Source of the DNA: a virus
Direction: 5' to 3' (one strand)
DNA length: 64,000 bases
Virus record (IMG/VR): IMGVR_UViG_3300002026_000001
Location: 32,001-96,000 of that record
In this document: positions 1 through 64,000 of the stretch, piece after piece
How positions within the stretch are numbered: the first letter of the stretch is position 1
Layout: every line of letters starts with the position of its first letter
Program-made: the position numbers and the translations under genes
Notes under the pieces: generated by a model
Told to the model about the DNA's origin: nothing
Database searches by the model: none
The model's input: the letters and a program-made list of their open reading frames with translations, nothing else

Positions 1-10325: not shown

Positions 10326-10742
10326 CTAGCTACCACTCGAAAGGTTGAATTTGTAACTCACCATCTTATCCCCAAGTTTCGGGATTCGATAACTCATATC
10401 GACGTAGTATTGTTGGTTTATGTAGTCTGGAACAACTGTGACAACGATTTCGGTGATTCGTTTTTCCCAAGCGTAAGCTGCTTCGCGCAAATCATCCCCA
10501 ATCATACTTGCAGTTACTTCGTCGATTGGGCTGAAGAGAAGTTCCATCAACGTGTTACCAAACTGTCGACGGAACACCCGGCTAAATTTGGGAGTGGCGA
10601 AGATTGTCTCAAGGCTTCTCTTGATAGAGTCTTCGTTGTAGATCAACTCGTAAGGGCTTGTGGACAACACATCGCAATTGACGTCCGAAAACACTATTCG
10701 TTGTGGAATCTCAAGTACTGGTTTTACTGCCATGACGATCAC
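10326..10742 (-). CDS. Baseplate wedge subunit gp25-like (GPW/gp25)
   Basis: IKRSLETIFATPKFSRVFRRQFG...WEKRI signature. Confidence 0.85.
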   Translation of the reverse strand: MIVMAVKPVLEIPQRIVFSDVNCDVLSTSPYELIYNEDSIKRSLETIFATPKFSRVFRRQFGNTLMELLFSPIDEVTASMIGDDLREAAYAWEKRITEIVVTVVPDYINQQYYVDMSYRIPKLGDKMVSYKFNLSSGS

Positions 10743-11038
10743 CCATTAACAAAGACGTCACCACTCCCTGTATTCATTGACGATCCGCATGCGACTGCGT
10801 CGCCAATTCTACATTTGGGGATTCCGTTGACAAAAACATTTGGACTGCCGCTGGCCGCAACGCTTGCATGGCATGGGTACGGTTTATCAGTGCAGCAGTG
10901 AACGGCCCACCCGTCTCCAACGCGGTGACTACCACGACTATTCACAAACACGTTTGGACTTGCGCTGATATTGTTACGCGGGGGCCAACATCCGTGACCA
11001 GCACACAAATCGCCTAGTCTATGAGCCGCTGGCATCAT
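10739..11038 (-). CDS. PAAR-repeat spike tip protein
   Basis: AAHRLGD, SPNVFVN, PKCRIGDAVACGS and His/Cys metal ligands. Confidence 0.9.
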   Translation of the reverse strand: MMPAAHRLGDLCAGHGCWPPRNNISASPNVFVNSRGSHRVGDGWAVHCCTDKPYPCHASVAASGSPNVFVNGIPKCRIGDAVACGSSMNTGSGDVFVNG

Positions 11039-11805
11039 AATCTCCCCGCATCACCGGACGCTAAAAGTCTGTAGACTGTCTTGTAGGACAGAAAACCCAA
11101 GTGATCACGCAAGTCCCCAAGAGAGTCAAAGATTTCGTTCATATACTCAACCTTCTGGCATTTGGTGGCTGCAACCTTCTGTGCAGAGCTAGACTTTCCA
11201 GTAACACGGATTGCCCCACTACGCATCAACCGTTCAACAGCTTCTCGCTTCAACCCAGTCTCACGAATCATACCCTGTTTGCTTGAATACACAACGCCTT
11301 GATACTTCAAAGTGTAAGCACCGCTTCCAACGTCGTACGAACCTCGCTCACGCCTAGTTGCAACTGCACGTTTTAAGTCGGATGGTTTGTGGCGTTTGGC
11401 GTAGAACGGATTGTCTGCACCTGCAAGACCTTTCAGAGAGTTTATACGGGCAATCTCTTTTTTCGACTTACCCAGTCTCCAATCCCCACCGACGGGTGCT
11501 CCACACTCCCCACCAGCAGTTGCGTTGTACCCGAAACCACGCTTGTCTGACTTGTGACGCTTGATAGACAGAATCTCATATTCGAGTGCTTCTGCTTTTG
11601 TGTCAAACTTTCGTAGCACACGGACTTTGAAATTCTCAATCCCGTACTTGCGAAGAGCGTGGCAAAGGGGGCGAATGTGCCCTGCGTTTGCATCACGCAT
11701 GTGTGCACGAAGACGCCGGGCCATCGTCATTGACGTGTAGCCGACATACTTCTTCCCTGACGGTGATGTCAGGAGATACACGCTAAAAACTTTGGCCGCT
11801 GGCAT
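11035..11805 (-). CDS. GIY-YIG homing endonuclease with NUMOD3-like motif
   Basis: SVYLLT...KYVGYT, R...H, E, GYN.T.GG, DNPFYAKRH; free-standing inside the baseplate cluster. Confidence 0.85.
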   Translation of the reverse strand: MPAAKVFSVYLLTSPSGKKYVGYTSMTMARRLRAHMRDANAGHIRPLCHALRKYGIENFKVRVLRKFDTKAEALEYEILSIKRHKSDKRGFGYNATAGGECGAPVGGDWRLGKSKKEIARINSLKGLAGADNPFYAKRHKPSDLKRAVATRRERGSYDVGSGAYTLKYQGVVYSSKQGMIRETGLKREAVERLMRSGAIRVTGKSSSAQKVAATKCQKVEYMNEIFDSLGDLRDHLGFLSYKTVYRLLASGDAGRL

Positions 11806-11815
11806 GACCGTTCTC

Positions 11816-12121
11816 CTAGTCAGTGTAAGCGTTTATCTCGTACTTTCCACTCGGCATTTTGTGCCATTGAAGGTGCAAGAACTTTCCAAGAGGTTTACCG
11901 CTGCGCAACTCAGAAAGTTCAATCGAACACCTTCCATCTGCGCCAGTCAAGAAACCTTCCCACGGAAACCCATCCTCATCAACAGGTGCAAGACCTGAAT
12001 GCTGTGCCAGCGCAAAGATTTCCTTGAGCGGTATGTGCTGGTAGTAGGTCTTGCATATATCAACCAGACCGGATTTCAAGCCGCTGTAGTTTGCCGCGCT
12101 GTTGCTAATCAAAATTTTCAT
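11816..12121 (-). CDS. Hypothetical protein with S-x-S leader (MKILISNSA)
   Basis: GGAGGA RBS and upstream CTAATTT motif. Confidence 0.7.
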   Translation of the reverse strand: MKILISNSAANYSGLKSGLVDICKTYYQHIPLKEIFALAQHSGLAPVDEDGFPWEGFLTGADGRCSIELSELRSGKPLGKFLHLQWHKMPSGKYEINAYTD

Positions 12122-12138
12122 AAATCCTCCAAGGACTC

Positions 12139-12145
12139 AAATTAG
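12139..12145 (-). promoter_or_regulatory. Putative phage (late) promoter element CTAATTT
   Basis: Intergenic, 17 nt upstream of ATG 12121; recurs at other intergenic sites. Confidence 0.5.
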
Positions 12146-12147
12146 CG

Positions 12148-13749
12148 TTAGGCTATGGCAACGCCACCAACTCCGGGACTGTTCTTCAATAGCAAGATTC
12201 CAGAGACGTACTTGTTGTTCGTGGAAACACGAGTCTTAAAGTTTGTCGTGCTCAACGCTTGCGAGTTGTAGGCAACGTGAATCCAAGGACGTGATCCACC
12301 ATATTCAAGAATCACTTCACTGAACGGCAGGTTATCTTTGATCCAAACTGCACGGTTGTAGTACTCTGTGTCAGTGATGCCGCCCCATTGCAAGTCAGTC
12401 GCACTTCCTTTGACGTGCCAACTCGTTGCTGAACCTTGCGCTACGGGGCGGAAGCCGCTTGTCACCATTGGCATGCCGTACTTTGCAGCAATCGGGTCGA
12501 GAAGGTTGAGAGCGTGCTGCTTCAGGTTGCATACGATCTGAGCGGCTGTCAGACCAGCTTGTGCCGTGACTGATGCGCGTTGAAGTTGTGCCGCTGTCGA
12601 CAACTGACCAAGTGTGAAGTATTTGCTTAACTGTAAGCTAGAGCTAAACGTTGTCTGACCTTCAAACTCTGAGCAGTCTTGTGGGACAGCGACCAATGCG
12701 TTCGGCGTCTTTGTATCTTGCTGAGAAGCGACTGGATTGTTTTGAATATCAGGATCGAGACCTTGTGATCGCATAGCGGCTGCCTGTTCTGCTGTTGGTG
12801 GTGTTGTTTGCCCTTCCATCAACATTGTTGAAATGTCTGAAGGTGCTGCAAGACTACTAAAGCCTTCGCCGGGTGCACCGCCGGGAATGCCGGGCCACTC
12901 AGTGAACACGTGGTCTGCCGCGTCTGCTGCTGTTGGCGCAGCACCGGGATCGCCGCTACCCATGCCTGAGTTTTCGTCAATGCGTGGCGCTTCAAGAACT
13001 ATATTCGCACCGGACTCAAGGAAGTTTGTCCCGCCAGAAAAGCGTTGACTCTGACCGCCACTACTCTCTTTGATCGTACCGTCAACTCGTTGCTGGAAGT
13101 TGCCATTGATGTTTCGGCCTTCGTTTCCGTTAACCAAGTGCGTTTCATTTCCGGTTATGTGTTCGTCGTAGTTGCCGTCGATCTTGCGCTTCAGGTTGCC
13201 GACTATGTGCTCATCAACATTTCCAAGCACGTGACGTCGAACGTTGCCGCGAATCAACTCGTCAACGTTGCCTGTGATTTCCAACTCGACATTTCCGTCG
13301 ATGTAGATTTTCACATCCCCCGGATTGCGAAGGTAGGCAACGTTGTCTTCGGTATCAACCACCAACATCGCTTTGTTCTGAAACCTGACGACCGCACGAT
13401 TTGGGTAGTGGTACAGACACTCTTCCATGCGAGTCTGTTCATCAACGTGGAAACCACAATACATCGGGAACAGCGCCTTCCCTTGCTGGAAGCGCAACCA
13501 GATTTTCGTATTCACCTTCGGAACATGAAACACGCCAGAGGTAGGCGAGCCACCGTCAACGTGATCCCAATCTGGAATTGCCCAAGGCAGAGCGTCATCA
13601 GAGATACCGTCTTGAATACCGACGATACGAGCACGGACCCGACCAAGCTTCTTTGGGTCGTTGTTGTTCACAACCATTGACTCGTACCACTTGAGCGGGT
13701 CGAGTCCCTGCTTCTCAGCTAAGTCAGAGCCGGGGTTTATCATGGTCAA
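12148..13749 (-). CDS. Baseplate central spike (gp5-like) with C-terminal peptidase M15 domain
   Basis: N-terminal OB fold (DPKKLGRVRARI, LPWA, VPKVNTKIWLRFQQG), beta-helix repeats (GNVDEHIVGN), C-terminal TSGFR...SWHVKGSATD...WIHVAY Zn-peptidase motifs. Confidence 0.85.
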   Translation of the reverse strand: MTMINPGSDLAEKQGLDPLKWYESMVVNNNDPKKLGRVRARIVGIQDGISDDALPWAIPDWDHVDGGSPTSGVFHVPKVNTKIWLRFQQGKALFPMYCGFHVDEQTRMEECLYHYPNRAVVRFQNKAMLVVDTEDNVAYLRNPGDVKIYIDGNVELEITGNVDELIRGNVRRHVLGNVDEHIVGNLKRKIDGNYDEHITGNETHLVNGNEGRNINGNFQQRVDGTIKESSGGQSQRFSGGTNFLESGANIVLEAPRIDENSGMGSGDPGAAPTAADAADHVFTEWPGIPGGAPGEGFSSLAAPSDISTMLMEGQTTPPTAEQAAAMRSQGLDPDIQNNPVASQQDTKTPNALVAVPQDCSEFEGQTTFSSSLQLSKYFTLGQLSTAAQLQRASVTAQAGLTAAQIVCNLKQHALNLLDPIAAKYGMPMVTSGFRPVAQGSATSWHVKGSATDLQWGGITDTEYYNRAVWIKDNLPFSEVILEYGGSRPWIHVAYNSQALSTTNFKTRVSTNNKYVSGILLLKNSPGVGGVAIA

Positions 13750-15788
13750 GCCTCAAAGCGTTGGATCATGTTTGTTAGTGGTCGCAGTGCAGAATCCAAC
13801 GTACTCACAGCCGTCGGCGTTGCAAACGCGTTTGTTGGGAGTAGGTTTGCACTTGTCGAGTTTGTTCTCAGACTTTCCTGCTGCAAGAACGCATGTAGTT
13901 GTGAGTCTGTCATGCTACGCGTCTGCATCAACGTATCTAACCGAGTCGGAAGGTTTGTTTGTTGAATCGCAGTGGGCATTTTCTGACCTTGCATGCACAG
14001 GACTGAAGAGTTCCACTGGTTTGAAACATGCTCAGACGTCACCATAACCAAGTTCTTCGTCTGGTTCGCTGCTTCAGCCAACGCCATAGCATCCGATACC
14101 TCGCGCAAGTCAATTGGTATCGCACTGACCGCCGCATCAAGCACCGAGCCAACGCGCGAGTATTGAGCCAAATGCAATATCTGCTGACCTATAGCAGGTA
14201 GAACACCAGCCGCCTGAGACAACGTTGTGATACGCATCGCTTGTGGTAGTGACGAAATCGCTGGAATAAGTTGCCCCGTTGAATCTCCAATCAATTGGCT
14301 TATGCCGGACAAGCTGTTCAAGTGTGCAAGCATTTGAAGTGACGAATTGGCTAAACCTCCAATAGCGTCTGTGATACCAAGTCCAGAACTGATAGCGTTG
14401 GAAAGTTCTGCTGCGGCAGAACCTACTTGAGATACAGTCCGGTTTGCTAAACCTTGTAGTGATTCTAGTGTGTGGAAGCTGTCAGCAACCACACCGTTGA
14501 GACTTGCGATATTCTTAATGCCGGGAAGCTGCGATGCAAGAGACGTTCCCATTGAATTGCGATTGATACTGATGTCAGGAATCATCGAACGTTCACTTGC
14601 AACGTTGCCCGGACCTTGTAGTTGTGCTTGGCCTTCCATAGTGAGACTCATCCTTGCAAGTTCGAGACGTTCTGCGTAGTGAATACCGCTGCGAATAACA
14701 AGTGTTTTCCCAACGACCAGATAAATGTCGGTGTTTCTCACCGGAGCATTTAGATCGGCATCGGCTTGTCGGTAGACGACAACATCATACAACTGAACTT
14801 CGGTTACCTCTGTCACCAACAATGACATCTTCTCGGTGAACAACGCGAGGATTTTCATATTCTGGTAGACTGCGTCTTGAAACTGCTCATGCGTGTTGCC
14901 ACAATCAATCGGCGCGTAGTCATAACGCGACTTCTTAATCATGTCTGCCACTTCTTTGTTGAGCGCGAGGTACGAACCCGGTGTCTTGACTGCGAGTGAC
15001 GTGATCTGCTTGGGCTTTCCATCGAGGCTGTTGTGAACGCGTGTCGAACCGTAGTTCATTGCACTCGCCATGAATCCGGCAGTGCTCTTATCATGTGCTT
15101 CCTTGACCAAGTACGTCTTTTTGTGAGACTCGTTGGAGTTGTATCGAGCGTTGTGCGTAAACACAAACTGAATCTTCGCCTCCGGTGTGTTTATCACGTC
15201 AATCAAGTTGCGATAACGAATCTCACCGTAGCTGGTGACAGTAGCCGACATACCGCTATGCTGGTCCATCCAACCGTGACGAACAGTTTCCGACAAGAAC
15301 GTCTGACGATTCTTGCAGATGTTGAGCCACGTTGATTGCCTATCATTCATCTGGCGACCGTTGTACTCTTGGGGGCCAGAAAACGTCATGTCACAGCGAC
15401 TAGCCAATTGCTTCAGCACCGCATCTGTCGTCCCCTCGTAGCTTTCTTGAACTGAGGCAGAGACAAACTTCGGTGAATTGAGTATTGCGACAAACTTCAC
15501 TGTCGGGTTGAGGGCGTTGTTTGCACGGATCGGTCCGAACACTCGGTACTTGCGATACCCAACTCGGTTGTCTTTCATTGACCTTGCGATCAAGATTTCA
15601 ACCTTGTTGCCTTCAGACAAAGTATGCGACGAGGCCAGTAAGCTTTTCGGGTCTGCTAGGTCCAGAGACATAGTCGGGCAGAGAACACCATTGCCCTCGC
15701 ACAACGTAATGTTTTGCAAACCAGCGTACTCAACTTCTTGGTCGTCAATCTTCAGCGAAACAAATACGTCGTCCTGTATAGTTAGCAT
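13746..15788 (-). CDS. Baseplate hub protein (gp27-like) with long helical C-terminal extension
   Basis: Position between gp53-like and gp5-like genes; start set at MLTIQDD because the upstream extension overlaps the gp53-like ORF. Confidence 0.6.
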   Translation of the reverse strand: MLTIQDDVFVSLKIDDQEVEYAGLQNITLCEGNGVLCPTMSLDLADPKSLLASSHTLSEGNKVEILIARSMKDNRVGYRKYRVFGPIRANNALNPTVKFVAILNSPKFVSASVQESYEGTTDAVLKQLASRCDMTFSGPQEYNGRQMNDRQSTWLNICKNRQTFLSETVRHGWMDQHSGMSATVTSYGEIRYRNLIDVINTPEAKIQFVFTHNARYNSNESHKKTYLVKEAHDKSTAGFMASAMNYGSTRVHNSLDGKPKQITSLAVKTPGSYLALNKEVADMIKKSRYDYAPIDCGNTHEQFQDAVYQNMKILALFTEKMSLLVTEVTEVQLYDVVVYRQADADLNAPVRNTDIYLVVGKTLVIRSGIHYAERLELARMSLTMEGQAQLQGPGNVASERSMIPDISINRNSMGTSLASQLPGIKNIASLNGVVADSFHTLESLQGLANRTVSQVGSAAAELSNAISSGLGITDAIGGLANSSLQMLAHLNSLSGISQLIGDSTGQLIPAISSLPQAMRITTLSQAAGVLPAIGQQILHLAQYSRVGSVLDAAVSAIPIDLREVSDAMALAEAANQTKNLVMVTSEHVSNQWNSSVLCMQGQKMPTAIQQTNLPTRLDTLMQTRSMTDSQLHAFLQQESLRTNSTSANLLPTNAFATPTAVSTLDSALRPLTNMIQRFEA

Positions 15789-15796
15789 GGCTGTTC

Positions 15797-16153
15797 TCAG
15801 ATCACTACAATGTTGTTCTGACCGGTGCTGTTCTGAACAACAAGTGTTTGGTTGGTTATCGCGGTGATTGCCCCGAGGTCTGGAATCTTCAACGTCAACC
15901 CCTCGACAATATCGCGGAACCGGCAAATGCCGTTGTACGTCAGGATGTGCCACCAAAAGTCTTCTGACCCATACTCACGCAACGAGATAAGGTCAGCAGC
16001 GCCACGCTCTTCCTGCGTGACCTCGTGGTTTCTAAACTGCTTGATCTTCAAAACCTCCGGGACGATCTTGTCAAGCAATGGATCAATACCGTACTTGTCA
16101 GTCACGACCGCGTACGCCCTGAAGAATTTATTATTCCAATCGGGGCTATACAT
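15797..16153 (-). CDS. Baseplate wedge protein gp53-like (LysM/gpX-like)
   Basis: ADLISLREYGSEDFWWHILTYNGI...GLTLKIP signature; AGGTGG RBS before MYSPDW. Confidence 0.75.
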   Translation of the reverse strand: MYSPDWNNKFFRAYAVVTDKYGIDPLLDKIVPEVLKIKQFRNHEVTQEERGAADLISLREYGSEDFWWHILTYNGICRFRDIVEGLTLKIPDLGAITAITNQTLVVQNSTGQNNIVVI

Positions 16154-16176
16154 AAAAACCACCTTTTTTGCACTTA

Positions 16177-16183
16177 CTAATTT
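16177..16183 (+). promoter_or_regulatory. Putative phage promoter element CTAATTT (plus strand)
   Basis: 29 nt upstream of the only plus-strand gene and oriented with it. Confidence 0.55.
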
Positions 16184-16212
16184 CTTTAGGACTTACGATA
16201 AAGGAGCATGTC

Positions 16213-17157
16213 ATGAAAACCCCCAAGACAATAGAGTTTATTAAGAAGGCGCGGTTGGTTCACGGTAACAGGTACGTGTATAAAGACGTTGACTATGCGA
16301 CGGCGTTGGTTAAAATTACAATCATCTGCCGAAAGCACGGACCATTTCAAATGTCACCAAACATGCACCTTGGAGGTCAAAACTGTCAAACGTGCTCTCA
16401 AATCGCAAGAAACGAGAGTCGTCAAGATACGACGGAAAGCTTTGTGCGGAAAGCGATCAAAAAACACAAAGACTTATACACCTACGACCGCGTCAGGTAT
16501 AAAAATTCACAAACTGACGTCTTGATTGGGTGCAGGGTCCACGGGCTGTTTAAGCAACGTCCTGTAAACCATTTAAACGGTCAAGGGTGTTCAAAATGTT
16601 GCTATGAAGGTCGTGGAACACGTAGACAAAAAGGACTTGACCATTTCATATTGCGTGCGTCGGAAGTGCATGGGTCAACGTACGATTACTCGGAAGTTAA
16701 ATACGACAAGTGTGACAAGGACGTTGTTATCAGATGCAAGACGCATGGAACTTTCAAGCAAAAGCCTATGAACCACTACAAGGGTCAAGGTTGTCCGCTC
16801 TGTGCAGAACGTCTGAGATATTCAAAGATTGCAATAGAGTGGATTGAGTACGAGACTAAACGTAGACGGTTGAAAAATGTAATGCACGCTGAAAACGGTG
16901 GTGAGTTTTGCATACCCGGAACTAAGTACAAAGCAGACGGGTTTCACAAGGCTTCAAACACTGTCTTTGAATTCTACGGTGACTGCTACCACGGAAATCT
17001 TGAACGGTATAGGCCAATGTCTAAGCCAAACCCATTCTCCAATAAAACTGCAAAACAACTGTACCATGAAACCGTGAGGCGTGAAAACGAGCTTCGGTCT
17101 CTTGGGTATATTGTCGTATCAATTTGGGAACGTGACTACAACTCAATGAAGAAGTGA
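16213..17157 (+). CDS. Homing endonuclease: three Zn-ribbon repeats plus Vsr/PD-(D/E)xK-like nuclease domain
   Basis: 3x Y.Y..V.Y...V.I.C..HG.F...P..H..G.GC..C repeats; YKADGF...VFEFYGDCYHG; AAGGAG RBS. Confidence 0.8.
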   Translation: MKTPKTIEFIKKARLVHGNRYVYKDVDYATALVKITIICRKHGPFQMSPNMHLGGQNCQTCSQIARNESRQDTTESFVRKAIKKHKDLYTYDRVRYKNSQTDVLIGCRVHGLFKQRPVNHLNGQGCSKCCYEGRGTRRQKGLDHFILRASEVHGSTYDYSEVKYDKCDKDVVIRCKTHGTFKQKPMNHYKGQGCPLCAERLRYSKIAIEWIEYETKRRRLKNVMHAENGGEFCIPGTKYKADGFHKASNTVFEFYGDCYHGNLERYRPMSKPNPFSNKTAKQLYHETVRRENELRSLGYIVVSIWERDYNSMKK

Positions 17158-17164
17158 TACATGA

Positions 17165-17893
17165 TTAGCCGCCTTCGCTGTCACGATCCCTCTTATCAAA
17201 GAGTGCATCAATGTCTTTGGTTGTGAAGCAAGTGAAATAACTCTTCACGTCGATTGTCACTTTCGCTTTATGCGGTGTTCCAGAAGCACCCATGATATTG
17301 TCGAACTGAATATCAACACGATCAACGATGCAGTTGTAAAGCGAGAGAAACGTACCTATGTGAAGGCTGATCCGACGGCCACCCATCAACTGATTTGCTA
17401 TCGTTGGTCCCGGAGCTTTTAAAACCATGCTCATACCAAAGAGACCTTCTTCCGACGGGGCAACTAGCTTCAATAGGTTTCGACACCGTTCTTTGATTTC
17501 GCGCTCTGCGTTACGAACTGCTATGAATGTGAACGGAATCGAGAATCCGATAGGATCAGATGATTGCCATACCTGTGCAGAAGTTGCACGAGTACGTGCG
17601 GCAAGACCAGTCAGTTCGGAAAGCTTCTCAATCGCGCCACCGCCTTTAACGCCCCGGAGTGCGTCCTGCAAAACGTTTGCGTACGGTGCATTCCACTGGC
17701 TCGCCATTGAAAGCGAAAACGATTCATCAACAGACGTCGACACACTGAAAGGTGCACCACCGTTAACGTTTTTATCACCAGAGACGCGAAGGGTGATAAT
17801 GTATTGCGGGGCGACACCATAGTCAAGCGCGTATTGTTCATCTGACGGAACTGGCGGTCCTGAAGCGTCACTTAAAATAGGAACATTTGCCAT
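17165..17893 (-). CDS. Baseplate tail-tube initiator (gp48/gp54-like)
   Basis: Follows the tape measure; QVWQSSDPIGFSIPFTF and CIVDRVDIQFD tube-fold-like motifs. Confidence 0.6.
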   Translation of the reverse strand: MANVPILSDASGPPVPSDEQYALDYGVAPQYIITLRVSGDKNVNGGAPFSVSTSVDESFSLSMASQWNAPYANVLQDALRGVKGGGAIEKLSELTGLAARTRATSAQVWQSSDPIGFSIPFTFIAVRNAEREIKERCRNLLKLVAPSEEGLFGMSMVLKAPGPTIANQLMGGRRISLHIGTFLSLYNCIVDRVDIQFDNIMGASGTPHKAKVTIDVKSYFTCFTTKDIDALFDKRDRDSEGG

Positions 17894-17903
17894 AACTGTT
17901 TGC

Positions 17904-20579
17904 CTACACGTGGCCCAAATTTATAAGCACCAGTCCAAGGTCGTTGATAACGACTGGGATGCTTGAAAGGTCGGGTTGGTTGTTCGATGCTTGCTGCTTG
18001 TCGGACGTAGGAGCGGCGGTCGGTGCAGGTGCCTGTTTCATATCTTCGGCGTTTGCAACAACTACTTTCTTCGACTCTTCAGCAGCGGCAGTGCTTACTT
18101 TCGGGAATGCTTCTTTTCTCGTGCTCAGTACTTCAGGTGCGGTCGTGGCAACTTGCGTAGGCAACTGAGTTGTCGTTGTAGATGATGGAGTAACTGGCTG
18201 TGGCTTCGACGAGTCAGCCTTCGCTAGTTCAACAGGCTTCTTCACAGCATCAACTTGAGTTGGGTTTGCAGCGTACTTGTTTGCAGCGGCCAACTTCTTG
18301 TCGGCAACTTCCTTCAAGTAACCTTTGTTGATGTTGTTACCTTCACCAGCGATTGCCTGTGTCGTTGCTCGGCTTGCTTCATCAAGGCTCATATCGTTCA
18401 ACGCTTTGCCACTCTTGCGTGCAACGTTTTCAGTGCGGTCCTTGGTGTATGCGACCGCAAGCTTCGCGGAAACCTCTGGATCATTTGCAAGTTCTGGATT
18501 CTTCACCAGCCTGTCATCACCGTAAATCTGTTGGCTGTACTTGGCGTAGTTGTCTTTTCCAGTCAGTTGAATATGACCGCGACCACGGAAATCGTACCCA
18601 CCCATGTCGCCATACATCTTGTCGCCAAACGCTTTCGGGTCTTGCTTCAACGCCGTCAACTCGTCGTCAGACATACCCTTCGTCTTGGACTTGAAGATTC
18701 CACGAATACGCTCGTTGCTTGAACCAGCGTAGTTCATGTTTTCGGACTTTGCATTGAACCCACTCTCGACCGCAATGTTTCCCATCAGAGCAGCTTGAGC
18801 GTTCTTGCTCATGCCTGACTTTTCCATTTCAGCAACGAGTGCTTTCTTCTGCGTTTCCGTATCAGCGTTGTACGTTCCTTTGATGTCACCAGCCGCTTGC
18901 TTGACTGATGCTCCAATATCACCCATACCACGTTTTGCAGTACGCGTACCTTGGTCGATTACACCTGCAACGCCGCGTTCTTGGTACCCTTTCTGAACTG
19001 CACCGACTGTCGCGCTTGCGGTATCACCAACAGCGGTCGCAACGTTGCGAACGCCGGACCCAACACTTGATGCGACGTTGCCGACCTTCTCAACGCCTTG
19101 ATTGAGCGCGGCTTTAGCACTGCTCCAAGCACCTGAGAACATACCACCGAGGTTGCTGATACCTTTCTCAAGGTTGTCACCAAACTCTGCGACTCCGGTC
19201 TTAACGCTCGTGCCGAAAGCTTCAGCACCTTTTTGAATTCGATCACCAACTTCTTCAAGCTTCGGACCGAAATCATTCTTCAAGGCATCACGTGCATCTT
19301 TGCTGAACGGCGACAACACAGCAGCCATTGTCGTACCGAGCGCAGTGTCGATACCAGTACCGTCGAGAAGACCACCTTTCTCACCAGCGTCTTCACGCCT
19401 GTCTGCAAGTATTCTATCTGTCCAACTGTTGCCGCTATCGTTCCACAGTGACGATGGATCAAGTGTTTGAGCAATATCAGTTGCAGCACCACCAGCACGG
19501 AGAGCAAGAAACTTCGCCATGCTTCCCATAGAGCCGTCGCCAAGATCAGACGTATCAGTTCCAAAACGTCTTGCGTAACGGTCTGTCGAATCTTCTTTAC
19601 TTCCTTCGGTGACTGCACCAACCGCTGCAAGTGGTGCGGCAATGTGTCCGAGGAAACGTCCAGCGGTTCCCAACATTGGAGTGGCACGTGTCATCAAACC
19701 GCCACCGGCTTCAGCGACTTTACTCAGCAGACCACCACCGGCTTCAGCCGCTTTACTGAACAAACCACCACCAGCACGCATTGCTGTTGCGCCAACTTCA
19801 CCGATAGTTCCAATTGCACGTCCACCAGCACCGAGTGCAGAACGACCAAGACCGGCAGCGCGACTAAGCAGACCACCGGACTCTGAAGCACCTAGAACAT
19901 TGCGACCAGCACCCAACACTCGTGAACCGAAGCCAGAAACCGTTTCGCCAATTGATCCAAGCGCACGTCCAACACGACCAAACCTCCCTGCCTTACCTAG
20001 ACCGGGAGGTTTCTGTGGACCAATCTTTGCAGCTTCTTTTGCAGCTTTACGGCCTTGCTTCCAGTCTTTGAAATCCTTCCACGCTTCACGCGCATCCATC
20101 ACGTCATCAACGATTGACGACTTTGCGTTTTGGAATGCTTGACGCGCTTTGGCAACGTGTGAAAGTTTCTTCTCGCCAGTACCGCTTTGGCCGTCACGCT
20201 TTGAATACGTGTCGTCTTTACTGTTTGGCGGAGGGGCAGTCTGCTTGACCAACGTCTTGTTGAGTTCCGTCATCAGCTTCAACTGCTTTGCAATTTCTGC
20301 AAGATGGACGTTTGTTTGCTTCGCCGACCCTTGATTCAACTCGCTAATACGCTGGAACGAAGTCACTGTCGCACGAATACCACTTTTGACAGAGTCCTTC
20401 AGAGAACCAATGCCACCAACAACTGAACGCGTTTGCTTTTCTGCCTCAGCACCACGCTTTCCGGTCAGGTCAGCAGTGTTGCCAGTGTTTGCCGCCAACG
20501 CTTCAAGAAGTTCTTGCGGACTTGATTGGTCTGCTTCCTGTTTTTCGCGGACGGATTTCAAATAATCTGCTAGTGACAT
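17904..20579 (-). CDS. Tape measure or hub protein with GH19 (chitinase-like) muralytic domain
   Basis: Gly/Ala-rich helical region; ALMGNIAVESGF...FRGRGHIQLTGKDNY...NPELAND GH19 signature; downstream of tail tube and chaperone genes. Confidence 0.75.
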   Translation of the reverse strand: MSLADYLKSVREKQEADQSSPQELLEALAANTGNTADLTGKRGAEAEKQTRSVVGGIGSLKDSVKSGIRATVTSFQRISELNQGSAKQTNVHLAEIAKQLKLMTELNKTLVKQTAPPPNSKDDTYSKRDGQSGTGEKKLSHVAKARQAFQNAKSSIVDDVMDAREAWKDFKDWKQGRKAAKEAAKIGPQKPPGLGKAGRFGRVGRALGSIGETVSGFGSRVLGAGRNVLGASESGGLLSRAAGLGRSALGAGGRAIGTIGEVGATAMRAGGGLFSKAAEAGGGLLSKVAEAGGGLMTRATPMLGTAGRFLGHIAAPLAAVGAVTEGSKEDSTDRYARRFGTDTSDLGDGSMGSMAKFLALRAGGAATDIAQTLDPSSLWNDSGNSWTDRILADRREDAGEKGGLLDGTGIDTALGTTMAAVLSPFSKDARDALKNDFGPKLEEVGDRIQKGAEAFGTSVKTGVAEFGDNLEKGISNLGGMFSGAWSSAKAALNQGVEKVGNVASSVGSGVRNVATAVGDTASATVGAVQKGYQERGVAGVIDQGTRTAKRGMGDIGASVKQAAGDIKGTYNADTETQKKALVAEMEKSGMSKNAQAALMGNIAVESGFNAKSENMNYAGSSNERIRGIFKSKTKGMSDDELTALKQDPKAFGDKMYGDMGGYDFRGRGHIQLTGKDNYAKYSQQIYGDDRLVKNPELANDPEVSAKLAVAYTKDRTENVARKSGKALNDMSLDEASRATTQAIAGEGNNINKGYLKEVADKKLAAANKYAANPTQVDAVKKPVELAKADSSKPQPVTPSSTTTTQLPTQVATTAPEVLSTRKEAFPKVSTAAAEESKKVVVANAEDMKQAPAPTAAPTSDKQQASNNQPDLSSIPVVINDLGLVLINLGHV

Positions 20580-20613
20580 AATGTTCTCTCGGAGTGGCTA
20601 ACCAGTACGTCTA

Positions 20614-20802
20614 TCAATACATCTTGACCATGTTGCCTTTACGGGCGGCAGCAGTGTTGGCGTCTTCTCGGTCTTTTTTGTACTTGGAATAGAAGTACAG
20701 GAGTTTCAAGCTTGGCATGGAGTCATCAGATTGCAACCCACGATACTTCAGTAGGTCATACTCCATGTCAAGCAAGTCCTCCTCCGAGGCTATTGGAAAA
20801 AA
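20614..20802 (-). CDS. -1 frame extension of the tail assembly chaperone (G/GT-like), 62 codons, absent from the ORF track
   Basis: Open frame FFPIASEEDLLDMEYDLLKYRG...KGNMVKMY-TGA-TAG beginning at the slippery T TTT TTC and ending 34 nt before the tape measure ATG. Confidence 0.7.
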   Translation of the reverse strand, partial: FFPIASEEDLLDMEYDLLKYRGLQSDDSMPSLKLLYFYSKYKKDREDANTAAARKGNMVKMY

Positions 20803-21569
20803 CTTAACGCATTCAGCTTCAGCTTTGTCGTGTGTTCAACACGGCAGCGGTTGCAGAAGAATGTAACTTCCTCGTCAATACCGTGGATGGTCTTACGGTT
20901 AATGTCGAGTGCTTCGCCAATCAAATTGGGGTTTGCTTCCGCCGCAGCAAGTTTTTCGGCCCACGTGTTACCGGCAATCCACTGGACCGCAGGTGCAATG
21001 TACGCCATTTCAGGATCAGCCAGTGCAGCAGCGCGATCTTCATAAATGTTCATACGTGGGAAGTCGAAACCTTCGGGCAATGAGAAGTTCTCGTCAAGAG
21101 AAAGAATTCGTGTGTCGGTGTCGTGTAGGACGCTCGTGTTTTCCGTGTTGCATTCCGAGGCGTCGTACTGTTCTTGAAGTTGTTCGACAGTGGGCCACTT
21201 GTCTTGCGAATACAGAAGCGGTTGCTTCGTTTCCTTGTGGACAAAGTATGGCTGGTGGCATTTCCATTCAGTGATGTATGGAGACTTCGGCATGCTCTTG
21301 AGACGTAGCCAAAGCATTACGTAGTAAAAATCACCAATCGTCAGACGCTCGACTGGGTAGGAGATAACGTTGTCAACTGCGCGGAGCAGGTGAGACATTT
21401 CTCCAAGTTGTGCAGCGACCGACAGCATCTTGTACTCGGCAAGTTTGAATGGCCGAATATAAAACGTAGCCATGTCCAGATACGGAATACCTTGCGATGG
21501 CAACACGCCAAGGTCGTGGAACGTCGCATCTTGCGCGATCTGTTGTAGCTTCTCGGTATCACATTTCAT
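20790..21569 (-). CDS. Tail assembly chaperone or baseplate hub assembly protein (gp26-like)
   Basis: IRPFKLAEYKML, LTIGDFYYVMLWLRLKS, C..C Zn motif, LNALSFF end; lies between tube and tape measure genes. Confidence 0.7.
   Translation of the reverse strand: MKCDTEKLQQIAQDATFHDLGVLPSQGIPYLDMATFYIRPFKLAEYKMLSVAAQLGEMSHLLRAVDNVISYPVERLTIGDFYYVMLWLRLKSMPKSPYITEWKCHQPYFVHKETKQPLLYSQDKWPTVEQLQEQYDASECNTENTSVLHDTDTRILSLDENFSLPEGFDFPRMNIYEDRAAALADPEMAYIAPAVQWIAGNTWAEKLAAAEANPNLIGEALDINRKTIHGIDEEVTFFCNRCRVEHTTKLKLNALSFFQ
20796..20802 (-). other. Programmed -1 ribosomal slippery heptamer T TTT TTC
   Basis: AGT TTT TTC CAA TAG at the 3' end of the chaperone ORF; fits X XXY YYZ. Confidence 0.7.
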
Positions 21570-21580
21570 GTCATGTCCTT

Positions 21581-22093
21581 TTATTTAAGAAACTTGATTT
21601 TCATCGAGTCGACGCTGAAGTTTTGATTGAACGTAATACGTTCGCTACCCTCAGACGTTAGACTCAGTTGACCAGTGTCAGCCGGCCAACAACCACTGTA
21701 GGTGAGTTCAATCACTTCGTCACCTTTGGAGTCAAGCATTACAACAACCCAATCTTCCTTGAAGTCTTCTGGAAGGTTGTACAACGAAGTTGAAAAGTCC
21801 TTTACCTGCTGTTTCCAATTCCAGATATATTTCAGCGCGTTGCCATTACCGTCACCGTAAAACACCACGTTGAAAGCTGAAGTGTCGTGGAATTCAGGGA
21901 AGTAGTTGTAACCACCACCCATAAACACTCCAGTTGCTTTGACGTTGCTGAATGGTATTTCAAAGCTTTCAACATAGTTGGGCGTTACACCGTAGGCTTG
22001 GCCGCGAGGTACGTCCCGAACAATCCACCTAAACGCGAGTAGAGGATCGGGGCGTCGAAGCAGCATGCCAAGTTGAGTCATTTCAGACGCCAC
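21581..22093 (-). CDS. Tail tube-like protein (gp19 family paralogue)
   Basis: LTYSGCWP..TGQL.L...ITFNQNFSVD tube fold; adjacent to the main tube gene. Confidence 0.7.
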   Translation of the reverse strand: MASEMTQLGMLLRRPDPLLAFRWIVRDVPRGQAYGVTPNYVESFEIPFSNVKATGVFMGGGYNYFPEFHDTSAFNVVFYGDGNGNALKYIWNWKQQVKDFSTSLYNLPEDFKEDWVVVMLDSKGDEVIELTYSGCWPADTGQLSLTSEGSERITFNQNFSVDSMKIKFLK

Positions 22094-22110
22094 GATTTTT
22101 CCTCTCGCCG

Positions 22111-22653
22111 TTAGGTAGTGTAGCCGCCGGTCTTGTCGTAGTAGTCAAACTTGAACCCGATGCTGTGGGTAATCAAGTTGCTGCTGCTACCATCGAACGA
22201 TGTTTCAGGAAGTGACGACGGCCAGATGTTGTACAACGTGTAGATCAACGCTGCATCACCCTTGTTGTCAAAGATTGACAGGACGGCGTTCGTTGCATAA
22301 CCAGTGGCAGCACCATCACCCTTGAACGCACCGTGCTGAGTTTGTGTGCCGCGAATCATTTCGGCCCACTTCTCGAAGATGCGGATAATACCGCCGCGAA
22401 CGTTTTCCACGTACGTGACGTTGAGGTCGTGGTTGAAGGTCTTGTTACCGGCGTAAACAACGCTGTGGCCAAAGAGGGCCACTGCTACTTCATTTACAGT
22501 TTCGCCCGGCTTCGTTGCTTGCTGGCATTGGATCAACAGTGGCTCAGATGCGCCGCTGTCGTTTGGTACTTGCGGAAATTCCAGAGTGAAGTGGTCAGAC
22601 ACCATCGGGTCTTTGATGACGCTCAGGATTTTCCCTAATTGGGGCTTGGGCAT
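22111..22653 (-). CDS. Tail tube protein (gp19-like)
   Basis: IQCQQATKPG, YAGNKTF, FEKW, YTLYNIWP, FKFDYY signature. Confidence 0.85.
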   Translation of the reverse strand: MPKPQLGKILSVIKDPMVSDHFTLEFPQVPNDSGASEPLLIQCQQATKPGETVNEVAVALFGHSVVYAGNKTFNHDLNVTYVENVRGGIIRIFEKWAEMIRGTQTQHGAFKGDGAATGYATNAVLSIFDNKGDAALIYTLYNIWPSSLPETSFDGSSSNLITHSIGFKFDYYDKTGGYTT

Positions 22654-22688
22654 AACAGATACTCCTAGAACATTGAATGGTGACGAGT

Positions 22689-22898
22689 TCAGAACGTCGT
22701 CGGTTGTAGTACTGCACGATTCAGGGCCATCAAACCAGTTTGCAGATCAGTAGCACCAATGTTTACCCAACGTTGGTCGAGTTCTTTTGTATGCCGCATG
22801 TCTGTAATAAGAGTGCCAAGTTCTGCACTCTTTTTTGCAATTTCTGCGAGGAAATCAACGTCTGGTGGCCTAACAGGAATGATTCGACTTGTATTCAT
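22689..22898 (-). CDS. acb2: Anti-CBASS cyclic-oligonucleotide sponge, Acb2 family (divergent N-terminus)
   Basis: C-terminal RWVNIGATDLQTGLMALNRAVLQPTTF closely matches the recalled Acb2 C-terminus [27 protein letters not shown]; TAATG overlap with the sheath stop. Confidence 0.8.
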   Translation of the reverse strand: MNTSRIIPVRPPDVDFLAEIAKKSAELGTLITDMRHTKELDQRWVNIGATDLQTGLMALNRAVLQPTTF

Positions 22899-24493
22899 TA
22901 GGCACCCGTTACGCGAACCCCAGTCTTGTTGATGATTGCATTGAAGTAAATACGCTTCGCTGGCAACGTCGGATCACACCAGAGGTCGACGATCATGTCA
23001 CCGGCGGCAATCGTATCAGGCAAGTTGTTCGTGTCGTCACAGATAGCATCAAACGCGTACAAACCTTCTCCATCCTTGATCTGCTGCAAGAACTTGCGGC
23101 AATTCATTTGGATGCGGCTGCGCAACAGTTGGTCATTAGGGTCAAAGACACTGTAGAGCAACGAGTTTGCAATCGTCTTTTCAATCACGATCATCAAGCG
23201 ACGCACGTTGATGTTGCTCAACGCACTTGGCATGACCTGAAGTGTATCAGCACCCCAAACCTTGATGCCAGCACCTTCAATGACACGGATTGCATTGACT
23301 TGTGAGTCGTACAGTGCATCGCGCATACCTTGATCGTAGACCTTGCGAACACCGGCCACCACCAAGTCACCGCGAATCATACCAGCCGGTGCAAACCATT
23401 GACGGAAGTCACGGTCAGTACGAGCATAGCAAGCCGCGATCATGCCGCTCACCGGAGTGTAGAGGCGAATGTCGTTGTACTTGTCAGCAACGTACACGTC
23501 AGGCGTATACAACGCTGAGTACGAACTGTCAAGATGCAGAGTATCGCGTCGGAAACTGATCACGTCTTGCAACGCTTGCATGTCGCTCGGGGCATCGAGA
23601 ATTGCGATGCAGTCCATACGTGCTTGGCACAGGTCATCCAGCGCCATTTGGAACGATGGGTCTGTGATGCCGCTGTTGATAAACATGCTAACCTGAATGG
23701 CTTCAGGGTCTTGGTAAAGATCAAGGGCGTTTATGAAATCCGACGTCGTCGCGCGAGTACCGTCAACACCACCAACCAGTTGGATACCGGGAAGACTTGC
23801 GTTTCCACCGGTCAGCAACGTGTTGACCAACTGCGCTTTCGGGTTTGCAACAAACTCGGCGTTGTCTTCGTTCTGCACGATACGGATGTAACCGGATTTG
23901 CGGTTGATCTGCTCGGCAACGTTTAGCTGCACACCAAACCCGTCAACAACATGATCGAGGCTGCAATACCATGACTCGACCGGAAGCGCGATGCTCTGCA
24001 CGAACACTTGGATCGTGAAGAAGCCGACGCCGCGACGCGGATCAGTATTCGGAATCACACGAATGCACAGGTCACTGTTCCACGCGCCGGGGTTGATCGC
24101 GTGGACAGCAAACAGGCCGTTTGCTTCAAAAGCAATGTCATCAGGTGACGCAACACCGGACGCGAACGAAGACGAAACGTTTAGCGTGTGTGCTGCATTG
24201 CGGCTGACTTTACACCCACCAAGCAAAGCACCCGGTGCGACCCGCGTGACATACAATTGGTTGCCTTCTGTCAGGAAAGCGAGTGCGCTGTAACCCAACC
24301 AGCTTAAAGACGCGTCAGGCTTGCCAAACAAGTTGACGTAGTCGCTTTCTGACGTCACCAACGTTGCTTTTCCAACTGGACCTCGACGTGCTTCGCCGAT
24401 CACCACACCAATGGTGGCCAAAGACATTTGCGGCCTTTGGCTAAAATCGTTTTCAGTCACGTAGACGCCCGGACTTGTACCAGTGATACTCAT
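22898..24493 (-). CDS. Tail sheath protein (gp18-like)
   Basis: SPGVY..E.D, FGKP, WFAPAG..RG, VWG..TL, INVRRL, IYFN motifs; start at MSITGTSPG. Confidence 0.92.
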   Translation of the reverse strand: MSITGTSPGVYVTENDFSQRPQMSLATIGVVIGEARRGPVGKATLVTSESDYVNLFGKPDASLSWLGYSALAFLTEGNQLYVTRVAPGALLGGCKVSRNAAHTLNVSSSFASGVASPDDIAFEANGLFAVHAINPGAWNSDLCIRVIPNTDPRRGVGFFTIQVFVQSIALPVESWYCSLDHVVDGFGVQLNVAEQINRKSGYIRIVQNEDNAEFVANPKAQLVNTLLTGGNASLPGIQLVGGVDGTRATTSDFINALDLYQDPEAIQVSMFINSGITDPSFQMALDDLCQARMDCIAILDAPSDMQALQDVISFRRDTLHLDSSYSALYTPDVYVADKYNDIRLYTPVSGMIAACYARTDRDFRQWFAPAGMIRGDLVVAGVRKVYDQGMRDALYDSQVNAIRVIEGAGIKVWGADTLQVMPSALSNINVRRLMIVIEKTIANSLLYSVFDPNDQLLRSRIQMNCRKFLQQIKDGEGLYAFDAICDDTNNLPDTIAAGDMIVDLWCDPTLPAKRIYFNAIINKTGVRVTGA

Positions 24494-24504
24494 AACTGCT
24501 CTCC

Positions 24505-24870
24505 TTAACTCCAAAGATACTGAAGGCGAATACGATCAACGCCATCTGGTGGTGAAATTATTACACTTCCTGTCTCACCGTTGTTAATAAAAAGACCTCT
24601 GCACTTCAAGGTGATTGACGTTGCGGCACCTGAAATGTCAACTACGAAGTCCTCTAAGCTACTCAACATCAAAACTGATTTTGTTGGGGGGATGTGCAGC
24701 GGACTCAACGCCGTTATGGTCACGTCGCCTTGGTTGAATACGCTGTCTGTAGGAATCGGTGCAGCTACGGAGCCTTTCAGGATGACAGACCGTGTAAGCA
24801 GGTCTGCCAACTGTACTTTGAATTCCGTGACTACAGTTTTGTCATAGGGAAGATGTTTCGGTGTGCTCAT
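24505..24870 (-). CDS. Hypothetical virion protein
   Basis: ORF in the tail operon with GGAG RBS before MSTPKH. Confidence 0.6.
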   Translation of the reverse strand: MSTPKHLPYDKTVVTEFKVQLADLLTRSVILKGSVAAPIPTDSVFNQGDVTITALSPLHIPPTKSVLMLSSLEDFVVDISGAATSITLKCRGLFINNGETGSVIISPPDGVDRIRLQYLWS

Positions 24871-25516
24871 GTGGCAACTCCACTTCAAATGGCTGTTCGT
24901 CATTGATCGTAATGCTCATGAGTGGTCCGCGTCCGTTGACTGCGCTTACGTCACGGAAGAAACCAATCTGTGCGTGCATAACGAATTGTACATTCACGTC
25001 ACTAGCTCCGGGTGTTTGAGGACTCTGCTCTTCTTGAATGTTGACCGTCGCATCCGTCGGAATCTCCATGCGGACTGCAAACGTAAACATATCGCCAACA
25101 TCAATCTGAAACGTGAGGCCGTCTGTAACACTCAGAATCACGAGTGATTGCGCCATGTTGAGTAAGCGTTTTTGATCGCTGTCAACGTAGTGGAATTCGA
25201 GTCCCAACGTGATCGGGAACAGGTAACCCTTCTTACTTGTTGCTCTGTCAACTGATGGAAGACGCACGCCGTGCTTACGAACTGCGTAGTTGTTCTGCTG
25301 GTCTTTCATACCGGACAGTGCTTGCAGCAGGAAATACGAATATGGGAATTCCATCTTCTGCTTTTCACGTGCGCGCCGGACCATTTCCTGCTTGGTTGTT
25401 TCCGACAGTGAGAAGATGACGCTCTTAATGTCCAGTTCCCGTTCAAGCACAACACGCACTCCATGTAGCGCCATGTACAACATGTTCTCTTTTGCAAGCT
25501 CGGACAATAAGGACAT
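24842..25516 (-). CDS. Tail terminator or sheath stabiliser (gp15/gp3-like)
   Basis: Position upstream of the sheath; MEFPYSYF...PITLGLEFHY...QFVMHAQIG pattern; GGAGAG RBS. Confidence 0.55.
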   Translation of the reverse strand: MSLLSELAKENMLYMALHGVRVVLERELDIKSVIFSLSETTKQEMVRRAREKQKMEFPYSYFLLQALSGMKDQQNNYAVRKHGVRLPSVDRATSKKGYLFPITLGLEFHYVDSDQKRLLNMAQSLVILSVTDGLTFQIDVGDMFTFAVRMEIPTDATVNIQEEQSPQTPGASDVNVQFVMHAQIGFFRDVSAVNGRGPLMSITINDEQPFEVELPHEHTETSSL

Positions 25517-25531
25517 AGACTCTCCCAAAGT

Positions 25532-25569
25532 AAAAAGCCCCGCCCTTCTTTGCAAAAAGGCAGGGCTTT
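25532..25569 (-). terminator. Rho-independent terminator
   Basis: Minus strand AAAGCCCTGCCTTTTTGCAAAGAAGGGCGGGGCTTTTT, a GC stem followed by a U-tract. Confidence 0.7.
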
Positions 25570-25586
25570 GTGTTTTGCTTGATAGA

Positions 25587-26237
25587 TCAGTCTTTCATTA
25601 CAACTGGAGACTTCACTTCAGTGTTCTTGATCCTGACGCTGGAGAACGAGACAGGAACGAGTTCTTGGCCGGGGTAATCGGGATCGAGACCGAGGTCTTG
25701 ATGTTCATCCTCATCACCATCTTCGTCGTCTTCGTCATCACCTTCATATGCGGTGTCTTCAGACGCCAGTGCTTGCATGCTTGCCGAAAGGATTTTTCCG
25801 ATTTGGAACAGTGACGTTGTCTTACGGCGCGTAATGCTTGATACCGAAATCGTGTCGGGTTCGCCACCGTCTTCAGTACCCCAATCATCTTCGCCAGAGC
25901 TTGTTGAATCAACTGCTTGGTCACGACCGGGCGTTGCTGCAAGTTCTGCATCAGGGCCGGTTTCACTAACCTTGCCGTCCTTCGGATCGTTTTCGACGTC
26001 TGTTTGTTCAACGTCAGCTTCTTCACCGTCTTCAACCAGACCGTCTTTGGTCACGGCGTTAGCATCGGGATTAACTTCGCCGTCGAGACGAATCTCTCCG
26101 GGTTCAGTTGTCAGTTCAGCGATCAATGCGTCAGCGCCCTCTGCACCACTTGCTTGTGCAAACAGAACACCAGCGTCTTCGTATTGCTTTGCCTTGAATG
26201 CGGTCATTGCAAGGGCTAGAAACTTTTTCGCGCTCAT
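25587..26237 (-). CDS. Acidic head-associated hypothetical protein
   Basis: D/E-rich 216 aa directly after the MCP; contains SVSS and SFSS motifs. Confidence 0.65.
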   Translation of the reverse strand: MSAKKFLALAMTAFKAKQYEDAGVLFAQASGAEGADALIAELTTEPGEIRLDGEVNPDANAVTKDGLVEDGEEADVEQTDVENDPKDGKVSETGPDAELAATPGRDQAVDSTSSGEDDWGTEDGGEPDTISVSSITRRKTTSLFQIGKILSASMQALASEDTAYEGDDEDDEDGDEDEHQDLGLDPDYPGQELVPVSFSSVRIKNTEVKSPVVMKD

Positions 26238-26300
26238 GTTTGTACTCCGTGTTAGATTTCTCAGATAAGACTACACACGTACATCGTATACTCTTATGTG

Positions 26301-26335
26301 AGAAAGACCGCCACCAATCGAAACTGGTGGCGGCC
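26301..26335 (-). terminator. Rho-independent terminator after the major capsid gene
   Basis: CCGCCACCA-loop-TGGTGGCGG stem followed by TCTTTCT on the minus strand. Confidence 0.75.
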
Positions 26336-26374
26336 ATTCAACATCACACCGATGCAACGATGTTTAGTACAAGC

Positions 26375-27469
26375 TTAGATACGCTTGCCCTTGGAGACCG
26401 AACGCGGGTTCGCAAGAACCATCGAGATCACTTCGGACAGCAGCCAGCCGCGTGACGTGTTGCCGGAATCAGCACCAGTCGTCGGTTCGCTACGAACACC
26501 GCCACGGTCACTGAAGCAGCCGTGATGTTCCGGTGTCGACACAACGTAGATTTCGCCGCGATTCAGAACCTTCTGGTTCGGTTGGCGGAAGCCGTCCGTC
26601 AGCAGGGTCAGGCCGACCAGCGTACCGAGTTGACCGTTCATGACCAAGTCGTACTTGGTGACGGGGTCAAGGAACGAAGCGAAGTCGTTGTTGCCGACAA
26701 TGTCTGACCAGAAGTCATTGGAAATCAGCGCGGTGGTGGCCGGGAGATTCCAGTCGGTGATGCCTTGGCGAATTGTTGCGAGGATTTGCGGTGTCAGTTG
26801 ACCACCGATGTAGTTCAGCGGATTCACGACGCCGACGGTCATGTCAGCGGCTTGTTTCCACAGCTTGTCTTCAGCAACCATGACGCTGTCGAGACCCTGA
26901 TTGTACAGGTTGTCAAGAACGTCGCCGCCGACTTGTTCCATTTCCAGACGGTCAACACGCAGGTTCGCCACGACTTCAAATTCAGCCGGGTAGAATTGCT
27001 TGTTGCGGATCATCTGGTATTGGACGTTGGCCGGGCCGGTTGCAACAACCGACATTGCATCCCACATCGGAACGTTGACGCGCGGCAGTTCGCCTTGCTT
27101 CAGGTTTTGACCGAGCATGATGCGACGCAGGAAACCTTCGCGGTTGCGTTGTTCCTGAATCTGCACGGCCAGATCAGCACCGAGGCTGGACCACTTGGCC
27201 GGATCAGCGTAAGCAGCGACAACAACTTCGCGACGTTCTTGAGCGAGTTGCTGTGACTGTTCGGCTGACAGAGATTGTTGGACGATTGCGCCTGACGACA
27301 TCGAATCAAACATCGTCGTGATGGCACGAATCAGTTCTTTCTTGTCGTTGGCGTTGAACTCGCCGTTGGATTCTGACAGAAGGCGCAGGTTGGAACCGGG
27401 CGCACGAAGGTCAGTGATAGGTGCGCCCGAAGCAAGGACTACTTGAGCGGCGGCATAAGGGTTCTTCAT
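26375..27469 (-). CDS. Major capsid protein (HK97 fold)
   Basis: 364 aa, after scaffold and decoration genes, followed by a strong terminator; HK97-like E-loop and P-domain pattern (FLRRIM...FEVVAN...EDKLW...GQLGTLVGLTLLTD). Confidence 0.85.
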   Translation of the reverse strand: MKNPYAAAQVVLASGAPITDLRAPGSNLRLLSESNGEFNANDKKELIRAITTMFDSMSSGAIVQQSLSAEQSQQLAQERREVVVAAYADPAKWSSLGADLAVQIQEQRNREGFLRRIMLGQNLKQGELPRVNVPMWDAMSVVATGPANVQYQMIRNKQFYPAEFEVVANLRVDRLEMEQVGGDVLDNLYNQGLDSVMVAEDKLWKQAADMTVGVVNPLNYIGGQLTPQILATIRQGITDWNLPATTALISNDFWSDIVGNNDFASFLDPVTKYDLVMNGQLGTLVGLTLLTDGFRQPNQKVLNRGEIYVVSTPEHHGCFSDRGGVRSEPTTGADSGNTSRGWLLSEVISMVLANPRSVSKGKRI

Positions 27470-27507
27470 AACTCAAACTCCTGATTATCTGTGTGAAAAA
27501 TTGCTGA

Positions 27508-28188
27508 TTAACCGACGTTCAGTTCGAGAACGAGGAACGGGTTGCCTGAGTTCGGGCTGTTCTTGACAACAACACCGACGAGGCCGGTGGCTGCGTCAGC
27601 AGGAACGAAAACGCCGCCGTCTTTCAGTTTTGCGTAGGTGGCAGTCGACCAGTCAGCCGAAGCATCGAAGAACGACGTACCAACTTCACCTTGCTTGACA
27701 CAAGCGAGAGTGCCGAGTGCATTTGCGGCCAGACCACCGTAAGGCGCGTCACCGATGATGGTGCGTGCTTCGGCAACCGACAGCGCGTACATGTATTGGA
27801 ACACAACCTTGTGACCAACAGTAGCGGCGTTCAGTGCGTACTCGTTACCGGTGATTTGAACTTCACCAGCGGCGGGTGCAGCAACAACGATGTCTTGCTT
27901 GACGCCGTCGACCGTGACCAGAAGTTGGCCGGTGATCGGAGTGCGTGTCAGCTTGCCGGTAGCTGAAGCGGAAACAACACCTTCTTCAACAATCGGGTAA
28001 AACGCCGGAGGCATGTTACGGGCCATTGCAATACCGGCGAAACGACCACCAGCCTTGCCGATTTGGATTTTGGTTTCGCCGTCGACCTTGATGAAGGTCA
28101 TTGCGACGCCCTCTTCTTGAATGGCTACGCCGGGAGCGAGATTCTCGAAGAGTGACTTGTACAGACGAGTATTACGAAGTTGCAGCAT
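27508..28188 (-). CDS. Head decoration or cement protein (putative)
   Basis: Beta-rich 226 aa directly upstream of the MCP; strongly biased codon usage. Confidence 0.6.
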   Translation of the reverse strand: MLQLRNTRLYKSLFENLAPGVAIQEEGVAMTFIKVDGETKIQIGKAGGRFAGIAMARNMPPAFYPIVEEGVVSASATGKLTRTPITGQLLVTVDGVKQDIVVAAPAAGEVQITGNEYALNAATVGHKVVFQYMYALSVAEARTIIGDAPYGGLAANALGTLACVKQGEVGTSFFDASADWSTATYAKLKDGGVFVPADAATGLVGVVVKNSPNSGNPFLVLELNVG

Positions 28189-28213
28189 GGTTTAAACTCC
28201 TAAAAAATTGCTC

Positions 28214-30046
28214 TTACCGAATGCGACGGCCGAGAGATTGTACAGCACGTTTTTGATCTGGACCAGCAACTACTGTTGCGGCTGGTGCCGGTTGGGCTGA
28301 CGATGTCGAAGTGCCAAGTGTTTCAAGGCGGGATTCGATACTGTCATCTTGAGCAGCACCACTAATTGCTTGGTACGTAGTGCCTAGAACTGCTTTTGCC
28401 AAACTCTCTTGCACTTCCTTCGGCTTTGAAGCAATATCTGAAGCCTGTGCAAAGAGTGCTTTGTGGTACGCGTCGGAATGATTCTTGAACGTCGCGTCAA
28501 TCAAAGCTTCCGGTGAACGAATACCGGCGCTGTTCATTGAAGCCCACAAAGATGCCTTAATCGGGTTTTCAACACCAGTGAAGAAACCGCGATTGATACC
28601 GATTGCAGCCGTTGCCAAGGCAGCCATGAAGCTTTCCTTGAACTCTGCTTGATCGGCAGAAATGCTTGTGCGTTGTGATTCAACTTCTTTGTCAACCATG
28701 CGACGCACTTCGGCGGATACCGAAACTTTGTGCTTGATCGGCGTGAAGCCAAGTTCGTTCAACGACTTCTTGATACCGGCAACCTTGGCAGTGGCCAGAA
28801 CTGCTTGACCAAACTTCGGCGTGTCAAAGATGTCGGCGTTCTTGCCAGCACTTGACTTGCTTGCCATTGCAACCGGAACGCCCTTGAAGTATGCGGTCCA
28901 TGCAGCCTTGCCAGCAACACTTGACGAGTATGAAACGTCCAGATCGGCAGAGTCGGATTCTTCACCAACATCAGCGTCAGCGTCGAGTTCTTCAGTGTCT
29001 TCTTCCAGCACGTTGCCGGAATCTTCATCGGTCAAACTCAGCGTGTTGTCATCTTCGCCCATGCCGTCACCCTCGTCAGATTCAGGTTCTTCAACTGAAG
29101 AGTGGCAAGCCGGGCATTCCGTGATTTCTTGCGTCGACACGATGTGCGCAGCGCAGTCACTTGAAGCGCAAAGCATGTAGTGTGCGTCGATGTTGCCTGA
29201 CGACAGTGATGTTTGCGGAAGATGTTCACGCATCAGTTGCGTTGCTTTGCTGAGTGAGTCGGCGGCGATTACAACTTCACCGTCATCGTCGTCCATTTCG
29301 GGAAGCGGCTCTTCATCTTCAGCATCACCGGCGTCATCACCAGCTTCGTCACTTTCGCCTTCGGCGTCAGCGTCATCACCAGCGGAGTCGTCACCAGCGT
29401 CATCACCAGCTTCTTCATCGTCAGCAGCATCGTCACCCTCTTCAGAGTCACCAGCAACATCTTCGTCACCGGCGTCTTCTTCAGCGCCAGCTTCTTCGTC
29501 GTCACCTTCATCAGCCGAATCAGACTCTTCGTCGCCGAGGCCGTCGTCTTCGTCAATGTCGCCGTCGTCTTCACCGAGGTCATCGCTGTCATCATCAGAG
29601 TCGTCGCCAGATTCGGCTTCAAACTCGTCACCGGTTTCGGCGCTGTCTTCAGGACCGTCGACCAAGTCTTCGTCATCTTCCGACGCGTCAGACAAACTCG
29701 ATGTGCAGTTGGGGCAGAACTTCACCAATGTTTCGCTGTCGAAGACAACGTGGGTTCCGCAACCGGACGTGCAAACCAAATGATTCACTTCAACGTCGCC
29801 GCTGGAGTTCGATTGGAACTCAAGCTTCGCGCAAAGTGCCGCATCTGTTTCAAGGTCCATGTTACCGGACATGGGATTGAACATCCCGTCGGCAGAACTG
29901 GCATGGGTAACGAAAGCGATGTCACGCTCACCGTCAACCTGTACGGCGGCACCTTTACCCATAGCAAGCAAACGATAATTGTTCACTGCCGAAGCTTTGG
30001 TGCGACCAACAGCCAGAATACCGTGAAACTTTGTCTTTTTAGACAT
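28214..30046 (-). CDS. Prohead scaffold-like protein, very acidic, with two Cys4 motifs
   Basis: Long D/E-rich tract; duplicated C-x3/4-C...CPxC units; lies between protease and MCP. Confidence 0.6.
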   Translation of the reverse strand: MSKKTKFHGILAVGRTKASAVNNYRLLAMGKGAAVQVDGERDIAFVTHASSADGMFNPMSGNMDLETDAALCAKLEFQSNSSGDVEVNHLVCTSGCGTHVVFDSETLVKFCPNCTSSLSDASEDDEDLVDGPEDSAETGDEFEAESGDDSDDDSDDLGEDDGDIDEDDGLGDEESDSADEGDDEEAGAEEDAGDEDVAGDSEEGDDAADDEEAGDDAGDDSAGDDADAEGESDEAGDDAGDAEDEEPLPEMDDDDGEVVIAADSLSKATQLMREHLPQTSLSSGNIDAHYMLCASSDCAAHIVSTQEITECPACHSSVEEPESDEGDGMGEDDNTLSLTDEDSGNVLEEDTEELDADADVGEESDSADLDVSYSSSVAGKAAWTAYFKGVPVAMASKSSAGKNADIFDTPKFGQAVLATAKVAGIKKSLNELGFTPIKHKVSVSAEVRRMVDKEVESQRTSISADQAEFKESFMAALATAAIGINRGFFTGVENPIKASLWASMNSAGIRSPEALIDATFKNHSDAYHKALFAQASDIASKPKEVQESLAKAVLGTTYQAISGAAQDDSIESRLETLGTSTSSAQPAPAATVVAGPDQKRAVQSLGRRIR

Positions 30047-30096
30047 AAATCAGGCTCCTGTTTGTTGAACATATATTGTGCTGCTACAACGGAATC

Positions 30097-30103
30097 AAAT
30101 TAT
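30097..30103 (-). promoter_or_regulatory. Putative phage promoter element ATAATTT
   Basis: Intergenic, upstream of the scaffold-capsid operon. Confidence 0.45.
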
Positions 30104-30128
30104 GGTGTGCAGAATGCTTTTACATCCG

Positions 30129-30608
30129 TCACTTCAAAGATGATTCTATCTTTTGTAAGACGTCCGGTCTTGCAACCAACGTCTTTAAACCGGGATGTAA
30201 TGGGTGCGGCCACTTACCTTTCGCCGTCCACACAAACCCTTGTGTCTCCCAGTTAAGCGTCGGCACAAACTCGTCATCCACAACAGCAAGATAATTGTGG
30301 TATTTAAAACCTGACGGGTGTGCAAACACATACAAAGGAATCAAATCAAAGTGACCTGAGTAACCGGCCTCTTCTACAACTTCACGAATCACACCTTGCT
30401 TCGGTGTTTCACCGGGATCAATTGCACCGCCCCATGTTCCCCAAGTGTGAGGTTCAAGAACGTGCTCACTGCGATGTGCAATTAACAAACGACGTGTAGC
30501 ACGTGCTAGAAATAAGCAACCTGCTGCTTGTCGTCCCCAAAATCCTGTTTCTTCCAACGCGACGCCATGCTCGTTGTCCGAATTTGACATACTTATCGTA
30601 ATTCTCAT
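30129..30608 (-). CDS. NUDIX hydrolase with S-x-S leader (MRITISMSN)
   Basis: Complete Nudix box G-AIDPG-E-TPKQGVI-REVVEEAGY; GGAG RBS. Confidence 0.9.
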   Translation of the reverse strand: MRITISMSNSDNEHGVALEETGFWGRQAAGCLFLARATRRLLIAHRSEHVLEPHTWGTWGGAIDPGETPKQGVIREVVEEAGYSGHFDLIPLYVFAHPSGFKYHNYLAVVDDEFVPTLNWETQGFVWTAKGKWPHPLHPGLKTLVARPDVLQKIESSLK

Positions 30609-30637
30609 GGTGCGCAACTCCGGTCTTACAAGAGATT

Positions 30638-30644
30638 AAATTAG
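30638..30644 (-). promoter_or_regulatory. Putative phage promoter element CTAATTT
   Basis: Intergenic, upstream of the NUDIX gene. Confidence 0.5.
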
Positions 30645-30683
30645 ATCGTGCAACTTTTTACGACAGTGCACAAATCGCCAATT

Positions 30684-30833
30684 TCACTTCTTTGTCAAAA
30701 TGTCGACAGCGTCAGTGATATGACTATGTCGCCGTTTCTCAGGTTCAAGCAATACACGACGTGCAACATTAACCGGGACACCACGTGTGATTAAGAAGTA
30801 GTAGGCTTTCAAATAGCCGCCAACTTCGCACAT
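30684..30833 (-). CDS. Small hypothetical protein (49 aa), absent from the ORF track
   Basis: MCEVGGYLKAYYFLITRGVPVNVARRVLLEPEKRRHSHITDAVDILTKK; paralogous motif to 31284..31550. Confidence 0.65.
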   Translation of the reverse strand: MCEVGGYLKAYYFLITRGVPVNVARRVLLEPEKRRHSHITDAVDILTKK

Positions 30834-30842
30834 GATAATTCC

Positions 30843-30932
30843 CTATTCGACCAACTCGAACATTTCGATATTGACGCGCCGATCTTCTTCGCTCTCGACA
30901 AATCCGTCTTCAGTGTTCACAGCAATCTCCAT
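30843..30932 (-). CDS. Possible 29-aa acidic peptide MEIAVNTEDGFVESEEDRRVNIEMFELVE
   Basis: TGATG overlap with the upstream stop; fills the gap exactly. Confidence 0.4.
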   Translation of the reverse strand: MEIAVNTEDGFVESEEDRRVNIEMFELVE

Positions 30933-31318
30933 CAAACTCTTGTCCGTCTTCGGTCATTGTCACGCGCAGAAGCCCGACGTTCGCGCTCTTTGACGCGCCG
31001 ATTCCGACGAACGGTTGAACGCATGAACAGCCAGATTGCACCAAACACGGCAAGTGCAAGTGTGCCAAATATCATGCACAACACAGGCATTGGTGCACAC
31101 TGCTCATCGTCAAACGTCTTGATGAAACCCTCGAATCCAAACATTGAGTACCAAGGGTATTTCAAATCACTCGGCGGGACATAGTGCGTCAACGCATTTG
31201 TTGTGCGGTCGTAGTGGAGAACATGTGGCATGCACCAATGTGTCGATTTACGAAATTGAATGTATCCACCTTGTTCGTTCCACTTATCCAGTGCGTAGTA
31301 AAGGCATTGTATTTTCAC
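30932..31318 (-). CDS. Hypothetical membrane protein
   Basis: GTG start with GGAG RBS; C-terminal hydrophobic helix (VLCMIFGTLALAVFGAIWLF) followed by an Arg-rich tail. Confidence 0.55.
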   Translation of the reverse strand: MKIQCLYYALDKWNEQGGYIQFRKSTHWCMPHVLHYDRTTNALTHYVPPSDLKYPWYSMFGFEGFIKTFDDEQCAPMPVLCMIFGTLALAVFGAIWLFMRSTVRRNRRVKERERRASARDNDRRRTRV

Positions 31319-31550
31319 TAGCTTTCGACTCCGGTTCCTGTTTAGCATCGCCAACCCAAGCAACGACTGTGCGACGTTGTTCAGGGTGGTCAAGCACGCG
31401 CTTTGCAGTTTCACGGTTGATGTTGTGCTTTAGCAGGAAGGCAAATGCAGAATTGTAATCTTGCTCACGCAAAATACGCAGACCTGATTCTACAATGAAC
31501 CAACTCCAGTGGTCTGAGCGTTGGTCATTACGCTGAAGTTGGCTGTCCAT
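31284..31550 (-). CDS. Small hypothetical protein (88 aa)
   Basis: Start at MDSQLQ, 10 nt after the protease stop; shares Y..A..FL...A.RVL..PE.RR with 30684..30833. Confidence 0.6.
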   Translation of the reverse strand: MDSQLQRNDQRSDHWSWFIVESGLRILREQDYNSAFAFLLKHNINRETAKRVLDHPEQRRTVVAWVGDAKQEPESKASENTMPLLRTG

Positions 31551-31560
31551 AAACAGTGGC

Positions 31561-32541
31561 TCAGAATGAACGAGCGTCGTAAACCGTTGGGCCGATTGCG
31601 CTAACAAACGCAGGTGTGTTGACACTTGAGCATTCAAACCCGATCCCATCTTCACACCAGCGGTGTGCAAGAACACCGTTCGGCATTTGGTATGTCGGCT
31701 TGCCCATTTGCGTGTGCGAACACGGACTAAGGTTGATACCACGACCGACGCGAGTCCCGCAGACAGAGCACGAGTAACTCTTGTAATAGAAGCCGACGCT
31801 GTAAGCGTTGTTCTCATTGCGCAGAATCGACTCTGCAAGTGCACTGTCTTTGGTGCGGTCATACGCAAGCAGCAACACGATCTTGTAAAACTTGTTGTTG
31901 AACGGGACCGGACGCAAGAACGAATCAAGGATCACACCTTTCGCTTGCGTGATGTCTTTGTTCTGATGTTCGACGTGTGTCGGCTTTCCCTTAAACGTCT
32001 TGTACATCTGCATGCCGAACTCTGGATCGAAGCGCAACATCTGTTTGAGCGTCAGACCATCACCGTTTGTGTTTGGCAACCCACTGAAGATTGCGGGGAT
32101 CGGCACCAACACATAGTCGCGAATGTCACGCGACAGACAATAGTGTTCCGCAGCGTAAGGCAACCAGTAGTTGCAATCAGACACGCGCTCGGTGAACCCT
32201 GTTCCAGACACGGTTTCAGGAACAATGATTTCCTTCGTGCCTTTCTTAAGCTGCTCACCTGCAAACGGCAGCAACGAACTCAGTCCAAAGCTGTTTGACG
32301 CAAACCGTTCAGGAATGTCAATCAACGGAGCGCCGTCAGCAGCGCACAAACTTGTTTCTTGACTGGCGGTAAATGAAGGTGTGTCGCTTGACACAAACTT
32401 GTAGCCACGCGAAATTGGAATCAACGCACCAACCGGTGCGCTATTACGTGACACAAGAAACGTGTTGTTGTGACTTGGACGCAGTGAATAGCCTTGCGAG
32501 GTCGCCCACTGTTGTGCGTTGTCAATGATAATCATGGTCAT
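31561..32541 (-). CDS. Prohead (capsid maturation) protease
   Basis: PN.NGD, HVEHQNKDITQAKGVILD, YSVG...CSVCG, FECSSVNTPAF herpes/HK97-type protease motifs; upstream of scaffold and MCP. Confidence 0.8.
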   Translation of the reverse strand: MTMIIIDNAQQWATSQGYSLRPSHNNTFLVSRNSAPVGALIPISRGYKFVSSDTPSFTASQETSLCAADGAPLIDIPERFASNSFGLSSLLPFAGEQLKKGTKEIIVPETVSGTGFTERVSDCNYWLPYAAEHYCLSRDIRDYVLVPIPAIFSGLPNTNGDGLTLKQMLRFDPEFGMQMYKTFKGKPTHVEHQNKDITQAKGVILDSFLRPVPFNNKFYKIVLLLAYDRTKDSALAESILRNENNAYSVGFYYKSYSCSVCGTRVGRGINLSPCSHTQMGKPTYQMPNGVLAHRWCEDGIGFECSSVNTPAFVSAIGPTVYDARSF

Positions 32542-32546
32542 TCCTA

Positions 32547-34535
32547 TTAGTTGTGCCGTTTCAAAGCTTTCTTTGCGCGTGCTGCCACCTTAGCAACCGG
32601 ATCGTTTAGAAGCTTCAACAGAATATACTTCGGTGTATCAAAACCTTCGGCAAGAGCAAAGCGTACATCAGGTTCAGTATCGAGAGCCAACTGATCGCGG
32701 GACGCGTCGTCAATATCAGAAACTCCGGCCATGTAAGCTCGAATCTTCGGATCATCACAAGCAACCAAGTCGTCTAGATAATTCCTGTCCAACTCCGCGT
32801 CCATTCCAAGTAGGTATTTGACAACTTTAAAGTTTCGACTATCTTTAAAGTGATTGAAAAGTTGTTCTTGGCGATCTTCAGCAACGTTGTACGGGAGGTC
32901 TCCAATAAGATCAGGACGTAGGTCGAGAGCGTATAGAGTGAACTCAAATGGGAAGTTGTCGGCAATCTCTAGCAAATCTGCTACGTGCATTCCTTTATCC
33001 AACGTGCACAGCAACTCAAACACTTCCTTTGAAAGTTCAGGTTCGTCTTCAATAAAGGCAGTGACCAGATCGGGACTAGCGGCCTCAAGTTTACTGAGAA
33101 CAAAGTCTTGAGGAATAGCTTTGTGGTCTAGTATCAAACACCTAACATGCGTGTCGCGCACATTTTCGTACATTGACATAAGAAGGCTTACCGGCGCTGC
33201 TGGATTATTTGCAACCCTCCTGCTGAAATCTTTGGAGAATGCGTACTTCTTCAAAACCTTGACCGTGCAACGCTCGTCGCGTAGCAGAGTCATCAAGAAC
33301 TGGCGACCTTCTGACGTCTTCAACTGTGAGTCTTTGAGCGTGTCGAGTGCGCCTATAAGTTTAAGCATTGTCTTTTCTGACAGCCTGTCGCTTGCAACGA
33401 TTGCGCTCAATGCCCGTAGAGACAGTTGCTTACTGCTCAAGCAAAGGTCGGCCATAGTGTCGAGAGTTGTCGACGACACGTTCTTGTTGAGACATATGAT
33501 TGGATAATGGTTTTGTTTCACATCCGGGAGTATTTTTGCAATGAACTTGTCAGACAAACTCCGGTGTCTGAGAATATCGACTTCTAGGTAAGCACTGTCT
33601 ATGTGGTAGCCGTACAACTTCTCTAGGATTTCCGATGGTGCATTTCCGTTGTCGGTCAGTGCTCTTGCCACAGCCTCACTTGGTTTTTCAGAAACGAAGT
33701 ATTGCAAGATTTCTATGTCAGGTGTTGATGATGCAAGCGCCGCTTTGTTGCGCGCAGACAGACCTTCGACCGGATCACCTTGTTTAAGGTGGAAGATGGA
33801 AGTCTCCTGATCGTCGTTGTACAAGTTTTCACGATGCTTGTACACTCCGGTTGGAGACGACTTGTTCATTTCAGCACAGAACTTTACAACTGCACCATGG
33901 AAATGCTCGGATGCAGTTCCGTACACGGGGCCGGGAACAAATACCGAGTAGCCACCGGTTTTCACAAACGGCCGCAATGCTATGCGTGCCATTGGGCGGT
34001 TGATGTTTTTGTCGTCATTCTTAACAAGATAGGCGACAAGGGTTCCGTATTTGACGTCCTTCTTCAAGTAATCTGCGTTGGACCCTTTTTCGACATTCAT
34101 GCACGACGTCCAACCTCGGTCAAAGGACATACCTAGGATGTCGTACGGGTGCCGAGAAATCACAACCCACGCTGCTGCACCTTTTGAGGCTGCACGGGAG
34201 GAGTCATTATCAAACTGTTTCTTCAACGCCGGGACTTCGGACAACACCTTGCCGATCTTGACACTTCGGCGACCATCTGGAAGCTTCGCAGTTCCAGCAC
34301 GGTAGTCGTCAACAGTCATACCTTTGGAATTCAGAAACTCGATTATCTCGCCCGGAGCTTCGACAGCCTTTTTGATGGAGCCGTCGATTGGAATGTAGAT
34401 TCGGTAGACCGGCTTTTTACTACCGGCCTTACCGAACTTTGCAAACACGTCAGCGTACCTGAGACGGTTGAACGTACCCATGTAGGGCTTAACAGTCGAA
34501 ACAGGCATTGCCGACAAAGATACGTTGATAATCAT
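32547..34535 (-). CDS. Hypothetical protein with conserved N-terminal domain and C-terminal HEAT/LRV-like repeats; S-x-S leader (MIINVSLSA)
   Basis: ISRHPYDILGMSFDRGWTSCM domain; repeats such as VARALTDNGNAPSEILEKL and VRFALAEGFDTPKYILLKL. Confidence 0.65.
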   Translation of the reverse strand: MIINVSLSAMPVSTVKPYMGTFNRLRYADVFAKFGKAGSKKPVYRIYIPIDGSIKKAVEAPGEIIEFLNSKGMTVDDYRAGTAKLPDGRRSVKIGKVLSEVPALKKQFDNDSSRAASKGAAAWVVISRHPYDILGMSFDRGWTSCMNVEKGSNADYLKKDVKYGTLVAYLVKNDDKNINRPMARIALRPFVKTGGYSVFVPGPVYGTASEHFHGAVVKFCAEMNKSSPTGVYKHRENLYNDDQETSIFHLKQGDPVEGLSARNKAALASSTPDIEILQYFVSEKPSEAVARALTDNGNAPSEILEKLYGYHIDSAYLEVDILRHRSLSDKFIAKILPDVKQNHYPIICLNKNVSSTTLDTMADLCLSSKQLSLRALSAIVASDRLSEKTMLKLIGALDTLKDSQLKTSEGRQFLMTLLRDERCTVKVLKKYAFSKDFSRRVANNPAAPVSLLMSMYENVRDTHVRCLILDHKAIPQDFVLSKLEAASPDLVTAFIEDEPELSKEVFELLCTLDKGMHVADLLEIADNFPFEFTLYALDLRPDLIGDLPYNVAEDRQEQLFNHFKDSRNFKVVKYLLGMDAELDRNYLDDLVACDDPKIRAYMAGVSDIDDASRDQLALDTEPDVRFALAEGFDTPKYILLKLLNDPVAKVAARAKKALKRHN

Positions 34536-34536
34536 T

Positions 34537-36147
34537 TCAATCGTCTTTCAAAGGTAACCAGCTTGGACGGCGCAGACCAAGGTCGGTGAAGAACTTGGTG
34601 ATCACGTCCGGGTCAATGTAGCTGTTGATGCTAGTGGTTGAAACCGTCTTTTCTTTCTCGCCGGTTCCGCTGCGGTGATGTAGCATCGCTCCTATTTCAA
34701 GACACTGCTCTTTGGCCCACTTCTCTGCGGCAGATTGTGACGGTGGGTTTGTCTTCTTGAATGGAGATGTTGCAAACTTCTTCAACGCCAACTTCGTACC
34801 GGCAGCGTGACGAATCTTGTGCGCGGTCATCTTCGGGATTCCGGTGATCGCTTTCAGATACTTGTTGACTGGATCAGGGCGAAGCAGCGCACCCTTGATG
34901 GTGAACACGTACTTGTCTTTCGTCTTGTTCTTCATGTAGCCACGAATCAGACGAATGACTTTGCGATTGGTCGGAGTCTTGTTGCTCAAGAAGTGATGTT
35001 GCATCGTTCCCTTCTTGCCGGGGTATTCAAAGTCAAGACCGTCGGTAGTTGCATGCACCTGACCAACCTTGACAGTTGTCATCCCGTATGTTTGCTGACC
35101 GTCGTTCTTGTTCTTCTCGCCACCGATACGTGCTTGTGATTGGAACATCGCTTCAACGACAACAGCGTGCATCTGGATTCGAGCATCCAAGCTGTCAAGG
35201 TCTTTCAACCAAGTCTCGTGGTGCATGTCGACATCTTCCATGAACTCGCCGACTACTTCAAACTTGCCCTTGGTGTTTGCCTTGAGGAAGTTTACGGTGC
35301 GCAATGGGTTTGGCTTGTTGTCAACTTGCCAGCAATAGTAAGTGTTGTCCGTCTTCGGATCGTACGCCGGGTTCATCTTAATGATGCCGACCGCGCCACC
35401 CTTCAGCAACTTGCCTTCGGTCGTGTAAAACTTCCCTTGCTCATCAACGCGACCAACAAAACCAGTCGGCAGGTAATTGCAACCCATCGCCTTCAGGTAA
35501 TTGCGTGCAGTTTCAACATCGACTGTCTGGTGACCGCTGATACGCACAAACTTCTGCAAGCACTTCTTGTAGTTTGCGGTAAACACCATGCGCAGCTTCG
35601 AGTACTGCTCGATCAGCTTCGCGTCAGTCTTGCGGAACTCCAGAATCTCCTTCAGCGACAACACCGGATCGTCTTTGCGGTCAGTAAGTGCAAGAACGAT
35701 CTTTGCCATCTTCTGCGAGGTTGCAAGGTCACCAACTTCCTTACTGTCACGGTCCAAGAACAACGCTGATAGAGCCGGAGCACCGAGGATCACAGAGTTT
35801 TTGTTGATACGGTTCCAGCAAGGCTCACTGTCTTTGCGGAAGAACGTAGTGATGTCACGAAGCATCGCCAACTCTTCTTTCGAGATTGACGTGTCCTTGA
35901 CGAATTCGGGAAGCTTTGCCTTCATTGCCAACCCAAGTTCCTCACCTTCATCCTCGGTGAATTCGTAGGTTGCTTTGAACCGCTTTGAAATGGTGTTGAA
36001 GTCGCGCACCAACCCAAACTTCTTCAGGAAAGGTTGCGCGGCTTCTTCCCATCTTGGGTAGACTGGTTTCGCCTTTGACACGTCTTTCGACGCTAGGCTG
36101 ATGGTCATCAACGTGATGCACTTCAAAAAACTTATGGTTGCACTCAT
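34537..36147 (-). CDS. DNA topoisomerase IB (pox/bacterial type) with N-terminal extension
   Basis: Catalytic pentad pattern: QARIG (R), YPGKKG (K), HKIRH (R), LHH (H), NSYIDP (Y). Confidence 0.85.
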   Translation of the reverse strand: MSATISFLKCITLMTISLASKDVSKAKPVYPRWEEAAQPFLKKFGLVRDFNTISKRFKATYEFTEDEGEELGLAMKAKLPEFVKDTSISKEELAMLRDITTFFRKDSEPCWNRINKNSVILGAPALSALFLDRDSKEVGDLATSQKMAKIVLALTDRKDDPVLSLKEILEFRKTDAKLIEQYSKLRMVFTANYKKCLQKFVRISGHQTVDVETARNYLKAMGCNYLPTGFVGRVDEQGKFYTTEGKLLKGGAVGIIKMNPAYDPKTDNTYYCWQVDNKPNPLRTVNFLKANTKGKFEVVGEFMEDVDMHHETWLKDLDSLDARIQMHAVVVEAMFQSQARIGGEKNKNDGQQTYGMTTVKVGQVHATTDGLDFEYPGKKGTMQHHFLSNKTPTNRKVIRLIRGYMKNKTKDKYVFTIKGALLRPDPVNKYLKAITGIPKMTAHKIRHAAGTKLALKKFATSPFKKTNPPSQSAAEKWAKEQCLEIGAMLHHRSGTGEKEKTVSTTSINSYIDPDVITKFFTDLGLRRPSWLPLKDD

Positions 36148-36148
36148 T

Positions 36149-38371
36149 TTACGCCTCAGTGGTTTTGTCTGTACTTGTCACGAAATATACGCATGCAATC
36201 CCAACCAGTGAGTTTGCGGAATTCTTCACATGAACAGAATAGTTGAGAATTTTCTTACCGTTAACTTGAATGACGTGCGGCTTTGTATCTGTGGACGTGT
36301 ATGCTGAGATTCGCTGGTCGGATATTGACATCCCTAGCAACTCCTCTTTTGACAGTCCGATCAATTGCTCAAATGCTTCGTTGCAACTGTTGACCAGCAA
36401 AGAACTGTCGAAGAAACAAACTGCGTGTCGGTCAAGAGAACCTGTCAGAGCCGAGTGCAGTGTCGATGCGCGACGAAGTTCAGTCACGTCAACGAAGCTG
36501 CCGATAAACCCTTCAGGCTTTCCTTCTGCGTTGCACAGAACCGAATGGTACACGACCATTTCACGGGCCTCTCGGTGCTTGTAGCTCCACAATGATACAT
36601 CAAATGACCGAACATTGCAATAGCCAGATTCGAGAAGTTGCTGTTCTTCTTGGTGCATGGTGGACAGCACGCCGATGAAATGCGACTCCTGCTCAAACAA
36701 CGTCTCGGACAGCAATGAGCGTGCGCCAGCCCTAACCAGATCATGCACATTCAAAACAGTCTTGCCGATTAGTTCTTCCTTTGTCGTCAGGAACAAATCA
36801 GCGAATGCTTGATTGCACATGACGTACTTGGAATCTTTGTCCTTGTAATAAATCGGAATCGGTGTCGCGTCAAAGATGCGTTGGTGAAACCGCTCTGCTG
36901 TCTTCAGGTTTGTAACGTCGGTCAGTAGGCAGAGCACGCCGTCAAATTCGCCAGAGACGTTTCGCAACGCTGACCTGTAGGCCACAGCATCACGAATCTC
37001 ACCAGTGATAGCATTTGGAATGCGCAACTCGTACGTCTGTGAATCAACCAAACCAGTTGTCAATTCAGTGTCGCGCAAGTTGTGTTCAGCCAACCCACTT
37101 GCAAACTGGCTTTGATATTCGGTAAGCTTGCACGCTGCGTTGTCTGCAATCATGTTCAACACATCAACTCTGGTCCGGCCAATGATCTGGTCGCGTGAAA
37201 GACCGATCAGTGTTTCGTACGCTAGGTTGCAACCGCAATACCGCAGGTCACGGTAAAGATAGTACACAGGGTTCTTGACGGACTCCATGAGCGTTGTCTG
37301 AAACCTCTGCACAGACAGTAGCTCTGTTAGGTCGACCATCGTCCCAACGGTTCCAGAAAATGCACCGGCCTTGTCACGCACTGCTGCCGAGTAAAGCGCG
37401 ATGTTGTGCGGAGTCTTGGTCCGTGATCCAAACACGATCAGGTTTTGCGTATTCACATCAGCCCGTTCAGCGTCATGCAGAAGCTCGTCAACACTGTCAA
37501 GGACTGACGCCGTGCTTGGTGGGAATATGTCAGAAGACGTTTTCCCCAAGATCATGTCAGGCCGCATTTCCATCAACTTGCAAAATGCTGCGTTGGCACC
37601 CAAGAACTTCAGGTCAGCGCCCTTATAGAACACCGGGTTTGGCATTGCCGACAACAAACCGAGTTGCAACTGCGTAAGGTTGTCGATCACTGCGTTCGCT
37701 GCAACCTGCTCCGACATATCCTTCAAGACCGCGATGAACACCAGATTGTCAAAGTTGTCCACGTCGATGTTTAGCACGTTGACGTAGGTGTTTATGTCAA
37801 GCACCTTGCCGGTCTTGTGGCAGCAGGTGAGTGAATGCACCTTGTTCAGTTCAGTGTTCTTCGACTGCACGTACAAGCGGTAGAAGTTTTTGCGCGTGAT
37901 AAATGGGGTTTGCTCAGTGCAAGTCTCGCGCATGTAGCGAACAAAGTTCTTTCCCTCGTCAAACAGAGACGCGGCGTTGATCTTGCGCCCAAGTAGAAAG
38001 CTAGACGAAGGCTTGCCGACCAACTCGTCATTCGTAAACCCCAAAAGACGTTCTGCGCTACTGTTGATTTCCAACACGTTGCCGTGGCAATCCAGACTGA
38101 TAAGAGCGTCCATCATGCTGTCCAAGATGGTAGCGTTTGTGCGTCTGGCCTTTTCCAACTCCGACGACAACGTCGCTGCCAACTTCACAGCCTCGTTCCG
38201 TGTTTCATGCACTTCGCGCTCAAGCGAAGAGTGTGTCTGTTCGAGACGCAAGAGGTCTTCCTTGCGTAAAATTGGCCGGGAAAAAGACATAACGTCAGCA
38301 AGCGTGCGAATCGTCTGCAAGTTTGTTGTATGCGCTCGACCGGGGATCAGGTTTTTCATAAACTTGAACAT
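36149..38371 (-). CDS. Coiled coil plus five tandem PAS domains, no output domain
   Basis: Five repeats of ...P.PV.Y.D...Y..cN.AF..L.G....L.GK.. closed by D.T linkers; the ORF ends directly after the fifth PAS. Confidence 0.85.
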   Translation of the reverse strand: MFKFMKNLIPGRAHTTNLQTIRTLADVMSFSRPILRKEDLLRLEQTHSSLEREVHETRNEAVKLAATLSSELEKARRTNATILDSMMDALISLDCHGNVLEINSSAERLLGFTNDELVGKPSSSFLLGRKINAASLFDEGKNFVRYMRETCTEQTPFITRKNFYRLYVQSKNTELNKVHSLTCCHKTGKVLDINTYVNVLNIDVDNFDNLVFIAVLKDMSEQVAANAVIDNLTQLQLGLLSAMPNPVFYKGADLKFLGANAAFCKLMEMRPDMILGKTSSDIFPPSTASVLDSVDELLHDAERADVNTQNLIVFGSRTKTPHNIALYSAAVRDKAGAFSGTVGTMVDLTELLSVQRFQTTLMESVKNPVYYLYRDLRYCGCNLAYETLIGLSRDQIIGRTRVDVLNMIADNAACKLTEYQSQFASGLAEHNLRDTELTTGLVDSQTYELRIPNAITGEIRDAVAYRSALRNVSGEFDGVLCLLTDVTNLKTAERFHQRIFDATPIPIYYKDKDSKYVMCNQAFADLFLTTKEELIGKTVLNVHDLVRAGARSLLSETLFEQESHFIGVLSTMHQEEQQLLESGYCNVRSFDVSLWSYKHREAREMVVYHSVLCNAEGKPEGFIGSFVDVTELRRASTLHSALTGSLDRHAVCFFDSSLLVNSCNEAFEQLIGLSKEELLGMSISDQRISAYTSTDTKPHVIQVNGKKILNYSVHVKNSANSLVGIACVYFVTSTDKTTEA

Positions 38372-38372
38372 G

Positions 38373-38696
38373 TCAACCACCACGTCTAGTCATTACTGAG
38401 ATAGTGGTAAGCACCGCTTTGACTTCACTGATTGCTTCACGAATGCTTATCTGGCTTTGGTGATACTTCTCAATGATCGAGAGAAGCATTTCACGTTCTT
38501 CACCATTCTTGTCGCTGATTAGCGTTTGCAGCTTGTCAACGACTTCTCTATACTGCTTAACGTCCTCGCGGTGTTCTTTGTTCGTGTTGTACTTGTTCCA
38601 AGCTAAATAGCCGATGATTAGCATCAGTATTGCGACAAGACCATTTCCGGTCCCGCCCAACACCGCGTCTACGAGTTTTCCTAGCGTTTCTGTCAT
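38373..38696 (-). CDS. Single-pass membrane plus coiled-coil protein (holin-like or PAS partner)
   Basis: TM GLVAILMLIIGYLAW followed by heptad-like helices; stop 1 nt before the PAS ATG. Confidence 0.6.
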   Translation of the reverse strand: MTETLGKLVDAVLGGTGNGLVAILMLIIGYLAWNKYNTNKEHREDVKQYREVVDKLQTLISDKNGEEREMLLSIIEKYHQSQISIREAISEVKAVLTTISVMTRRGG

Positions 38697-38722
38697 GTCG
38701 CTCTCCAATTGCCTACCAATTC

Positions 38723-38729
38723 AAATTAG
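38723..38729 (-). promoter_or_regulatory. Putative phage promoter element CTAATTT
   Basis: Intergenic, just downstream of a terminator and upstream of the membrane-PAS-TopoIB genes. Confidence 0.5.
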
Positions 38730-38761
38730 AAAGCTTGAAAAAATCACAACATATAAACGAC

Positions 38762-38786
38762 AAAAAGCCCACCGAAGTGAGCGTTT
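38762..38786 (-). terminator. Rho-independent terminator with UUCG tetraloop
   Basis: GCTCAC-TTCG-GTGGGC-TTTTT on the minus strand. Confidence 0.8.
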
Positions 38787-38796
38787 GTCAGAGTCA

Positions 38797-39021
38797 TTAT
38801 TTTCCAGCGTTGGGCATCTTCTTCGCGACATTGTCGACAATGATTGCCATTTCTTCTTTGAACTTGTCGACGTCCTTACCGACAAACGCTTCTGCAACTG
38901 CGTTGCCAGTGTCGCCGCCGAGACCTTTCATCATTGCTGACAGGAAGATGCTGCGGTGGCCTTTCGGCTTTTTGCCTTTTGATTCTGAGACCGTGTTGCC
39001 AAATGCGATAAGAGTTTTCAT
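38797..39021 (-). CDS. Small hypothetical protein
   Basis: 74 aa, ATGA overlap with the upstream ORF. Confidence 0.6.
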   Translation of the reverse strand: MKTLIAFGNTVSESKGKKPKGHRSIFLSAMMKGLGGDTGNAVAEAFVGKDVDKFKEEMAIIVDNVAKKMPNAGK

Positions 39022-39185
39022 TTCAGTTCCTTTGAAGTGGTTGGTTTTTGACTCTGGTCTTTAATCACAAGTGCTTTCATAAGCTCAACTCCGTCATCGC
39101 GTAGCCTGACCAACAGAGTTTCTCCAATGTAATCCTTTGGCAATTGAATGGTGACGACACCATCGACCGGTACTTGTATCTTCAT
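39018..39185 (-). CDS. Small hypothetical protein
   Basis: Start at MKIQVP; coupled to neighbours. Confidence 0.55.
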   Translation of the reverse strand: MKIQVPVDGVVTIQLPKDYIGETLLVRLRDDGVELMKALVIKDQSQKPTTSKELK

Positions 39186-39189
39186 TATC

Positions 39190-39393
39190 TCATGTCCGAA
39201 GTAATCCAGATACTGCAAGTGAAATTATCGTTCGCTGCAACCGTGGTGCTGGTAGTTGCCCCATTAGCACCTGCATCAAACGTTTTGCTTCACCACGTTT
39301 ACGCTCGGCGCTGATCTGATCGGAAAGTGCCTTCCCAAGAAGCTTCTTTCCAAGATCGGTCATCCTTTTCAAATCTTCAGCATCCCTATCCAT
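39190..39393 (-). CDS. Small hypothetical protein
   Basis: 67 aa helical, AAGGA RBS. Confidence 0.55.
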   Translation of the reverse strand: MDRDAEDLKRMTDLGKKLLGKALSDQISAERKRGEAKRLMQVLMGQLPAPRLQRTIISLAVSGLLRT

Positions 39394-39414
39394 GCGCGAT
39401 TCCTTATGTCGTGT

Positions 39415-39972
39415 TTAACCGAAAAGAAACTCTTTGAACGCGTCTTCATACGTCTTTGTGTTGTTCTCGTTGCGAATCCCGTGGTTCATCCACTTAGTGA
39501 ACTCGGCAACGTCACTCTTCGCATGGCGTGCACGGTACCCGACGAACAGTAGTTGGGTTGGAACCTCATGGATTCCAGACTTCTTGAGGAATTCCATGCG
39601 TGCGCGACCTTCATGACCTTCAACAACTGCAAGACCACCTGTCCCATCAACAAATTCGTCGATGTTTAGATACAGGCACGGACAACCAAACCCGTACCCA
39701 TTGTCAACTTTGTCTTGCAAGTATGGAACGCGCTCTCCGACGTCTGCGTCAGGCTTTGCCAAATTCAGGTACGTGGCGGGTGACATCATAGTCATGCACC
39801 CTTTGTAAAGCACGTTTTGGTTGTCGGGCGTTGCACCAAGACCACCAACGTTGTCGATGTAGATCGTGCCTGTCAAACGGTACGCTGACTCGGCAACAGC
39901 TAATGAAAAGGTCGGGAGCTTTGCAACCTGATCCGGGGTACGCTTCTTGTTACTAGATACTGAAATCAACAT
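39415..39972 (-). CDS. ParB/sulfiredoxin-like fold protein (putative); S-x-S leader (MLISVSS)
   Basis: P.LYL...VVEGHEGRAR...G...VP matches the ParB-like G.HR motif. Confidence 0.5.
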   Translation of the reverse strand: MLISVSSNKKRTPDQVAKLPTFSLAVAESAYRLTGTIYIDNVGGLGATPDNQNVLYKGCMTMMSPATYLNLAKPDADVGERVPYLQDKVDNGYGFGCPCLYLNIDEFVDGTGGLAVVEGHEGRARMEFLKKSGIHEVPTQLLFVGYRARHAKSDVAEFTKWMNHGIRNENNTKTYEDAFKEFLFG

Positions 39973-39984
39973 AGTACAGTTCCT

Positions 39985-40623
39985 TTACAGCTTGTAGAAT
40001 TTACCAGAGCAGACGATCCCGTCTGCTCCTTCCTTTGTTGCAACGGCTTCAGTGCGACCGTCGACAACTTTCACAAAGTTCCACAAAACGTCACGACCAT
40101 CAATGTTGCTGTTCTTCTGAATACCGCCGTGGTAAGTTCCGGTCAGCTTTGAGATAAGAAGCTTTGCGGTGATCTTGGACGCTGACGTGCTGACTGTCCT
40201 TTTCCCATTAGACATTTTAACGCCTGTCTTTTGTATGAATGCAATAGCTTCCTTTACCTCTTTTGCACCACCATACAAAGGTTTGGAGTCAGAATTCCCC
40301 ATGAACTTTTTTACAAATTCAACTTCGTCAAACGGCCCCTTAACGGAGCAAGAGTTTTCCATCGAAAAGTCGACCTCAATCTCTTCTTTACTTCTCTGAC
40401 CTAAATAGTCTACTGGAAGTCCGTCAACGACCAACACCACGTGGGTTACTTCATATGGAATTGACCGGCTGAATTTCTCACCGTTAGTGTTGCTGAGAAT
40501 GAAAAGTCGACCTGAAGGGAAAATAGTTTTCAAGGCAACTGCGTAGATTCCACACCCCTCGCTCATGTAATAGTGACTGGTGTTGTGGGTTGCCGACAAA
40601 GCAAGGCTAATAACGGTTTTCAT
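39985..40623 (-). CDS. Papain/transglutaminase-like Cys-His-Asp protein (putative); leader MKTVISLALSA
   Basis: EGCGIYAVAL...THVVLVVDG..VDYLG. Confidence 0.5.
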   Translation of the reverse strand: MKTVISLALSATHNTSHYYMSEGCGIYAVALKTIFPSGRLFILSNTNGEKFSRSIPYEVTHVVLVVDGLPVDYLGQRSKEEIEVDFSMENSCSVKGPFDEVEFVKKFMGNSDSKPLYGGAKEVKEAIAFIQKTGVKMSNGKRTVSTSASKITAKLLISKLTGTYHGGIQKNSNIDGRDVLWNFVKVVDGRTEAVATKEGADGIVCSGKFYKL

Positions 40624-42629
40624 ATACCAAGTTCTTTGTTCAGTTGTTGGAGGCTGAGAATCTTGACCCCCTTTGCACGTGCAGCGTCCAATTTGCCGCT
40701 GCTGGCGTTGGGGTCTTTTGCGACCAACAATGTCGTTGTACCACTAACGCTGCCACCAACCTTACCGCCTTGTTCAGCAATTGCGGCCTCTGCTGCTGCG
40801 GAACGAACACCGGTAAACACAACGACCTGACCTGACATCTTGTTGCCGACAACTTTCGGTTTCACATCGGCCTTAAACGTGATAGGCAACGTCTGTAGGA
40901 ACAGGAAACACTTAGTCAGGTTTGCGATAATCGGTGCTGCTGACTTCTCTTTGAAACCTGCGACGTCTTGCAACTGCGCTTCGATGCTAAGTGCAGTGTG
41001 CTTGATCGACATATCGAACAGCTTCGGACGTGCTTCTTTCAGTGAACGAAGTTTACGTTCACCAAGCAAAGGCCCGAGAATACCGGACCCCGCCATAACC
41101 TTGACCAAGTCTGCGTTGGTGCATGCCTTCTCGATGTTGCCTTGAATCTTTTCTGCTTTGCGCAACTGCCAACCCGGAAGGTTGATGTAGTCTTTCACGC
41201 GCAACTTGATGATCTTGCCAACCGTGTCGTATCCAGCGGCAAACAACTGCTGCACAACACCGAGGCCCATGTCATCAACCATCAGACCTTTCTGGAAGAA
41301 GTGCGTGATAGCTTTCACCTTCGTCGTGTCATTGCCGTGAACACCGCCGCCAGTCGAGGACTTGAGAACAAACTGCGTACCATTCTCATCCCACTCATAA
41401 TCCCCAACCAGCTTCTTGTCAGGCAAAGACGCGTTTGCACTTGGCTTCACGACGCTTTGAATGTATGGGATAACTTCACCGCTACGAATGATTGCGACTG
41501 TCGAACCAACGTTGAGCTTGTTGTCGACGATGAACTTGGCGTTGTGTGCTGTTGCATGTGTGACTGTTACGCCAGCCAGCTTGACAGGTGCAACGGTGAT
41601 GCGCGGAACAATGCGACCATGACGTGAGGGACGCCATTCGATCAGCGTGACCTTGGTCTCAGCGTAGTTTCCTTCGCTCGGAGCTTTGAATGCAATCATC
41701 GACAACGGGTTGCGCTCTGTCAACTTGTACGGAACGTCTTGTGCAATGACGATCCCGTCAATCATGTGGTCGGCCTTCTCGCGTGCGCGAAGATATTTCA
41801 GAACCTGTTCCTCGTTGAGTGTCTTGGCGACGATGTGGTGAACGGTTTTGAAACCTTGGGCCTCTGCCCACTTGAGTGCGTCAGAGGGCTTCATGCGCTT
41901 GTGCAAAACGTCAAACACCAGCGGCTCTACTGAGCCTATTGCTTCGTGCATGCCGCGAGTCTTGTTGACGATCCCGCTAGTCAGATTTCGTGCATTCTTG
42001 TACTTGCCAGCCCACTTCTTTTCAAACTCGGACTTCGACATGATGATTTCAGCACGCACACCAGTCTCAGCACCAGTAGGTGCACGCTTTGGCAACTTCA
42101 AATGCTGGATCGCATGTGACCAATCCATCCCGTGAGTTGCGGTACCTCCCTTGTACAACTTGTCGAAAACTCCGTTGTGTGACAGAAGCTCCATCGACAC
42201 ACCGTCCAGCTTGTCACTGAGAATGTACGGGCCGGGGTGCTTTGCCGCCCACTTCGCTAGACTTCCGTCACCATAGTACTTCTTGTCCAACGACGGCATC
42301 AGGTACGGTAGCTCAACTTCAATCTGCTTGACACCGACAGGCGAACGCGTTTGCGCAACCAACTTGCTTTCAGGTTGCGCTTCCTTCAACGCGGCCTCAA
42401 GAACATCGTACCGCGCATCGGTGATTTCCAGAAACTTCGTTGTTACTTTTTTCGGTGTATCAGGCAACTCAATGTCGCCACGGACAAGTTTACCAAACGC
42501 AACAATCTCAGCGACCAACGGAGTCAGCTTTTCAACAGGGACTTTGAAAAACCTGTCCTTGTTGTAATACGTGTCCTTGGATACTTCGATCAATTTTGTA
42601 ATCTGTGAAATGTCACGTTTGGTAAACAT
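40620..42629 (-). CDS. ligA: NAD+-dependent DNA ligase
   Basis: YYN.D, MPSLDK, KLDG adenylation motif, DGIVI, AFK, OB fold, HhH repeats, C-terminal BRCT (VVFTG...VSGTTTLLV..KLDAA). Confidence 0.95.
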   Translation of the reverse strand: MFTKRDISQITKLIEVSKDTYYNKDRFFKVPVEKLTPLVAEIVAFGKLVRGDIELPDTPKKVTTKFLEITDARYDVLEAALKEAQPESKLVAQTRSPVGVKQIEVELPYLMPSLDKKYYGDGSLAKWAAKHPGPYILSDKLDGVSMELLSHNGVFDKLYKGGTATHGMDWSHAIQHLKLPKRAPTGAETGVRAEIIMSKSEFEKKWAGKYKNARNLTSGIVNKTRGMHEAIGSVEPLVFDVLHKRMKPSDALKWAEAQGFKTVHHIVAKTLNEEQVLKYLRAREKADHMIDGIVIAQDVPYKLTERNPLSMIAFKAPSEGNYAETKVTLIEWRPSRHGRIVPRITVAPVKLAGVTVTHATAHNAKFIVDNKLNVGSTVAIIRSGEVIPYIQSVVKPSANASLPDKKLVGDYEWDENGTQFVLKSSTGGGVHGNDTTKVKAITHFFQKGLMVDDMGLGVVQQLFAAGYDTVGKIIKLRVKDYINLPGWQLRKAEKIQGNIEKACTNADLVKVMAGSGILGPLLGERKLRSLKEARPKLFDMSIKHTALSIEAQLQDVAGFKEKSAAPIIANLTKCFLFLQTLPITFKADVKPKVVGNKMSGQVVVFTGVRSAAAEAAIAEQGGKVGGSVSGTTTLLVAKDPNASSGKLDAARAKGVKILSLQQLNKELGI

Positions 42630-42642
42630 TTGTCTGTCTCGG

Positions 42643-43230
42643 TTATCGGGTTAAAACAATCTTGGCAAGAGCGGTTACAACCATAGGGTCGTACGTGGTT
42701 CCGCTTTTGATAATGTCAAGGGTTTCGGCTCTTGAAAATGCACGCTTGTAGGTTCTCGCTTGTGTCATTGCGTCAAAACCGTCTGCAACCGCAATAATAC
42801 GTGCCAGAAGATTTATGTCGCTCCCACTGACATTGTCTGGATAGCCTGACCCGTCGAAGTGTTCGTGAGTTTGAACGATTACGTCAGCAACTTCCTCAGA
42901 ACCGTCAATGCCGGACGCTTTAATGATCCTAGAGCCAGCATTTGAGTGTGTCTTCATCACTTCAAACTCAAGACTCGTCAACTCAAAATGACTGAGAAGA
43001 ATATTGTCAGGAATTCCAATCTTTCCAATATCGTGCATCAGGGATGCCACTTCAAGAACTTGCAGGGCTTCGTCTGGAAGGAAGCCCAAGCAGTCAGCAA
43101 GCAGCATAGAAAGTTTGTGGACTCGAATACAGTGCTCGGCGGTACGAGCGTCCTTTTCGAGAATGGCTTGCAACAGTGATGATTTTAAAGGGTTCATTCT
43201 TGGTATACTCTTCAAACCTGATTGTCCCAC
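42643..43230 (-). CDS. Stand-alone HD-GYP cyclic-dinucleotide phosphodiesterase
   Basis: H..RV, LMHDIGKIG, THEHFDGSGYP, IAVADGFDAM...R.YK; the start may be at 43197 (MNPLK). Confidence 0.9.
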   Translation of the reverse strand: MGQSGLKSIPRMNPLKSSLLQAILEKDARTAEHCIRVHKLSMLLADCLGFLPDEALQVLEVASLMHDIGKIGIPDNILLSHFELTSLEFEVMKTHSNAGSRIIKASGIDGSEEVADVIVQTHEHFDGSGYPDNVSGSDINLLARIIAVADGFDAMTQARTYKRAFSRAETLDIIKSGTTYDPMVVTALAKIVLTR

Positions 43231-43257
43231 ATCAGGTGTTGTGCAACAGAGACTAGT

Positions 43258-43581
43258 CTACCCTTTGGGATTTTTTTCTTGAAACTCTTTGTATAGTTTT
43301 TTGACCTTGTCCTTATTGCGTGGAACGTCGGAGTCAAGCTTCAACATTAGACGCACGGCTTCGAGCTTCGACTCAACTTCATCGAGCCACTCGTTATGTT
43401 CTGCCACACCTTCTGAATCTTGGTGGTTGGAGTCAATCCATTGCTTGAAACGCTTTGCTTCTGCAACGTACTGCGGTATGAAATCCATCAGCACTATTAT
43501 TGGGAATGGCTGAGTGTAATCTGGAAGTGGGTGCTTACCAACTTCGTATTTAAAACCAGAGATAGAGATTTTCATGGTCAT
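43258..43581 (-). CDS. Hypothetical protein; leader MKISISG
   Basis: 107 aa, coupled ORF. Confidence 0.6.
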   Translation of the reverse strand: MTMKISISGFKYEVGKHPLPDYTQPFPIIVLMDFIPQYVAEAKRFKQWIDSNHQDSEGVAEHNEWLDEVESKLEAVRLMLKLDSDVPRNKDKVKKLYKEFQEKNPKG

Positions 43582-44684
43582 GACCGCTTATCCGAGATTT
43601 CCAGTTTAGCGTAGTAGGACAGTATCGTTCCAGAGAAGACACCGCCCCAAGGCATTCCAACATTTGCAACGACAGCCCTACCAGTTTGAAACTTGCCAAC
43701 TGGTAAGTTCTTTTGATCTACAATCATCTTGGCGAGTTTTTGAGCAGCACGTTGAAACTTTGGAAAGAAGTCCCAGCCCTTCAGGTCAAGAGTTGCTGGC
43801 TTATAGATTGCGGCCGTTACAGAAGTTGTTGTGACCTGCAAGACACAAACGACTTCACCTGTTTGACTACGCGCAGTGAATTTCGCGTAAGCAACACCGT
43901 TGTCAAACCCGTGTGAAATGTCAGTTTCTTTAGCGAGAGTCTTCGCGCATGCTAGTGCATACGGCTCGAAGTCATGACCTAGCACATCAAACAAACCGGT
44001 CAGCTTTACCTGACCTTTTTCAGGCTTCAGCAACGAAGAGCGTTTCTTCAACTCTCTGACAGAGTCTTCTTTGATTATGTAGACTACACCGTCGCGGATC
44101 ACGCACGGGTACCCTTTGAATGTCGTCAGCTTGAACAGCTTCCCCTTGCTCAACGTCAACACGCGTTCTCCAGAACGCATCTTAACCGGACGGTCAAAAT
44201 TGTACATGAAGTGCTGAACCTTCAGGTCAGCAGATGACGACATGAACTGGTCACTAGAAACCGATTCAGCAAAGTCCATTGCCATCTGACGTACGTCTTC
44301 GTCGGTCTCCGCTGTCCATTCACCGCGCTCTGGCGTGTATGCGCAATCACCTTCCTTTACAGTGTCCCCAATCTGGAACCCGTAGATTGCGCGGTGTGAC
44401 CAACCGTACCACTTTCCATCTTTCTCAGAAAACCCAATACTGCAAACGGTGTGGTCAGGTTTCGCCACCACCGGTGCAATGCCGTACTTGTCGCAATAGA
44501 TTTTCGCAGCCCTCACATCACCAATGTACTGACCTTGAGGGTTGTAAGCCGCTTCGATGGTGACAGGGTTTTCAGGATCAAACTTCATGCTCCAGACTTC
44601 GGTGTTGACAACGTACAAGCCTTTGTCCACGCTATCCAGAACAACCTTTTCAATATCGCTACAAAGACTTATAAACATGGTCAA
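43578..44684 (-). CDS. Hypothetical protein; leader MFISLCS
   Basis: 368 aa; GFSEKDGKWYGWSHRAIYGF domain. Confidence 0.65.
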   Translation of the reverse strand: MTMFISLCSDIEKVVLDSVDKGLYVVNTEVWSMKFDPENPVTIEAAYNPQGQYIGDVRAAKIYCDKYGIAPVVAKPDHTVCSIGFSEKDGKWYGWSHRAIYGFQIGDTVKEGDCAYTPERGEWTAETDEDVRQMAMDFAESVSSDQFMSSSADLKVQHFMYNFDRPVKMRSGERVLTLSKGKLFKLTTFKGYPCVIRDGVVYIIKEDSVRELKKRSSLLKPEKGQVKLTGLFDVLGHDFEPYALACAKTLAKETDISHGFDNGVAYAKFTARSQTGEVVCVLQVTTTSVTAAIYKPATLDLKGWDFFPKFQRAAQKLAKMIVDQKNLPVGKFQTGRAVVANVGMPWGGVFSGTILSYYAKLEISDKRS

Positions 44685-45055
44685 CTCCGTTTGAGGACTT
44701 TCAACTTCGCAACGTCTAGTGCAATGTACATGTCGCCGACCGCACCGTAATCACGAAAGCCTTTGATCTTTATCAGGTCACAGCGTCGGCGACGTGCGTC
44801 GGCAATAACCTTTTCAATGTCTTCCAGTTCGTGTTCTTCTGGAATCTTTTTCCCATCGACTTCGTACATGTTGTCGTAGTCGACCCGAACAGTGTAGAGA
44901 ATCTTGCCAAAGCGTTGCGCACGAACTTTGGAAGGCGTCAGAAAAACTCCACCTTCGGCAGACGAGTCCAATGAAAACGTGTTGAACTCTTTTCCGCTGC
45001 CGTGATACAAGATGATGAATTTCGGTTTAGCTGACAGCGAGACGAGTACTAACAT
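44681..45055 (-). CDS. ADP-ribosyltransferase-like protein (ART-PolyVal-type); leader MLVLVSLSA
   Basis: LYHGS..F..F....GVFLT...A..FG..LY.V.V....D.I.I...D.Y.A.D pattern. Confidence 0.65.
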   Translation of the reverse strand: MLVLVSLSAKPKFIILYHGSGKEFNTFSLDSSAEGGVFLTPSKVRAQRFGKILYTVRVDYDNMYEVDGKKIPEEHELEDIEKVIADARRRRCDLIKIKGFRDYGAVGDMYIALDVAKLKVLKRS

Positions 45056-45058
45056 GGC

Positions 45059-45811
45059 TCACCTGATTTTGATTTTGATCTTGCCAGCAGACTCACTACG
45101 AGTGTAGCGGCGGAACTCTTCCGGCAACTCGGTGTCTGTGAAGTCGTCTTCGTCAGGAAGTTCTAGACGGGACATCTTGACTTTGACTGGACCTTCATCA
45201 ACGTCGTCGTCAGCAACTAGCTGAGTGACTGTCGCCTTGCGCTTGATAGGCTTGACGATGATCGGATGCGTAGACACACCACCGATAACAACACGACGAA
45301 TATCGCGGATCAACGCTGTTCCATTGGCGGTCGCTGCTTTCTGGACTTGCTTGATACACCAGTTCTTGAAGTCAACGCGCTCGGCATCGTCTTTCAAACT
45401 CGGCAACGCTTTTTCAAACTTTGACAGTGTCAGAGTCGCAGCAGAACCAACGAGCTTCGCGTAAATTTGTTCACGCGAGACTGCAACCTTTACTGGTTGA
45501 CGTGCAACAACTTTCGGTGCAACAGGTTTCGCAGCCTTCACAGGCTTTTGGATAACCGGGGTCTTCCCCTTAAACTCTTTCGCCTTATCCATCAAGCGTT
45601 CACTCTTGGGAATTGCCAGACGGAAGGTGACACCAGTAGTCAGAAGAATCTCATCTTCCGGCTTTCCTTTGAGTTCTCGCACACCAAACAAATCGTTTTT
45701 GCTGATCTTAACCTTCTCATCTTTCACGGTCACGATGGTAGCGCGTTCACTACTATAGCGCATCCAGTAAAACTTTGCCGCATCAGCAGCAGATAGTGAG
45801 AGCATGTTCAT
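45059..45811 (-). CDS. Hypothetical protein; leader MNMLSLSA
   Basis: 250 aa, Lys/Pro/Ala linker and acidic tail. Confidence 0.65.
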   Translation of the reverse strand: MNMLSLSAADAAKFYWMRYSSERATIVTVKDEKVKISKNDLFGVRELKGKPEDEILLTTGVTFRLAIPKSERLMDKAKEFKGKTPVIQKPVKAAKPVAPKVVARQPVKVAVSREQIYAKLVGSAATLTLSKFEKALPSLKDDAERVDFKNWCIKQVQKAATANGTALIRDIRRVVIGGVSTHPIIVKPIKRKATVTQLVADDDVDEGPVKVKMSRLELPDEDDFTDTELPEEFRRYTRSESAGKIKIKIR

Positions 45812-46305
45812 TCCTTAATGTCCTCGAAATTCTCGCCACCAAAAGCTAGACGCAGGTTTGCGTCTTGAACAGCCTTGTTAATGGTTTTGAGAGTTGCAGC
45901 GGGAAGACTTCCGTAACCGCTTGCAAGTGTTACGTGTGGTTCATAGGTTGGGAAACTGTGTACGGCACCAGTCGCCAACCAGTGGCGGTGACGAGCCTGA
46001 AGATCGTCAGAGTAAAGAGCAGCAACCAGATAACCCTTTTGGTCATGGCCCGGCCACTGTTTGATTGAATCGACCATAGCATCGAACTGCCGATCACCCT
46101 TCTCAGCAACATCAACAGCTATCAATTGGTGAGGTTGGTGGTAACGACTGTACATTAGCGTGCAGTGCGCTTCGTCTAGATCGAGCATAAAGTCAGGTGG
46201 CAGCAGCGGAGTGATAACGTTGAGAAGCCGACGCATTCCGTAAACGGGAGTCACACAAACATAGATGCCGGACTTTCCAGAATAACGTGTAGTTGTTTTC
46301 ATCAC
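45808..46305 (-). CDS. acb1: Anti-CBASS nuclease Acb1 (T4 gp57B-like 2H phosphoesterase)
   Basis: GIYV...HCTLMYSR...W...LVAALYSDDLQARH...GAVHSFPTYEPHVTL: both HxT motifs and flanks match T4 57B/Acb1 as recalled. Confidence 0.85.
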   Translation of the reverse strand: MMKTTTRYSGKSGIYVCVTPVYGMRRLLNVITPLLPPDFMLDLDEAHCTLMYSRYHQPHQLIAVDVAEKGDRQFDAMVDSIKQWPGHDQKGYLVAALYSDDLQARHRHWLATGAVHSFPTYEPHVTLASGYGSLPAATLKTINKAVQDANLRLAFGGENFEDIKE

Positions 46306-46796
46306 ACCACCGCCCTGTTAGCTACCTTTTGACCATGAAGTAGGACACGAACGGTGTCACTGGTCATTGTGACAATGTGTGTTATGTCTTTCACTGTCAT
46401 CCACATCGTCTTCAGCAACGACTCCGGGTAGCTGAGTGGCAGTGTATAGTTTGCACCGAAACGCAACCTACACGGGTCGATCACCATCTGACCGACCATA
46501 ACGATCCCGTGTGTTGCTTTCGATAACGAGAGTTCAATGAGTTCGTCGGCAGCATCATCACCGAGATTGAACTTTGCTCCCGTGCATTCAAAGACTTTGC
46601 AGTCAACGTCCTTGGCCCTCAGATGCTTGAACAGCTTTTTAACCAGATTCGGGTACGAATCATTGGCGTCCTTGGCCGACAACGTAGCGTGTCGTGCAAC
46701 ATTGTCGGCCATTAGAAAGCTGTTTACTTCTTTTGCAATGCTTGAGCTTTCGGACGTTAGCATCATCGCCCCAAAGTCTGTAATCAAAATTCTCAT
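46302..46796 (-). CDS. Hypothetical protein (possible degenerate papain-like fold)
   Basis: HGIVMVGQMVIDP..RF resembles the His/Asp half of transglutaminase-like folds; contains SESS and SLSK. Confidence 0.5.
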   Translation of the reverse strand: MRILITDFGAMMLTSESSSIAKEVNSFLMADNVARHATLSAKDANDSYPNLVKKLFKHLRAKDVDCKVFECTGAKFNLGDDAADELIELSLSKATHGIVMVGQMVIDPCRLRFGANYTLPLSYPESLLKTMWMTVKDITHIVTMTSDTVRVLLHGQKVANRAVV

Positions 46797-49700
46797 CTAT
46801 CTCTCCGGTCACGGTTGCGCAATGTCCGAACTATTGCCTCGTTTGCCTTGCGTTCATACGCTGCACGATTGTGAATAACTTTCTTCTTACCAGTCTTTGT
46901 TGTTGCATAGGGTTCAATTCTGGAGAAGTCTCGACTTAGGATAGGAACGCGACCACCACGTTCTGCAAGTACTGATGAACGTATCTTTCCAGTTGGATCG
47001 GCAGCAGCCAACGCAACAAGTTGATTCGCGGCCATCACGTCTTGTGCAGACGACTCACTCTCTTCACCGGCAGCAGGTTTCGGAGCCAATGCGGTAATCT
47101 TCTTCAGGTACTCTGCGACACGCTTGCGCATGTCAATATCTTCGTCTTGCTGGCGAACAAGTGTGTCAATGTCCATGCCACCGGCAGCAGCCAACATACG
47201 AAGTGGAACCGGGATTCCCTTCTCAGTCATCCCGTTAAGCATTTCCATATAAGCAGTGTCGCCTTCGGGTTTCAGTTGCTTGTTCCAATGGACGCTTGGC
47301 ACAAACAACTTGCTGCTATCGTTGAGTTGCTGCAATGCTTCTTCGCTCGTAACCTGCGATACGAGGTTTTCTTGAATTGACAGACGGCCGTTCTTAGTCG
47401 TGAACCCATTGATGAGTGAAATCAGCGGGAACAGCTTGTTGTAGAACAGCTTTCGCGTCATCATGTCGCGGAACGTGCGGATCGTGTCCAAGAATACAGA
47501 CAGGGCTGCATCGCCGGTTGAGTAGTTTGCGTCGCCGGAATTATGGACAACGTACCCATTGGCGACGAATGCTGGAACCTTACCGGGTTCGATGCTTAGG
47601 TCGTACACGTGCTCGACACCGTCGTCCTCAACAGACACAACAGGGTCAAACACGTACCTAAGTTTGAACAAGTCTCGGATGTTTTCAAACATGTCGTCAC
47701 TAATATCCTGAACGACATATAAGAAGTCGTCAACCAGACCCTTCTCTATGGAGTGGTATGGAAGAATCCCATTCCGAGGGTTTGATATTGATCCAACGAC
47801 GCTTGTCACCCGACCTGCAAACTTCTCAACTAGCACGTCTTCACCGGCGTCATTCTTAAACCACGCACCAACGTTTGGCTCAAACTTGATAAACCGTTGT
47901 TGGAACATTTCAGAGATCGCACGAGTCGGTATACCAGAGCAACGACCGTGTGCAGAAACCACGTCGAAGAACACGTCACTCTTGTATCCAACCATGTACG
48001 GTTGAAGGCCAAAGTACAGGTCAGACGCAACGCTCGGGCGAACATAGAGCCGCTTGTCTCGGACAATAGACTGGTATCCAAGATCAGCAAGAATGATCTT
48101 AGCCTGACTCAGCAGGTTTTTACTCCTGCTGCACAGGATGATTTCTATTGACGTTCCGTTGCCCAACACTTTCTGTTTGATGCTGCCGTCGCCTTCAATG
48201 AATCCTGCAAGGAACGCCAAACGTTGTTCAACGCCACTAGACAAGATTGAATGCGGGACTTGCTTGTTGTAAGACGGGTATTTACCGTTCTCACCCCAAA
48301 GGTCCACGGAAAAGTCAACCCCAAGTTGTTGCAGAGTGTCGCACAAAACAACGCTACTAACGGACATGTCCGTCGTCGCAACATTTGAATTGCAAACTCG
48401 TCCATTTATACATAGGGCGTCTTCACCAGCCGCTTCGTACTTTGTTTCTGAGACGTGGACTCCCAAACCTTCAAGAATAGACTTGGCCTTTCCAAGCAAC
48501 GCGGCCTCACTGTTGCTTATGCGGACACGGTTTTTGTCAACACACCCTTCCGCTAGGATCAGTCCAAGCAACCAAGCAAGGTCGGTCGTCATCTTGTCCG
48601 GAACCGTTATGATTGCCGAACTGTTGTCCATCCTACTTTTAACGTACTGAGGTAAATCTAGCGGCTGGTTTACAACGTCAGTCCTTGTCAGATCACCGCA
48701 TAGAAAGTCGGTGGTTGAAAGCTTGCCAACCTTTTTCCACACCAGATTTAAGGTGCGCCCCAACGTTAGGACTTTGTGCTTTTTGGTCCCACGAACATAG
48801 CCGCCGCTCGCGGTTGTGACTTTTGAGACTTTTGACTTTCCACGGTAGTACCACTTCTTGGCTCGAACAAGTTCGTTGTCAAACCCACGGACTGGAATGT
48901 CAATGTCAAAGCCTTCGTCTTTCTTCAGTCCATTTCGACTGCATATCTCGTCAAGACGTTGTAAGCCGGTTTCAGTTGGGACCAGCATGTCACCAGTCAA
49001 ACACAAGAACGCTTCGCTGATACCCAATGCGCGTAGTTTGTGGTTCAGGACTGAATCATTAAAGTCTGTCGACTTCCAAAACTCACCGCCTTGTCGAATC
49101 TCTTCAACTGACACACCCATGCGCGTTGCAATGATCGCACCAAGCGGATCGCTGTCTGCACCTTGAAAAAGTTCAGTGATAAATTCCATGTCTTGCACAG
49201 AAGGAATCCACTGATCACCATCACCAAGTGTGACGTGCATGATGCCACGCTGACGTCTTGCGCTTTCAACCAGCGTACCACGGAACAGATTCTTCTCAAT
49301 CAAATAGATCGGAAGAATCCGACGCAAGTAACTGGTGCCAGTGTCGTTTGCAGAAAACGTGCGACGTGGAATGAAGATTGTCGACAGTGGATCAAGCTCC
49401 ATCGACCCTTTCATTATCGCATTGACGACAGACGGGCCAAGGTGTTCACGAATACGCTTGATGCGTGGACTGTCCGTCCGGCCCATAATGTCAATGACCG
49501 ACTTCTGAAACGTGACGTTGATGATAGGGTCTTGACTGTAGAATGGCAGTGGTTCAATTGTCAGCGAGTCAATCGGGTGCGGGAGCACGTCCGTGAATGT
49601 GCGCTTCTCTTTGTTGTACAGCAAACTAGAACAATGCTTGCCCATCACCAAATAGTCGACGGACATTTCTGGAAGAAGTGTTCGCAGATTAAGTCGCTCT

Positions 49701-50113
49701 AGCACTTCCTCGTAAGCGTGGTGGACTTTACGCAAGTCACCACGCTGTGTTGCAAGGCCACCCAAACTGAATTCGCTAAACGGCAGCGACGAAATCAAAT
49801 CGACTGCACAACCCGCAACAGATTCGTTGAAGTAAATGTCTTTATAGACAATGTGCAAAGCCCGTTCCGTCTGCGGAGTCAAACCCATCAACATCGGATC
49901 GACGTCAATAGTGATTGCGTTTCCCGCTACCGTTCCATTGGGCGTACCGGACATCTGCATAGCGACGTTTGACTGTGATGACCAACGGTCAGACGTTTCT
50001 GTTGCGTTGTCGAGTTTTCTTGAGTTCGTGCCTAGCGATGAATTTTGTAATGGCTTGCTTGATTGTCTCACTGCGCTTATAGCGGAGTAGCCGCTTTTTG
50101 ACACTTTAAACAT
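46793..50113 (-). CDS. Portal protein containing an intein (about 618 aa after splicing)
   Basis: YKDIYF..SVAGCAVDLISSLPFS portal-type N-terminus; follows TerL; internal HINT/LAGLIDADG insert. Confidence 0.8.
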   Translation of the reverse strand: MFKVSKSGYSAISAVRQSSKPLQNSSLGTNSRKLDNATETSDRWSSQSNVAMQMSGTPNGTVAGNAITIDVDPMLMGLTPQTERALHIVYKDIYFNESVAGCAVDLISSLPFSEFSLGGLATQRGDLRKVHHAYEEVLERLNLRTLLPEMSVDYLVMGKHCSSLLYNKEKRTFTDVLPHPIDSLTIEPLPFYSQDPIINVTFQKSVIDIMGRTDSPRIKRIREHLGPSVVNAIMKGSMELDPLSTIFIPRRTFSANDTGTSYLRRILPIYLIEKNLFRGTLVESARRQRGIMHVTLGDGDQWIPSVQDMEFITELFQGADSDPLGAIIATRMGVSVEEIRQGGEFWKSTDFNDSVLNHKLRALGISEAFLCLTGDMLVPTETGLQRLDEICSRNGLKKDEGFDIDIPVRGFDNELVRAKKWYYRGKSKVSKVTTASGGYVRGTKKHKVLTLGRTLNLVWKKVGKLSTTDFLCGDLTRTDVVNQPLDLPQYVKSRMDNSSAIITVPDKMTTDLAWLLGLILAEGCVDKNRVRISNSEAALLGKAKSILEGLGVHVSETKYEAAGEDALCINGRVCNSNVATTDMSVSSVVLCDTLQQLGVDFSVDLWGENGKYPSYNKQVPHSILSSGVEQRLAFLAGFIEGDGSIKQKVLGNGTSIEIILCSRSKNLLSQAKIILADLGYQSIVRDKRLYVRPSVASDLYFGLQPYMVGYKSDVFFDVVSAHGRCSGIPTRAISEMFQQRFIKFEPNVGAWFKNDAGEDVLVEKFAGRVTSVVGSISNPRNGILPYHSIEKGLVDDFLYVVQDISDDMFENIRDLFKLRYVFDPVVSVEDDGVEHVYDLSIEPGKVPAFVANGYVVHNSGDANYSTGDAALSVFLDTIRTFRDMMTRKLFYNKLFPLISLINGFTTKNGRLSIQENLVSQVTSEEALQQLNDSSKLFVPSVHWNKQLKPEGDTAYMEMLNGMTEKGIPVPLRMLAAAGGMDIDTLVRQQDEDIDMRKRVAEYLKKITALAPKPAAGEESESSAQDVMAANQLVALAAADPTGKIRSSVLAERGGRVPILSRDFSRIEPYATTKTGKKKVIHNRAAYERKANEAIVRTLRNRDRRDR
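47540..49003 (-). mobile_element. Intein (488 aa) with LAGLIDADG homing endonuclease in the portal
   Basis: EAFL|CLTGD...VYDLSIEPGKVPAFVANGYVVHN|SGDANY; LLGLILAEG and FLAGFIEGDG endonuclease motifs; Ser at +1. Confidence 0.92.
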
Positions 50114-50122
50114 GATGCGTCC

Positions 50123-50326
50123 TCAAGCTGGAATGGGCTGGCTAACTCGGCAATTGACACAGTAGTAAACTTGCGCACCTTCAACGGTGGCGGTGCCAAA
50201 CGGATTCTTACATTTTGGACAGACACCTTGAACGTCATTCATTAAAGATGATTCTGACGTCAACGGATGCTCTGCTTGGTCCTGTTCAAAAGACTTTGCA
50301 TTTGTCAATGGGTTGAAAATTGTCAT
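50123..50326 (-). CDS. Small Zn-ribbon protein
   Basis: CPKC...YYCVNC; AGGAG RBS; contains TSESS. Confidence 0.7.
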   Translation of the reverse strand: MTIFNPLTNAKSFEQDQAEHPLTSESSLMNDVQGVCPKCKNPFGTATVEGAQVYYCVNCRVSQPIPA

Positions 50327-50355
50327 GGTCGGTACACTCCTAGATGTTCGATTTT

Positions 50356-50362
50356 AAATTAG
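50356..50362 (-). promoter_or_regulatory. Putative phage promoter element CTAATTT
   Basis: Intergenic, upstream of the Zn-ribbon-portal operon. Confidence 0.5.
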
Positions 50363-50364
50363 CG

Positions 50365-52545
50365 TCAACCGCCACGTTGACGCAGTATCCCGATTGACGA
50401 TGCTTGTCCACCGCCACCGCTGTTCTTGCTACTTCCGCCACCACTGTAATTCCGTGACACGATCATTGTTGAAACGTCGTATTGCTGAGTGACAGCTTCT
50501 TCTGGACCTGAGAACAATTCAGCATTTGCTTCGTCAATCAACATGCGGAAGCATAGCATGACCGCACGCGCAATATCGTCTGTCAACTCATCGCCTTTGA
50601 TGACTGCTGATCCAGTATCTTGGACAGTCAACAATTGCAAGACCAAGTGATCTGCCGGTGTTTTCTTGAAGCATTCAGGATAGTCGCTGTGAATGTACTC
50701 AAGGATTTCTTTGACCGGCTTGGTGGGAAGCGGCAATTGGACTTGCTTGTCTTCAATGTATGACTTGAAGAGTTGCATGTCCGCGTACTTCAAACTGTAT
50801 TGCTGCTTTACGATTCCAAACTCTTGCTCCATGTCGGCAAGCACTTTGAGACTGTTCCATCGGTCGGCACAAGCAAACACAATGTTGCGGTGTGTGATAA
50901 TGTCGGTCAGCAACTCACTGTACATCTTACTGTGGTTGATGCGTATACCGGGTTGCGGCATGACTTCACCAACGACAGATATTGTCGGGTAACCGTTTGG
51001 ACTCAGGTGACCAACTGCAAATGCAAAGCTGTTGCCGGAGTAACCAGCATCAAGTGCAAGACACGAACGTTTTCCAGACCGTGTGATGTCTGCCAACTCT
51101 GCATACAATTCAGAGTTGGATTTATCACGAGCCTTTAGATATTTGTACGTCAGCTTCAGACTGTTCTTACGCTTTGAGAACACTGCTTCAATCTTTTCAG
51201 GTGATGCAATGAACGGACTGTTCGTCAACGGAGGCTGCGCACCATAATCTCGCATCGCCGCAATCGGGTCTTTCTTAAACTCTTCTGCAAGTGCTGACTT
51301 TGGAACCTTTGGATTCATGCGCCACGTCGGTTCGTTCAAACCAAGAATGCGTTTTGATCCTTGTGCCTTGCTGACAAGTTCCATGATCTTGTCACGCATT
51401 GACGACGGCGACGAAATGTTGATGAAGTAGGCAAATGGAACATTGTAGAACCCACGCTTGATGACGTCTCTAGCGGCAGCACGAATGGTGAGCAACGAGC
51501 GTTCGAGAGCGATGTACACTTCGTTCGCGTTCATCTTGATGTTCTTTGCTGCCTCGGCGCTGTTCGGAAACCAACCTAGTTCGTCGATGCCAGCCATATA
51601 TCTGGTACGCCCACGTAGTACTCTTTTGTCTGGACCAGCGGGGTATATGGCAATGTTGCGGTGGCGATATTGCACAAACGTGTCTTTCAGCTTGTACACT
51701 TCCTCACCATGCTTGTTGCCAACCATATCCAGCATGTCGTGATACGCGGAGAACCACGGGCTGTCCAGCAAGTTGCCATAGAACGGATCGTACAACGTGT
51801 CCTTGGCCTGTGCATAGGTCAATGCAACAAACGTCCCTTGTAGCACCGACGCTTTAAGAACACCGTACACTTCGTTCGGTCGTTCAAGCTTGATAAGTCG
51901 GTGCGTCAAGTACGAACCCATCATACCAACAAGAGCGGATTTACCAGAACGCTGTCCGGCGCTCAGTGCAATTTCGTAGTACGGATTCAGTTGACCAGTT
52001 TTGAAGAAGTGACGTTTGGTCTTCTGGCAATGGGGACACTTACCGTGTTCCAGCAGTGCGACCTTATTGACAAACTTTGCCAGCGAGTCGTTCACCTTCC
52101 ACCCATGTTCCACCCATTCGACGTCTGAACAGTCTGGACAGTACTCTGAGAATAGCCGTGTTCCGATCAGTGCTTGAGCAACGAACGGCTTTTGATTGAG
52201 AAACTCGTCAGAAACACACCACGTGTAAAAGTTTGGTGCTTCCTTGAAGTCGCCTTCTGGAATCTTGATGTCTGGACTGACAATGCGCTTATCGTTCAGC
52301 ACCGCTTTGATTGTTTCAAACACGTCGAACCCGCCAAGAAGCTCATACGGGTCGGAAAGTTTGGGTAGATTTTTCTTGGGCGTAAACGACGCAAAAGGCA
52401 GATCGAGAGCTTGGCTCAAGATGTCTGCCTCTTGCATGGATGATTGCTTTGTTCGTTTGTATCTGCTGCACACAAATATCACTGACTTGTGTGGGTCTTT
52501 ACAAGCAGTGAAGTTGTGACAGCTTAAACAATTGTGGTTGGACAT
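50365..52545 (-). CDS. terL: Terminase large subunit
   Basis: Walker A AGQRSGKS, Walker B MAGIDE, coupling ISSP, RNase H-like LALDAG...D..D; Cys-rich N-terminus. Confidence 0.9.
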   Translation of the reverse strand: MSNHNCLSCHNFTACKDPHKSVIFVCSRYKRTKQSSMQEADILSQALDLPFASFTPKKNLPKLSDPYELLGGFDVFETIKAVLNDKRIVSPDIKIPEGDFKEAPNFYTWCVSDEFLNQKPFVAQALIGTRLFSEYCPDCSDVEWVEHGWKVNDSLAKFVNKVALLEHGKCPHCQKTKRHFFKTGQLNPYYEIALSAGQRSGKSALVGMMGSYLTHRLIKLERPNEVYGVLKASVLQGTFVALTYAQAKDTLYDPFYGNLLDSPWFSAYHDMLDMVGNKHGEEVYKLKDTFVQYRHRNIAIYPAGPDKRVLRGRTRYMAGIDELGWFPNSAEAAKNIKMNANEVYIALERSLLTIRAAARDVIKRGFYNVPFAYFINISSPSSMRDKIMELVSKAQGSKRILGLNEPTWRMNPKVPKSALAEEFKKDPIAAMRDYGAQPPLTNSPFIASPEKIEAVFSKRKNSLKLTYKYLKARDKSNSELYAELADITRSGKRSCLALDAGYSGNSFAFAVGHLSPNGYPTISVVGEVMPQPGIRINHSKMYSELLTDIITHRNIVFACADRWNSLKVLADMEQEFGIVKQQYSLKYADMQLFKSYIEDKQVQLPLPTKPVKEILEYIHSDYPECFKKTPADHLVLQLLTVQDTGSAVIKGDELTDDIARAVMLCFRMLIDEANAELFSGPEEAVTQQYDVSTMIVSRNYSGGGSSKNSGGGGQASSIGILRQRGG

Positions 52546-52560
52546 GACGTCCTCCGGTTC

Positions 52561-52659
52561 TTACATCTTGAGGTACTTCAAAACCATTGCCAGAAGTACC
52601 CCGACCACTGTTGACTTCAACAGAATTTTTGACGCGTCCTTGATTCGAGCCTTGTTCAT
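52561..52659 (-). CDS. 32-aa membrane peptide MNKARIKDASKILLKSTVVGVLLAMVLKYLKM, absent from the ORF track
   Basis: ATGA overlap with the upstream stop; fills the gap before terL. Confidence 0.55.
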   Translation of the reverse strand: MNKARIKDASKILLKSTVVGVLLAMVLKYLKM

Positions 52660-53312
52660 CTTGGTTTCCGTTTGCGTTTAATTGCGGCGGTTGGACCCGC
52701 GCTTTGTTCGGGCTTCTCGTTCGTGTGCGTGGTCATCTTGTTGGCTTTTCTTTCGTACACGACGGCTTGTAGTTCTCGCATCTGCTGTTGGTGCGTCTGG
52801 ACCTTGTTCGTTTCAATCAACTTCAAAACAGCTTGTTCAGCAAGCTTGTCAGAGAAGTGGTTGACAAACCTTTTCTTGACTGACACAGGCAACCTGCTGT
52901 GCTTGACGAAGTGCATCACGACATTGAGATACCCGACGAAGTCGACGCAATCACGAAGACCGCCGTCAAAGTCGATTTCAATGTCTAGACCTTCCTTCAG
53001 TGCGGCACGGGCGTACCCGGTGCTTGTTTCATAGGACAGGAGAAGTGGAAGTAAGTGGCGAAGGAAAAGCTGATTCAACCGACTAGTATCCTTCTCCATA
53101 GTCGCTGCGACCATGCTCAACACATTCTTTGGAACGTTGACCACGTTTGCGTACTCAACTCCATCTGGTGCAGCGTCCCGACTTGTAGAAACACGCATGG
53201 GTGGAATTGAACGTGGTCGTGCACGCTTTAACGATGGCGCTGCACGGGGGTTGCGCACTTCCATGTTGTCCAGTGCATCGTCAACCATACCAAAGATTTC
53301 ATCTGTTCTCAT
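52656..53312 (-). CDS. Hypothetical protein (candidate small terminase subunit)
   Basis: Helical and basic 218 aa upstream of terL; function inferred from position only. Confidence 0.4.
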   Translation of the reverse strand: MRTDEIFGMVDDALDNMEVRNPRAAPSLKRARPRSIPPMRVSTSRDAAPDGVEYANVVNVPKNVLSMVAATMEKDTSRLNQLFLRHLLPLLLSYETSTGYARAALKEGLDIEIDFDGGLRDCVDFVGYLNVVMHFVKHSRLPVSVKKRFVNHFSDKLAEQAVLKLIETNKVQTHQQQMRELQAVVYERKANKMTTHTNEKPEQSAGPTAAIKRKRKPR

Positions 53313-53325
53313 TTTGTTTATCCGT

Positions 53326-53811
53326 TCAGTCTAGGTAAATGCGTTGACGCCTATTTGTGCGTTTTGAAATATCTGCTGCACGCCAAGCCATGCGCGTTGC
53401 GATCATCTTCTGCACTGGGCCTGACAGTGGTTTCCACTTGGCAGGAAGACGACTACGAAGGTAGCCAGTCTTTTTATCCAAGATCAAGACTCCACAACCA
53501 AGCTCTTTGAAACGAACGAAATGCCGCTCTAAGGCGGCACTCGTTTCTTCAGTGAAGACGAAGTAGAACCTATTGCACACTTGTAAGTACTCCAGCCACT
53601 TACCTTTCTTGTCGTCAGTGCTGAAGTCTGAAACGCATGACTTTATCTCACAAACGATTATCTCAGTCTTCAGGTTGATTGCAATAATGTCGGCTCTGTA
53701 CTTACCCCACTTCACAATACCTAGTTCGTGGTGACACGCAAAGCCTTTCTTCAACCAATAACTGTCGGCTGCTTTACGCAACCCAAGTGCTACTTCTTTG
53801 CGCGTCGCCAT
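53326..53811 (-). CDS. MmcB-like PD-(D/E)xK endonuclease
   Basis: HHEL..RADIIA...IVCEIKS..SDF..D..KW.EY...CNRFYF. Confidence 0.75.
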   Translation of the reverse strand: MATRKEVALGLRKAADSYWLKKGFACHHELGIVKWGKYRADIIAINLKTEIIVCEIKSCVSDFSTDDKKGKWLEYLQVCNRFYFVFTEETSAALERHFVRFKELGCGVLILDKKTGYLRSRLPAKWKPLSGPVQKMIATRMAWRAADISKRTNRRQRIYLD

Positions 53812-53813
53812 GA

Positions 53814-53957
53814 CTACCACCAAGATATTGAAAGCTGTTCGGCCAACTCAACGAGTTTGAACACACCGGCCCAACATAAAACAATAGCCACGACTAAACC
53901 AACAAAATCAACCGCTGTCATTGGTGGGTCTTCACCCTCCGAAACTCCCTTATACAT
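53814..53957 (-). CDS. Small membrane protein
   Basis: TM FVGLVVAIVLCWAGVF; start at MYKG. Confidence 0.5.
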   Translation of the reverse strand: MYKGVSEGEDPPMTAVDFVGLVVAIVLCWAGVFKLVELAEQLSISWW

Positions 53958-53961
53958 TTCA

Positions 53962-54364
53962 TCACCTGTGTAAATTGTTTTGAATAGCCTGTCCAAGCAT
54001 GTACATTTCAGAACTAAAACGTGCATTCAGCGTGTCTAAAACTACCTTTCCTATCCCGGCCTTGACAACATCTTGAACCATATTGTTTATGGTCTCTGCG
54101 TTATCCTTGAAGTGCTGCTTGACGGCTTCATCGACAGCATCCTTCAGAAGATTACGAACCAAGACAGTTATGAAAGGCTCGGCAGCAGTTGCGGGTGCTC
54201 CATAACGATCAAGCTCTTTACGTCCCCTCAAAGAAAGCCTTTTGAATACCTTGTTCAACGAGACGCTTCAGTGCATCGTGGTCAATCAGATCACCAATCT
54301 GTTCCTTGATGCGGTCGGTCATCTTTTCTTCAAAGGTCTTTGCTGCTACCACGTCTGTAGTCAT
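53962..54364 (-). pseudogene. Single gene apparently split by a 1-nt insertion in a G4 run (54224-54227); 133 aa if corrected
   Basis: MTTDVVAAKTFEEK...QKAFFE reads straight into GRKELDRYG... if one G is removed; the downstream ORF lacks its own convincing start. Confidence 0.55.
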
Positions 54365-54413
54365 TATGTCATTTCCTATTATGGTTGATCCTGTACCAAA
54401 TTGGTATAAGAGG

Positions 54414-54782
54414 TTAGCACGGCGCTCCGCAGTTTGGGCAATTTGTATGAGAACTGCCAACGTGAGTTCCGCAATACTTACAGGGCGGAGTTGTCACGAC
54501 AATTGTTTTTGGCTCTGGTCCATCGTCAGAGAGTGGAACCCAATTGCTATCAACGTAAACATACATCTGAGAGTTGGAGTTGTTGAAGACCAAGTCCCCG
54601 ACGCACGGGTTCGTTGGGAAAACATCTATTGCTGAAAACACCAGCCGTTGATTTGTCTCGATTGAGCTTGGAACGTGCTCAACGGTTGCCGCGACTGCCG
54701 GTGAAGGAAACCCACGTGCAATCGCTGGTGCCGCAAGCAGAGACGCAAACGATTTCAACATAGAACGTCTAGAGAACTGCAT
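54414..54782 (-). CDS. Protein with twin-arginine (Tat)-like signal and C-terminal Zn ribbon
   Basis: MQFSRRSMLKSFASLLAAPAIA...; CKYCG...CPNCGAPC; GGAGG RBS. Confidence 0.6.
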   Translation of the reverse strand: MQFSRRSMLKSFASLLAAPAIARGFPSPAVAATVEHVPSSIETNQRLVFSAIDVFPTNPCVGDLVFNNSNSQMYVYVDSNWVPLSDDGPEPKTIVVTTPPCKYCGTHVGSSHTNCPNCGAPC

Positions 54783-54796
54783 TGCCCTCCTCCCAA

Positions 54797-55324
54797 TTAG
54801 CAAAATGTTGTAGAGTAATCCGCGTAGTCAAGCAAGCATCTACACGTTGTGTACGCCTTTGAATTCCCTAGGCGCGACGCATCCAGATCAATAACGAAAC
54901 TGCTATGCAAGACCGCAAGCCTTTGAAACGTTCCCTCACCATAAATCCAGACATCAATGTCCCGTGGAACAGGGTTGGCCGGAGTTACTTTAACAAGCCG
55001 TCCAAGTTCGTACGTCTCTTGGATCGACATTGAAGCGGTGACTATAGAGAATTCGGACGAAGGTGCGGAAAACTGCACCATACCAATTTCAGAATTTGCG
55101 TACTCTGGTTGTGGACACAACAACGAAAATGTGTCCACTGCTACGACGAATTCACCGAAATCGAAAACCATGCCCGGCATTACATAGTGCTCTTTGGGGA
55201 AATACGTCTTCCCCAAAAGCCCAAAAAGCTGTTCAGGATGTTGCAACTGACCAAGACTTTCAACGGGGGCCGCAGCAGGAAACCTGTTGAACATCTTTAG
55301 AAAGTCCCTTCTGTTGAATCCCAC
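54797..55324 (-). CDS. Hypothetical protein beginning with an RR motif (NRRDFLK)
   Basis: GTG start with GAGG RBS; Tat consensus but weak h-region. Confidence 0.6.
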   Translation of the reverse strand: MGFNRRDFLKMFNRFPAAAPVESLGQLQHPEQLFGLLGKTYFPKEHYVMPGMVFDFGEFVVAVDTFSLLCPQPEYANSEIGMVQFSAPSSEFSIVTASMSIQETYELGRLVKVTPANPVPRDIDVWIYGEGTFQRLAVLHSSFVIDLDASRLGNSKAYTTCRCLLDYADYSTTFC

Positions 55325-55332
55325 GTGACCTC

Positions 55333-56700
55333 CTATTGTTGTCCAGTGTCATAACCTACTTCAACCTCTCCGGCTAGATCGACGTCATCCTTCTTAGAAG
55401 CTTCCTTGGCACCGCCGTCATCGGTTGCCGCCTCGGTCGCACCTTCCATGTTGTCAATAGTCATTGTTTCAAACGACTCACGCAACTCAAACGGATAAAG
55501 TTCTTGGTCACGCGCCTTCAACTGACGTATTGGCAGAGTCTTCGTCTCACGGACTTCTGGCTTGTAGTAGTTCCACGTCCATGCCGCGTCAACGTGTTCC
55601 AGAATACCCTTAGCGTACCGAATACGATCATCATCGCTATCCAACTGAGCAAGAAGAATAACAAGACAATGGTTTTCAGCACTGAAGATTTTGGCCTCTC
55701 GCGTAATAGCGGATAGCACCCTCCACTGGTCCTGCGCATCAACACCCTCCAACAAGGAAATATAGTCAATGCCGATCACCTTGTGTCCGTAAGGCTTCAG
55801 CAACGTCAACAAAGACGTGATGCTGACAGAGTGTGTCGGGCAAATGATTGAGAATTGGCAATCGTTACGTTCGCCAAACCGATGGAACCTACGCCAAGCC
55901 TTCTTGGCCTGAACTCGTTCTTCCTCCGATAGACGTTGTTTTGTAAATTTCCAGTATGGTATCTGCGTCATGCGAGAGACCATCCGTCTAGTCAACTTGC
56001 GCTCGTTCATTTCCAAAGAAACGTTTGAGCAGCTAACCTTGTTGAGTCGATAGATGTTCATCAACAAGTTCATCAGCATCGTCGATTTACCGCCGGACGT
56101 TGTTGAAGCTAGAAGCATGACGCCTTCCGACGGGATGCCTCCATTCTTGTTGTCGATTTCTGCATACCCGGTCTTGAGCAATACTTCATCTTCCACGCTC
56201 AAGGCGAGGTCAATAAGCTCAAGTCCGTTACCGTTCTTTCCCAACGAGTAAACTAGTTGGGAAACATCTTCTTTTGTACGTGCAGACGTTAGTGCATTGG
56301 TGACGAAGTTTAACAGTTCCTCAACTTCAACTTCCGGTGCTTTCAACTTCTCAATGATGTGCTTTGCTATGGAGTACATCGACCGAGTCTTACGGTACTC
56401 ACCAAGTTTCGCAAGAACCCTCTTAGCACCTTTTATGCTTCGGAGGGTCTTGGCGTCGCTGTCCTTCAGCAAGTCACGGTACTCTTCATTGAGACCGGGG
56501 TCTTCCAACAACTCTGTATAGTCGAGAATTACAGACCGCTTCTTCGCAACGTTGTAGATGCGTTGAAAAGCGGCCTTGCATGGCTCGTAGTGAAAAAACG
56601 ATTCATCCAGTGAACCTAACAGAAGTGCTGAAAGCTTTTCATTGGAATTGCATATGCTCCGAATAGCAATGGACTCTAACGCGGTTGAAAAGAGTTTCAT
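55333..56700 (-). CDS. dnaB: DnaB-family replicative helicase
   Basis: Walker A STTSGGKST, SLEM, GIDY, LAQL, R.AKGILEH.D, QLKAR. Confidence 0.9.
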   Translation of the reverse strand: MKLFSTALESIAIRSICNSNEKLSALLLGSLDESFFHYEPCKAAFQRIYNVAKKRSVILDYTELLEDPGLNEEYRDLLKDSDAKTLRSIKGAKRVLAKLGEYRKTRSMYSIAKHIIEKLKAPEVEVEELLNFVTNALTSARTKEDVSQLVYSLGKNGNGLELIDLALSVEDEVLLKTGYAEIDNKNGGIPSEGVMLLASTTSGGKSTMLMNLLMNIYRLNKVSCSNVSLEMNERKLTRRMVSRMTQIPYWKFTKQRLSEEERVQAKKAWRRFHRFGERNDCQFSIICPTHSVSITSLLTLLKPYGHKVIGIDYISLLEGVDAQDQWRVLSAITREAKIFSAENHCLVILLAQLDSDDDRIRYAKGILEHVDAAWTWNYYKPEVRETKTLPIRQLKARDQELYPFELRESFETMTIDNMEGATEAATDDGGAKEASKKDDVDLAGEVEVGYDTGQQ

Positions 56701-56713
56701 GCCGCCCCTCTAG

Positions 56714-57094
56714 TTATTTTTTCTGATACAACGGTGGAGTGAATACGGAGAATTCTGGATACTTCTCTTCAGAGCGACGGAGCCACTCGCTAAATTCCGG
56801 CGGTGGCGGTTCTGTTACCGACAAGTTCATGTCACCAATAGACTTGTCTGGATCACGCCAACGCTTAACGCAAGCGAACATGGAGCGTGACACGAGGCCG
56901 GAAAGAACCCCGTCGATCACATCTTCCTTAATCAAGTACTCAACACACAACAACGCCTTCAGTTGATTAACCTTCAGGCGCTTATTGGCTTCGATAGTTT
57001 TGTACGCCATGTACATAACGGTGATGGTCAGGTCTTCCGGTTCCTGACCACATAAATTGAAACTGAGCTTCTGCTTCAGTGCAATGATGTCCAT
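56714..57094 (-). CDS. Hypothetical protein
   Basis: AGGAG RBS before MDIIALK. Confidence 0.6.
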   Translation of the reverse strand: MDIIALKQKLSFNLCGQEPEDLTITVMYMAYKTIEANKRLKVNQLKALLCVEYLIKEDVIDGVLSGLVSRSMFACVKRWRDPDKSIGDMNLSVTEPPPPEFSEWLRRSEEKYPEFSVFTPPLYQKK

Positions 57095-57105
57095 CTTAAC
57101 TCCTG

Positions 57106-58185
57106 TCACACTGCAAGTTGCGTGCGGAGAGAGCCGAATAAAGAGTTTACCCGGCCACTCGAAACCTTGAGGAAGTCTGCAACGTACCGCGTATAAGTTT
57201 CCGAACAAACTCTCGCTTGCACGTCAACATTGTCCTCGTTCTCTTTACACAAGGATTTACTTCTCAACCATTTCGAGAAGGCGCTGCACTCCGCTCCCAA
57301 CAACAGCGTTATGAATTTGTATTTCTTTGTCTGAGCTTTCACCTTATCCAAGACTTGCGATATGGAGAATTGCAACTCAAACTTCGGAGAGGGGTCTTCC
57401 TCGCCATCAACATCAGGCTGGCCTCCATCTTCAACCGGGGCCATTTGGTTTTGGGAGACGCACAGCATTTCAAACTGCGTGTTCCCAACGTTTGTTGAAA
57501 CCATCCGTGCACGTTTTTGTGTCTGATGGCTCTTAATCATGTTGACAACGTGGTTATGCGCTGCCCTCTTCAAGTAGTTGACGATGTGATCGTCAGAGTG
57601 GTCGATAGGTATCAGGTTGTAGAATGCTTGAACAACCTTTGCCGAAACTTCACTGTTGAAATCGTCGAACAATTCGTTCTTTGACTTCACCAAGAAGCGC
57701 ATTTTCTTGTACGTGTAAAACTTGATGTAGCTGAACACCCGTGGGAACAACCTATTGAACGTCTTCAGCGCCCGTTCTACAGTCAGGTGATCAGCATTTC
57801 TACCAAGGGATTTCACTTTGGTGGAAGCGGCTTTGAAGAACCAATCGTTTGACGAGTACAGCAACCACATCAACGTCGAATCCTTCTGCGTAATCTCAAA
57901 CTTCTCGGCCAGCTTTTTTGCCTGTTGCTTGCTGGCACAACCGTTGCGGAACATCGCAACCATGTAAAGCTTGATATTGAGACTTGCATACCGCTGCTCA
58001 CAAAGAGAGAGCCTGAATACCTTTGCACTGACATCTTTACAGTACGGTCTGATTAACTCCTGATAATCAAAAGCGTGGGTAGCACCCAAAACGTACAGGG
58101 CGCTCTCTGCAAAGACGTAGACAGCTTCTTCACTGTCTACGCCAACGTCTAAGCCATTGAGGCACACGTTGTACAGGCTATCCAT
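57106..58185 (-). CDS. Sigma-70-like transcription factor (putative phage late or middle sigma)
   Basis: Region-2-like FDDFNSEVSAKVVQAF...VNYLKRAAHNHVVNMIKSHQTQKR and a C-terminal HTH-like helix pair. Confidence 0.55.
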   Translation of the reverse strand: MDSLYNVCLNGLDVGVDSEEAVYVFAESALYVLGATHAFDYQELIRPYCKDVSAKVFRLSLCEQRYASLNIKLYMVAMFRNGCASKQQAKKLAEKFEITQKDSTLMWLLYSSNDWFFKAASTKVKSLGRNADHLTVERALKTFNRLFPRVFSYIKFYTYKKMRFLVKSKNELFDDFNSEVSAKVVQAFYNLIPIDHSDDHIVNYLKRAAHNHVVNMIKSHQTQKRARMVSTNVGNTQFEMLCVSQNQMAPVEDGGQPDVDGEEDPSPKFELQFSISQVLDKVKAQTKKYKFITLLLGAECSAFSKWLRSKSLCKENEDNVDVQARVCSETYTRYVADFLKVSSGRVNSLFGSLRTQLAV

Positions 58186-58186
58186 A

Positions 58187-58918
58187 TCAGGTATAGCTCA
58201 TAACAATTTCACCAGCCGGGCCACGGCGCTCTGCTGCTCCACGACGTTCGCCACGACCGATCATCCCACGGGACATTCTGGAAATGATCGAAACAAGATC
58301 ATCCTCACGGGCCTTGCTGACTTTCACCTTCTTCGACAACGTCTCTACGCTTTCCAGCGCGTCATCGAGTTGGGCAACATGACCACGTTCAGACGATGGT
58401 GCGATTGCATTGGCCTTCGGGTCAACAAACTTCCCCTTCTTAATCATTGCAGAACGCATCACTGCAAACCGCTCGACAGTGTACACCGTCTCACTATTAG
58501 GGTCATTGATTGCCGAAATAAACATCTTCCCGCTCCTACCGACAACACGTACGGTTTCCTTGTCTGCGTACAGCACGAAGCCGACCGCAAAGTTGCTCAA
58601 GAAATTCCTATCCGCACTTCCAGTGTATCTGACGTAGACCTTTTGATAAAACCGCCAACCTGCTTTGCGAGTGTTCCGTTCAGCATGGAGAACCGAACCC
58701 AATGCTTGAAGCTCCGTCGGCGACATGCCGCGAATTGCTTGTGATACTTTTGAGACCCTGCTGATCTTTTCTTCGCTACCTACCAATGAGAACATATCCG
58801 GCTTGTAGGACATGCAACCCTTTGACGTCGGAAGCTTCCCATCTTCACTGCACTTGTTTTCAAAAACCCGTTCACGGTTTAGGAAGAGACATGAACCACA
58901 GTTTAGGCTTTGTTTCAT
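58187..58918 (-). CDS. Hypothetical protein with N-terminal Cys cluster
   Basis: CGSC...C...C at the N-terminus. Confidence 0.6.
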   Translation of the reverse strand: MKQSLNCGSCLFLNRERVFENKCSEDGKLPTSKGCMSYKPDMFSLVGSEEKISRVSKVSQAIRGMSPTELQALGSVLHAERNTRKAGWRFYQKVYVRYTGSADRNFLSNFAVGFVLYADKETVRVVGRSGKMFISAINDPNSETVYTVERFAVMRSAMIKKGKFVDPKANAIAPSSERGHVAQLDDALESVETLSKKVKVSKAREDDLVSIISRMSRGMIGRGERRGAAERRGPAGEIVMSYT

Positions 58919-59354
58919 TTTTTATACCCTTGGCTTGCATTGTGTATTTGATACAGAATTCAACAGCCTTTTCCTGTGAACATCCCAAGTTTGAAGCTAA
59001 GATTTTGAACAACTGAAAATCCGCGCCCTTCAGCTTCGTACCTACTGGATGTTCGACAGCATCAGCGTTGTCGACTGGCGTAAGTAAAGCAGTAACCAGA
59101 ATGCGCAACCATTTTTCTGCACGGGAAGCCTCACGCTCAGTGGACCAGAAAGTCTTTGCAGGACGTTTCGGGTTCCGCATGCGTGAGATAATGAACAGAG
59201 CGTTCGCGTGCAAGATGTTGTGACAACTACTGCACAGGATAATCTGCTGACTATTTTCCCCACCGCGTGCTTGAGGCACAGTATGGTGTGAGTGCATTAT
59301 GGATTCGTGTTCTTCACAAATCACACAGCACTCGTCAGAAATAATGGTTGGCAT
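58872..59354 (-). CDS. HNH endonuclease-domain protein
   Basis: CVIC...HHTVP..RGG.N....LCSSCHNILH. Confidence 0.8.
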   Translation of the reverse strand: MPTIISDECCVICEEHESIMHSHHTVPQARGGENSQQIILCSSCHNILHANALFIISRMRNPKRPAKTFWSTEREASRAEKWLRILVTALLTPVDNADAVEHPVGTKLKGADFQLFKILASNLGCSQEKAVEFCIKYTMQAKGIKNETKPKLWFMSLPKP

Positions 59355-59360
59355 AGTAGG

Positions 59361-60311
59361 TTAGAAGGGCAAGCCCCACTTCATAGTGGTCGGAGTTCGA
59401 CTACTTGTTACAACCTTCATAAACGCATTCATGCGTGTAAGAGGCATAACCCAAAACATGTGCAAATCGGTATTACGGGGGTTTGAGGTCGGACTGTCGC
59501 TGACCAACGCATAGTCAACAGAACCACGTTCATTGAGCATTGAGACAACGCTCTGTGCAAACTCCAACGGCTGAATGCCTTTTTTCTTTGAGGCAGACGA
59601 CGAGACAAGCAACAACATCTGGTCCAGAAGAATACCATAGCCTTCAATAGGGTAAAACTTCAGGCCGATCTTCTTGAACGTTGCTTCGGAGTTTAGAACT
59701 TGGTTTGAAAAGATTGGAATGACAGGCATGCGAACAAGCTGGAACTCACCGATAAGTTTAATCGGGAGGCTGTCACGCATCTTGGACATTGCATCCAAGG
59801 TGATAGTGTCTTTGAGACTTGAAATCTCACCGGCACCTTTATGAACTGACTCACGCTCTTTGAGCGCGGTGTTGATAACCTGAACGGCCTTCTTGGCTTC
59901 AGGAGAGTTTGATAGAGAGATTTTGATCTTCTCTTGTTTCGCGGTCAAGACGACCGGTGGAACGAGTGATTCTGCTGCTTCAATTTCGTGAGCGATTGCC
60001 GCATCAACCTTCACGATAAACTTGTCATTCAAAACCTTGATGCTTGCGCGAAAGTCAGGTAAGCCAATTTCGTTGCTCGACAATCCGGCATGCAAACCCG
60101 TGGCGACGTTGGCGACCGAAATCAGCGCCTTCCTCACAGGTATATATTTTCCCTTCTGATCCGCCTTCAGCCAAGCAACTGTCTCTTCCACACCAGAAGA
60201 GATAGATTCTAAGGCCGCATTCAGTTCACGCTTTTTCTTCGAGGACAAACACGTTTTGAGTGCGTCCTTAATTTGGTTGTTCAAGTTCTCAATGCGAGTT
60301 ACTGTATTCAT
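59361..60311 (-). CDS. Hypothetical protein (internal KISLSN motif)
   Basis: Start at MNTVTR; CTAATTT motif upstream. Confidence 0.65.
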   Translation of the reverse strand: MNTVTRIENLNNQIKDALKTCLSSKKKRELNAALESISSGVEETVAWLKADQKGKYIPVRKALISVANVATGLHAGLSSNEIGLPDFRASIKVLNDKFIVKVDAAIAHEIEAAESLVPPVVLTAKQEKIKISLSNSPEAKKAVQVINTALKERESVHKGAGEISSLKDTITLDAMSKMRDSLPIKLIGEFQLVRMPVIPIFSNQVLNSEATFKKIGLKFYPIEGYGILLDQMLLLVSSSASKKKGIQPLEFAQSVVSMLNERGSVDYALVSDSPTSNPRNTDLHMFWVMPLTRMNAFMKVVTSSRTPTTMKWGLPF

Positions 60312-60353
60312 GGTTAAGTCTACCCTAGTTTGTAGTGCAATACGCACCGGTGT

Positions 60354-60360
60354 AAATTAG
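60354..60360 (-). promoter_or_regulatory. Putative phage promoter element CTAATTT
   Basis: Intergenic, downstream of the topoisomerase A-subunit stop. Confidence 0.5.
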
Positions 60361-60369
60361 TATGTCCTC

Positions 60370-61797
60370 TCAGACCTTGATCGTCTGTAAATCTTTGAGG
60401 ATTCTGATTTGTGGTTTTTTCAAATCTCTGGTTAGTGATGTGATTGAAGCCTCTGTAGACTTGATGGTCGCTTTCAATTTAGCGGCCTCAAGAGACTTCA
60501 ACTGTCGAACTTTAAGGTCTAGAATAGTGTTTGCATCCTCCAAAGTTATCTTCAAGGTTTTGACAAGGTAGGCCGCGCTGTCCTCTTTGGTCAACGAGTC
60601 CATAATGATCTTCAGGTGGTTGACAGCCAGCAACATCAACTCCAACCTTTTCAACTTCTGCCGATCTAGGCCAATCAAATATTTGATGACCTTGATTTCA
60701 ATCTCGACGCGCCACGCACACCAGTCTTTCAATATGCTTGGTACAGTCGTCCTGCCGAACTCGACTCCTTTCAATTCGCGCTCGGTCACCCCAATGTCGT
60801 AGGACTGCTTTCTCACAAGCATCGACGTTATCTTATCAACAAACTCGTCGAAGTCGACACCGCGTTGCGCTGTGATTTCAAACTTGAACCCTGCTCTGCC
60901 GGTCGAATCAGAAACCGATTTGACGATTTGCATGGCTGATAGGTTCAAGGCCAACGTCTGCCAACTTGTCTGTGAGGTCAGTCCGGGACAAGCTGAGGTG
61001 ACGGTGATCATTTTCTTTTTGGTGTCGACAACCATCGTCGGTAAAAACTTCAGAGAGCCGCAACCATTCTTGAAAAACTCAAGCACTTCCTTCTTGTCGG
61101 AAATGCAATCCCCGCCATAAACGGGTTCAAAGACCACAACCTTTGCGCAATCAAGAGGACTTAGATTCTCACCCTCAAGGCAACGTCTAACCAACTGAAC
61201 GACGCCTTCCATCGCAAAGCTTGGACACTCGGCAGAGACACCGAACGCAATACTGACGGAGCCATTCAACAGCAAGACGGGCAACTTCGCCGGTAAGACG
61301 ATTGGCACCTTTTCGTCTTCGCTGAAGTTTGGAACGTAGTCAACAACAGCCAAGTAGGTAGGGTCCAGCATGTACAACGTACTGAACTCAGAAAGACGCG
61401 CCTCGGTGTATCGCATCGCCGCTGCGTTGTCGATGTTGTCACCCCAGTTGCCGTAACCTTCAATCAGAGGCACGCACTGGTTTTTCGTGATCCAGACTTT
61501 CCCATCGTCGCTTTTGGTTCCGGTCAACCCAACCATCGCGTCGTAAGTTGTCTGGTCACCATGCGGTGAGTACTTGCCGATAACTTCACCGACCGTTCTT
61601 GCGGCTTTGCGAAATGGAGTGCCATGCTTCAGACCCAACCCGTAGCAAGCCCACAAAATAAATCGGTGGACAGGTTTCAGACCGTCACGAAAATCTGGAA
61701 CAGCGCGTTGCTCAACAACTTCCTCACCATACGCTTTCAAATTGCGTTGTGTAATCGTCAAAAGTGATTCGACAGAATTTGGCATGTTTTTTCTCAT
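60370..61797 (-). CDS. gyrA: Type IIA topoisomerase A subunit (GyrA/ParC-like), no C-terminal pinwheel
   Basis: RAVPDFRDGLKPVHR, VGEVIGKYSPHGD, AAAMRYTEARL (catalytic Tyr), P.LLLNGS..IA.G. Confidence 0.92.
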   Translation of the reverse strand: MRKNMPNSVESLLTITQRNLKAYGEEVVEQRAVPDFRDGLKPVHRFILWACYGLGLKHGTPFRKAARTVGEVIGKYSPHGDQTTYDAMVGLTGTKSDDGKVWITKNQCVPLIEGYGNWGDNIDNAAAMRYTEARLSEFSTLYMLDPTYLAVVDYVPNFSEDEKVPIVLPAKLPVLLLNGSVSIAFGVSAECPSFAMEGVVQLVRRCLEGENLSPLDCAKVVVFEPVYGGDCISDKKEVLEFFKNGCGSLKFLPTMVVDTKKKMITVTSACPGLTSQTSWQTLALNLSAMQIVKSVSDSTGRAGFKFEITAQRGVDFDEFVDKITSMLVRKQSYDIGVTERELKGVEFGRTTVPSILKDWCAWRVEIEIKVIKYLIGLDRQKLKRLELMLLAVNHLKIIMDSLTKEDSAAYLVKTLKITLEDANTILDLKVRQLKSLEAAKLKATIKSTEASITSLTRDLKKPQIRILKDLQTIKV

Positions 61798-61864
61798 TTG
61801 TAGGTTGCGTGATTTTCAAAGCTTTTCGAGGTCGAGCGGAAGCCCGGTGTCTGTCGACATGAGT

Positions 61865-61893
61865 ATTATAGCACACTCTGAGGCCCGTGTCAA
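61865..61893 (-). promoter_or_regulatory. Perfect sigma-70 promoter TTGACA-N17-TATAAT with extended -10 (TGn)
   Basis: Minus strand TTGACA cgggcctcagagtgtgc TATAAT, upstream of the topoisomerase A subunit. Confidence 0.9.
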
Positions 61894-61898
61894 CCCCC

Positions 61899-62420
61899 CT
61901 ACTTTTGGCGTTGTCTATGTGTTGTTGTAATCGCGACCAAATCCCGGACAATTGATTTCACGTTGTCGTCTTTTCCTTCAACGACATGATCAATAAATCT
62001 CTCACCATATTTCACAACGTCGTCGCGCATCTTGGAATTGAGCAAAAGGCTTTCAAGAGCATCTGTCTTTTCAAGGTGTGAGAATCTTGGATCGACATGT
62101 GCGCTGCGAACAGCCGTGTAAAAAACACGCGACGACTCTTCAAACATTTTAATTAGCAGTTTCTTCGTCTCAACCTCACCGCGATTTGCAGTGACGCTTT
62201 GTGCATAGTCAATAAATGGTGGGATGAATTTGTCAAACTCTTTCACCCACAAATCATCGTTTGACGTTTTCTTGTGCGAGTACAGACGTGCGATTAACAC
62301 AAAGATTTGAAACAGCATCGCACTTGCTTCAGCAGGGTGGCCGTGATGGACAACTGGCTGGCCTGACGGAGTCCCGCCGCCACCGCTGGTTGATTGCTCA
62401 CCGCTTATGGAAATTTTCAT
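61899..62420 (-). CDS. Hypothetical protein between the topoisomerase subunits; leader MKISISG
   Basis: 173 aa ORF 3 nt after the B-subunit stop. Confidence 0.65.
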   Translation of the reverse strand: MKISISGEQSTSGGGGTPSGQPVVHHGHPAEASAMLFQIFVLIARLYSHKKTSNDDLWVKEFDKFIPPFIDYAQSVTANRGEVETKKLLIKMFEESSRVFYTAVRSAHVDPRFSHLEKTDALESLLLNSKMRDDVVKYGERFIDHVVEGKDDNVKSIVRDLVAITTTHRQRQK

Positions 62421-62423
62421 AGC

Positions 62424-64000
62424 TCAGAGTCCTAACAGTTCCTTACGAGCGGCAGAATCGCTGCCGACCAACAGCTTGAAGTGCTGTAGTTCTTTACCCT
62501 TGGCAGGGCTAACGCAAATAGTCGTTCGCGTCTTTGGATCGAATGCGACGTACTCCAACGTATCAGAACCGATTTCACCCCAACCCTTTGCACGCATGAC
62601 CGTCACCTTCGCGCCTTTTGGAAGTTGCTTAACGACCGCTGCGTGACTTGCACCGAAATAACGTTTGCCTTTGAAGAACACTGAGAAGAGTGGTGCGTCA
62701 ACAACGAAGACGCGGCCTTCATCAATCAGTCGTGGCATCAGCTTGTTAATCAATGTCAGGATCAGGACCGCGATATGTGACCCGTCAACGTCAGCATCGG
62801 GGAGCAGAAAAATCTTATTGACGCGAAGCTTGCTGTATACGTCGGCACCACCTTCTTTGTGTGTGTCGAAATTGTACCCGATACACGATAGCAGGTCTTG
62901 AACGGCTTTTGACGCGAGTAGTTTATGCGGGGCCATGCGTTCGGCGTTTGCAATTTTACCTGACAGCTTCGCAACCTCTTGATACAGGTCGTTCCGTGCT
63001 TTCTTCGCAGTGCCGCCAGCAGAATCACCTTCGACGATGTAGAGTTCTCGCGTCGCTGGACTGGCCTTCGGTGACGAAATCAATGACGTCGGAAGCATGT
63101 TCTTGGTTCGCTTCTTGGCGCTTGCGACCGCGTCCATCGACTTCTTGAATTCATCCTTCGACTTCTTGACGTCCATTGCGCGACGAATAGCTGCACGAGC
63201 CACTGTCTTGTTCTTGATAAAGAATGCGGTCAACACCGGGAGCAATTCTTTTTCAACCGCGTCAGCAACGTTTGACGTCAGCTTGTCTTTGGTCTGGCCG
63301 TTGAAAGAGGCACCTGACATTTTCCAGTCAAGGACTCCTACGAGTCCGAAATACAAATCCTTTGGTGCAAACTTGTCCGTCTTTTTACGGAAGGCCGTGA
63401 GGGATTTCATCAACGCGTTGCGGAAGCCAACTTCATGTTCACCGTCGTTGATCGTGCGACCAGAGTTTGCATAGGTGTGCAGTGCGTCATCATCGTTGTA
63501 GGTCGTCCACTGAAGTGCAACCGAACAACAATCAGATACGTGTTGGAACACTTTTCCTTGCAACTCGACTTCCAGCTTAGTGCAACGTTGCCGAACCAAA
63601 GCAACCAACCCCTCAGTATTGAGGAAGCTTTTCATCTTACCACCGGCACTCAAGACGAGTTCGACGCCGGGGTTGAGCATTGCTTTGTCACGCATCCATT
63701 GGGCAAGATATGGAACATTCATCTTGGCCTTTGTCTTGCCGCCGTCTTTCGACACGACTGGTTGGTCTGGAACGAACTGGATGATGGAGCCACGATTCGG
63801 TGCGTATGGAAGAATCTTTTTCAGTGAGGCTGGCAGCGACACAGTCTTCACGTCACCGACCGGTTTGCCGCATATGAATTTCTGATAGTGCCATTTGCGT
63901 TCGCGGTTTGTCCAAACCTCAAACGACGAAGAGACGGCGTTCACCGCAGCAGCACCGACGCCGTGAGTTCCCTCAGATGTCTTGTACGCCTTTGCGCTAA
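62424..64000 (-). CDS. gyrB: Type IIA topoisomerase B subunit (GyrB/ParE-like), 5'-truncated by the window edge
   Basis: EGTHGVGAAAVNAVS (GHKL), F.GQTK.KL, ELYIVEGDSAGG, LSGKI.N, PDADVDGSHI (TOPRIM), RAKGWGE; frame open to 64000. Confidence 0.92.
   Translation of the reverse strand, partial: SAKAYKTSEGTHGVGAAAVNAVSSSFEVWTNRERKWHYQKFICGKPVGDVKTVSLPASLKKILPYAPNRGSIIQFVPDQPVVSKDGGKTKAKMNVPYLAQWMRDKAMLNPGVELVLSAGGKMKSFLNTEGLVALVRQRCTKLEVELQGKVFQHVSDCCSVALQWTTYNDDDALHTYANSGRTINDGEHEVGFRNALMKSLTAFRKKTDKFAPKDLYFGLVGVLDWKMSGASFNGQTKDKLTSNVADAVEKELLPVLTAFFIKNKTVARAAIRRAMDVKKSKDEFKKSMDAVASAKKRTKNMLPTSLISSPKASPATRELYIVEGDSAGGTAKKARNDLYQEVAKLSGKIANAERMAPHKLLASKAVQDLLSCIGYNFDTHKEGGADVYSKLRVNKIFLLPDADVDGSHIAVLILTLINKLMPRLIDEGRVFVVDAPLFSVFFKGKRYFGASHAAVVKQLPKGAKVTVMRAKGWGEIGSDTLEYVAFDPKTRTTICVSPAKGKELQHFKLLVGSDSAARKELLGL

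Follow-up and report, generated by a model that had tools for sequence, protein, structure and literature searches.

A short phage protein of the Acb2 family, encoded between the genes for tail sheath and tail tube, that appears to retain the residues of the cyclic-trinucleotide site only

The tail operon and its additional gene

The window analyzed here, a stretch of 64,000 nucleotides, covers positions 32,001 to 96,000 of the IMG/VR record IMGVR_UViG_3300002026_000001, which has a length of 132,836 bp, a CheckV completeness of ~50%, and a single copy of the PF24729 domain. The open reading frame containing this domain lies on the minus strand (window positions 22689-22898) and, as read from the sequence and the list of open reading frames, is an intact frame of 69 codons followed by a stop codon; it matches the Pfam family PF24729, phrog_717, and the structurally characterized PaMx33 Acb2 (8H2J/8IXZ). 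Directly upstream on the same strand is the gene for the tail sheath protein (22898-24514, 538 aa; phrog_23, E 8e-86; Pfam Phage_sheath_1C and sheath domains), and directly downstream is the gene for the tail tube protein (22111-22653, minus strand, 180 aa; phrog_45, E 4e-25), followed by a second tube-like gene (21581-22093, minus strand, 170 aa; phrog_45, E 3e-14; syntenic with PaBG gp074) and a 259-aa baseplate-hub-like gene. The ATG of the acb2-like gene (22896-22898) and the TAA of the sheath gene (22898-22900) overlap by one base, forming a TAATG (22896-22900, minus strand) that can be read directly from the sequence. Thus, the arrangement given in a preliminary description made from the DNA letters, namely, a 69-aa frame with the C-terminus quoted there, located between sheath and tube and coupled through TAATG, agrees with both the sequence and the phrog and Pfam assignments, and the neighboring genes and the overlap bear out that it belongs to the transcription unit of sheath and tube and that its start is coupled.

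Upstream of the acb2 start, there is no strong Shine-Dalgarno sequence, only GGGTG; the tube gene, separated from the acb2-like gene by a spacer of 35 nt, has its own AGGAG (22662-22666), 8 nt before the ATG. The acb2 frame remains open for 25 codons further upstream, but this extension contains no start codon, no GYR-like motif, and nothing resembling Acb2, so that a hidden longer N-terminus can be ruled out and 69 aa is the length of the full protein. No sigma-70-like promoter was found in 8 kb of the window (20500-28500), for which shuffled sequence gives 5.8 +/- 2.4, an absence that fits late genes read from phage-specific promoters. On the minus strand between 22465 and 25569, the sole terminator-like match is a weak hairpin inside the tube gene.

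Several other features of the region were recorded. The strongest terminator-like hairpin of the region (25534-25569, minus strand; a 16-bp stem with 7 G-C pairs and a T-rich tail) is located just after the gene for a 216-aa acidic protein (25587-26237), within the 5' end of a 237-aa open reading frame (24842-25555). The two tube proteins are tandem paralogues (21581-22653, minus strand; 180 and 170 aa, both phrog_45), as they are in PaBG (gp075 and gp074). Downstream of the hub-like gene, an 891-aa protein rich in Ala and Gly is encoded (17904-20579, minus strand), in the C-terminal part of which a lysozyme- or chitinase-like motif (GNIAVESGF...GRGHIQLTGKDNY) can be discerned by eye; possibly, this is a tape-measure protein or an ejection protein that carries a cell-wall hydrolase domain.

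The sheath protein is 39-40% identical to the sheaths of Phage NCTB and the Pseudomonas jumbo phage PaBG (both ~258 kb), and the tube protein is 44% identical to that of PaBG; megablast of 6 kb of the tail region against phages gave no match. We take the source to be a PaBG-like uncultured jumbo phage. In PaBG and NCTB, the sheath gene is succeeded by those for the tube, the second tube, and the hub-like protein, as it is here, but sheath and tube are separated by a gap of only 15-21 nt that contains no gene. Because the tube directly follows the sheath in both phages, the acb2-like gene represents an insertion of ~245 nt into a conserved late operon. In PaBG itself, a 198-aa open frame located away from the sheath and tube genes ends in a match to PF24729 that stays below the threshold (NC_022096.1, 21661-21843, minus strand; 25.2 bits, E 4e-6); this frame may encode a hairpin fused to an N-terminal domain. 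Neither Tad2 (PF11195) nor a 2H phosphoesterase (PF13563, our guess at an Acb1-like fold) turned up in searches of the 133-kb record, absences that carry little weight given a completeness of only ~50%. Location of acb2 inside structural modules is also seen elsewhere: in JBD67, the gene adjoins the major head (capsid) gene, in Mwe-JY05 it is next to the portal gene, and in Ab9 it lies between head-module genes, adjoining protease and head genes. According to Huiting et al., the position of acb2 is variable, and in PaMx41 the gene has middle-stage expression.

Family membership and the replaced N-terminus

The 69-aa protein is a true member of the Acb2 family, an assignment that depends on sequence comparison. 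The protein scores 38.3 bits against PF24729, the Acb2/Tad1 hairpin domain (gathering cut-off 27; E 1.6e-9), and also matches phrog_717. A phmmer search against all PDB sequences yielded PaMx33 Acb2 (8H2J, 8IXZ, and related entries) as the sole match (E 2e-5), with ~60% identity over the last 28 residues of the 69-aa protein. Two profiles of its relatives matched PaMx33 Acb2 over the full length (E 1.5e-22 and 1e-23) and T4 Vs.4 with E 0.03 and 2.5e-5. The search with an Acb2 profile that the preliminary description had put forward thus came out in favor of its family assignment, with PF24729 above the gathering score and both PaMx33 Acb2 and T4 Vs.4 recovered by a profile of the relatives; PADLOC and NCBIfam gave no match for the protein. 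All 13 nearly invariant positions of a 101-sequence alignment are kept (D41, R43, W44, I47, T50, L52, Q53, G55, M57, A58, R61, P66, and F69), and the C-terminal motif RW..IG.TD.QTG.MA..RA..QP..F is present.

From the same 101-sequence alignment, AF2 modeled the monomer with confidence as a hairpin of two helices (residues 16-35 and 42-64; mean pLDDT 87), whereas the N-terminal tail is poorly defined (residues 1-10, pLDDT 52). Comparison of this model with the PDB using Foldseek gave no match at E <= 0.001, and in a VIA-align search of 48,161 chains, T4 Vs.4 (7uq2) ranked 10th (Z 6.4, rmsd 5.2, 66 residues), on a par with dozens of helical hairpins from unrelated proteins. Because a hairpin of this kind resembles hundreds of unrelated chains, its fold does not suffice to place it, and therefore it is the sequence that carries the family assignment. 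The hairpin domain PF24729 is also shared with Tad1, which, however, has an additional N-terminal domain and gcADPR pockets, whereas the 69-aa protein consists of the hairpin alone and has an Acb2-type C-terminus. Given this size, the lack of an additional domain upstream, and the absence of Tad1 chains among the PDB sequences matched by the profiles of the relatives, identity with Tad1 was ruled out.

Homologues of the 69-aa protein were detected in 99 phage records by tblastn; a word-index protein search found 42, and an exhaustive HMMER search of 1.84 billion representatives found 210 at E <= 0.001. The nearest relatives are short-hairpin Acb2 proteins of 74-77 aa, for example, those of the Acinetobacter phages Ac42 (p014) and Ab9 (CDS0006) and the Microcystis phage Mwe-JY05 (WWT39794), along with many metagenomic sequences. 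The first 40 and the last 27 residues of these short forms align almost one-to-one with PaMx33 Acb2, and ~19 residues of the hairpin tip are missing, in keeping with the original description of the family, in which the two termini are conserved and the middle is variable (bioRxiv 10.1101/2022.03.30.486325). The Acb2 of JBD67, with 108 aa, was rejected as a short form. The 69-aa protein has a hairpin of the same length as the 74-77-aa forms, is 82-89% identical to them over the last 28 residues, and shares with them the motif LDQRW..IGATDLQTG. At the other end, the two differ: the canonical short forms all keep IKGYR(D/E)L and K26 (in PaMx33 numbering, used throughout), whereas the 69-aa protein lacks both. 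Compared with PaMx33 Acb2 itself (AcbIIA1, gp26/p26, 94 aa; PDB 8H2J, 8H2X, 8H39, 8IXZ-8IY2, 8J8O), a member of the same family with a ~60% identical C-terminal helix, the 69-aa protein is 24-25 residues shorter, of which ~19 are accounted for by the hairpin tip and 5 by the N-terminus.

The difference at the N-terminus is abrupt. Identity to P0003, one of these short forms, drops from 89% over residues 42-69 and 55% over residues 22-41 to 33% over residues 13-21 and 0% over residues 1-12, compared with 80% conservation of the N-terminal 17 residues, and 86% of the next nine, within the canonical 74-aa set. It follows that the N-terminus was replaced rather than slowly eroded. The first 12 codons (22863-22898, minus strand; MNTSRIIPVRPP) are unrelated to the canonical MDNQHxxIKGYRDL and encode no aromatic residue at the Y11 site.

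The sole other carrier of the variant N-terminus is P0002, a 70-aa metagenomic protein (from a JGI contig of 1185 bp) that is 65% identical to the 69-aa protein. Its N-terminus conforms to M-(N/D)-T-S-x-I-x-P...DVDF, sharing 5 of the 12 N-terminal residues with the 69-aa protein, and it likewise lacks IKGYR(D/E)L, Y11, and K26, the last of these being replaced by Glu. On the C-terminal tree, the 69-aa protein and P0002 are sisters (SH-aLRT 86). When viral and metagenome contigs were scanned, both with the protein and with its alignment to P0002, no third carrier was found, the matches starting only from residue 12-13. The presence of the same variant N-terminus in P0002 implies that the altered form has been maintained.

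These observations also bear on the possibility that the gene is a decaying remnant or that its hairpin was co-opted for a role other than sequestration, such as tail assembly. The location between sheath and tube, the lack of a ribosome-binding site of its own, and the loss of the most conserved functional motif of the family would be compatible with such a fate. However, the frame is intact, every residue that is invariant across the family is kept, and P0002 retains the same architecture at 65% identity; furthermore, the nearest phages build the same tail module without a gene at this position, and other acb2 genes, in JBD67 and Ab9, also reside in structural modules. We therefore regard decay or co-option as highly improbable.

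State of the two ligand sites and predicted specificity

Residues of the 69-aa protein were matched to those of PaMx33 Acb2 using MAFFT, an ungapped register, and a HMMER alignment to 8h2j. In the HMMER alignment, the Arg of codon 43 (22770-22772, minus strand) corresponds to R67 and the Thr of codon 50 (22749-22751, minus strand) to T74, both of which bind cA3 in PaMx33 Acb2; accordingly, the retention of these two residues, as originally proposed, holds. I71 is kept as I47 and P90 as P66, the latter being common to both proteins along with R67 and T74. A70, a hydrophobic contact of cA3, is replaced by Asn (N46), although Ser, Ala, or Asn is usual at this site in the branch of the 69-aa protein. 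The K26 position is occupied by Ala (codon 21, 22836-22838, minus strand), again as first described. The PaMx33 segment MDNQHKKIKGYRDL is replaced, and Y11 is absent. For this residue, the preliminary description had paired IKGYRD with IIPVRP; this pairing does not stand, given that Y11 falls opposite R5 in the MAFFT alignment and opposite I6 in the ungapped register, but the loss of Y11 itself does, because under any alignment there is no Tyr, Phe, or Trp before F16. Finally, at the pocket-lining position that is A88 in PaMx33 and F82 in T4, the protein has Leu (L64; codon 64, 22707-22709, minus strand), a rare residue there: among 146 representative relatives, 116 have Ala and only one has Leu. 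Taken together, R67 and T74 of the cyclic-trinucleotide site are retained, and Y11 and K26 of the cyclic-dinucleotide site are gone.

Acb2 proteins sequester cyclic oligonucleotides, the signals of CBASS-type immunity, and do not cleave them; the homohexamer, composed of three dimers, has 3 pockets at its vertices and 2 on its axis. The consequences of the changes in the 69-aa protein can be gauged from published mutagenesis. In PaMx33 Acb2, dinucleotides are held by two protomers through stacking on Y11 and a salt bridge with K26, and the Y11A or K26A substitution abolishes dinucleotide binding while cA3 binding and the inhibition of NucC persist (PMC10312549). The phosphates of cA3 are bound by R67 and T74, which are contributed by three protomers, and the two sites are independent: R67A abolishes the binding of cA3 and leaves that of cGAMP unaffected (PMC10312549). 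The roles given in the preliminary description for Y11 and K26, on the one hand, and R67 and T74, on the other hand, agree with this study (Cao et al., PMC10312549). In T4 Acb2, the Y8A substitution similarly abolishes dinucleotide binding (PMC12657218).

Based on the sequence and these mutagenesis results, we consider the best reading to be that the 69-aa protein is a sponge for cyclic trinucleotides (cA3, cAAG) with little or no binding of cGAMP-type dinucleotides, and estimate the probability of this reading at about one half. The helical hairpin scaffold and the trinucleotide pocket on the three-fold axis would be intact, whereas the N-terminal segment of the vertex dinucleotide pocket would have been exchanged for an unrelated sequence, with the loss of Y11 and K26. 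By sequestering trinucleotides, the protein would prevent the action of effectors that are switched on by cA3, among them NucC, in type III CBASS or type III CRISPR. The gene is an insertion into the tail operon of a PaBG-like jumbo phage, and its translation probably occurs by re-initiation at the sheath stop codon within TAATG, so that the product would be made alongside the late structural proteins; high late expression can reasonably be expected from the coupled start. The interpretation in the preliminary description is thus partly supported: the family membership, the states of the residues, the insertion, and the gene overlap are established by the sequence, whereas hexamer formation, the binding of cA3, the inability to bind dinucleotides, and how strongly and when the gene is expressed are what we infer under this reading.

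The natural relatives with a single ligand class provide an argument for selection on the trinucleotide pocket. T4 Vs.4/Acb2 (PDB 7UQ2) and the Acb2 of Serratia phage CHI14, members of the same family, lack one of R67 and T74, and still bind cGAMP, with a specificity limited to dinucleotides (PMC10312549); hence, R67 and T74 are not scaffold residues. In the branch of the 69-aa protein, which we surveyed through representatives of 50%-identity clusters retrieved with this protein as the query, 140 of the 146 representatives have Arg at the R67 position and 135 have Thr at the T74 position, and such near-invariance argues for selection on the trinucleotide pocket. The T4 and CHI14 proteins would then be the mirror image of the 69-aa protein: in the former, the dinucleotide site is kept and trinucleotide binding is absent (PMC10312549), and the latter appears to be the reverse. 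The two residues are necessary but not sufficient, as indicated by the D61R substitution in T4 Acb2, which did not restore cA3 binding because helix geometry matters as well (PMC10312549). Our search of the literature found no published cA3 binding data for short-hairpin (69-77 aa) Acb2.

The same set of residues allows one to assess whether the protein could be an ordinary Acb2 with dual specificity, in which I6, I7, and L64 substitute for the stacking Tyr and K22 or K23 substitutes for K26. Three features are in line with this: P90, a hydrophobic base contact, is kept as P66; lysines are present one and two positions past the K26 site; and F82 of T4 Acb2, which occupies the position of L64, contacts and stacks on the dinucleotide (PMC12657218). 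Against it, a single Tyr-to-Ala or Lys-to-Ala substitution is enough to abolish dinucleotide binding in two distant homologues (PMC10312549, PMC12657218), Y11 and K26, both absent here, have been termed highly conserved (PMC10312549), and neither K22 nor K23 is retained in P0002, the sole close relative. We judge this alternative to be improbable.

Altered forms among the relatives and a possible re-targeting of the vertex pocket

Several observations speak against the reading of the 69-aa protein as a trinucleotide-only sponge, namely, the replacement of A70 by Asn (with Asn and Ser common at this site in the short forms), the rare Leu at position 88, and the character of the N-terminus, in which Ile, Val, Thr, Ser, and Arg are abundant and which is partly conserved with P0002. 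This partly conserved N-terminus together with L64 could represent a pocket that was rebuilt rather than lost. With only two sequences carrying the variant N-terminus, selection on it is not measurable.

The main rival explanation, accordingly, is that the vertex pocket has been re-targeted, with T3, S4, R5, I6, I7, and P8, along with L64, binding another immune signal, for example, the 3'cADPR signal that operates in type I Thoeris, whether or not the trinucleotide site functions as well; the preliminary description did not consider this alternative. There is precedent for such a change: 10 Acb2 homologues inhibit type I Thoeris (Hadary et al., PMC12393519), and one of these, Acb2_43, a hexameric member of the family whose N-terminus is non-canonical, uses T4, H5, L6, V7, K19, and K55 to bind 3'cADPR at the vertices and does not inhibit CBASS, which demonstrates that the vertex pocket can be re-specified (PMC12393519). 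The N-terminus of the 69-aa protein has a similar pattern, Thr/Ser followed by aliphatic residues, part of which it shares with P0002. The resemblance, however, is one of pattern and not of alignment; Acb2_43 is absent from the PDB sequence matches, and it has extra beta strands at both ends, whereas none are predicted for the 69-aa protein by AF2. Moreover, P0002 has Q, I, S, and L in place of the basic residues R5, R10, K22, and K23, a lack of conservation that would be unexpected for a phosphate-binding site, and residues 1-10 are modeled with low confidence.

The survey of related clusters adds one more point to this comparison. The K26 position is Lys or Arg in 96 of 122 related representatives. 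Among 104 representatives that could be scored at both positions 11 and 26, 69 combine an aromatic residue with Lys or Arg, 15 lack the aromatic residue alone, 6 lack the Lys alone, and 14 (the 69-aa protein and P0002 included) lack both. Position 88 is altered in 7 of 13 clusters without Y11 and K26 versus ~27 of 122 overall, a point in favor of re-targeting. On balance, we consider re-targeting to be rather unlikely, with a trinucleotide-only sponge remaining our preferred reading.

About one-eighth of the related 50%-identity clusters, then, lack both Y11 and K26, and this is an upper estimate because three of the representatives concerned (P0050, P0051, and P0054) are probably mis-called starts or chimeras. 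The C-termini of these three are near-identical to canonical ones, with very short branches, and their N-termini are unrelated (two of them hydrophobic and signal-like); they could also be real fusions. Complete short proteins in which both Y11 and K26 are missing and R67 and T74 are kept include P0055, P0099, P0102, P0141, P0088, P0169, P0095, and P0190, often with a residue other than Ala at position 88; P0055, P0099, P0102, and P0141 cluster on the tree. The resolution of the tree, constructed from the C-terminal 48 columns, is too poor for counting independent losses. Two long matches in the representative search, P0059 and P0137, turned out to be translated tandem repeats and were discarded as not being Acb2. 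Thus, the 69-aa protein is rare but seems to be one case of a recurring and apparently uncharacterized class of hairpins that have the residues of the trinucleotide site and lack those of the dinucleotide site.

Among the phage sponges directed against CBASS, Acb2 is the most widespread, and in the descriptions of the family, it is the dinucleotide site that is highly conserved and the trinucleotide site that is variable. The homologues tested so far have either dual specificity (PaMx33 and JBD67) or bind dinucleotides only (T4 and CHI14), so that a natural form restricted to trinucleotides would supply the mirror image that has been lacking. The 69-aa protein is a plausible candidate for a single-ligand variant of this known counter-defense protein.

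A reason for phages to have such a variant could be provided by Panoptes, the type I form of which has been known since 2025 to be set off by the binding of dinucleotides to Acb2. In type I Panoptes, constitutively produced 2'3'-c-di-AMP silences a membrane effector, and its removal by a sponge leads to firing; T4 escapes through inactivation of acb2, and Acb2 with the Y8A substitution does not act as a trigger (PMC12657218). Type II Panoptes follows the same logic with cA3 and is triggered by PaMx33 Acb2, and the authors of that study proposed that phages could escape via sponges specific for a single nucleotide (PMC13577387). One can hypothesize that an Acb2 devoid of the Tyr and equipped with a trinucleotide pocket fits the escape prediction for type I Panoptes. 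More specifically, and speculatively, the dinucleotide-binding N-terminus could have been swapped as the tail operon acquired the gene, resulting in a trinucleotide-only Acb2 that neutralizes cA3 signaling without depleting the decoy dinucleotides of type I Panoptes; this scenario is unlikely in our estimation, but if it is true, the protein would be a natural example of the single-ligand escape proposed for Panoptes (PMC13577387). The 69-aa gene and the roughly one-eighth of related clusters without Y11 and K26 are candidates for examining this idea. If, instead, the rebuilt N-terminus binds a new ligand, the known plasticity of the vertex pocket of Acb2 would be extended.

What the first reader, a model, noticed from the sequence alone, without database searches (positions are those of the whole stretch)
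22689..46305. Layered arsenal against nucleotide second messengers embedded among late genes
Seen within about 24 kb: an Acb2-like sponge, a NUDIX hydrolase, an HD-GYP phosphodiesterase, an Acb1-like 2H phosphoesterase and an ART-like enzyme, interleaved with head and tail genes. Established: Acb1 degrades and Acb2 sequesters CBASS signals; some HD-GYP proteins cleave 3'3'-cGAMP; CBASS is often triggered late, by virion assembly components. Inference: complementary coverage (degrade dinucleotides, sequester trinucleotides, hydrolyse linear or ADPR-type signals) timed with capsid assembly. The uncharacterised neighbours (43258-46796) are good candidates for new anti-defence genes.
Basis: inference. 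Interest (0 to 1): 0.7.

Follow-up and report, generated by a model that had tools for sequence, protein, structure and literature searches.

The report
Phage anti-signalling gene set among head genes
A fragment of an uncultured giant phage carries, between its portal and capsid genes, three recognisable inhibitors of bacterial alarm-molecule immunity (Acb1, an unusual Acb2, a Tad6 fusion) plus three enzymes of unproven role, and several of them bear a shared N-terminal tag that may load them into the virus head.

Summary
Pfam finds an Acb2/Tad1 hairpin protein (22689-22898), a NUDIX hydrolase with a complete Nudix box (30129-30617), a stand-alone HD-GYP domain (42643-43230) and an Acb1 with both H-x-T motifs (45808-46305). 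The ART-like gene (44681-45055) is only weakly supported. One 'uncharacterised neighbour' (43578-44684) holds a strong Tad6 domain (Thoeris ThsB inhibitor) fused to a new two-domain module. The genes are truly late: the island lies between an intein-split portal gene and the prohead protease and capsid genes.

Several signal inhibitors in one phage is already known from T4, so the concept is not new. Roles for NUDIX, HD-GYP and ART in defence are unproven. The Acb2-like protein lacks the Tyr/Lys dinucleotide site and keeps the Arg/Thr trinucleotide site. The HD-GYP has Thr in place of an essential metal-binding His, and HD-GYP is almost absent from known phages.

'Timed with capsid assembly' has no support. 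A better lead is a short tag (M-K-I-x-[ILV]-S-[ILV]-S), conserved at protein level, on the Tad6 fusion, ART-like, NUDIX and neighbouring proteins. It suggests capsid loading and injection. The scan noted similar tags in other giant phages.

The parts
22689..22898 (-). Acb2-type sponge, short form (69 aa), lying between the sheath and tube genes. It lacks the Tyr/Lys dinucleotide site and keeps the Arg43/Thr50 trinucleotide site.
   Evidence: Pfam PF24729, E 1.6e-9. Solved Acb2 (p26, 8ixz) aligns at residues 42-69. Alignment A1. 57 of 71 extracted relatives show the G-[YFW]-R motif near the N-terminus, and most of the other 14 are start-call artefacts that also carry it; 69 of 71 keep R..T.
30129..30617 (-). 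NUDIX hydrolase with the N-terminal tag MRITISMS (likely start at 30608). It lies between the prohead protease gene and a 610-aa head gene.
   Evidence: Pfam NUDIX, E 1.9e-12. phrog_1198, E 5.9e-22. Complete Nudix box. CTAATTT motif at 30638-30644.
42643..43230 (-). Stand-alone HD-GYP domain protein, untagged. Thr121 stands at the position of an essential metal-binding His.
   Evidence: Pfam HD_5, E 1.3e-30. Alignment to PmGH 4mcw read against PMC4159591. Alignment A5. No PHROG match.
43258..43581 (-). 107-aa orphan protein with tag MKISISG.
   Evidence: No Pfam or PHROG match. Tag shown.
43578..44684 (-). Tad6-domain protein (residues 22-143) fused to a new C-terminal module (residues 151-368): an SH3-like barrel plus an alpha/beta domain. 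Tag MFISLCS.
   Evidence: Pfam PF25188, E 1.6e-43. C-terminal family of 23 representative clusters plus a second Tad6 fusion, P0049. Model pLDDT 94.6. Fold matches weak.
44681..45055 (-). ART/RES-superfamily-like protein (124 aa) with tag MLVLVSLS.
   Evidence: Pfam ART-PolyVal, 27.5 bits against a 31.2 cut-off. Model pLDDT 65. Fold matches: NatT Z 5.9, MbcT 4.9, ParT 4.7, PARP2 4.2.
45059..45811 (-). 250-aa orphan protein with tag MNMLSLSA, a Lys/Pro/Val-rich linker and an acidic tail.
   Evidence: Only phrog_35607, E 1.3e-4. Atlas gave nothing usable.
45808..46305 (-). Acb1 2H phosphoesterase, untagged.
   Evidence: Pfam PF23474, E 5.3e-17. Motifs HCT and HVT. Solved Acb1 7t26 and 9q2g.
46302..46796 (-). 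164-aa orphan protein. Its ORF overlaps the portal ORF upstream and the Acb1 ORF downstream by 4 nt each.
   Evidence: No Pfam or PHROG match. Atlas gave nothing usable.
46793..50113 (-). Portal protein interrupted by an intein with a LAGLIDADG endonuclease. It forms the upstream border of the island.
   Evidence: phrog_16240, E 4.9e-192. Pfam Intein_splicing and LAGLIDADG_3.
40620..42629 (-). NAD-dependent DNA ligase, directly downstream of the HD-GYP gene.
   Evidence: Pfam DNA_ligase_OB, DNA_ligase_aden and BRCT.
38797..40623 (-). Five small orphan ORFs. The 212-aa and 185-aa products carry the tag. A terminator-like hairpin follows at 38767-38782.
   Evidence: No Pfam or PHROG match. Tags shown. 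Terminator scan.
31561..32541 (-). Prohead maturation protease.
   Evidence: phrog_18299, E 6.7e-79.

Best explanation
The window is part of a roughly half-complete contig of an uncultured giant myovirus distantly related to Pseudomonas phage PaBG.

Shown by homology and residues: its late (packaging and head) module has taken up accessory genes, and at least three of them counter nucleotide-signalling immunity.
1. Acb1 should cleave CBASS cyclic di- and trinucleotides.
2. A short Acb2-type protein should act as a sponge. Because it has lost the Tyr/Lys dinucleotide site and kept the Arg/Thr site, it most likely binds only cyclic trinucleotides such as cA3.
3. A Tad6 domain should bind the Thoeris ThsB sensor and block signal synthesis.

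Inferred: the HD-GYP protein either cleaves or merely binds c-di-GMP or 3'3'-cGAMP, and c-di-GMP is not among Acb1's listed substrates. The NUDIX and ART/RES-like enzymes act on ADP-ribose- or NAD-type molecules or on host proteins.

Inferred: the genes sit among head genes not for timing but because a subset carries a short N-terminal tag that loads them into the prohead. They would then be injected with the DNA at the next infection. The tagged subset is the Tad6 fusion, the ART-like protein, NUDIX, the 107-, 250-, 185- and 212-aa proteins, topoisomerase IB and the 662-aa protein. Acb1, Acb2 and HD-GYP are untagged and would act after expression in the cell.
For: Family assignment and catalytic or binding residues. 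Published functions: PMC10312549 (Acb2 sites), PMC10419184 (Acb1 substrates), PMC13728456 (Tad6 binds ThsB).

Late-module position.

Recurrence of the pairing in other phages:
- Ralstonia phage RP13 has Tad6 and Acb1 as adjacent genes.
- The distant relative L047 has TopoIB, Acb1, ligase and Tad6 within 8 kb.
- The relative L040 has a Tad6 gene between the homologue of the 662-aa gene and the protease gene.

The tag:
- The motif [ILVM]S[ILVMN]S falls within the first 17 residues in 8 proteins (9 matches), against 1.7 matches expected.
- A scoring matrix built only from L040 leaders ranks 7 N-termini of this genome above all 759 internal-Met controls. Five of the 7 lie in the portal-to-capsid interval, which holds 23 of the 152 genes scored (hypergeometric about 9e-4, computed by hand from the counts).
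- Ser, Ile and Leu codons differ between genes, so the conservation is at protein level.
- Orthologues in L040 keep the tag.
- The tag is disordered in the ART-like model.

Precedents:
- T4 internal proteins and their capsid targeting sequence (PMC3012670).
- A Tad6-family protein of phage YerA41 is annotated 'structural protein', and that phage's virion protein set came from virion mass spectrometry (PMC7354516).
- The Tad6 domain occurs in an 823-aa polyvalent-type protein of phage NCTB.
Against: - No activity, expression or virion data exist for this phage.
- The HD-GYP has Thr at an essential metal ligand and Arg at the variable one, so hydrolysis is doubtful (PMC4159591).
- HD-GYP loci elsewhere in IMG/VR lie next to none of Acb1, Tad6 or Acb2.
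- NUDIX resembles generic MutT, RenU and DIPP enzymes.
- ART membership is below the Pfam threshold.
- Only 2 of 80 Tad6 loci in IMG/VR hold an Acb1 within 8 kb, so the pairing is not general.
- The tag has no clear protease cut motif after it, and its register varies.
- The Tad6 residues that contact ThsB were not checked.
Confidence: 0.55

Rival explanations
1. All five or six genes form one coordinated system that degrades, sequesters or hydrolyses different immune signals, and it is expressed late so as to coincide with CBASS triggering by capsid and tail proteins.
For: The genes do lie in the late module. The Acb1, Acb2 and Tad6 assignments are solid. The Acb2 residue pattern fits a division of labour with Acb1.
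Against: - No timing data exist. The CTAATTT motif upstream of the NUDIX, PAS and portal operons also precedes genes in the replication region, so it does not mark late genes only.
- Tad6 acts on the sensor protein, not on a signal (PMC13728456).
- NUDIX, HD-GYP and ART have no link to defence.
- The shared tag is left unexplained.
Confidence: 0.2
2. Only Acb1, Acb2 and Tad6 are anti-defence genes. The HD-GYP protein instead belongs to a phage take-over of host c-di-GMP signalling, together with the output-less five-PAS protein (36149-38383) and a stand-alone receiver domain elsewhere in the genome. NUDIX is nucleotide-pool or RNA-cap housekeeping. The ART-like protein modifies host proteins, as T4 Alt does.
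For: - REC-HD-GYP and PAS-HD-GYP are the usual bacterial architectures (10.1101/2021.11.05.467447).
- Most IMG/VR HD-GYP loci are REC fusions whose REC part matches this genome's own REC protein.
- The closest homologues outside the T-variant clade are bacterial stand-alone c-di-GMP phosphodiesterases.
- NUDIX best matches phrog_1198, MutT/NUDIX.
Against: The HD-GYP gene is 27 nt downstream of the tagged 107-aa gene and three genes from Tad6, not next to the PAS or REC genes. Its metal site is altered. Nothing shows that the PAS, REC and HD-GYP proteins interact.
Confidence: 0.35
3. The grouping is passive accretion. The portal-to-protease interval is simply a permissive insertion site for unrelated accessory genes, with no functional coordination and no packaging role for the N-terminal motif.
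For: Gene content at this site differs between relatives. L040 has DUF5856, GNAT-like and other genes there, and L047 has another order. None of the island's orphan genes, the ART-like gene or the HD-GYP gene has a homologue in L040 or L047.
Against: The tag is conserved at protein level across unrelated proteins and across relatives. Tad6 and Acb1 lie together again in RP13 and L047.
Confidence: 0.2

Closest known systems
Phage T4 set of signal inhibitors: Acb1 (57B), Acb2 (Vs.4) and the Sequestin-family sponge Y16O
   Same: One phage encodes a nuclease and sponges against CBASS together with a Thoeris inhibitor (10.1101/2025.07.12.664507).
   Different: Here the Thoeris inhibitor is Tad6, which binds the ThsB protein rather than the signal. 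The genes sit inside the head module. The Acb2 lacks the dinucleotide site. HD-GYP, NUDIX and ART-like genes are added.
Acb2 of Pseudomonas phage PaMx33 (PDB 8ixz, 8h2j)
   Same: The C-terminal helix is closely similar (residues 42-69 against 65-92). R67 and T74, which bind cA3, are kept as R43 and T50 (PMC10312549).
   Different: It is 69 aa against 92-93 aa. The Y11 position is Ile and the K26 position is Ala. Most of the 71 extracted short-form relatives keep the Tyr.
Tad6, type I Thoeris inhibitor (Pfam PF25188)
   Same: Strong domain match, 148.7 bits, with the conserved core GFSEKDGKWYGWSHRAI-GF-IGD.
   Different: It is fused to a 218-aa module of unknown function, which also occurs as stand-alone proteins of about 205 aa and in one other Tad6 fusion. 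It carries an N-terminal tag.
HD-GYP phosphodiesterases PmGH (4mcw) and V-cGAP3 (5z7c)
   Same: HD and GYP motifs, six of eight metal ligands, catalytic D183/K225 and substrate-binding R314/K317/Y285 are conserved (PMC4159591).
   Different: It is stand-alone and phage-encoded. H276 is replaced by Thr and E185 by Arg. No PHROG family matches. Among 50,697 phage records the only hits are unannotated faecal contigs and one record whose locus carries bacterial housekeeping genes.
Capsid targeting sequence of T4 internal proteins IPI-III and Alt; P1 Dar proteins; polyvalent proteins of phages
   Same: Unrelated proteins, some anti-defence, share a short N-terminal peptide and are encoded with head genes (PMC3012670).
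   Different: The tag sequence is different (M-K-I-x-[ILV]-S-[ILV]-S). No Glu-type cut site follows it consistently. No virion data exist.

Membership tests
Acb1 (anti-CBASS 2H phosphoesterase) | Pfam PF23474 match above the curated cut-off | tested here: met
   62.3 bits against a cut-off of 27.
Acb1 (anti-CBASS 2H phosphoesterase) | Two H-x-T/S catalytic motifs | tested here: met
   HCT and HVT are present. Both align with the motifs of solved Acb1 7t26 and 9q2g.
Acb1 (anti-CBASS 2H phosphoesterase) | [quoted passage not shown] | not testable with these tools
   Needs an enzyme assay.
Acb2 (cyclic-oligonucleotide sponge) | Acb2/Tad1 hairpin domain | tested here: met
   PF24729, 38.3 bits against a cut-off of 27.
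Acb2 (cyclic-oligonucleotide sponge) | Y11 and K26, which bind cyclic dinucleotides | tested here: not met
   Ile6 and Ala21 stand at these columns, and the protein has no Tyr at all.
Acb2 (cyclic-oligonucleotide sponge) | R67 and T74, which bind cyclic trinucleotides | tested here: met
   R43 and T50 are invariant in alignment A1.
Acb2 (cyclic-oligonucleotide sponge) | Homo-hexamer | not tested
   No complex prediction was run.
Tad6 (ThsB inhibitor) | Pfam PF25188 match above the cut-off | tested here: met
   148.7 bits against a cut-off of 27, residues 22-143.
Tad6 (ThsB inhibitor) | Loop that enters the ThsB active site; binding to ThsB | not tested
   The host ThsB is unknown and the published loop residues were not at hand.
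HD-GYP phosphodiesterase | HD and GYP motifs, with substrate-binding Arg, Lys and Tyr | tested here: met
   H66-D67, G129-Y130-P131, R159 and K162.
HD-GYP phosphodiesterase | Full set of metal ligands (PmGH H189, H221, D222, H250, H276, H277, D305, plus or minus E185) | tested here: not met
   The H276 position is Thr121 and the E185 position is Arg29. The other six ligands are kept (PMC4159591).
NUDIX hydrolase | Nudix box G-x5-E-x7-R-E-U-x-E-E-x-G-U | tested here: met
   GAIDPGE-TPKQGVI-REVVEEAGY. Pfam 47.8 bits against a cut-off of 21.1.
NUDIX hydrolase | Substrate class (ADP-ribose, NAD(H), ApnA, RNA caps) | tested here: inconclusive
   The best solved relatives are RenU and DIPP1, at E about 1e-5 only.
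ADP-ribosyltransferase superfamily (ART-PolyVal) | Family profile match or ART fold | tested here: inconclusive
   27.5 bits against a cut-off of 31.2. Model pLDDT 65. Best Z 5.9 (rmsd 2.5, 93 aligned) to NatT. The top-ranked rows are almost all ART/RES proteins, but every Z is under 8.
T4-type capsid targeting sequence | Same short N-terminal peptide on unrelated proteins encoded with head genes | tested here: met
T4-type capsid targeting sequence | Prohead-protease cut site at the end of the tag; presence of the proteins in virions | tested here: inconclusive
   No consistent motif follows the tag. No virion proteome exists.

The most novel reading that the evidence does not exclude
A giant phage pre-loads its capsid with immune inhibitors and NAD/ADP-ribose-directed enzymes (Tad6 fusion, ART/RES-like, NUDIX) by means of an eight-residue address tag. 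Thoeris sensing would then be blocked at the moment of DNA entry. Separately, an HD-GYP lineage with a remodelled metal site is a new phage family that neutralises c-di-GMP or cGAMP signals, which would fill a gap because c-di-GMP is not among Acb1's listed substrates.
Probability: 0.2. Interest if true: 0.8.

Novelty: new variant of a known kind. Interest (0 to 1): 0.6.

Why it matters
Multi-layer inhibition of signalling immunity is known from T4. Here it appears in an unrelated giant phage with three features that can each be tested directly:

- An Acb2 that should be specific for trinucleotides.
- A Tad6 fused to a new module that is also found alone, which makes that module a candidate anti-defence protein by fusion.
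- A phage HD-GYP, which is close to unprecedented.

If the N-terminal tag does load proteins into capsids, injected anti-defence cargo could be read from giant-phage genomes. That would also explain why such genes lie among head genes.

Tried and rejected
- **Close relatives.** Megablast of the head region against 50,697 phage records found nothing. Ligase-anchored searches found no close relative in IMG/VR or in JGI metagenomes.
- The contigs of the closest ART-like (P0044), HD-GYP (P0079, P0080) and Acb2-like (P0002) homologues could therefore not be read.
- **Orphan proteins.** The 164-aa and 250-aa orphans gave no usable Atlas hit, and the Atlas models had low confidence. Six of the eight small unknown proteins have no Pfam or PHROG match; the 250-aa protein has one weak PHROG hit, and the 74-, 66- and 67-aa ORFs have none. 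There are no paralogues within the genome.
- **C-terminal module of the Tad6 fusion.** Foldseek against the PDB gave nothing at E <= 0.001. VIA-align gave at best Z 7.0 to the lambda gpU tail terminator and about Z 5 to SH3/FeoA for the first 70 residues, which is too weak to assign a function. BFVD gave weak matches to PaBG and to KTSC-type polyvalent proteins.
- **Guilt by association for HD-GYP.** 21 IMG/VR loci were found. None lies next to Acb1, Tad6, Acb2 or the new module.
- **Tad6-Acb1 pairing.** It is not general: only 2 of 80 IMG/VR Tad6 loci have an Acb1 within 8 kb.
- **Other sponge families.** Tad2 (PF11195) and PF21825 are absent from this half-complete contig. The PF21825 search rang in no control genome, so that absence is uninformative.
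- **Promoters.** The sigma-70 promoter scan was at chance level.
- **Not run.** No complex prediction was run, because no host ThsB is known.

Full report
**What the DNA is.** The window is bases 32001-96000 of a single 132,836-bp contig. It is an IMG/VR virus record that CheckV rates about 50% complete. It has no near relative among 50,697 phage records. Its tail sheath is 39-40% identical to those of phage NCTB and Pseudomonas phage PaBG, both about 258 kb. It is therefore a fragment of an uncultured giant myovirus.

**Gene order.** From about 17.9 kb to the window's end, almost all genes are on the minus strand. In the direction of transcription the order is:
- terminase large subunit (50365-52545)
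- a 67-aa gene
- portal (46793-50113, phrog_16240 E 4.9e-192, split by an intein with a LAGLIDADG endonuclease)
- a 164-aa orphan, Acb1, a 250-aa orphan, the ART-like gene, the Tad6 fusion, a 107-aa orphan and HD-GYP
- NAD-dependent ligase
- five small orphans, followed by a terminator-like hairpin (38767-38782)
- a membrane protein, a five-PAS protein, topoisomerase IB and a 662-aa protein
- prohead protease, a 160-aa protein and NUDIX
- a 610-aa head protein, a virion protein and the major head protein
- further genes, then sheath, the Acb2-like gene, tube and baseplate

**Each component.**

*Acb1.* The protein from 45808-46305 passes the Pfam Acb1 cut-off and has both H-x-T motifs. It aligns with solved Acb1 structures.

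*Acb2-like.* The 69-aa protein passes the Acb2/Tad1 hairpin cut-off. It belongs to a widespread short subfamily of 69-77 aa, with 42 protein clusters and 207 IMG/VR loci. In PaMx33 Acb2, Y11 and K26 bind cyclic dinucleotides, while R67 and T74 bind cA3 in a separate pocket (PMC10312549). Of 71 relatives extracted, 57 show the G-[YFW]-R motif near the N-terminus, and most of the remaining 14 look like start-call artefacts of my extraction that also carry it. 69 of the 71 keep R..T. The window protein and one 65%-identical homologue have Ile and Ala at the Tyr and Lys columns, yet keep R43 and T50. It is thus a member of the fold family that fails one defining feature of Acb2. It most likely sequesters trinucleotides only.

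Tad6 is reported to bind the Thoeris sensor ThsB rather than the signal (PMC13728456). Residues 151-368 form a separate module:
- It has 23 representative clusters, mostly stand-alone proteins of about 205 aa, plus one further Tad6 fusion.
- It has no Pfam family.
- Its model is confident (pLDDT 94.6) and shows an SH3-like barrel followed by an alpha/beta domain.
- Its fold matches are weak. The best is Z 7.0 to the lambda tail terminator gpU.

*HD-GYP.* This protein is a true HD-GYP domain by motif and by homology to PmGH and V-cGAP3. I read the alignment against the PmGH paper (PMC4159591):
- Six metal ligands, the catalytic Asp/Lys pair and the substrate-binding Arg, Lys and Tyr are kept.
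- H276 is Thr121. The H276A mutant of PmGH is inactive.
- The variable ligand E185 is Arg.
- The Thr is shared with the two closest homologues, while bacterial stand-alone homologues have HHHE.

Hydrolytic competence is therefore uncertain, and a binding-only role is possible.

HD-GYP is nearly unknown in phages:
- It has no PHROG family.
- In the phage collection the hits are 27 unannotated faecal contigs and one 'Microcystis phage' record, whose locus carries secE, nusG, rplK and rplA.
- Twenty-one IMG/VR loci matched. They are mostly receiver-domain fusions, and none lies near Acb1, Tad6 or Acb2.

*NUDIX.* It has a complete Nudix box but only generic relatives.

*ART-like.* The protein scores below the Pfam cut-off. 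Its moderate model gives only weak matches, although the top-ranked ones are almost all ART/RES-superfamily proteins such as NatT, MbcT, ParT and PARP.

**Is the grouping meaningful?**
- Tad6 and Acb1 lie side by side in Ralstonia phage RP13.
- In a distant relative, L047, they lie within 6 kb of each other, on either side of the ligase gene.
- In a closer relative, L040, a Tad6 gene sits between the homologue of the 662-aa gene and the prohead protease gene.
- The pairing is not general, however: only 2 of 80 Tad6 loci have an Acb1 within 8 kb.
- The accessory content of the site differs between relatives.

The head module of this phage group therefore looks like a variable accessory site in which known anti-defence genes recur.

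**Why among late genes?** I found no support for the timing argument. The CTAATTT motif lies 20-50 nt upstream of about a dozen start codons. These include NUDIX, the PAS operon and the operon that runs from the 67-aa gene through portal and the island to the terminator. The motif also precedes genes in the replication region.

Many proteins in the portal-to-capsid interval begin with M-K/R-I-x-[ILV]-S-[ILV]-S. They include NUDIX, the 107-aa protein, the Tad6 fusion, the ART-like protein, the 250-, 185- and 212-aa proteins, topoisomerase IB and the 662-aa protein. The evidence is as follows:
- The core motif is enriched at N-termini: 9 matches in 8 proteins, against 1.7 matches expected.
- The relative L040 has the tag on about ten genes, including the orthologues.
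- Codons differ between genes, so the constraint is on the peptide.
- A scoring matrix built only from L040 leaders ranks seven N-termini of this genome above all 759 internal controls. Five of the seven lie in the interval, which holds 23 of the 152 genes scored (about 9e-4, computed by hand from the counts).

T4 loads diverse anti-restriction internal proteins through a shared capsid targeting sequence (PMC3012670). In addition, a Tad6-family protein of phage YerA41 is annotated 'structural protein', and that phage's virion protein set came from virion mass spectrometry (PMC7354516). The Tad6 domain also occurs in a large polyvalent-type protein of NCTB.

I therefore think it more likely than not that the tagged subset is virion cargo. 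No cut site, virion data or injection data exist, and the earlier scan notes on similar tags are not independent evidence. Acb1, the Acb2-like protein and HD-GYP lack the tag.

**Comparison and verdict.** A phage with several signal inhibitors is already described: T4 has Acb1, Acb2 and a Sequestin sponge (10.1101/2025.07.12.664507). The finding is thus a new variant of a known kind. Its worth lies in four specific, testable oddities:
- a Tyr-less Acb2
- a Tad6 fusion that points to a new candidate family
- a phage HD-GYP with an altered metal site
- a possible address tag on anti-defence cargo

A rival reading is that HD-GYP, the output-less five-PAS protein and a stand-alone receiver domain serve c-di-GMP signalling take-over rather than immune evasion. 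This remains open (10.1101/2021.11.05.467447).

Noticed in passing
window 46793-50113 (-): The portal gene is interrupted by an intein that carries a LAGLIDADG homing endonuclease. The portal PHROG match is split in two, and Pfam finds Intein_splicing, LAGLIDADG_3 and Hom_end.
   Followed up: partly
window 11816-62420; locus L040 467-10920: The N-terminal tag M-K/R-I-x-[ILV]-S-[ILV]-S sits on about a dozen unrelated proteins here and about ten in the relative L040. It is conserved at the amino-acid level, not the nucleotide level. The distant relative L047 instead shows a different recurring start, MK(Q/R)L(V/A/M), on Acb1, ligase, Tad6 and others.
   Followed up: partly
window 12139-12145, 16177-16183, 30638-30644, 38723-38729, 50356-50362, 60354-60360, and further sites in the genome: CTAATTT lies 20-50 nt upstream of about twelve start codons in intergenic DNA. 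It is probably a phage promoter element. It is not confined to structural genes.
   Followed up: partly
window 36149-38383 (-), 34537-36147 (-); genome 115850-116242 (-): A 744-aa protein made of five PAS domains has no output domain. It is followed by a eukaryotic/poxvirus-type topoisomerase IB that carries the tag. Elsewhere the genome encodes a stand-alone receiver domain similar to the REC part of viral REC-HD-GYP proteins.
   Followed up: partly
locus L004 (MW495066.1, 29664-40137): The record named Microcystis phage MaAM05 carries secE, nusG, rplK, rplA, coaD and trxB around its HD-GYP gene. This stretch looks like bacterial DNA.
   Followed up: no
loci L002 (YerA41_059), L001 (NCTB BN7874_171), L003 (RP13 ORF131-132): Unannotated members of the Tad6 family turn up in three phages. 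One is a 115-aa protein of YerA41 annotated 'structural protein'. One is an 823-aa NCTB protein that also has a KMPT-N domain. One is a 108-aa RP13 protein directly upstream of an unannotated Acb1.
   Followed up: partly
loci L085-L164: Three of 80 loci of the short Acb2 subfamily also hold an Acb1 homologue within 4 kb.
   Followed up: no
window 30129-30617 (-): NUDIX gives a weak match (E 2.4e-4) to a PHROG annotated as portal protein. This hints that some phage portals carry a fused Nudix domain.
   Followed up: no

Follow-up and report, generated by a model that had tools for sequence, protein, structure and literature searches.

The PAS fold, an antiparallel sheet of five strands with helices at its flanks, also occurs in proteins that stand alone and lack an output domain, such as photoactive yellow protein, the short LOV proteins (e.g., PpSB1-LOV), Caulobacter MopJ and animal PER. 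To our knowledge, very few of the sensors that phages encode are understood, with arbitrium and the VqmA of phage VP882 among the known cases, and we are likewise aware of little that explains how giant phages with a lytic life cycle sense what state the host is in. Here we describe a pair of phage genes, the second of which encodes a 740-aa protein that resembles the stand-alone PAS proteins in having no catalytic or DNA-binding domain and, we infer, in signaling by protein-protein contact. Those from bacteria have a single PAS domain, whereas this protein has five, together with an N-terminal coiled coil that is specific to its family.

The pair lies in a 64,000-nucleotide stretch of DNA (the window) taken from a 132.8-kb IMG/VR virus contig with a completeness estimate of 50%, and the phage origin of this record is evident from its genes for tail sheath, baseplate, portal, terminase and prohead protease. 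The terminator, the CTAATTT motif, the gene for a 107-aa protein with a transmembrane (TM) segment and the 740-aa PAS gene reported in the original prediction were all found on the minus strand where it had placed them (Table 1), and the single nucleotide it had given between the stop codon of the small gene and the start of the PAS gene was confirmed in the sequence. From its sequence, the hairpin closes the upstream transcription unit. The CTAATTT motif occurs eight times in the window, with six of the eight copies within ~45 nt upstream of start codons, although its total count in the window shows no excess relative to chance. Within the 3′ end of the small gene there is a Shine-Dalgarno-like GGTGG 5 bases upstream of the PAS ATG. 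Genes for a ligase, unknown proteins and topoisomerase IB adjoin the pair, and the last of these begins at 36147, 1 base past the stop codon of the PAS gene.

Table 1. Positions in the window of the two genes, their signals and the domains of the 740-aa protein.
Feature	Position	Strand	Details
Intrinsic-terminator-like hairpin	38760..38782	-	GCTCAC TTCG GTGGGC + T tract; stem-loop 38782-38767, then TTTTTGT
CTAATTT motif	38723..38729	-	Candidate phage promoter element, 27 nt 5′ of the small-gene ATG
Small membrane-protein gene	38373..38696	-	107 aa
Coupling junction	38372..38381	-	GGTGG 38381-38377, stop TGA 38375-38373, 1 base, ATG 38371
PAS-only gene	36149..38371	-	740 aa
Long N-terminal helix / coiled coil	38117..38263	-	Residues 37-85; AlphaFold2 model
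PAS1	37718..38107	-	Residues 89-218, with helical insertion; Pfam + AlphaFold2
PAS2	37331..37633	-	Residues 247-347; Pfam + AlphaFold2
PAS3	36917..37267	-	Residues 369-485; Pfam + AlphaFold2
PAS4	36488..36853	-	Residues 507-628; Pfam + AlphaFold2
PAS5	36179..36424	-	Residues 650-731; AlphaFold2; last domain of the chain

The 740-aa protein was matched by the Pfam families PAS_4 (143.5 bits, cut-off 23.1), PAS (122.2), PAS_9 (82) and PAS_8 (73.8), each with a score well beyond its cut-off, and no non-PAS family in Pfam reached its cut-off. Its AlphaFold2 model (mean pLDDT 80.6) has a long N-terminal helix followed by five PAS folds, as many as had been predicted, and these folds and the Pfam models together place the protein in the PAS superfamily. 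The sole sequence match to a solved structure was the BvgS PAS domain (6zj8, E 1e-7), in PAS4, while the best fold matches of the model were DosP, PpsR, NifL and FixL. There is no hydrophobic segment (Kyte-Doolittle maximum 1.2), and on these sequence features the protein is judged to be cytoplasmic and PAS-only.

What, then, could such a protein do with the cues it may sense? Pfam identified neither HisKA nor HATPase_c of histidine kinases, none of GGDEF, EAL and HD_5 of the c-di-GMP enzymes and no HTH family of the PAS transcription factors in the 740-aa chain or in 25 family members, and the model ends at PAS5. HATPase_c has a single match elsewhere in the phage, which is far from the pair and is probably a topoisomerase II/gyrase B-type gene. 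LOV sensors have a GxNCRFLQ motif with an adduct-forming cysteine, and neither NCRF nor G.NCR is present in the 740-aa protein. At the sequence level there is also no sign of a heme-PAS, as the five orthologues compared share no conserved His and CxxCH is absent, a test that leaves room for a non-His ligand.

The lack of an output domain noted in the original prediction is real and family-wide. The 25 members found, with Logan and ENA contigs among their sources, are 302-974 aa long, with roughly 2-7 PAS domains judged by length, and in every one the Pfam matches are to PAS families only; a fused output domain, which the original prediction had considered might turn up in homologues, was found in none of them. 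A truncation or assembly artefact was rejected because the gene junctions are tight and all 25 homologues are without an output domain. The 740-aa protein carries the signature of the family, which is the motif RPxLRxEDL immediately N-terminal of the coiled coil, then the coiled coil and after it PAS domains only (alignments A1 and A2). The end of the chain is variable, in that PAS5 is missing from the 622-631-aa members and followed by two further PAS domains in the 962-974-aa members. Among the closer members the N-terminal coiled coil has 40-58% identity vs. 21-44% for the PAS domains.

Outside the family, the nearest relatives are cellular multi-PAS histidine kinases with HisKA and HATPase_c. 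No orthologue was found in 50,697 deposited phage genomes, even at E = 1; searches across 185,579 prokaryote species, each represented by a single genome, and of JGI metagenome contigs gave only generic cellular PAS proteins or no match at all. Scans of viral contigs with the single 740-aa protein and with P0057 gave no match, and alignment-based scans gave only a 286-kb relative and two distant PAS-only genes. The Atlas look-alikes of the N-terminal helix had no name or were helical proteins of a generic kind. On these searches the family is virus-only. The 740-aa protein is probably a sensor that acts by binding other proteins.

Do those other proteins belong to the host? PAS domains often pair as dimers, which is how PER and other proteins of the output-less kind act. 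The phage protein might be a decoy that pairs in mixed dimers with PAS domains of sensor kinases or diguanylate cyclases of the host and thereby blocks or hijacks their signaling. The small membrane protein would then either bring the PAS protein to membrane-bound targets or be unrelated. That the PAS repeats are most like those of cellular multi-PAS hybrid histidine kinases, and that a membrane tether would put the protein beside membrane-bound kinases, speak for such a role. However, the best matches from cells reach just 20-33% identity and are spread over many phyla, so that no specific host target is mimicked, while the wide variation in PAS number within the family is a poor fit to mimicry of one kinase. 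We consider a decoy unlikely.

The gene context of the pair was read in two genomes of the family. In the complete 286-kb relative the small gene and the PAS gene occur in the same order with a stop-to-ATG gap of 2 nt, and are preceded by a comparable hairpin and by CTAATTT 37 nt 5′ of the small gene; conservation of the pair, on which the original prediction had placed weight, thus extends to its coupling. The flanking genes differ between the two phages. A 74-aa gene is upstream of the pair here, whereas in the relative its look-alike (by eye) is an ORF on the downstream side of the PAS gene, and an additional 130-aa membrane ORF is present upstream of the pair. The gene orders indicate that the small gene and the PAS gene move as one block, and protein-level selection acts on both. 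Contigs of 4938 bp and 2808 bp are common to the PAS and small-protein clusters, and these matching lengths suggest that two more contigs carry both genes.

These observations bear on whether the two genes are functionally independent, with promoter and translational coupling common to both only through tight genome packing. Nearly all genes of the block that holds the pair are spaced by 0-10 nt, and therefore tight junctions are the rule there, and the two proteins have evolved at very different rates, both of which are compatible with independence. Set against this, the pair, the terminator and the motif have stayed together while the flanking genes rearranged, and the 4938-bp and 2808-bp contigs point to further co-occurrence, making independence, in our opinion, improbable. 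An analogous arrangement exists in two other phage contigs, in which a 429/437-aa PAS-only protein gene overlaps a downstream gene for a coiled-coil protein with a C-terminal membrane helix, the latter protein having no homology to the 107-aa protein.

The 107-aa protein has a short N-terminus, one hydrophobic stretch at about residues 11-33 (Kyte-Doolittle 19-residue maximum 1.9), with the TM helix put at about residues 15-35, and then three predicted helices; its AlphaFold2 model is poor (pLDDT 53.5). The 14 sequences of its family are 104-108 aa long and at least 53% identical, and residues 63-100 are nearly invariant across them. Between this phage and the 286-kb relative the protein is 63% identical overall and about 92% in this tail (35 of 38 residues), where the codons have 25 synonymous differences. 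A mild positive-inside bias in the sequence suggests that the tail is cytoplasmic and that the helix is an inner-membrane anchor. Our search for longer forms, with a relative of the small protein and PAS domains in one chain, found none, which is weak evidence.

The original prediction had also raised a holin/antiholin-like pair. With one membrane helix and a charged helical domain in ~100 aa, the small protein is similar to BhlA/XhlA of Bacillus phages, Rz-type i-spanins and the T4 holin/antiholin, although conservation of its soluble tail goes far beyond what holins usually show. Neither PF10960 nor PF10779 (BhlA/XhlA) matched at E <= 1 at the locus of four phage records, and the genes next to the pair include no endolysin, holin or o-spanin. 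An Rz-type i-spanin has an N-terminal membrane helix and a periplasmic coiled coil, with the o-spanin lipoprotein gene embedded or adjacent, and the ORF list contains no lipoprotein-like partner. The look-alike signals were weak, comprising PHROG Rz-like matches (E 0.008 and 0.063) and an Atlas feature score of 0.91 to a BhlA-containing cluster; the Atlas look-alikes were unnamed or generic helical proteins.

Two further possibilities involve a group of anti-defence-type genes 4-7 kb from the pair, which includes a Tad6-like gene (E 1.6e-43), a stand-alone 195-aa HD-GYP (42643-43230) and a sub-threshold ART-PolyVal-like gene. PAS domains bind small molecules, and many of them in one chain amount to several binding sites, so that the five pockets might soak up a metabolite, or else an immune or stress signal of the host, as known phage sponges do. 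That would fit these neighbors, but the pair is its own transcription unit, with the ligase gene and the terminator between it and the anti-defence-like cluster. In addition, the sequence has no ligand or cofactor signature, it is the coiled coil and not the PAS domains that is best conserved, and a sponge has no need of a membrane partner. A sponge is accordingly quite unlikely. As for the HD-GYP, the original prediction had proposed that the PAS protein may act on it in trans. PAS-HD-GYP fusions do exist in cells (P0017, with five PAS domains and HD_5), the HD-GYP in the window has no sensor domain, and the 286-kb relative encodes a membrane-anchored GGDEF-EAL protein without a cytoplasmic sensor. 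Nevertheless, that complete relative keeps the pair and has no HD_5/HD-GYP gene, which means that the HD-GYP is not a conserved partner and leaves the proposal unsupported. The enzyme is also 4 kb away in another transcription unit, where it adjoins the Tad6-like and ART-PolyVal-like genes, and stand-alone jumbo-phage HD-GYPs are predicted to degrade immune cyclic nucleotides, i.e., to act in counter-nucleotide defence (PMC7824862). A role as its sensor is very unlikely.

The explanation we favor, tentatively and at somewhat less than an even chance, is that the pair is a split sensor: the PAS protein would regulate, from the cytoplasm, a membrane protein that serves as anchor or effector. The 107-aa protein would be held in the inner membrane by its single N-terminal helix with the conserved helical tail in the cytoplasm, and the five PAS domains would sense one or more intracellular cues, such as a ligand or the redox or metabolic state. 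Since the 740-aa protein has no catalytic or DNA-binding part, its signal would have to pass by protein contact, for which the likeliest surface may be the conserved N-terminal coiled coil and the likeliest partner the neighboring membrane protein. If we assume this partner, then it would provide the "missing output domain" in trans. Candidate membrane events under such control are lysis timing, exclusion of other phages and a host envelope process. However, conservation of the small protein far exceeds that of the PAS coiled coil, so that it may mainly contact something more conserved, for instance a host protein or another copy of itself. A complex prediction for PAS residues 1-235 with the small protein, run without controls, scored 0.00 and counts neither for nor against binding. 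The more specific proposal of a virus-only two-protein sensor, in which a multi-PAS reader of host state gates a small membrane effector via coiled-coil contact, we regard as somewhat unlikely; if true, a giant lytic phage could tune a membrane event, for example the moment of lysis or the exclusion of competitors, to host physiology.

This locus defines a family, confined to viruses, of multi-PAS proteins that lack an output domain and have a conserved membrane partner. Should the two proteins form a sensor-effector unit, they would represent a new wiring of PAS input to output and a usable two-part sensor scaffold; taken with analogous pairs of non-homologous proteins in other phage lineages, they would stand for a phage signaling module of a general and so far undescribed class. 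On PAS proteins of jumbo phages, or alongside holins, our literature search turned up nothing relevant. The closest comparisons by sequence and fold are with the helix-linked PAS chains of hybrid histidine kinases (P0058, P0067 and P0069), DosP, PpsR and NifL, yet these cellular sensors end in HisKA/HATPase_c, GGDEF-EAL or HTH domains and the phage family members (25 of 25) do not. Among phage proteins, the likeness of the 740-aa protein to the 536-aa "multi-sensor histidine kinase" of Agrobacterium jumbo phage Atu_ph07 is at the level of the PAS fold (13% identity), as is that to the small "PAS domain" proteins of uncultured Caudovirales in virus structure libraries. VqmA of vibriophage VP882 (PMC8284805) is also a phage-encoded PAS sensor that reads a chemical cue, but it is a transcription factor with a single PAS and a DNA-binding domain, while the 740-aa protein has five PAS domains and nothing that binds DNA. 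Finally, unlike the stand-alone PAS proteins, with which it has only the PAS fold in common, the 740-aa protein is encoded by a virus and paired with a membrane protein.

The absence of an output domain from the PAS protein encoded at this locus is real. Several Pfam PAS families match the protein far above their cut-offs, no other Pfam family matches it above cut-off, and no hydrophobic segment was found within its 740 residues. In an AlphaFold2 model, computed from 25 aligned family sequences and with a mean pLDDT of 80.6, the first 33 residues are disordered and are followed by a long helix (residues 37-85) and five PAS folds. A topoisomerase IB gene begins one base past the PAS stop codon and, therefore, there is no space for a lost domain. 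The original prediction of a five-PAS sensor without an output domain was borne out by this tight 3′ junction and by the family, as only PAS families were matched in 25 of 25 aligned members. Its description of the locus (terminator, CTAATTT motif, small gene, 1-nt junction and five PAS domains) also proved right in every point. The sequence GGTGG is present five bases upstream of the PAS-gene ATG.

Features of the window, of its relative (L002, pair region; L089, GGDEF-EAL region) and of two other phage contigs with PAS-only genes (L003, L004)
Feature	Position	Strand	Evidence or remark
Terminator-like hairpin and T tract	38782-38767	-	sequence
CTAATTT motif	38729-38723	-	sequence
Small gene, 107 aa	38696-38373	-	single hydrophobic helix near N-terminus, helical tail
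PAS gene, 740 aa	38371-36149	-	begins one base past small gene's TGA
Topoisomerase IB-like gene and 662-aa gene of unassigned function	31561-36147	-	Topoisom_I, E 5e-17; phrog_23460 (topoisomerase)
74-aa basic protein	38797-39021	-	upstream of pair
Its look-alike ORF in relative	L002:11847-12125		downstream of PAS gene; match by eye
130-aa ORF in relative	L002:9166-9558		directly upstream of small gene
CTAATTT before small-gene ortholog in relative	L002:9625-9631
CTAATTT upstream of starts	60360, 50362, 38729, 30644, 12145	-
CTAATTT upstream of start	16177	+
Anti-defense-type gene cluster	42643-45055	-
HD-GYP, stand-alone, 195 aa	within 42643-45055	-	HD_5, E 1e-30
368-aa protein, N-terminal Tad6 (Thoeris inhibitor) domain	within 42643-45055	-	E 1.6e-43
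124-aa ORF, ART-PolyVal	within 42643-45055	-	sub-threshold, 27.5 bits vs cut-off 31.2
Portal gene, 1106 aa	46793-50113	-	endonuclease-like insert, ~residues 509-678 (phrog_4645)
495-aa GGDEF-EAL protein in relative	L089:664-2151	-	N-terminal membrane helices, then GGDEF and EAL; no cytoplasmic sensor domain
429-aa PAS-only and 162-aa coiled-coil proteins	L003:9917-11649
437-aa PAS-only and 149-aa coiled-coil proteins	L004:9116-10875

When 1.84 billion representative proteins were searched exhaustively and without a profile, about two dozen clusters aligned with the PAS protein from its N-terminus. These range from 302 to 974 aa, or roughly two to seven PAS domains (counts of four, five and seven were read directly from the family alignment, the others estimated by length), and it is their C-terminal end that varies. 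Closer members are most alike in the N-terminal coiled coil (40-58% identity, versus 21-44% for the PAS domains). The next-best matches were giant cellular multi-PAS hybrid histidine kinases with HisKA, HATPase_c and receiver domains, setting the family apart from its cellular relatives, from which, judging by sequence, it is distinguished by its lack of an output domain and by an N-terminal RPxLRxEDL motif plus coiled coil. The protein might be a decoy of host PAS kinases, but no close cellular homolog resembling such a target was found in JGI metagenome contigs or prokaryote genomes. It might likewise be a ligand sponge, but it has no cofactor signature: a LOV motif, CxxCH and a conserved His are all absent.

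The PAS gene and the small gene upstream of it form a genuine pair that is conserved and confined to viruses. Searches of 50,697 deposited phage genomes, 185,579 prokaryote species (one genome each) and JGI metagenome contigs turned up no ortholog of either protein. In a complete IMG/VR phage (IMGVR_UViG_3300045974_000132; 286,393 bp with direct terminal repeats), the NAD ligase gene is followed by a 108-aa small-gene ortholog, then, after a 2-nt gap, by a 631-aa four-PAS ortholog and finally by topoisomerase IB. The two small proteins are 63% identical overall; at residues 63-100, which are nearly invariant across 14 sequences (104-108 aa), 35 of 38 residues are identical despite synonymous differences in 25 of those codons, indicating strong selection on the small protein itself. 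Both the PAS and small-protein clusters include contigs of 4938 bp and 2808 bp, suggesting that two further contigs may carry both genes. In Pseudomonas phage PaBG, topoisomerase I lies in a comparable setting but neither gene is there, and we therefore regard the pair as accessory, a block belonging to a single uncultured clade.

The flanks of the pair differ between the two phages. A conserved 74-aa basic protein upstream of the pair in the window has a look-alike, matched by eye, on the other side in the relative, a side change indicating a local rearrangement in which the pair was kept whole. The relative also has a 130-aa ORF whose product combines one strong N-terminal membrane helix with a glutamine-rich coiled coil; the window lacks an equivalent there. 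Despite these differing flanks, the small gene has a hairpin and CTAATTT ahead of it in both phages. In the window CTAATTT is no more frequent than expected by chance (8 observed versus 5.5 expected); six of the eight occurrences are within ~45 nt upstream of a start codon (distances read from flanks), preceding genes of mixed functions (NUDIX, HNH endonuclease, the gene before portal, the small membrane gene). The motif is likely a phage promoter element.

How might a sensor without an output function? A protein of sensor domains alone would have to signal by contact or sequestration, and its partner may be the neighboring small membrane protein, because the coiled coil is best conserved, both phages keep the two genes coupled and the two genes move together. 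The small protein would then be an anchor or effector, regulated from the cytoplasm by the PAS chain, and we infer that the pair may function as sensor plus membrane partner. Counting against simple pairing, conservation is much higher in the small-protein tail than in the PAS coiled coil; the main partner of the small protein may thus be the small protein itself or a conserved host protein. In two other phage contigs the end of a PAS-only gene overlaps the gene downstream of it, which encodes a coiled-coil protein whose membrane helix is C-terminal. These coiled-coil proteins are not homologous to the small protein, but this independent analog supports a broader association of PAS-only proteins with small membrane coiled-coil proteins in phages. 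Lysis timing is one candidate target, and stays a candidate rather than a finding because no lysis gene adjoins the pair in the window or the relative and XhlA and BhlA profiles gave no match.

The proposal that the PAS protein acts in trans on the HD-GYP at 42643 was not borne out and is weakened: the relative has no HD_5 gene, although it does have a membrane-anchored GGDEF-EAL protein, and the window HD-GYP is set among anti-defense-like genes, adjoining Tad6-like and sub-threshold ART-PolyVal-like proteins. Stand-alone HD-GYPs of this kind are predicted to be counter-nucleotide defense enzymes by a study that compared jumbo phages (PMC7824862). The window HD-GYP is more likely a degrader of cyclic-nucleotide immune signals than a c-di-GMP regulator.

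The source of the window is a tailed giant phage. Its IMG/VR virus contig (132.8 kb, of which the window covers bases 32001-96000; estimated completeness 50%) encodes tail sheath, baseplate, portal, large terminase, DnaB-type helicase and prohead protease, and the terminase shares 40-45% identity with its counterparts in Phage NCTB, PaBG and Erwinia, Dickeya and Yersinia jumbo phages. The portal gene has an endonuclease-like insert, consistent with a putative intein or homing-endonuclease insertion. The topoisomerase IB-like and 662-aa genes separate the PAS gene from the prohead protease gene, which places them in the head-morphogenesis block rather than among the replication genes.

In its mode of working the PAS protein would most resemble PYP, short LOV proteins, MopJ and PER, stand-alone PAS proteins whose signaling is by contact. 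In appearance it comes closest to the input half of cellular multi-PAS kinases and of DosP, PpsR and NifL. It lacks the defining sequence features of sensor histidine kinases, c-di-GMP enzymes, PAS-HTH regulators such as VqmA of phage VP882, LOV sensors or His-ligated heme sensors, and its likeness to other viral proteins with PAS folds, such as one of jumbo phage Atu_ph07, is at the fold level only. We place the pair among the output-less PAS signaling proteins.
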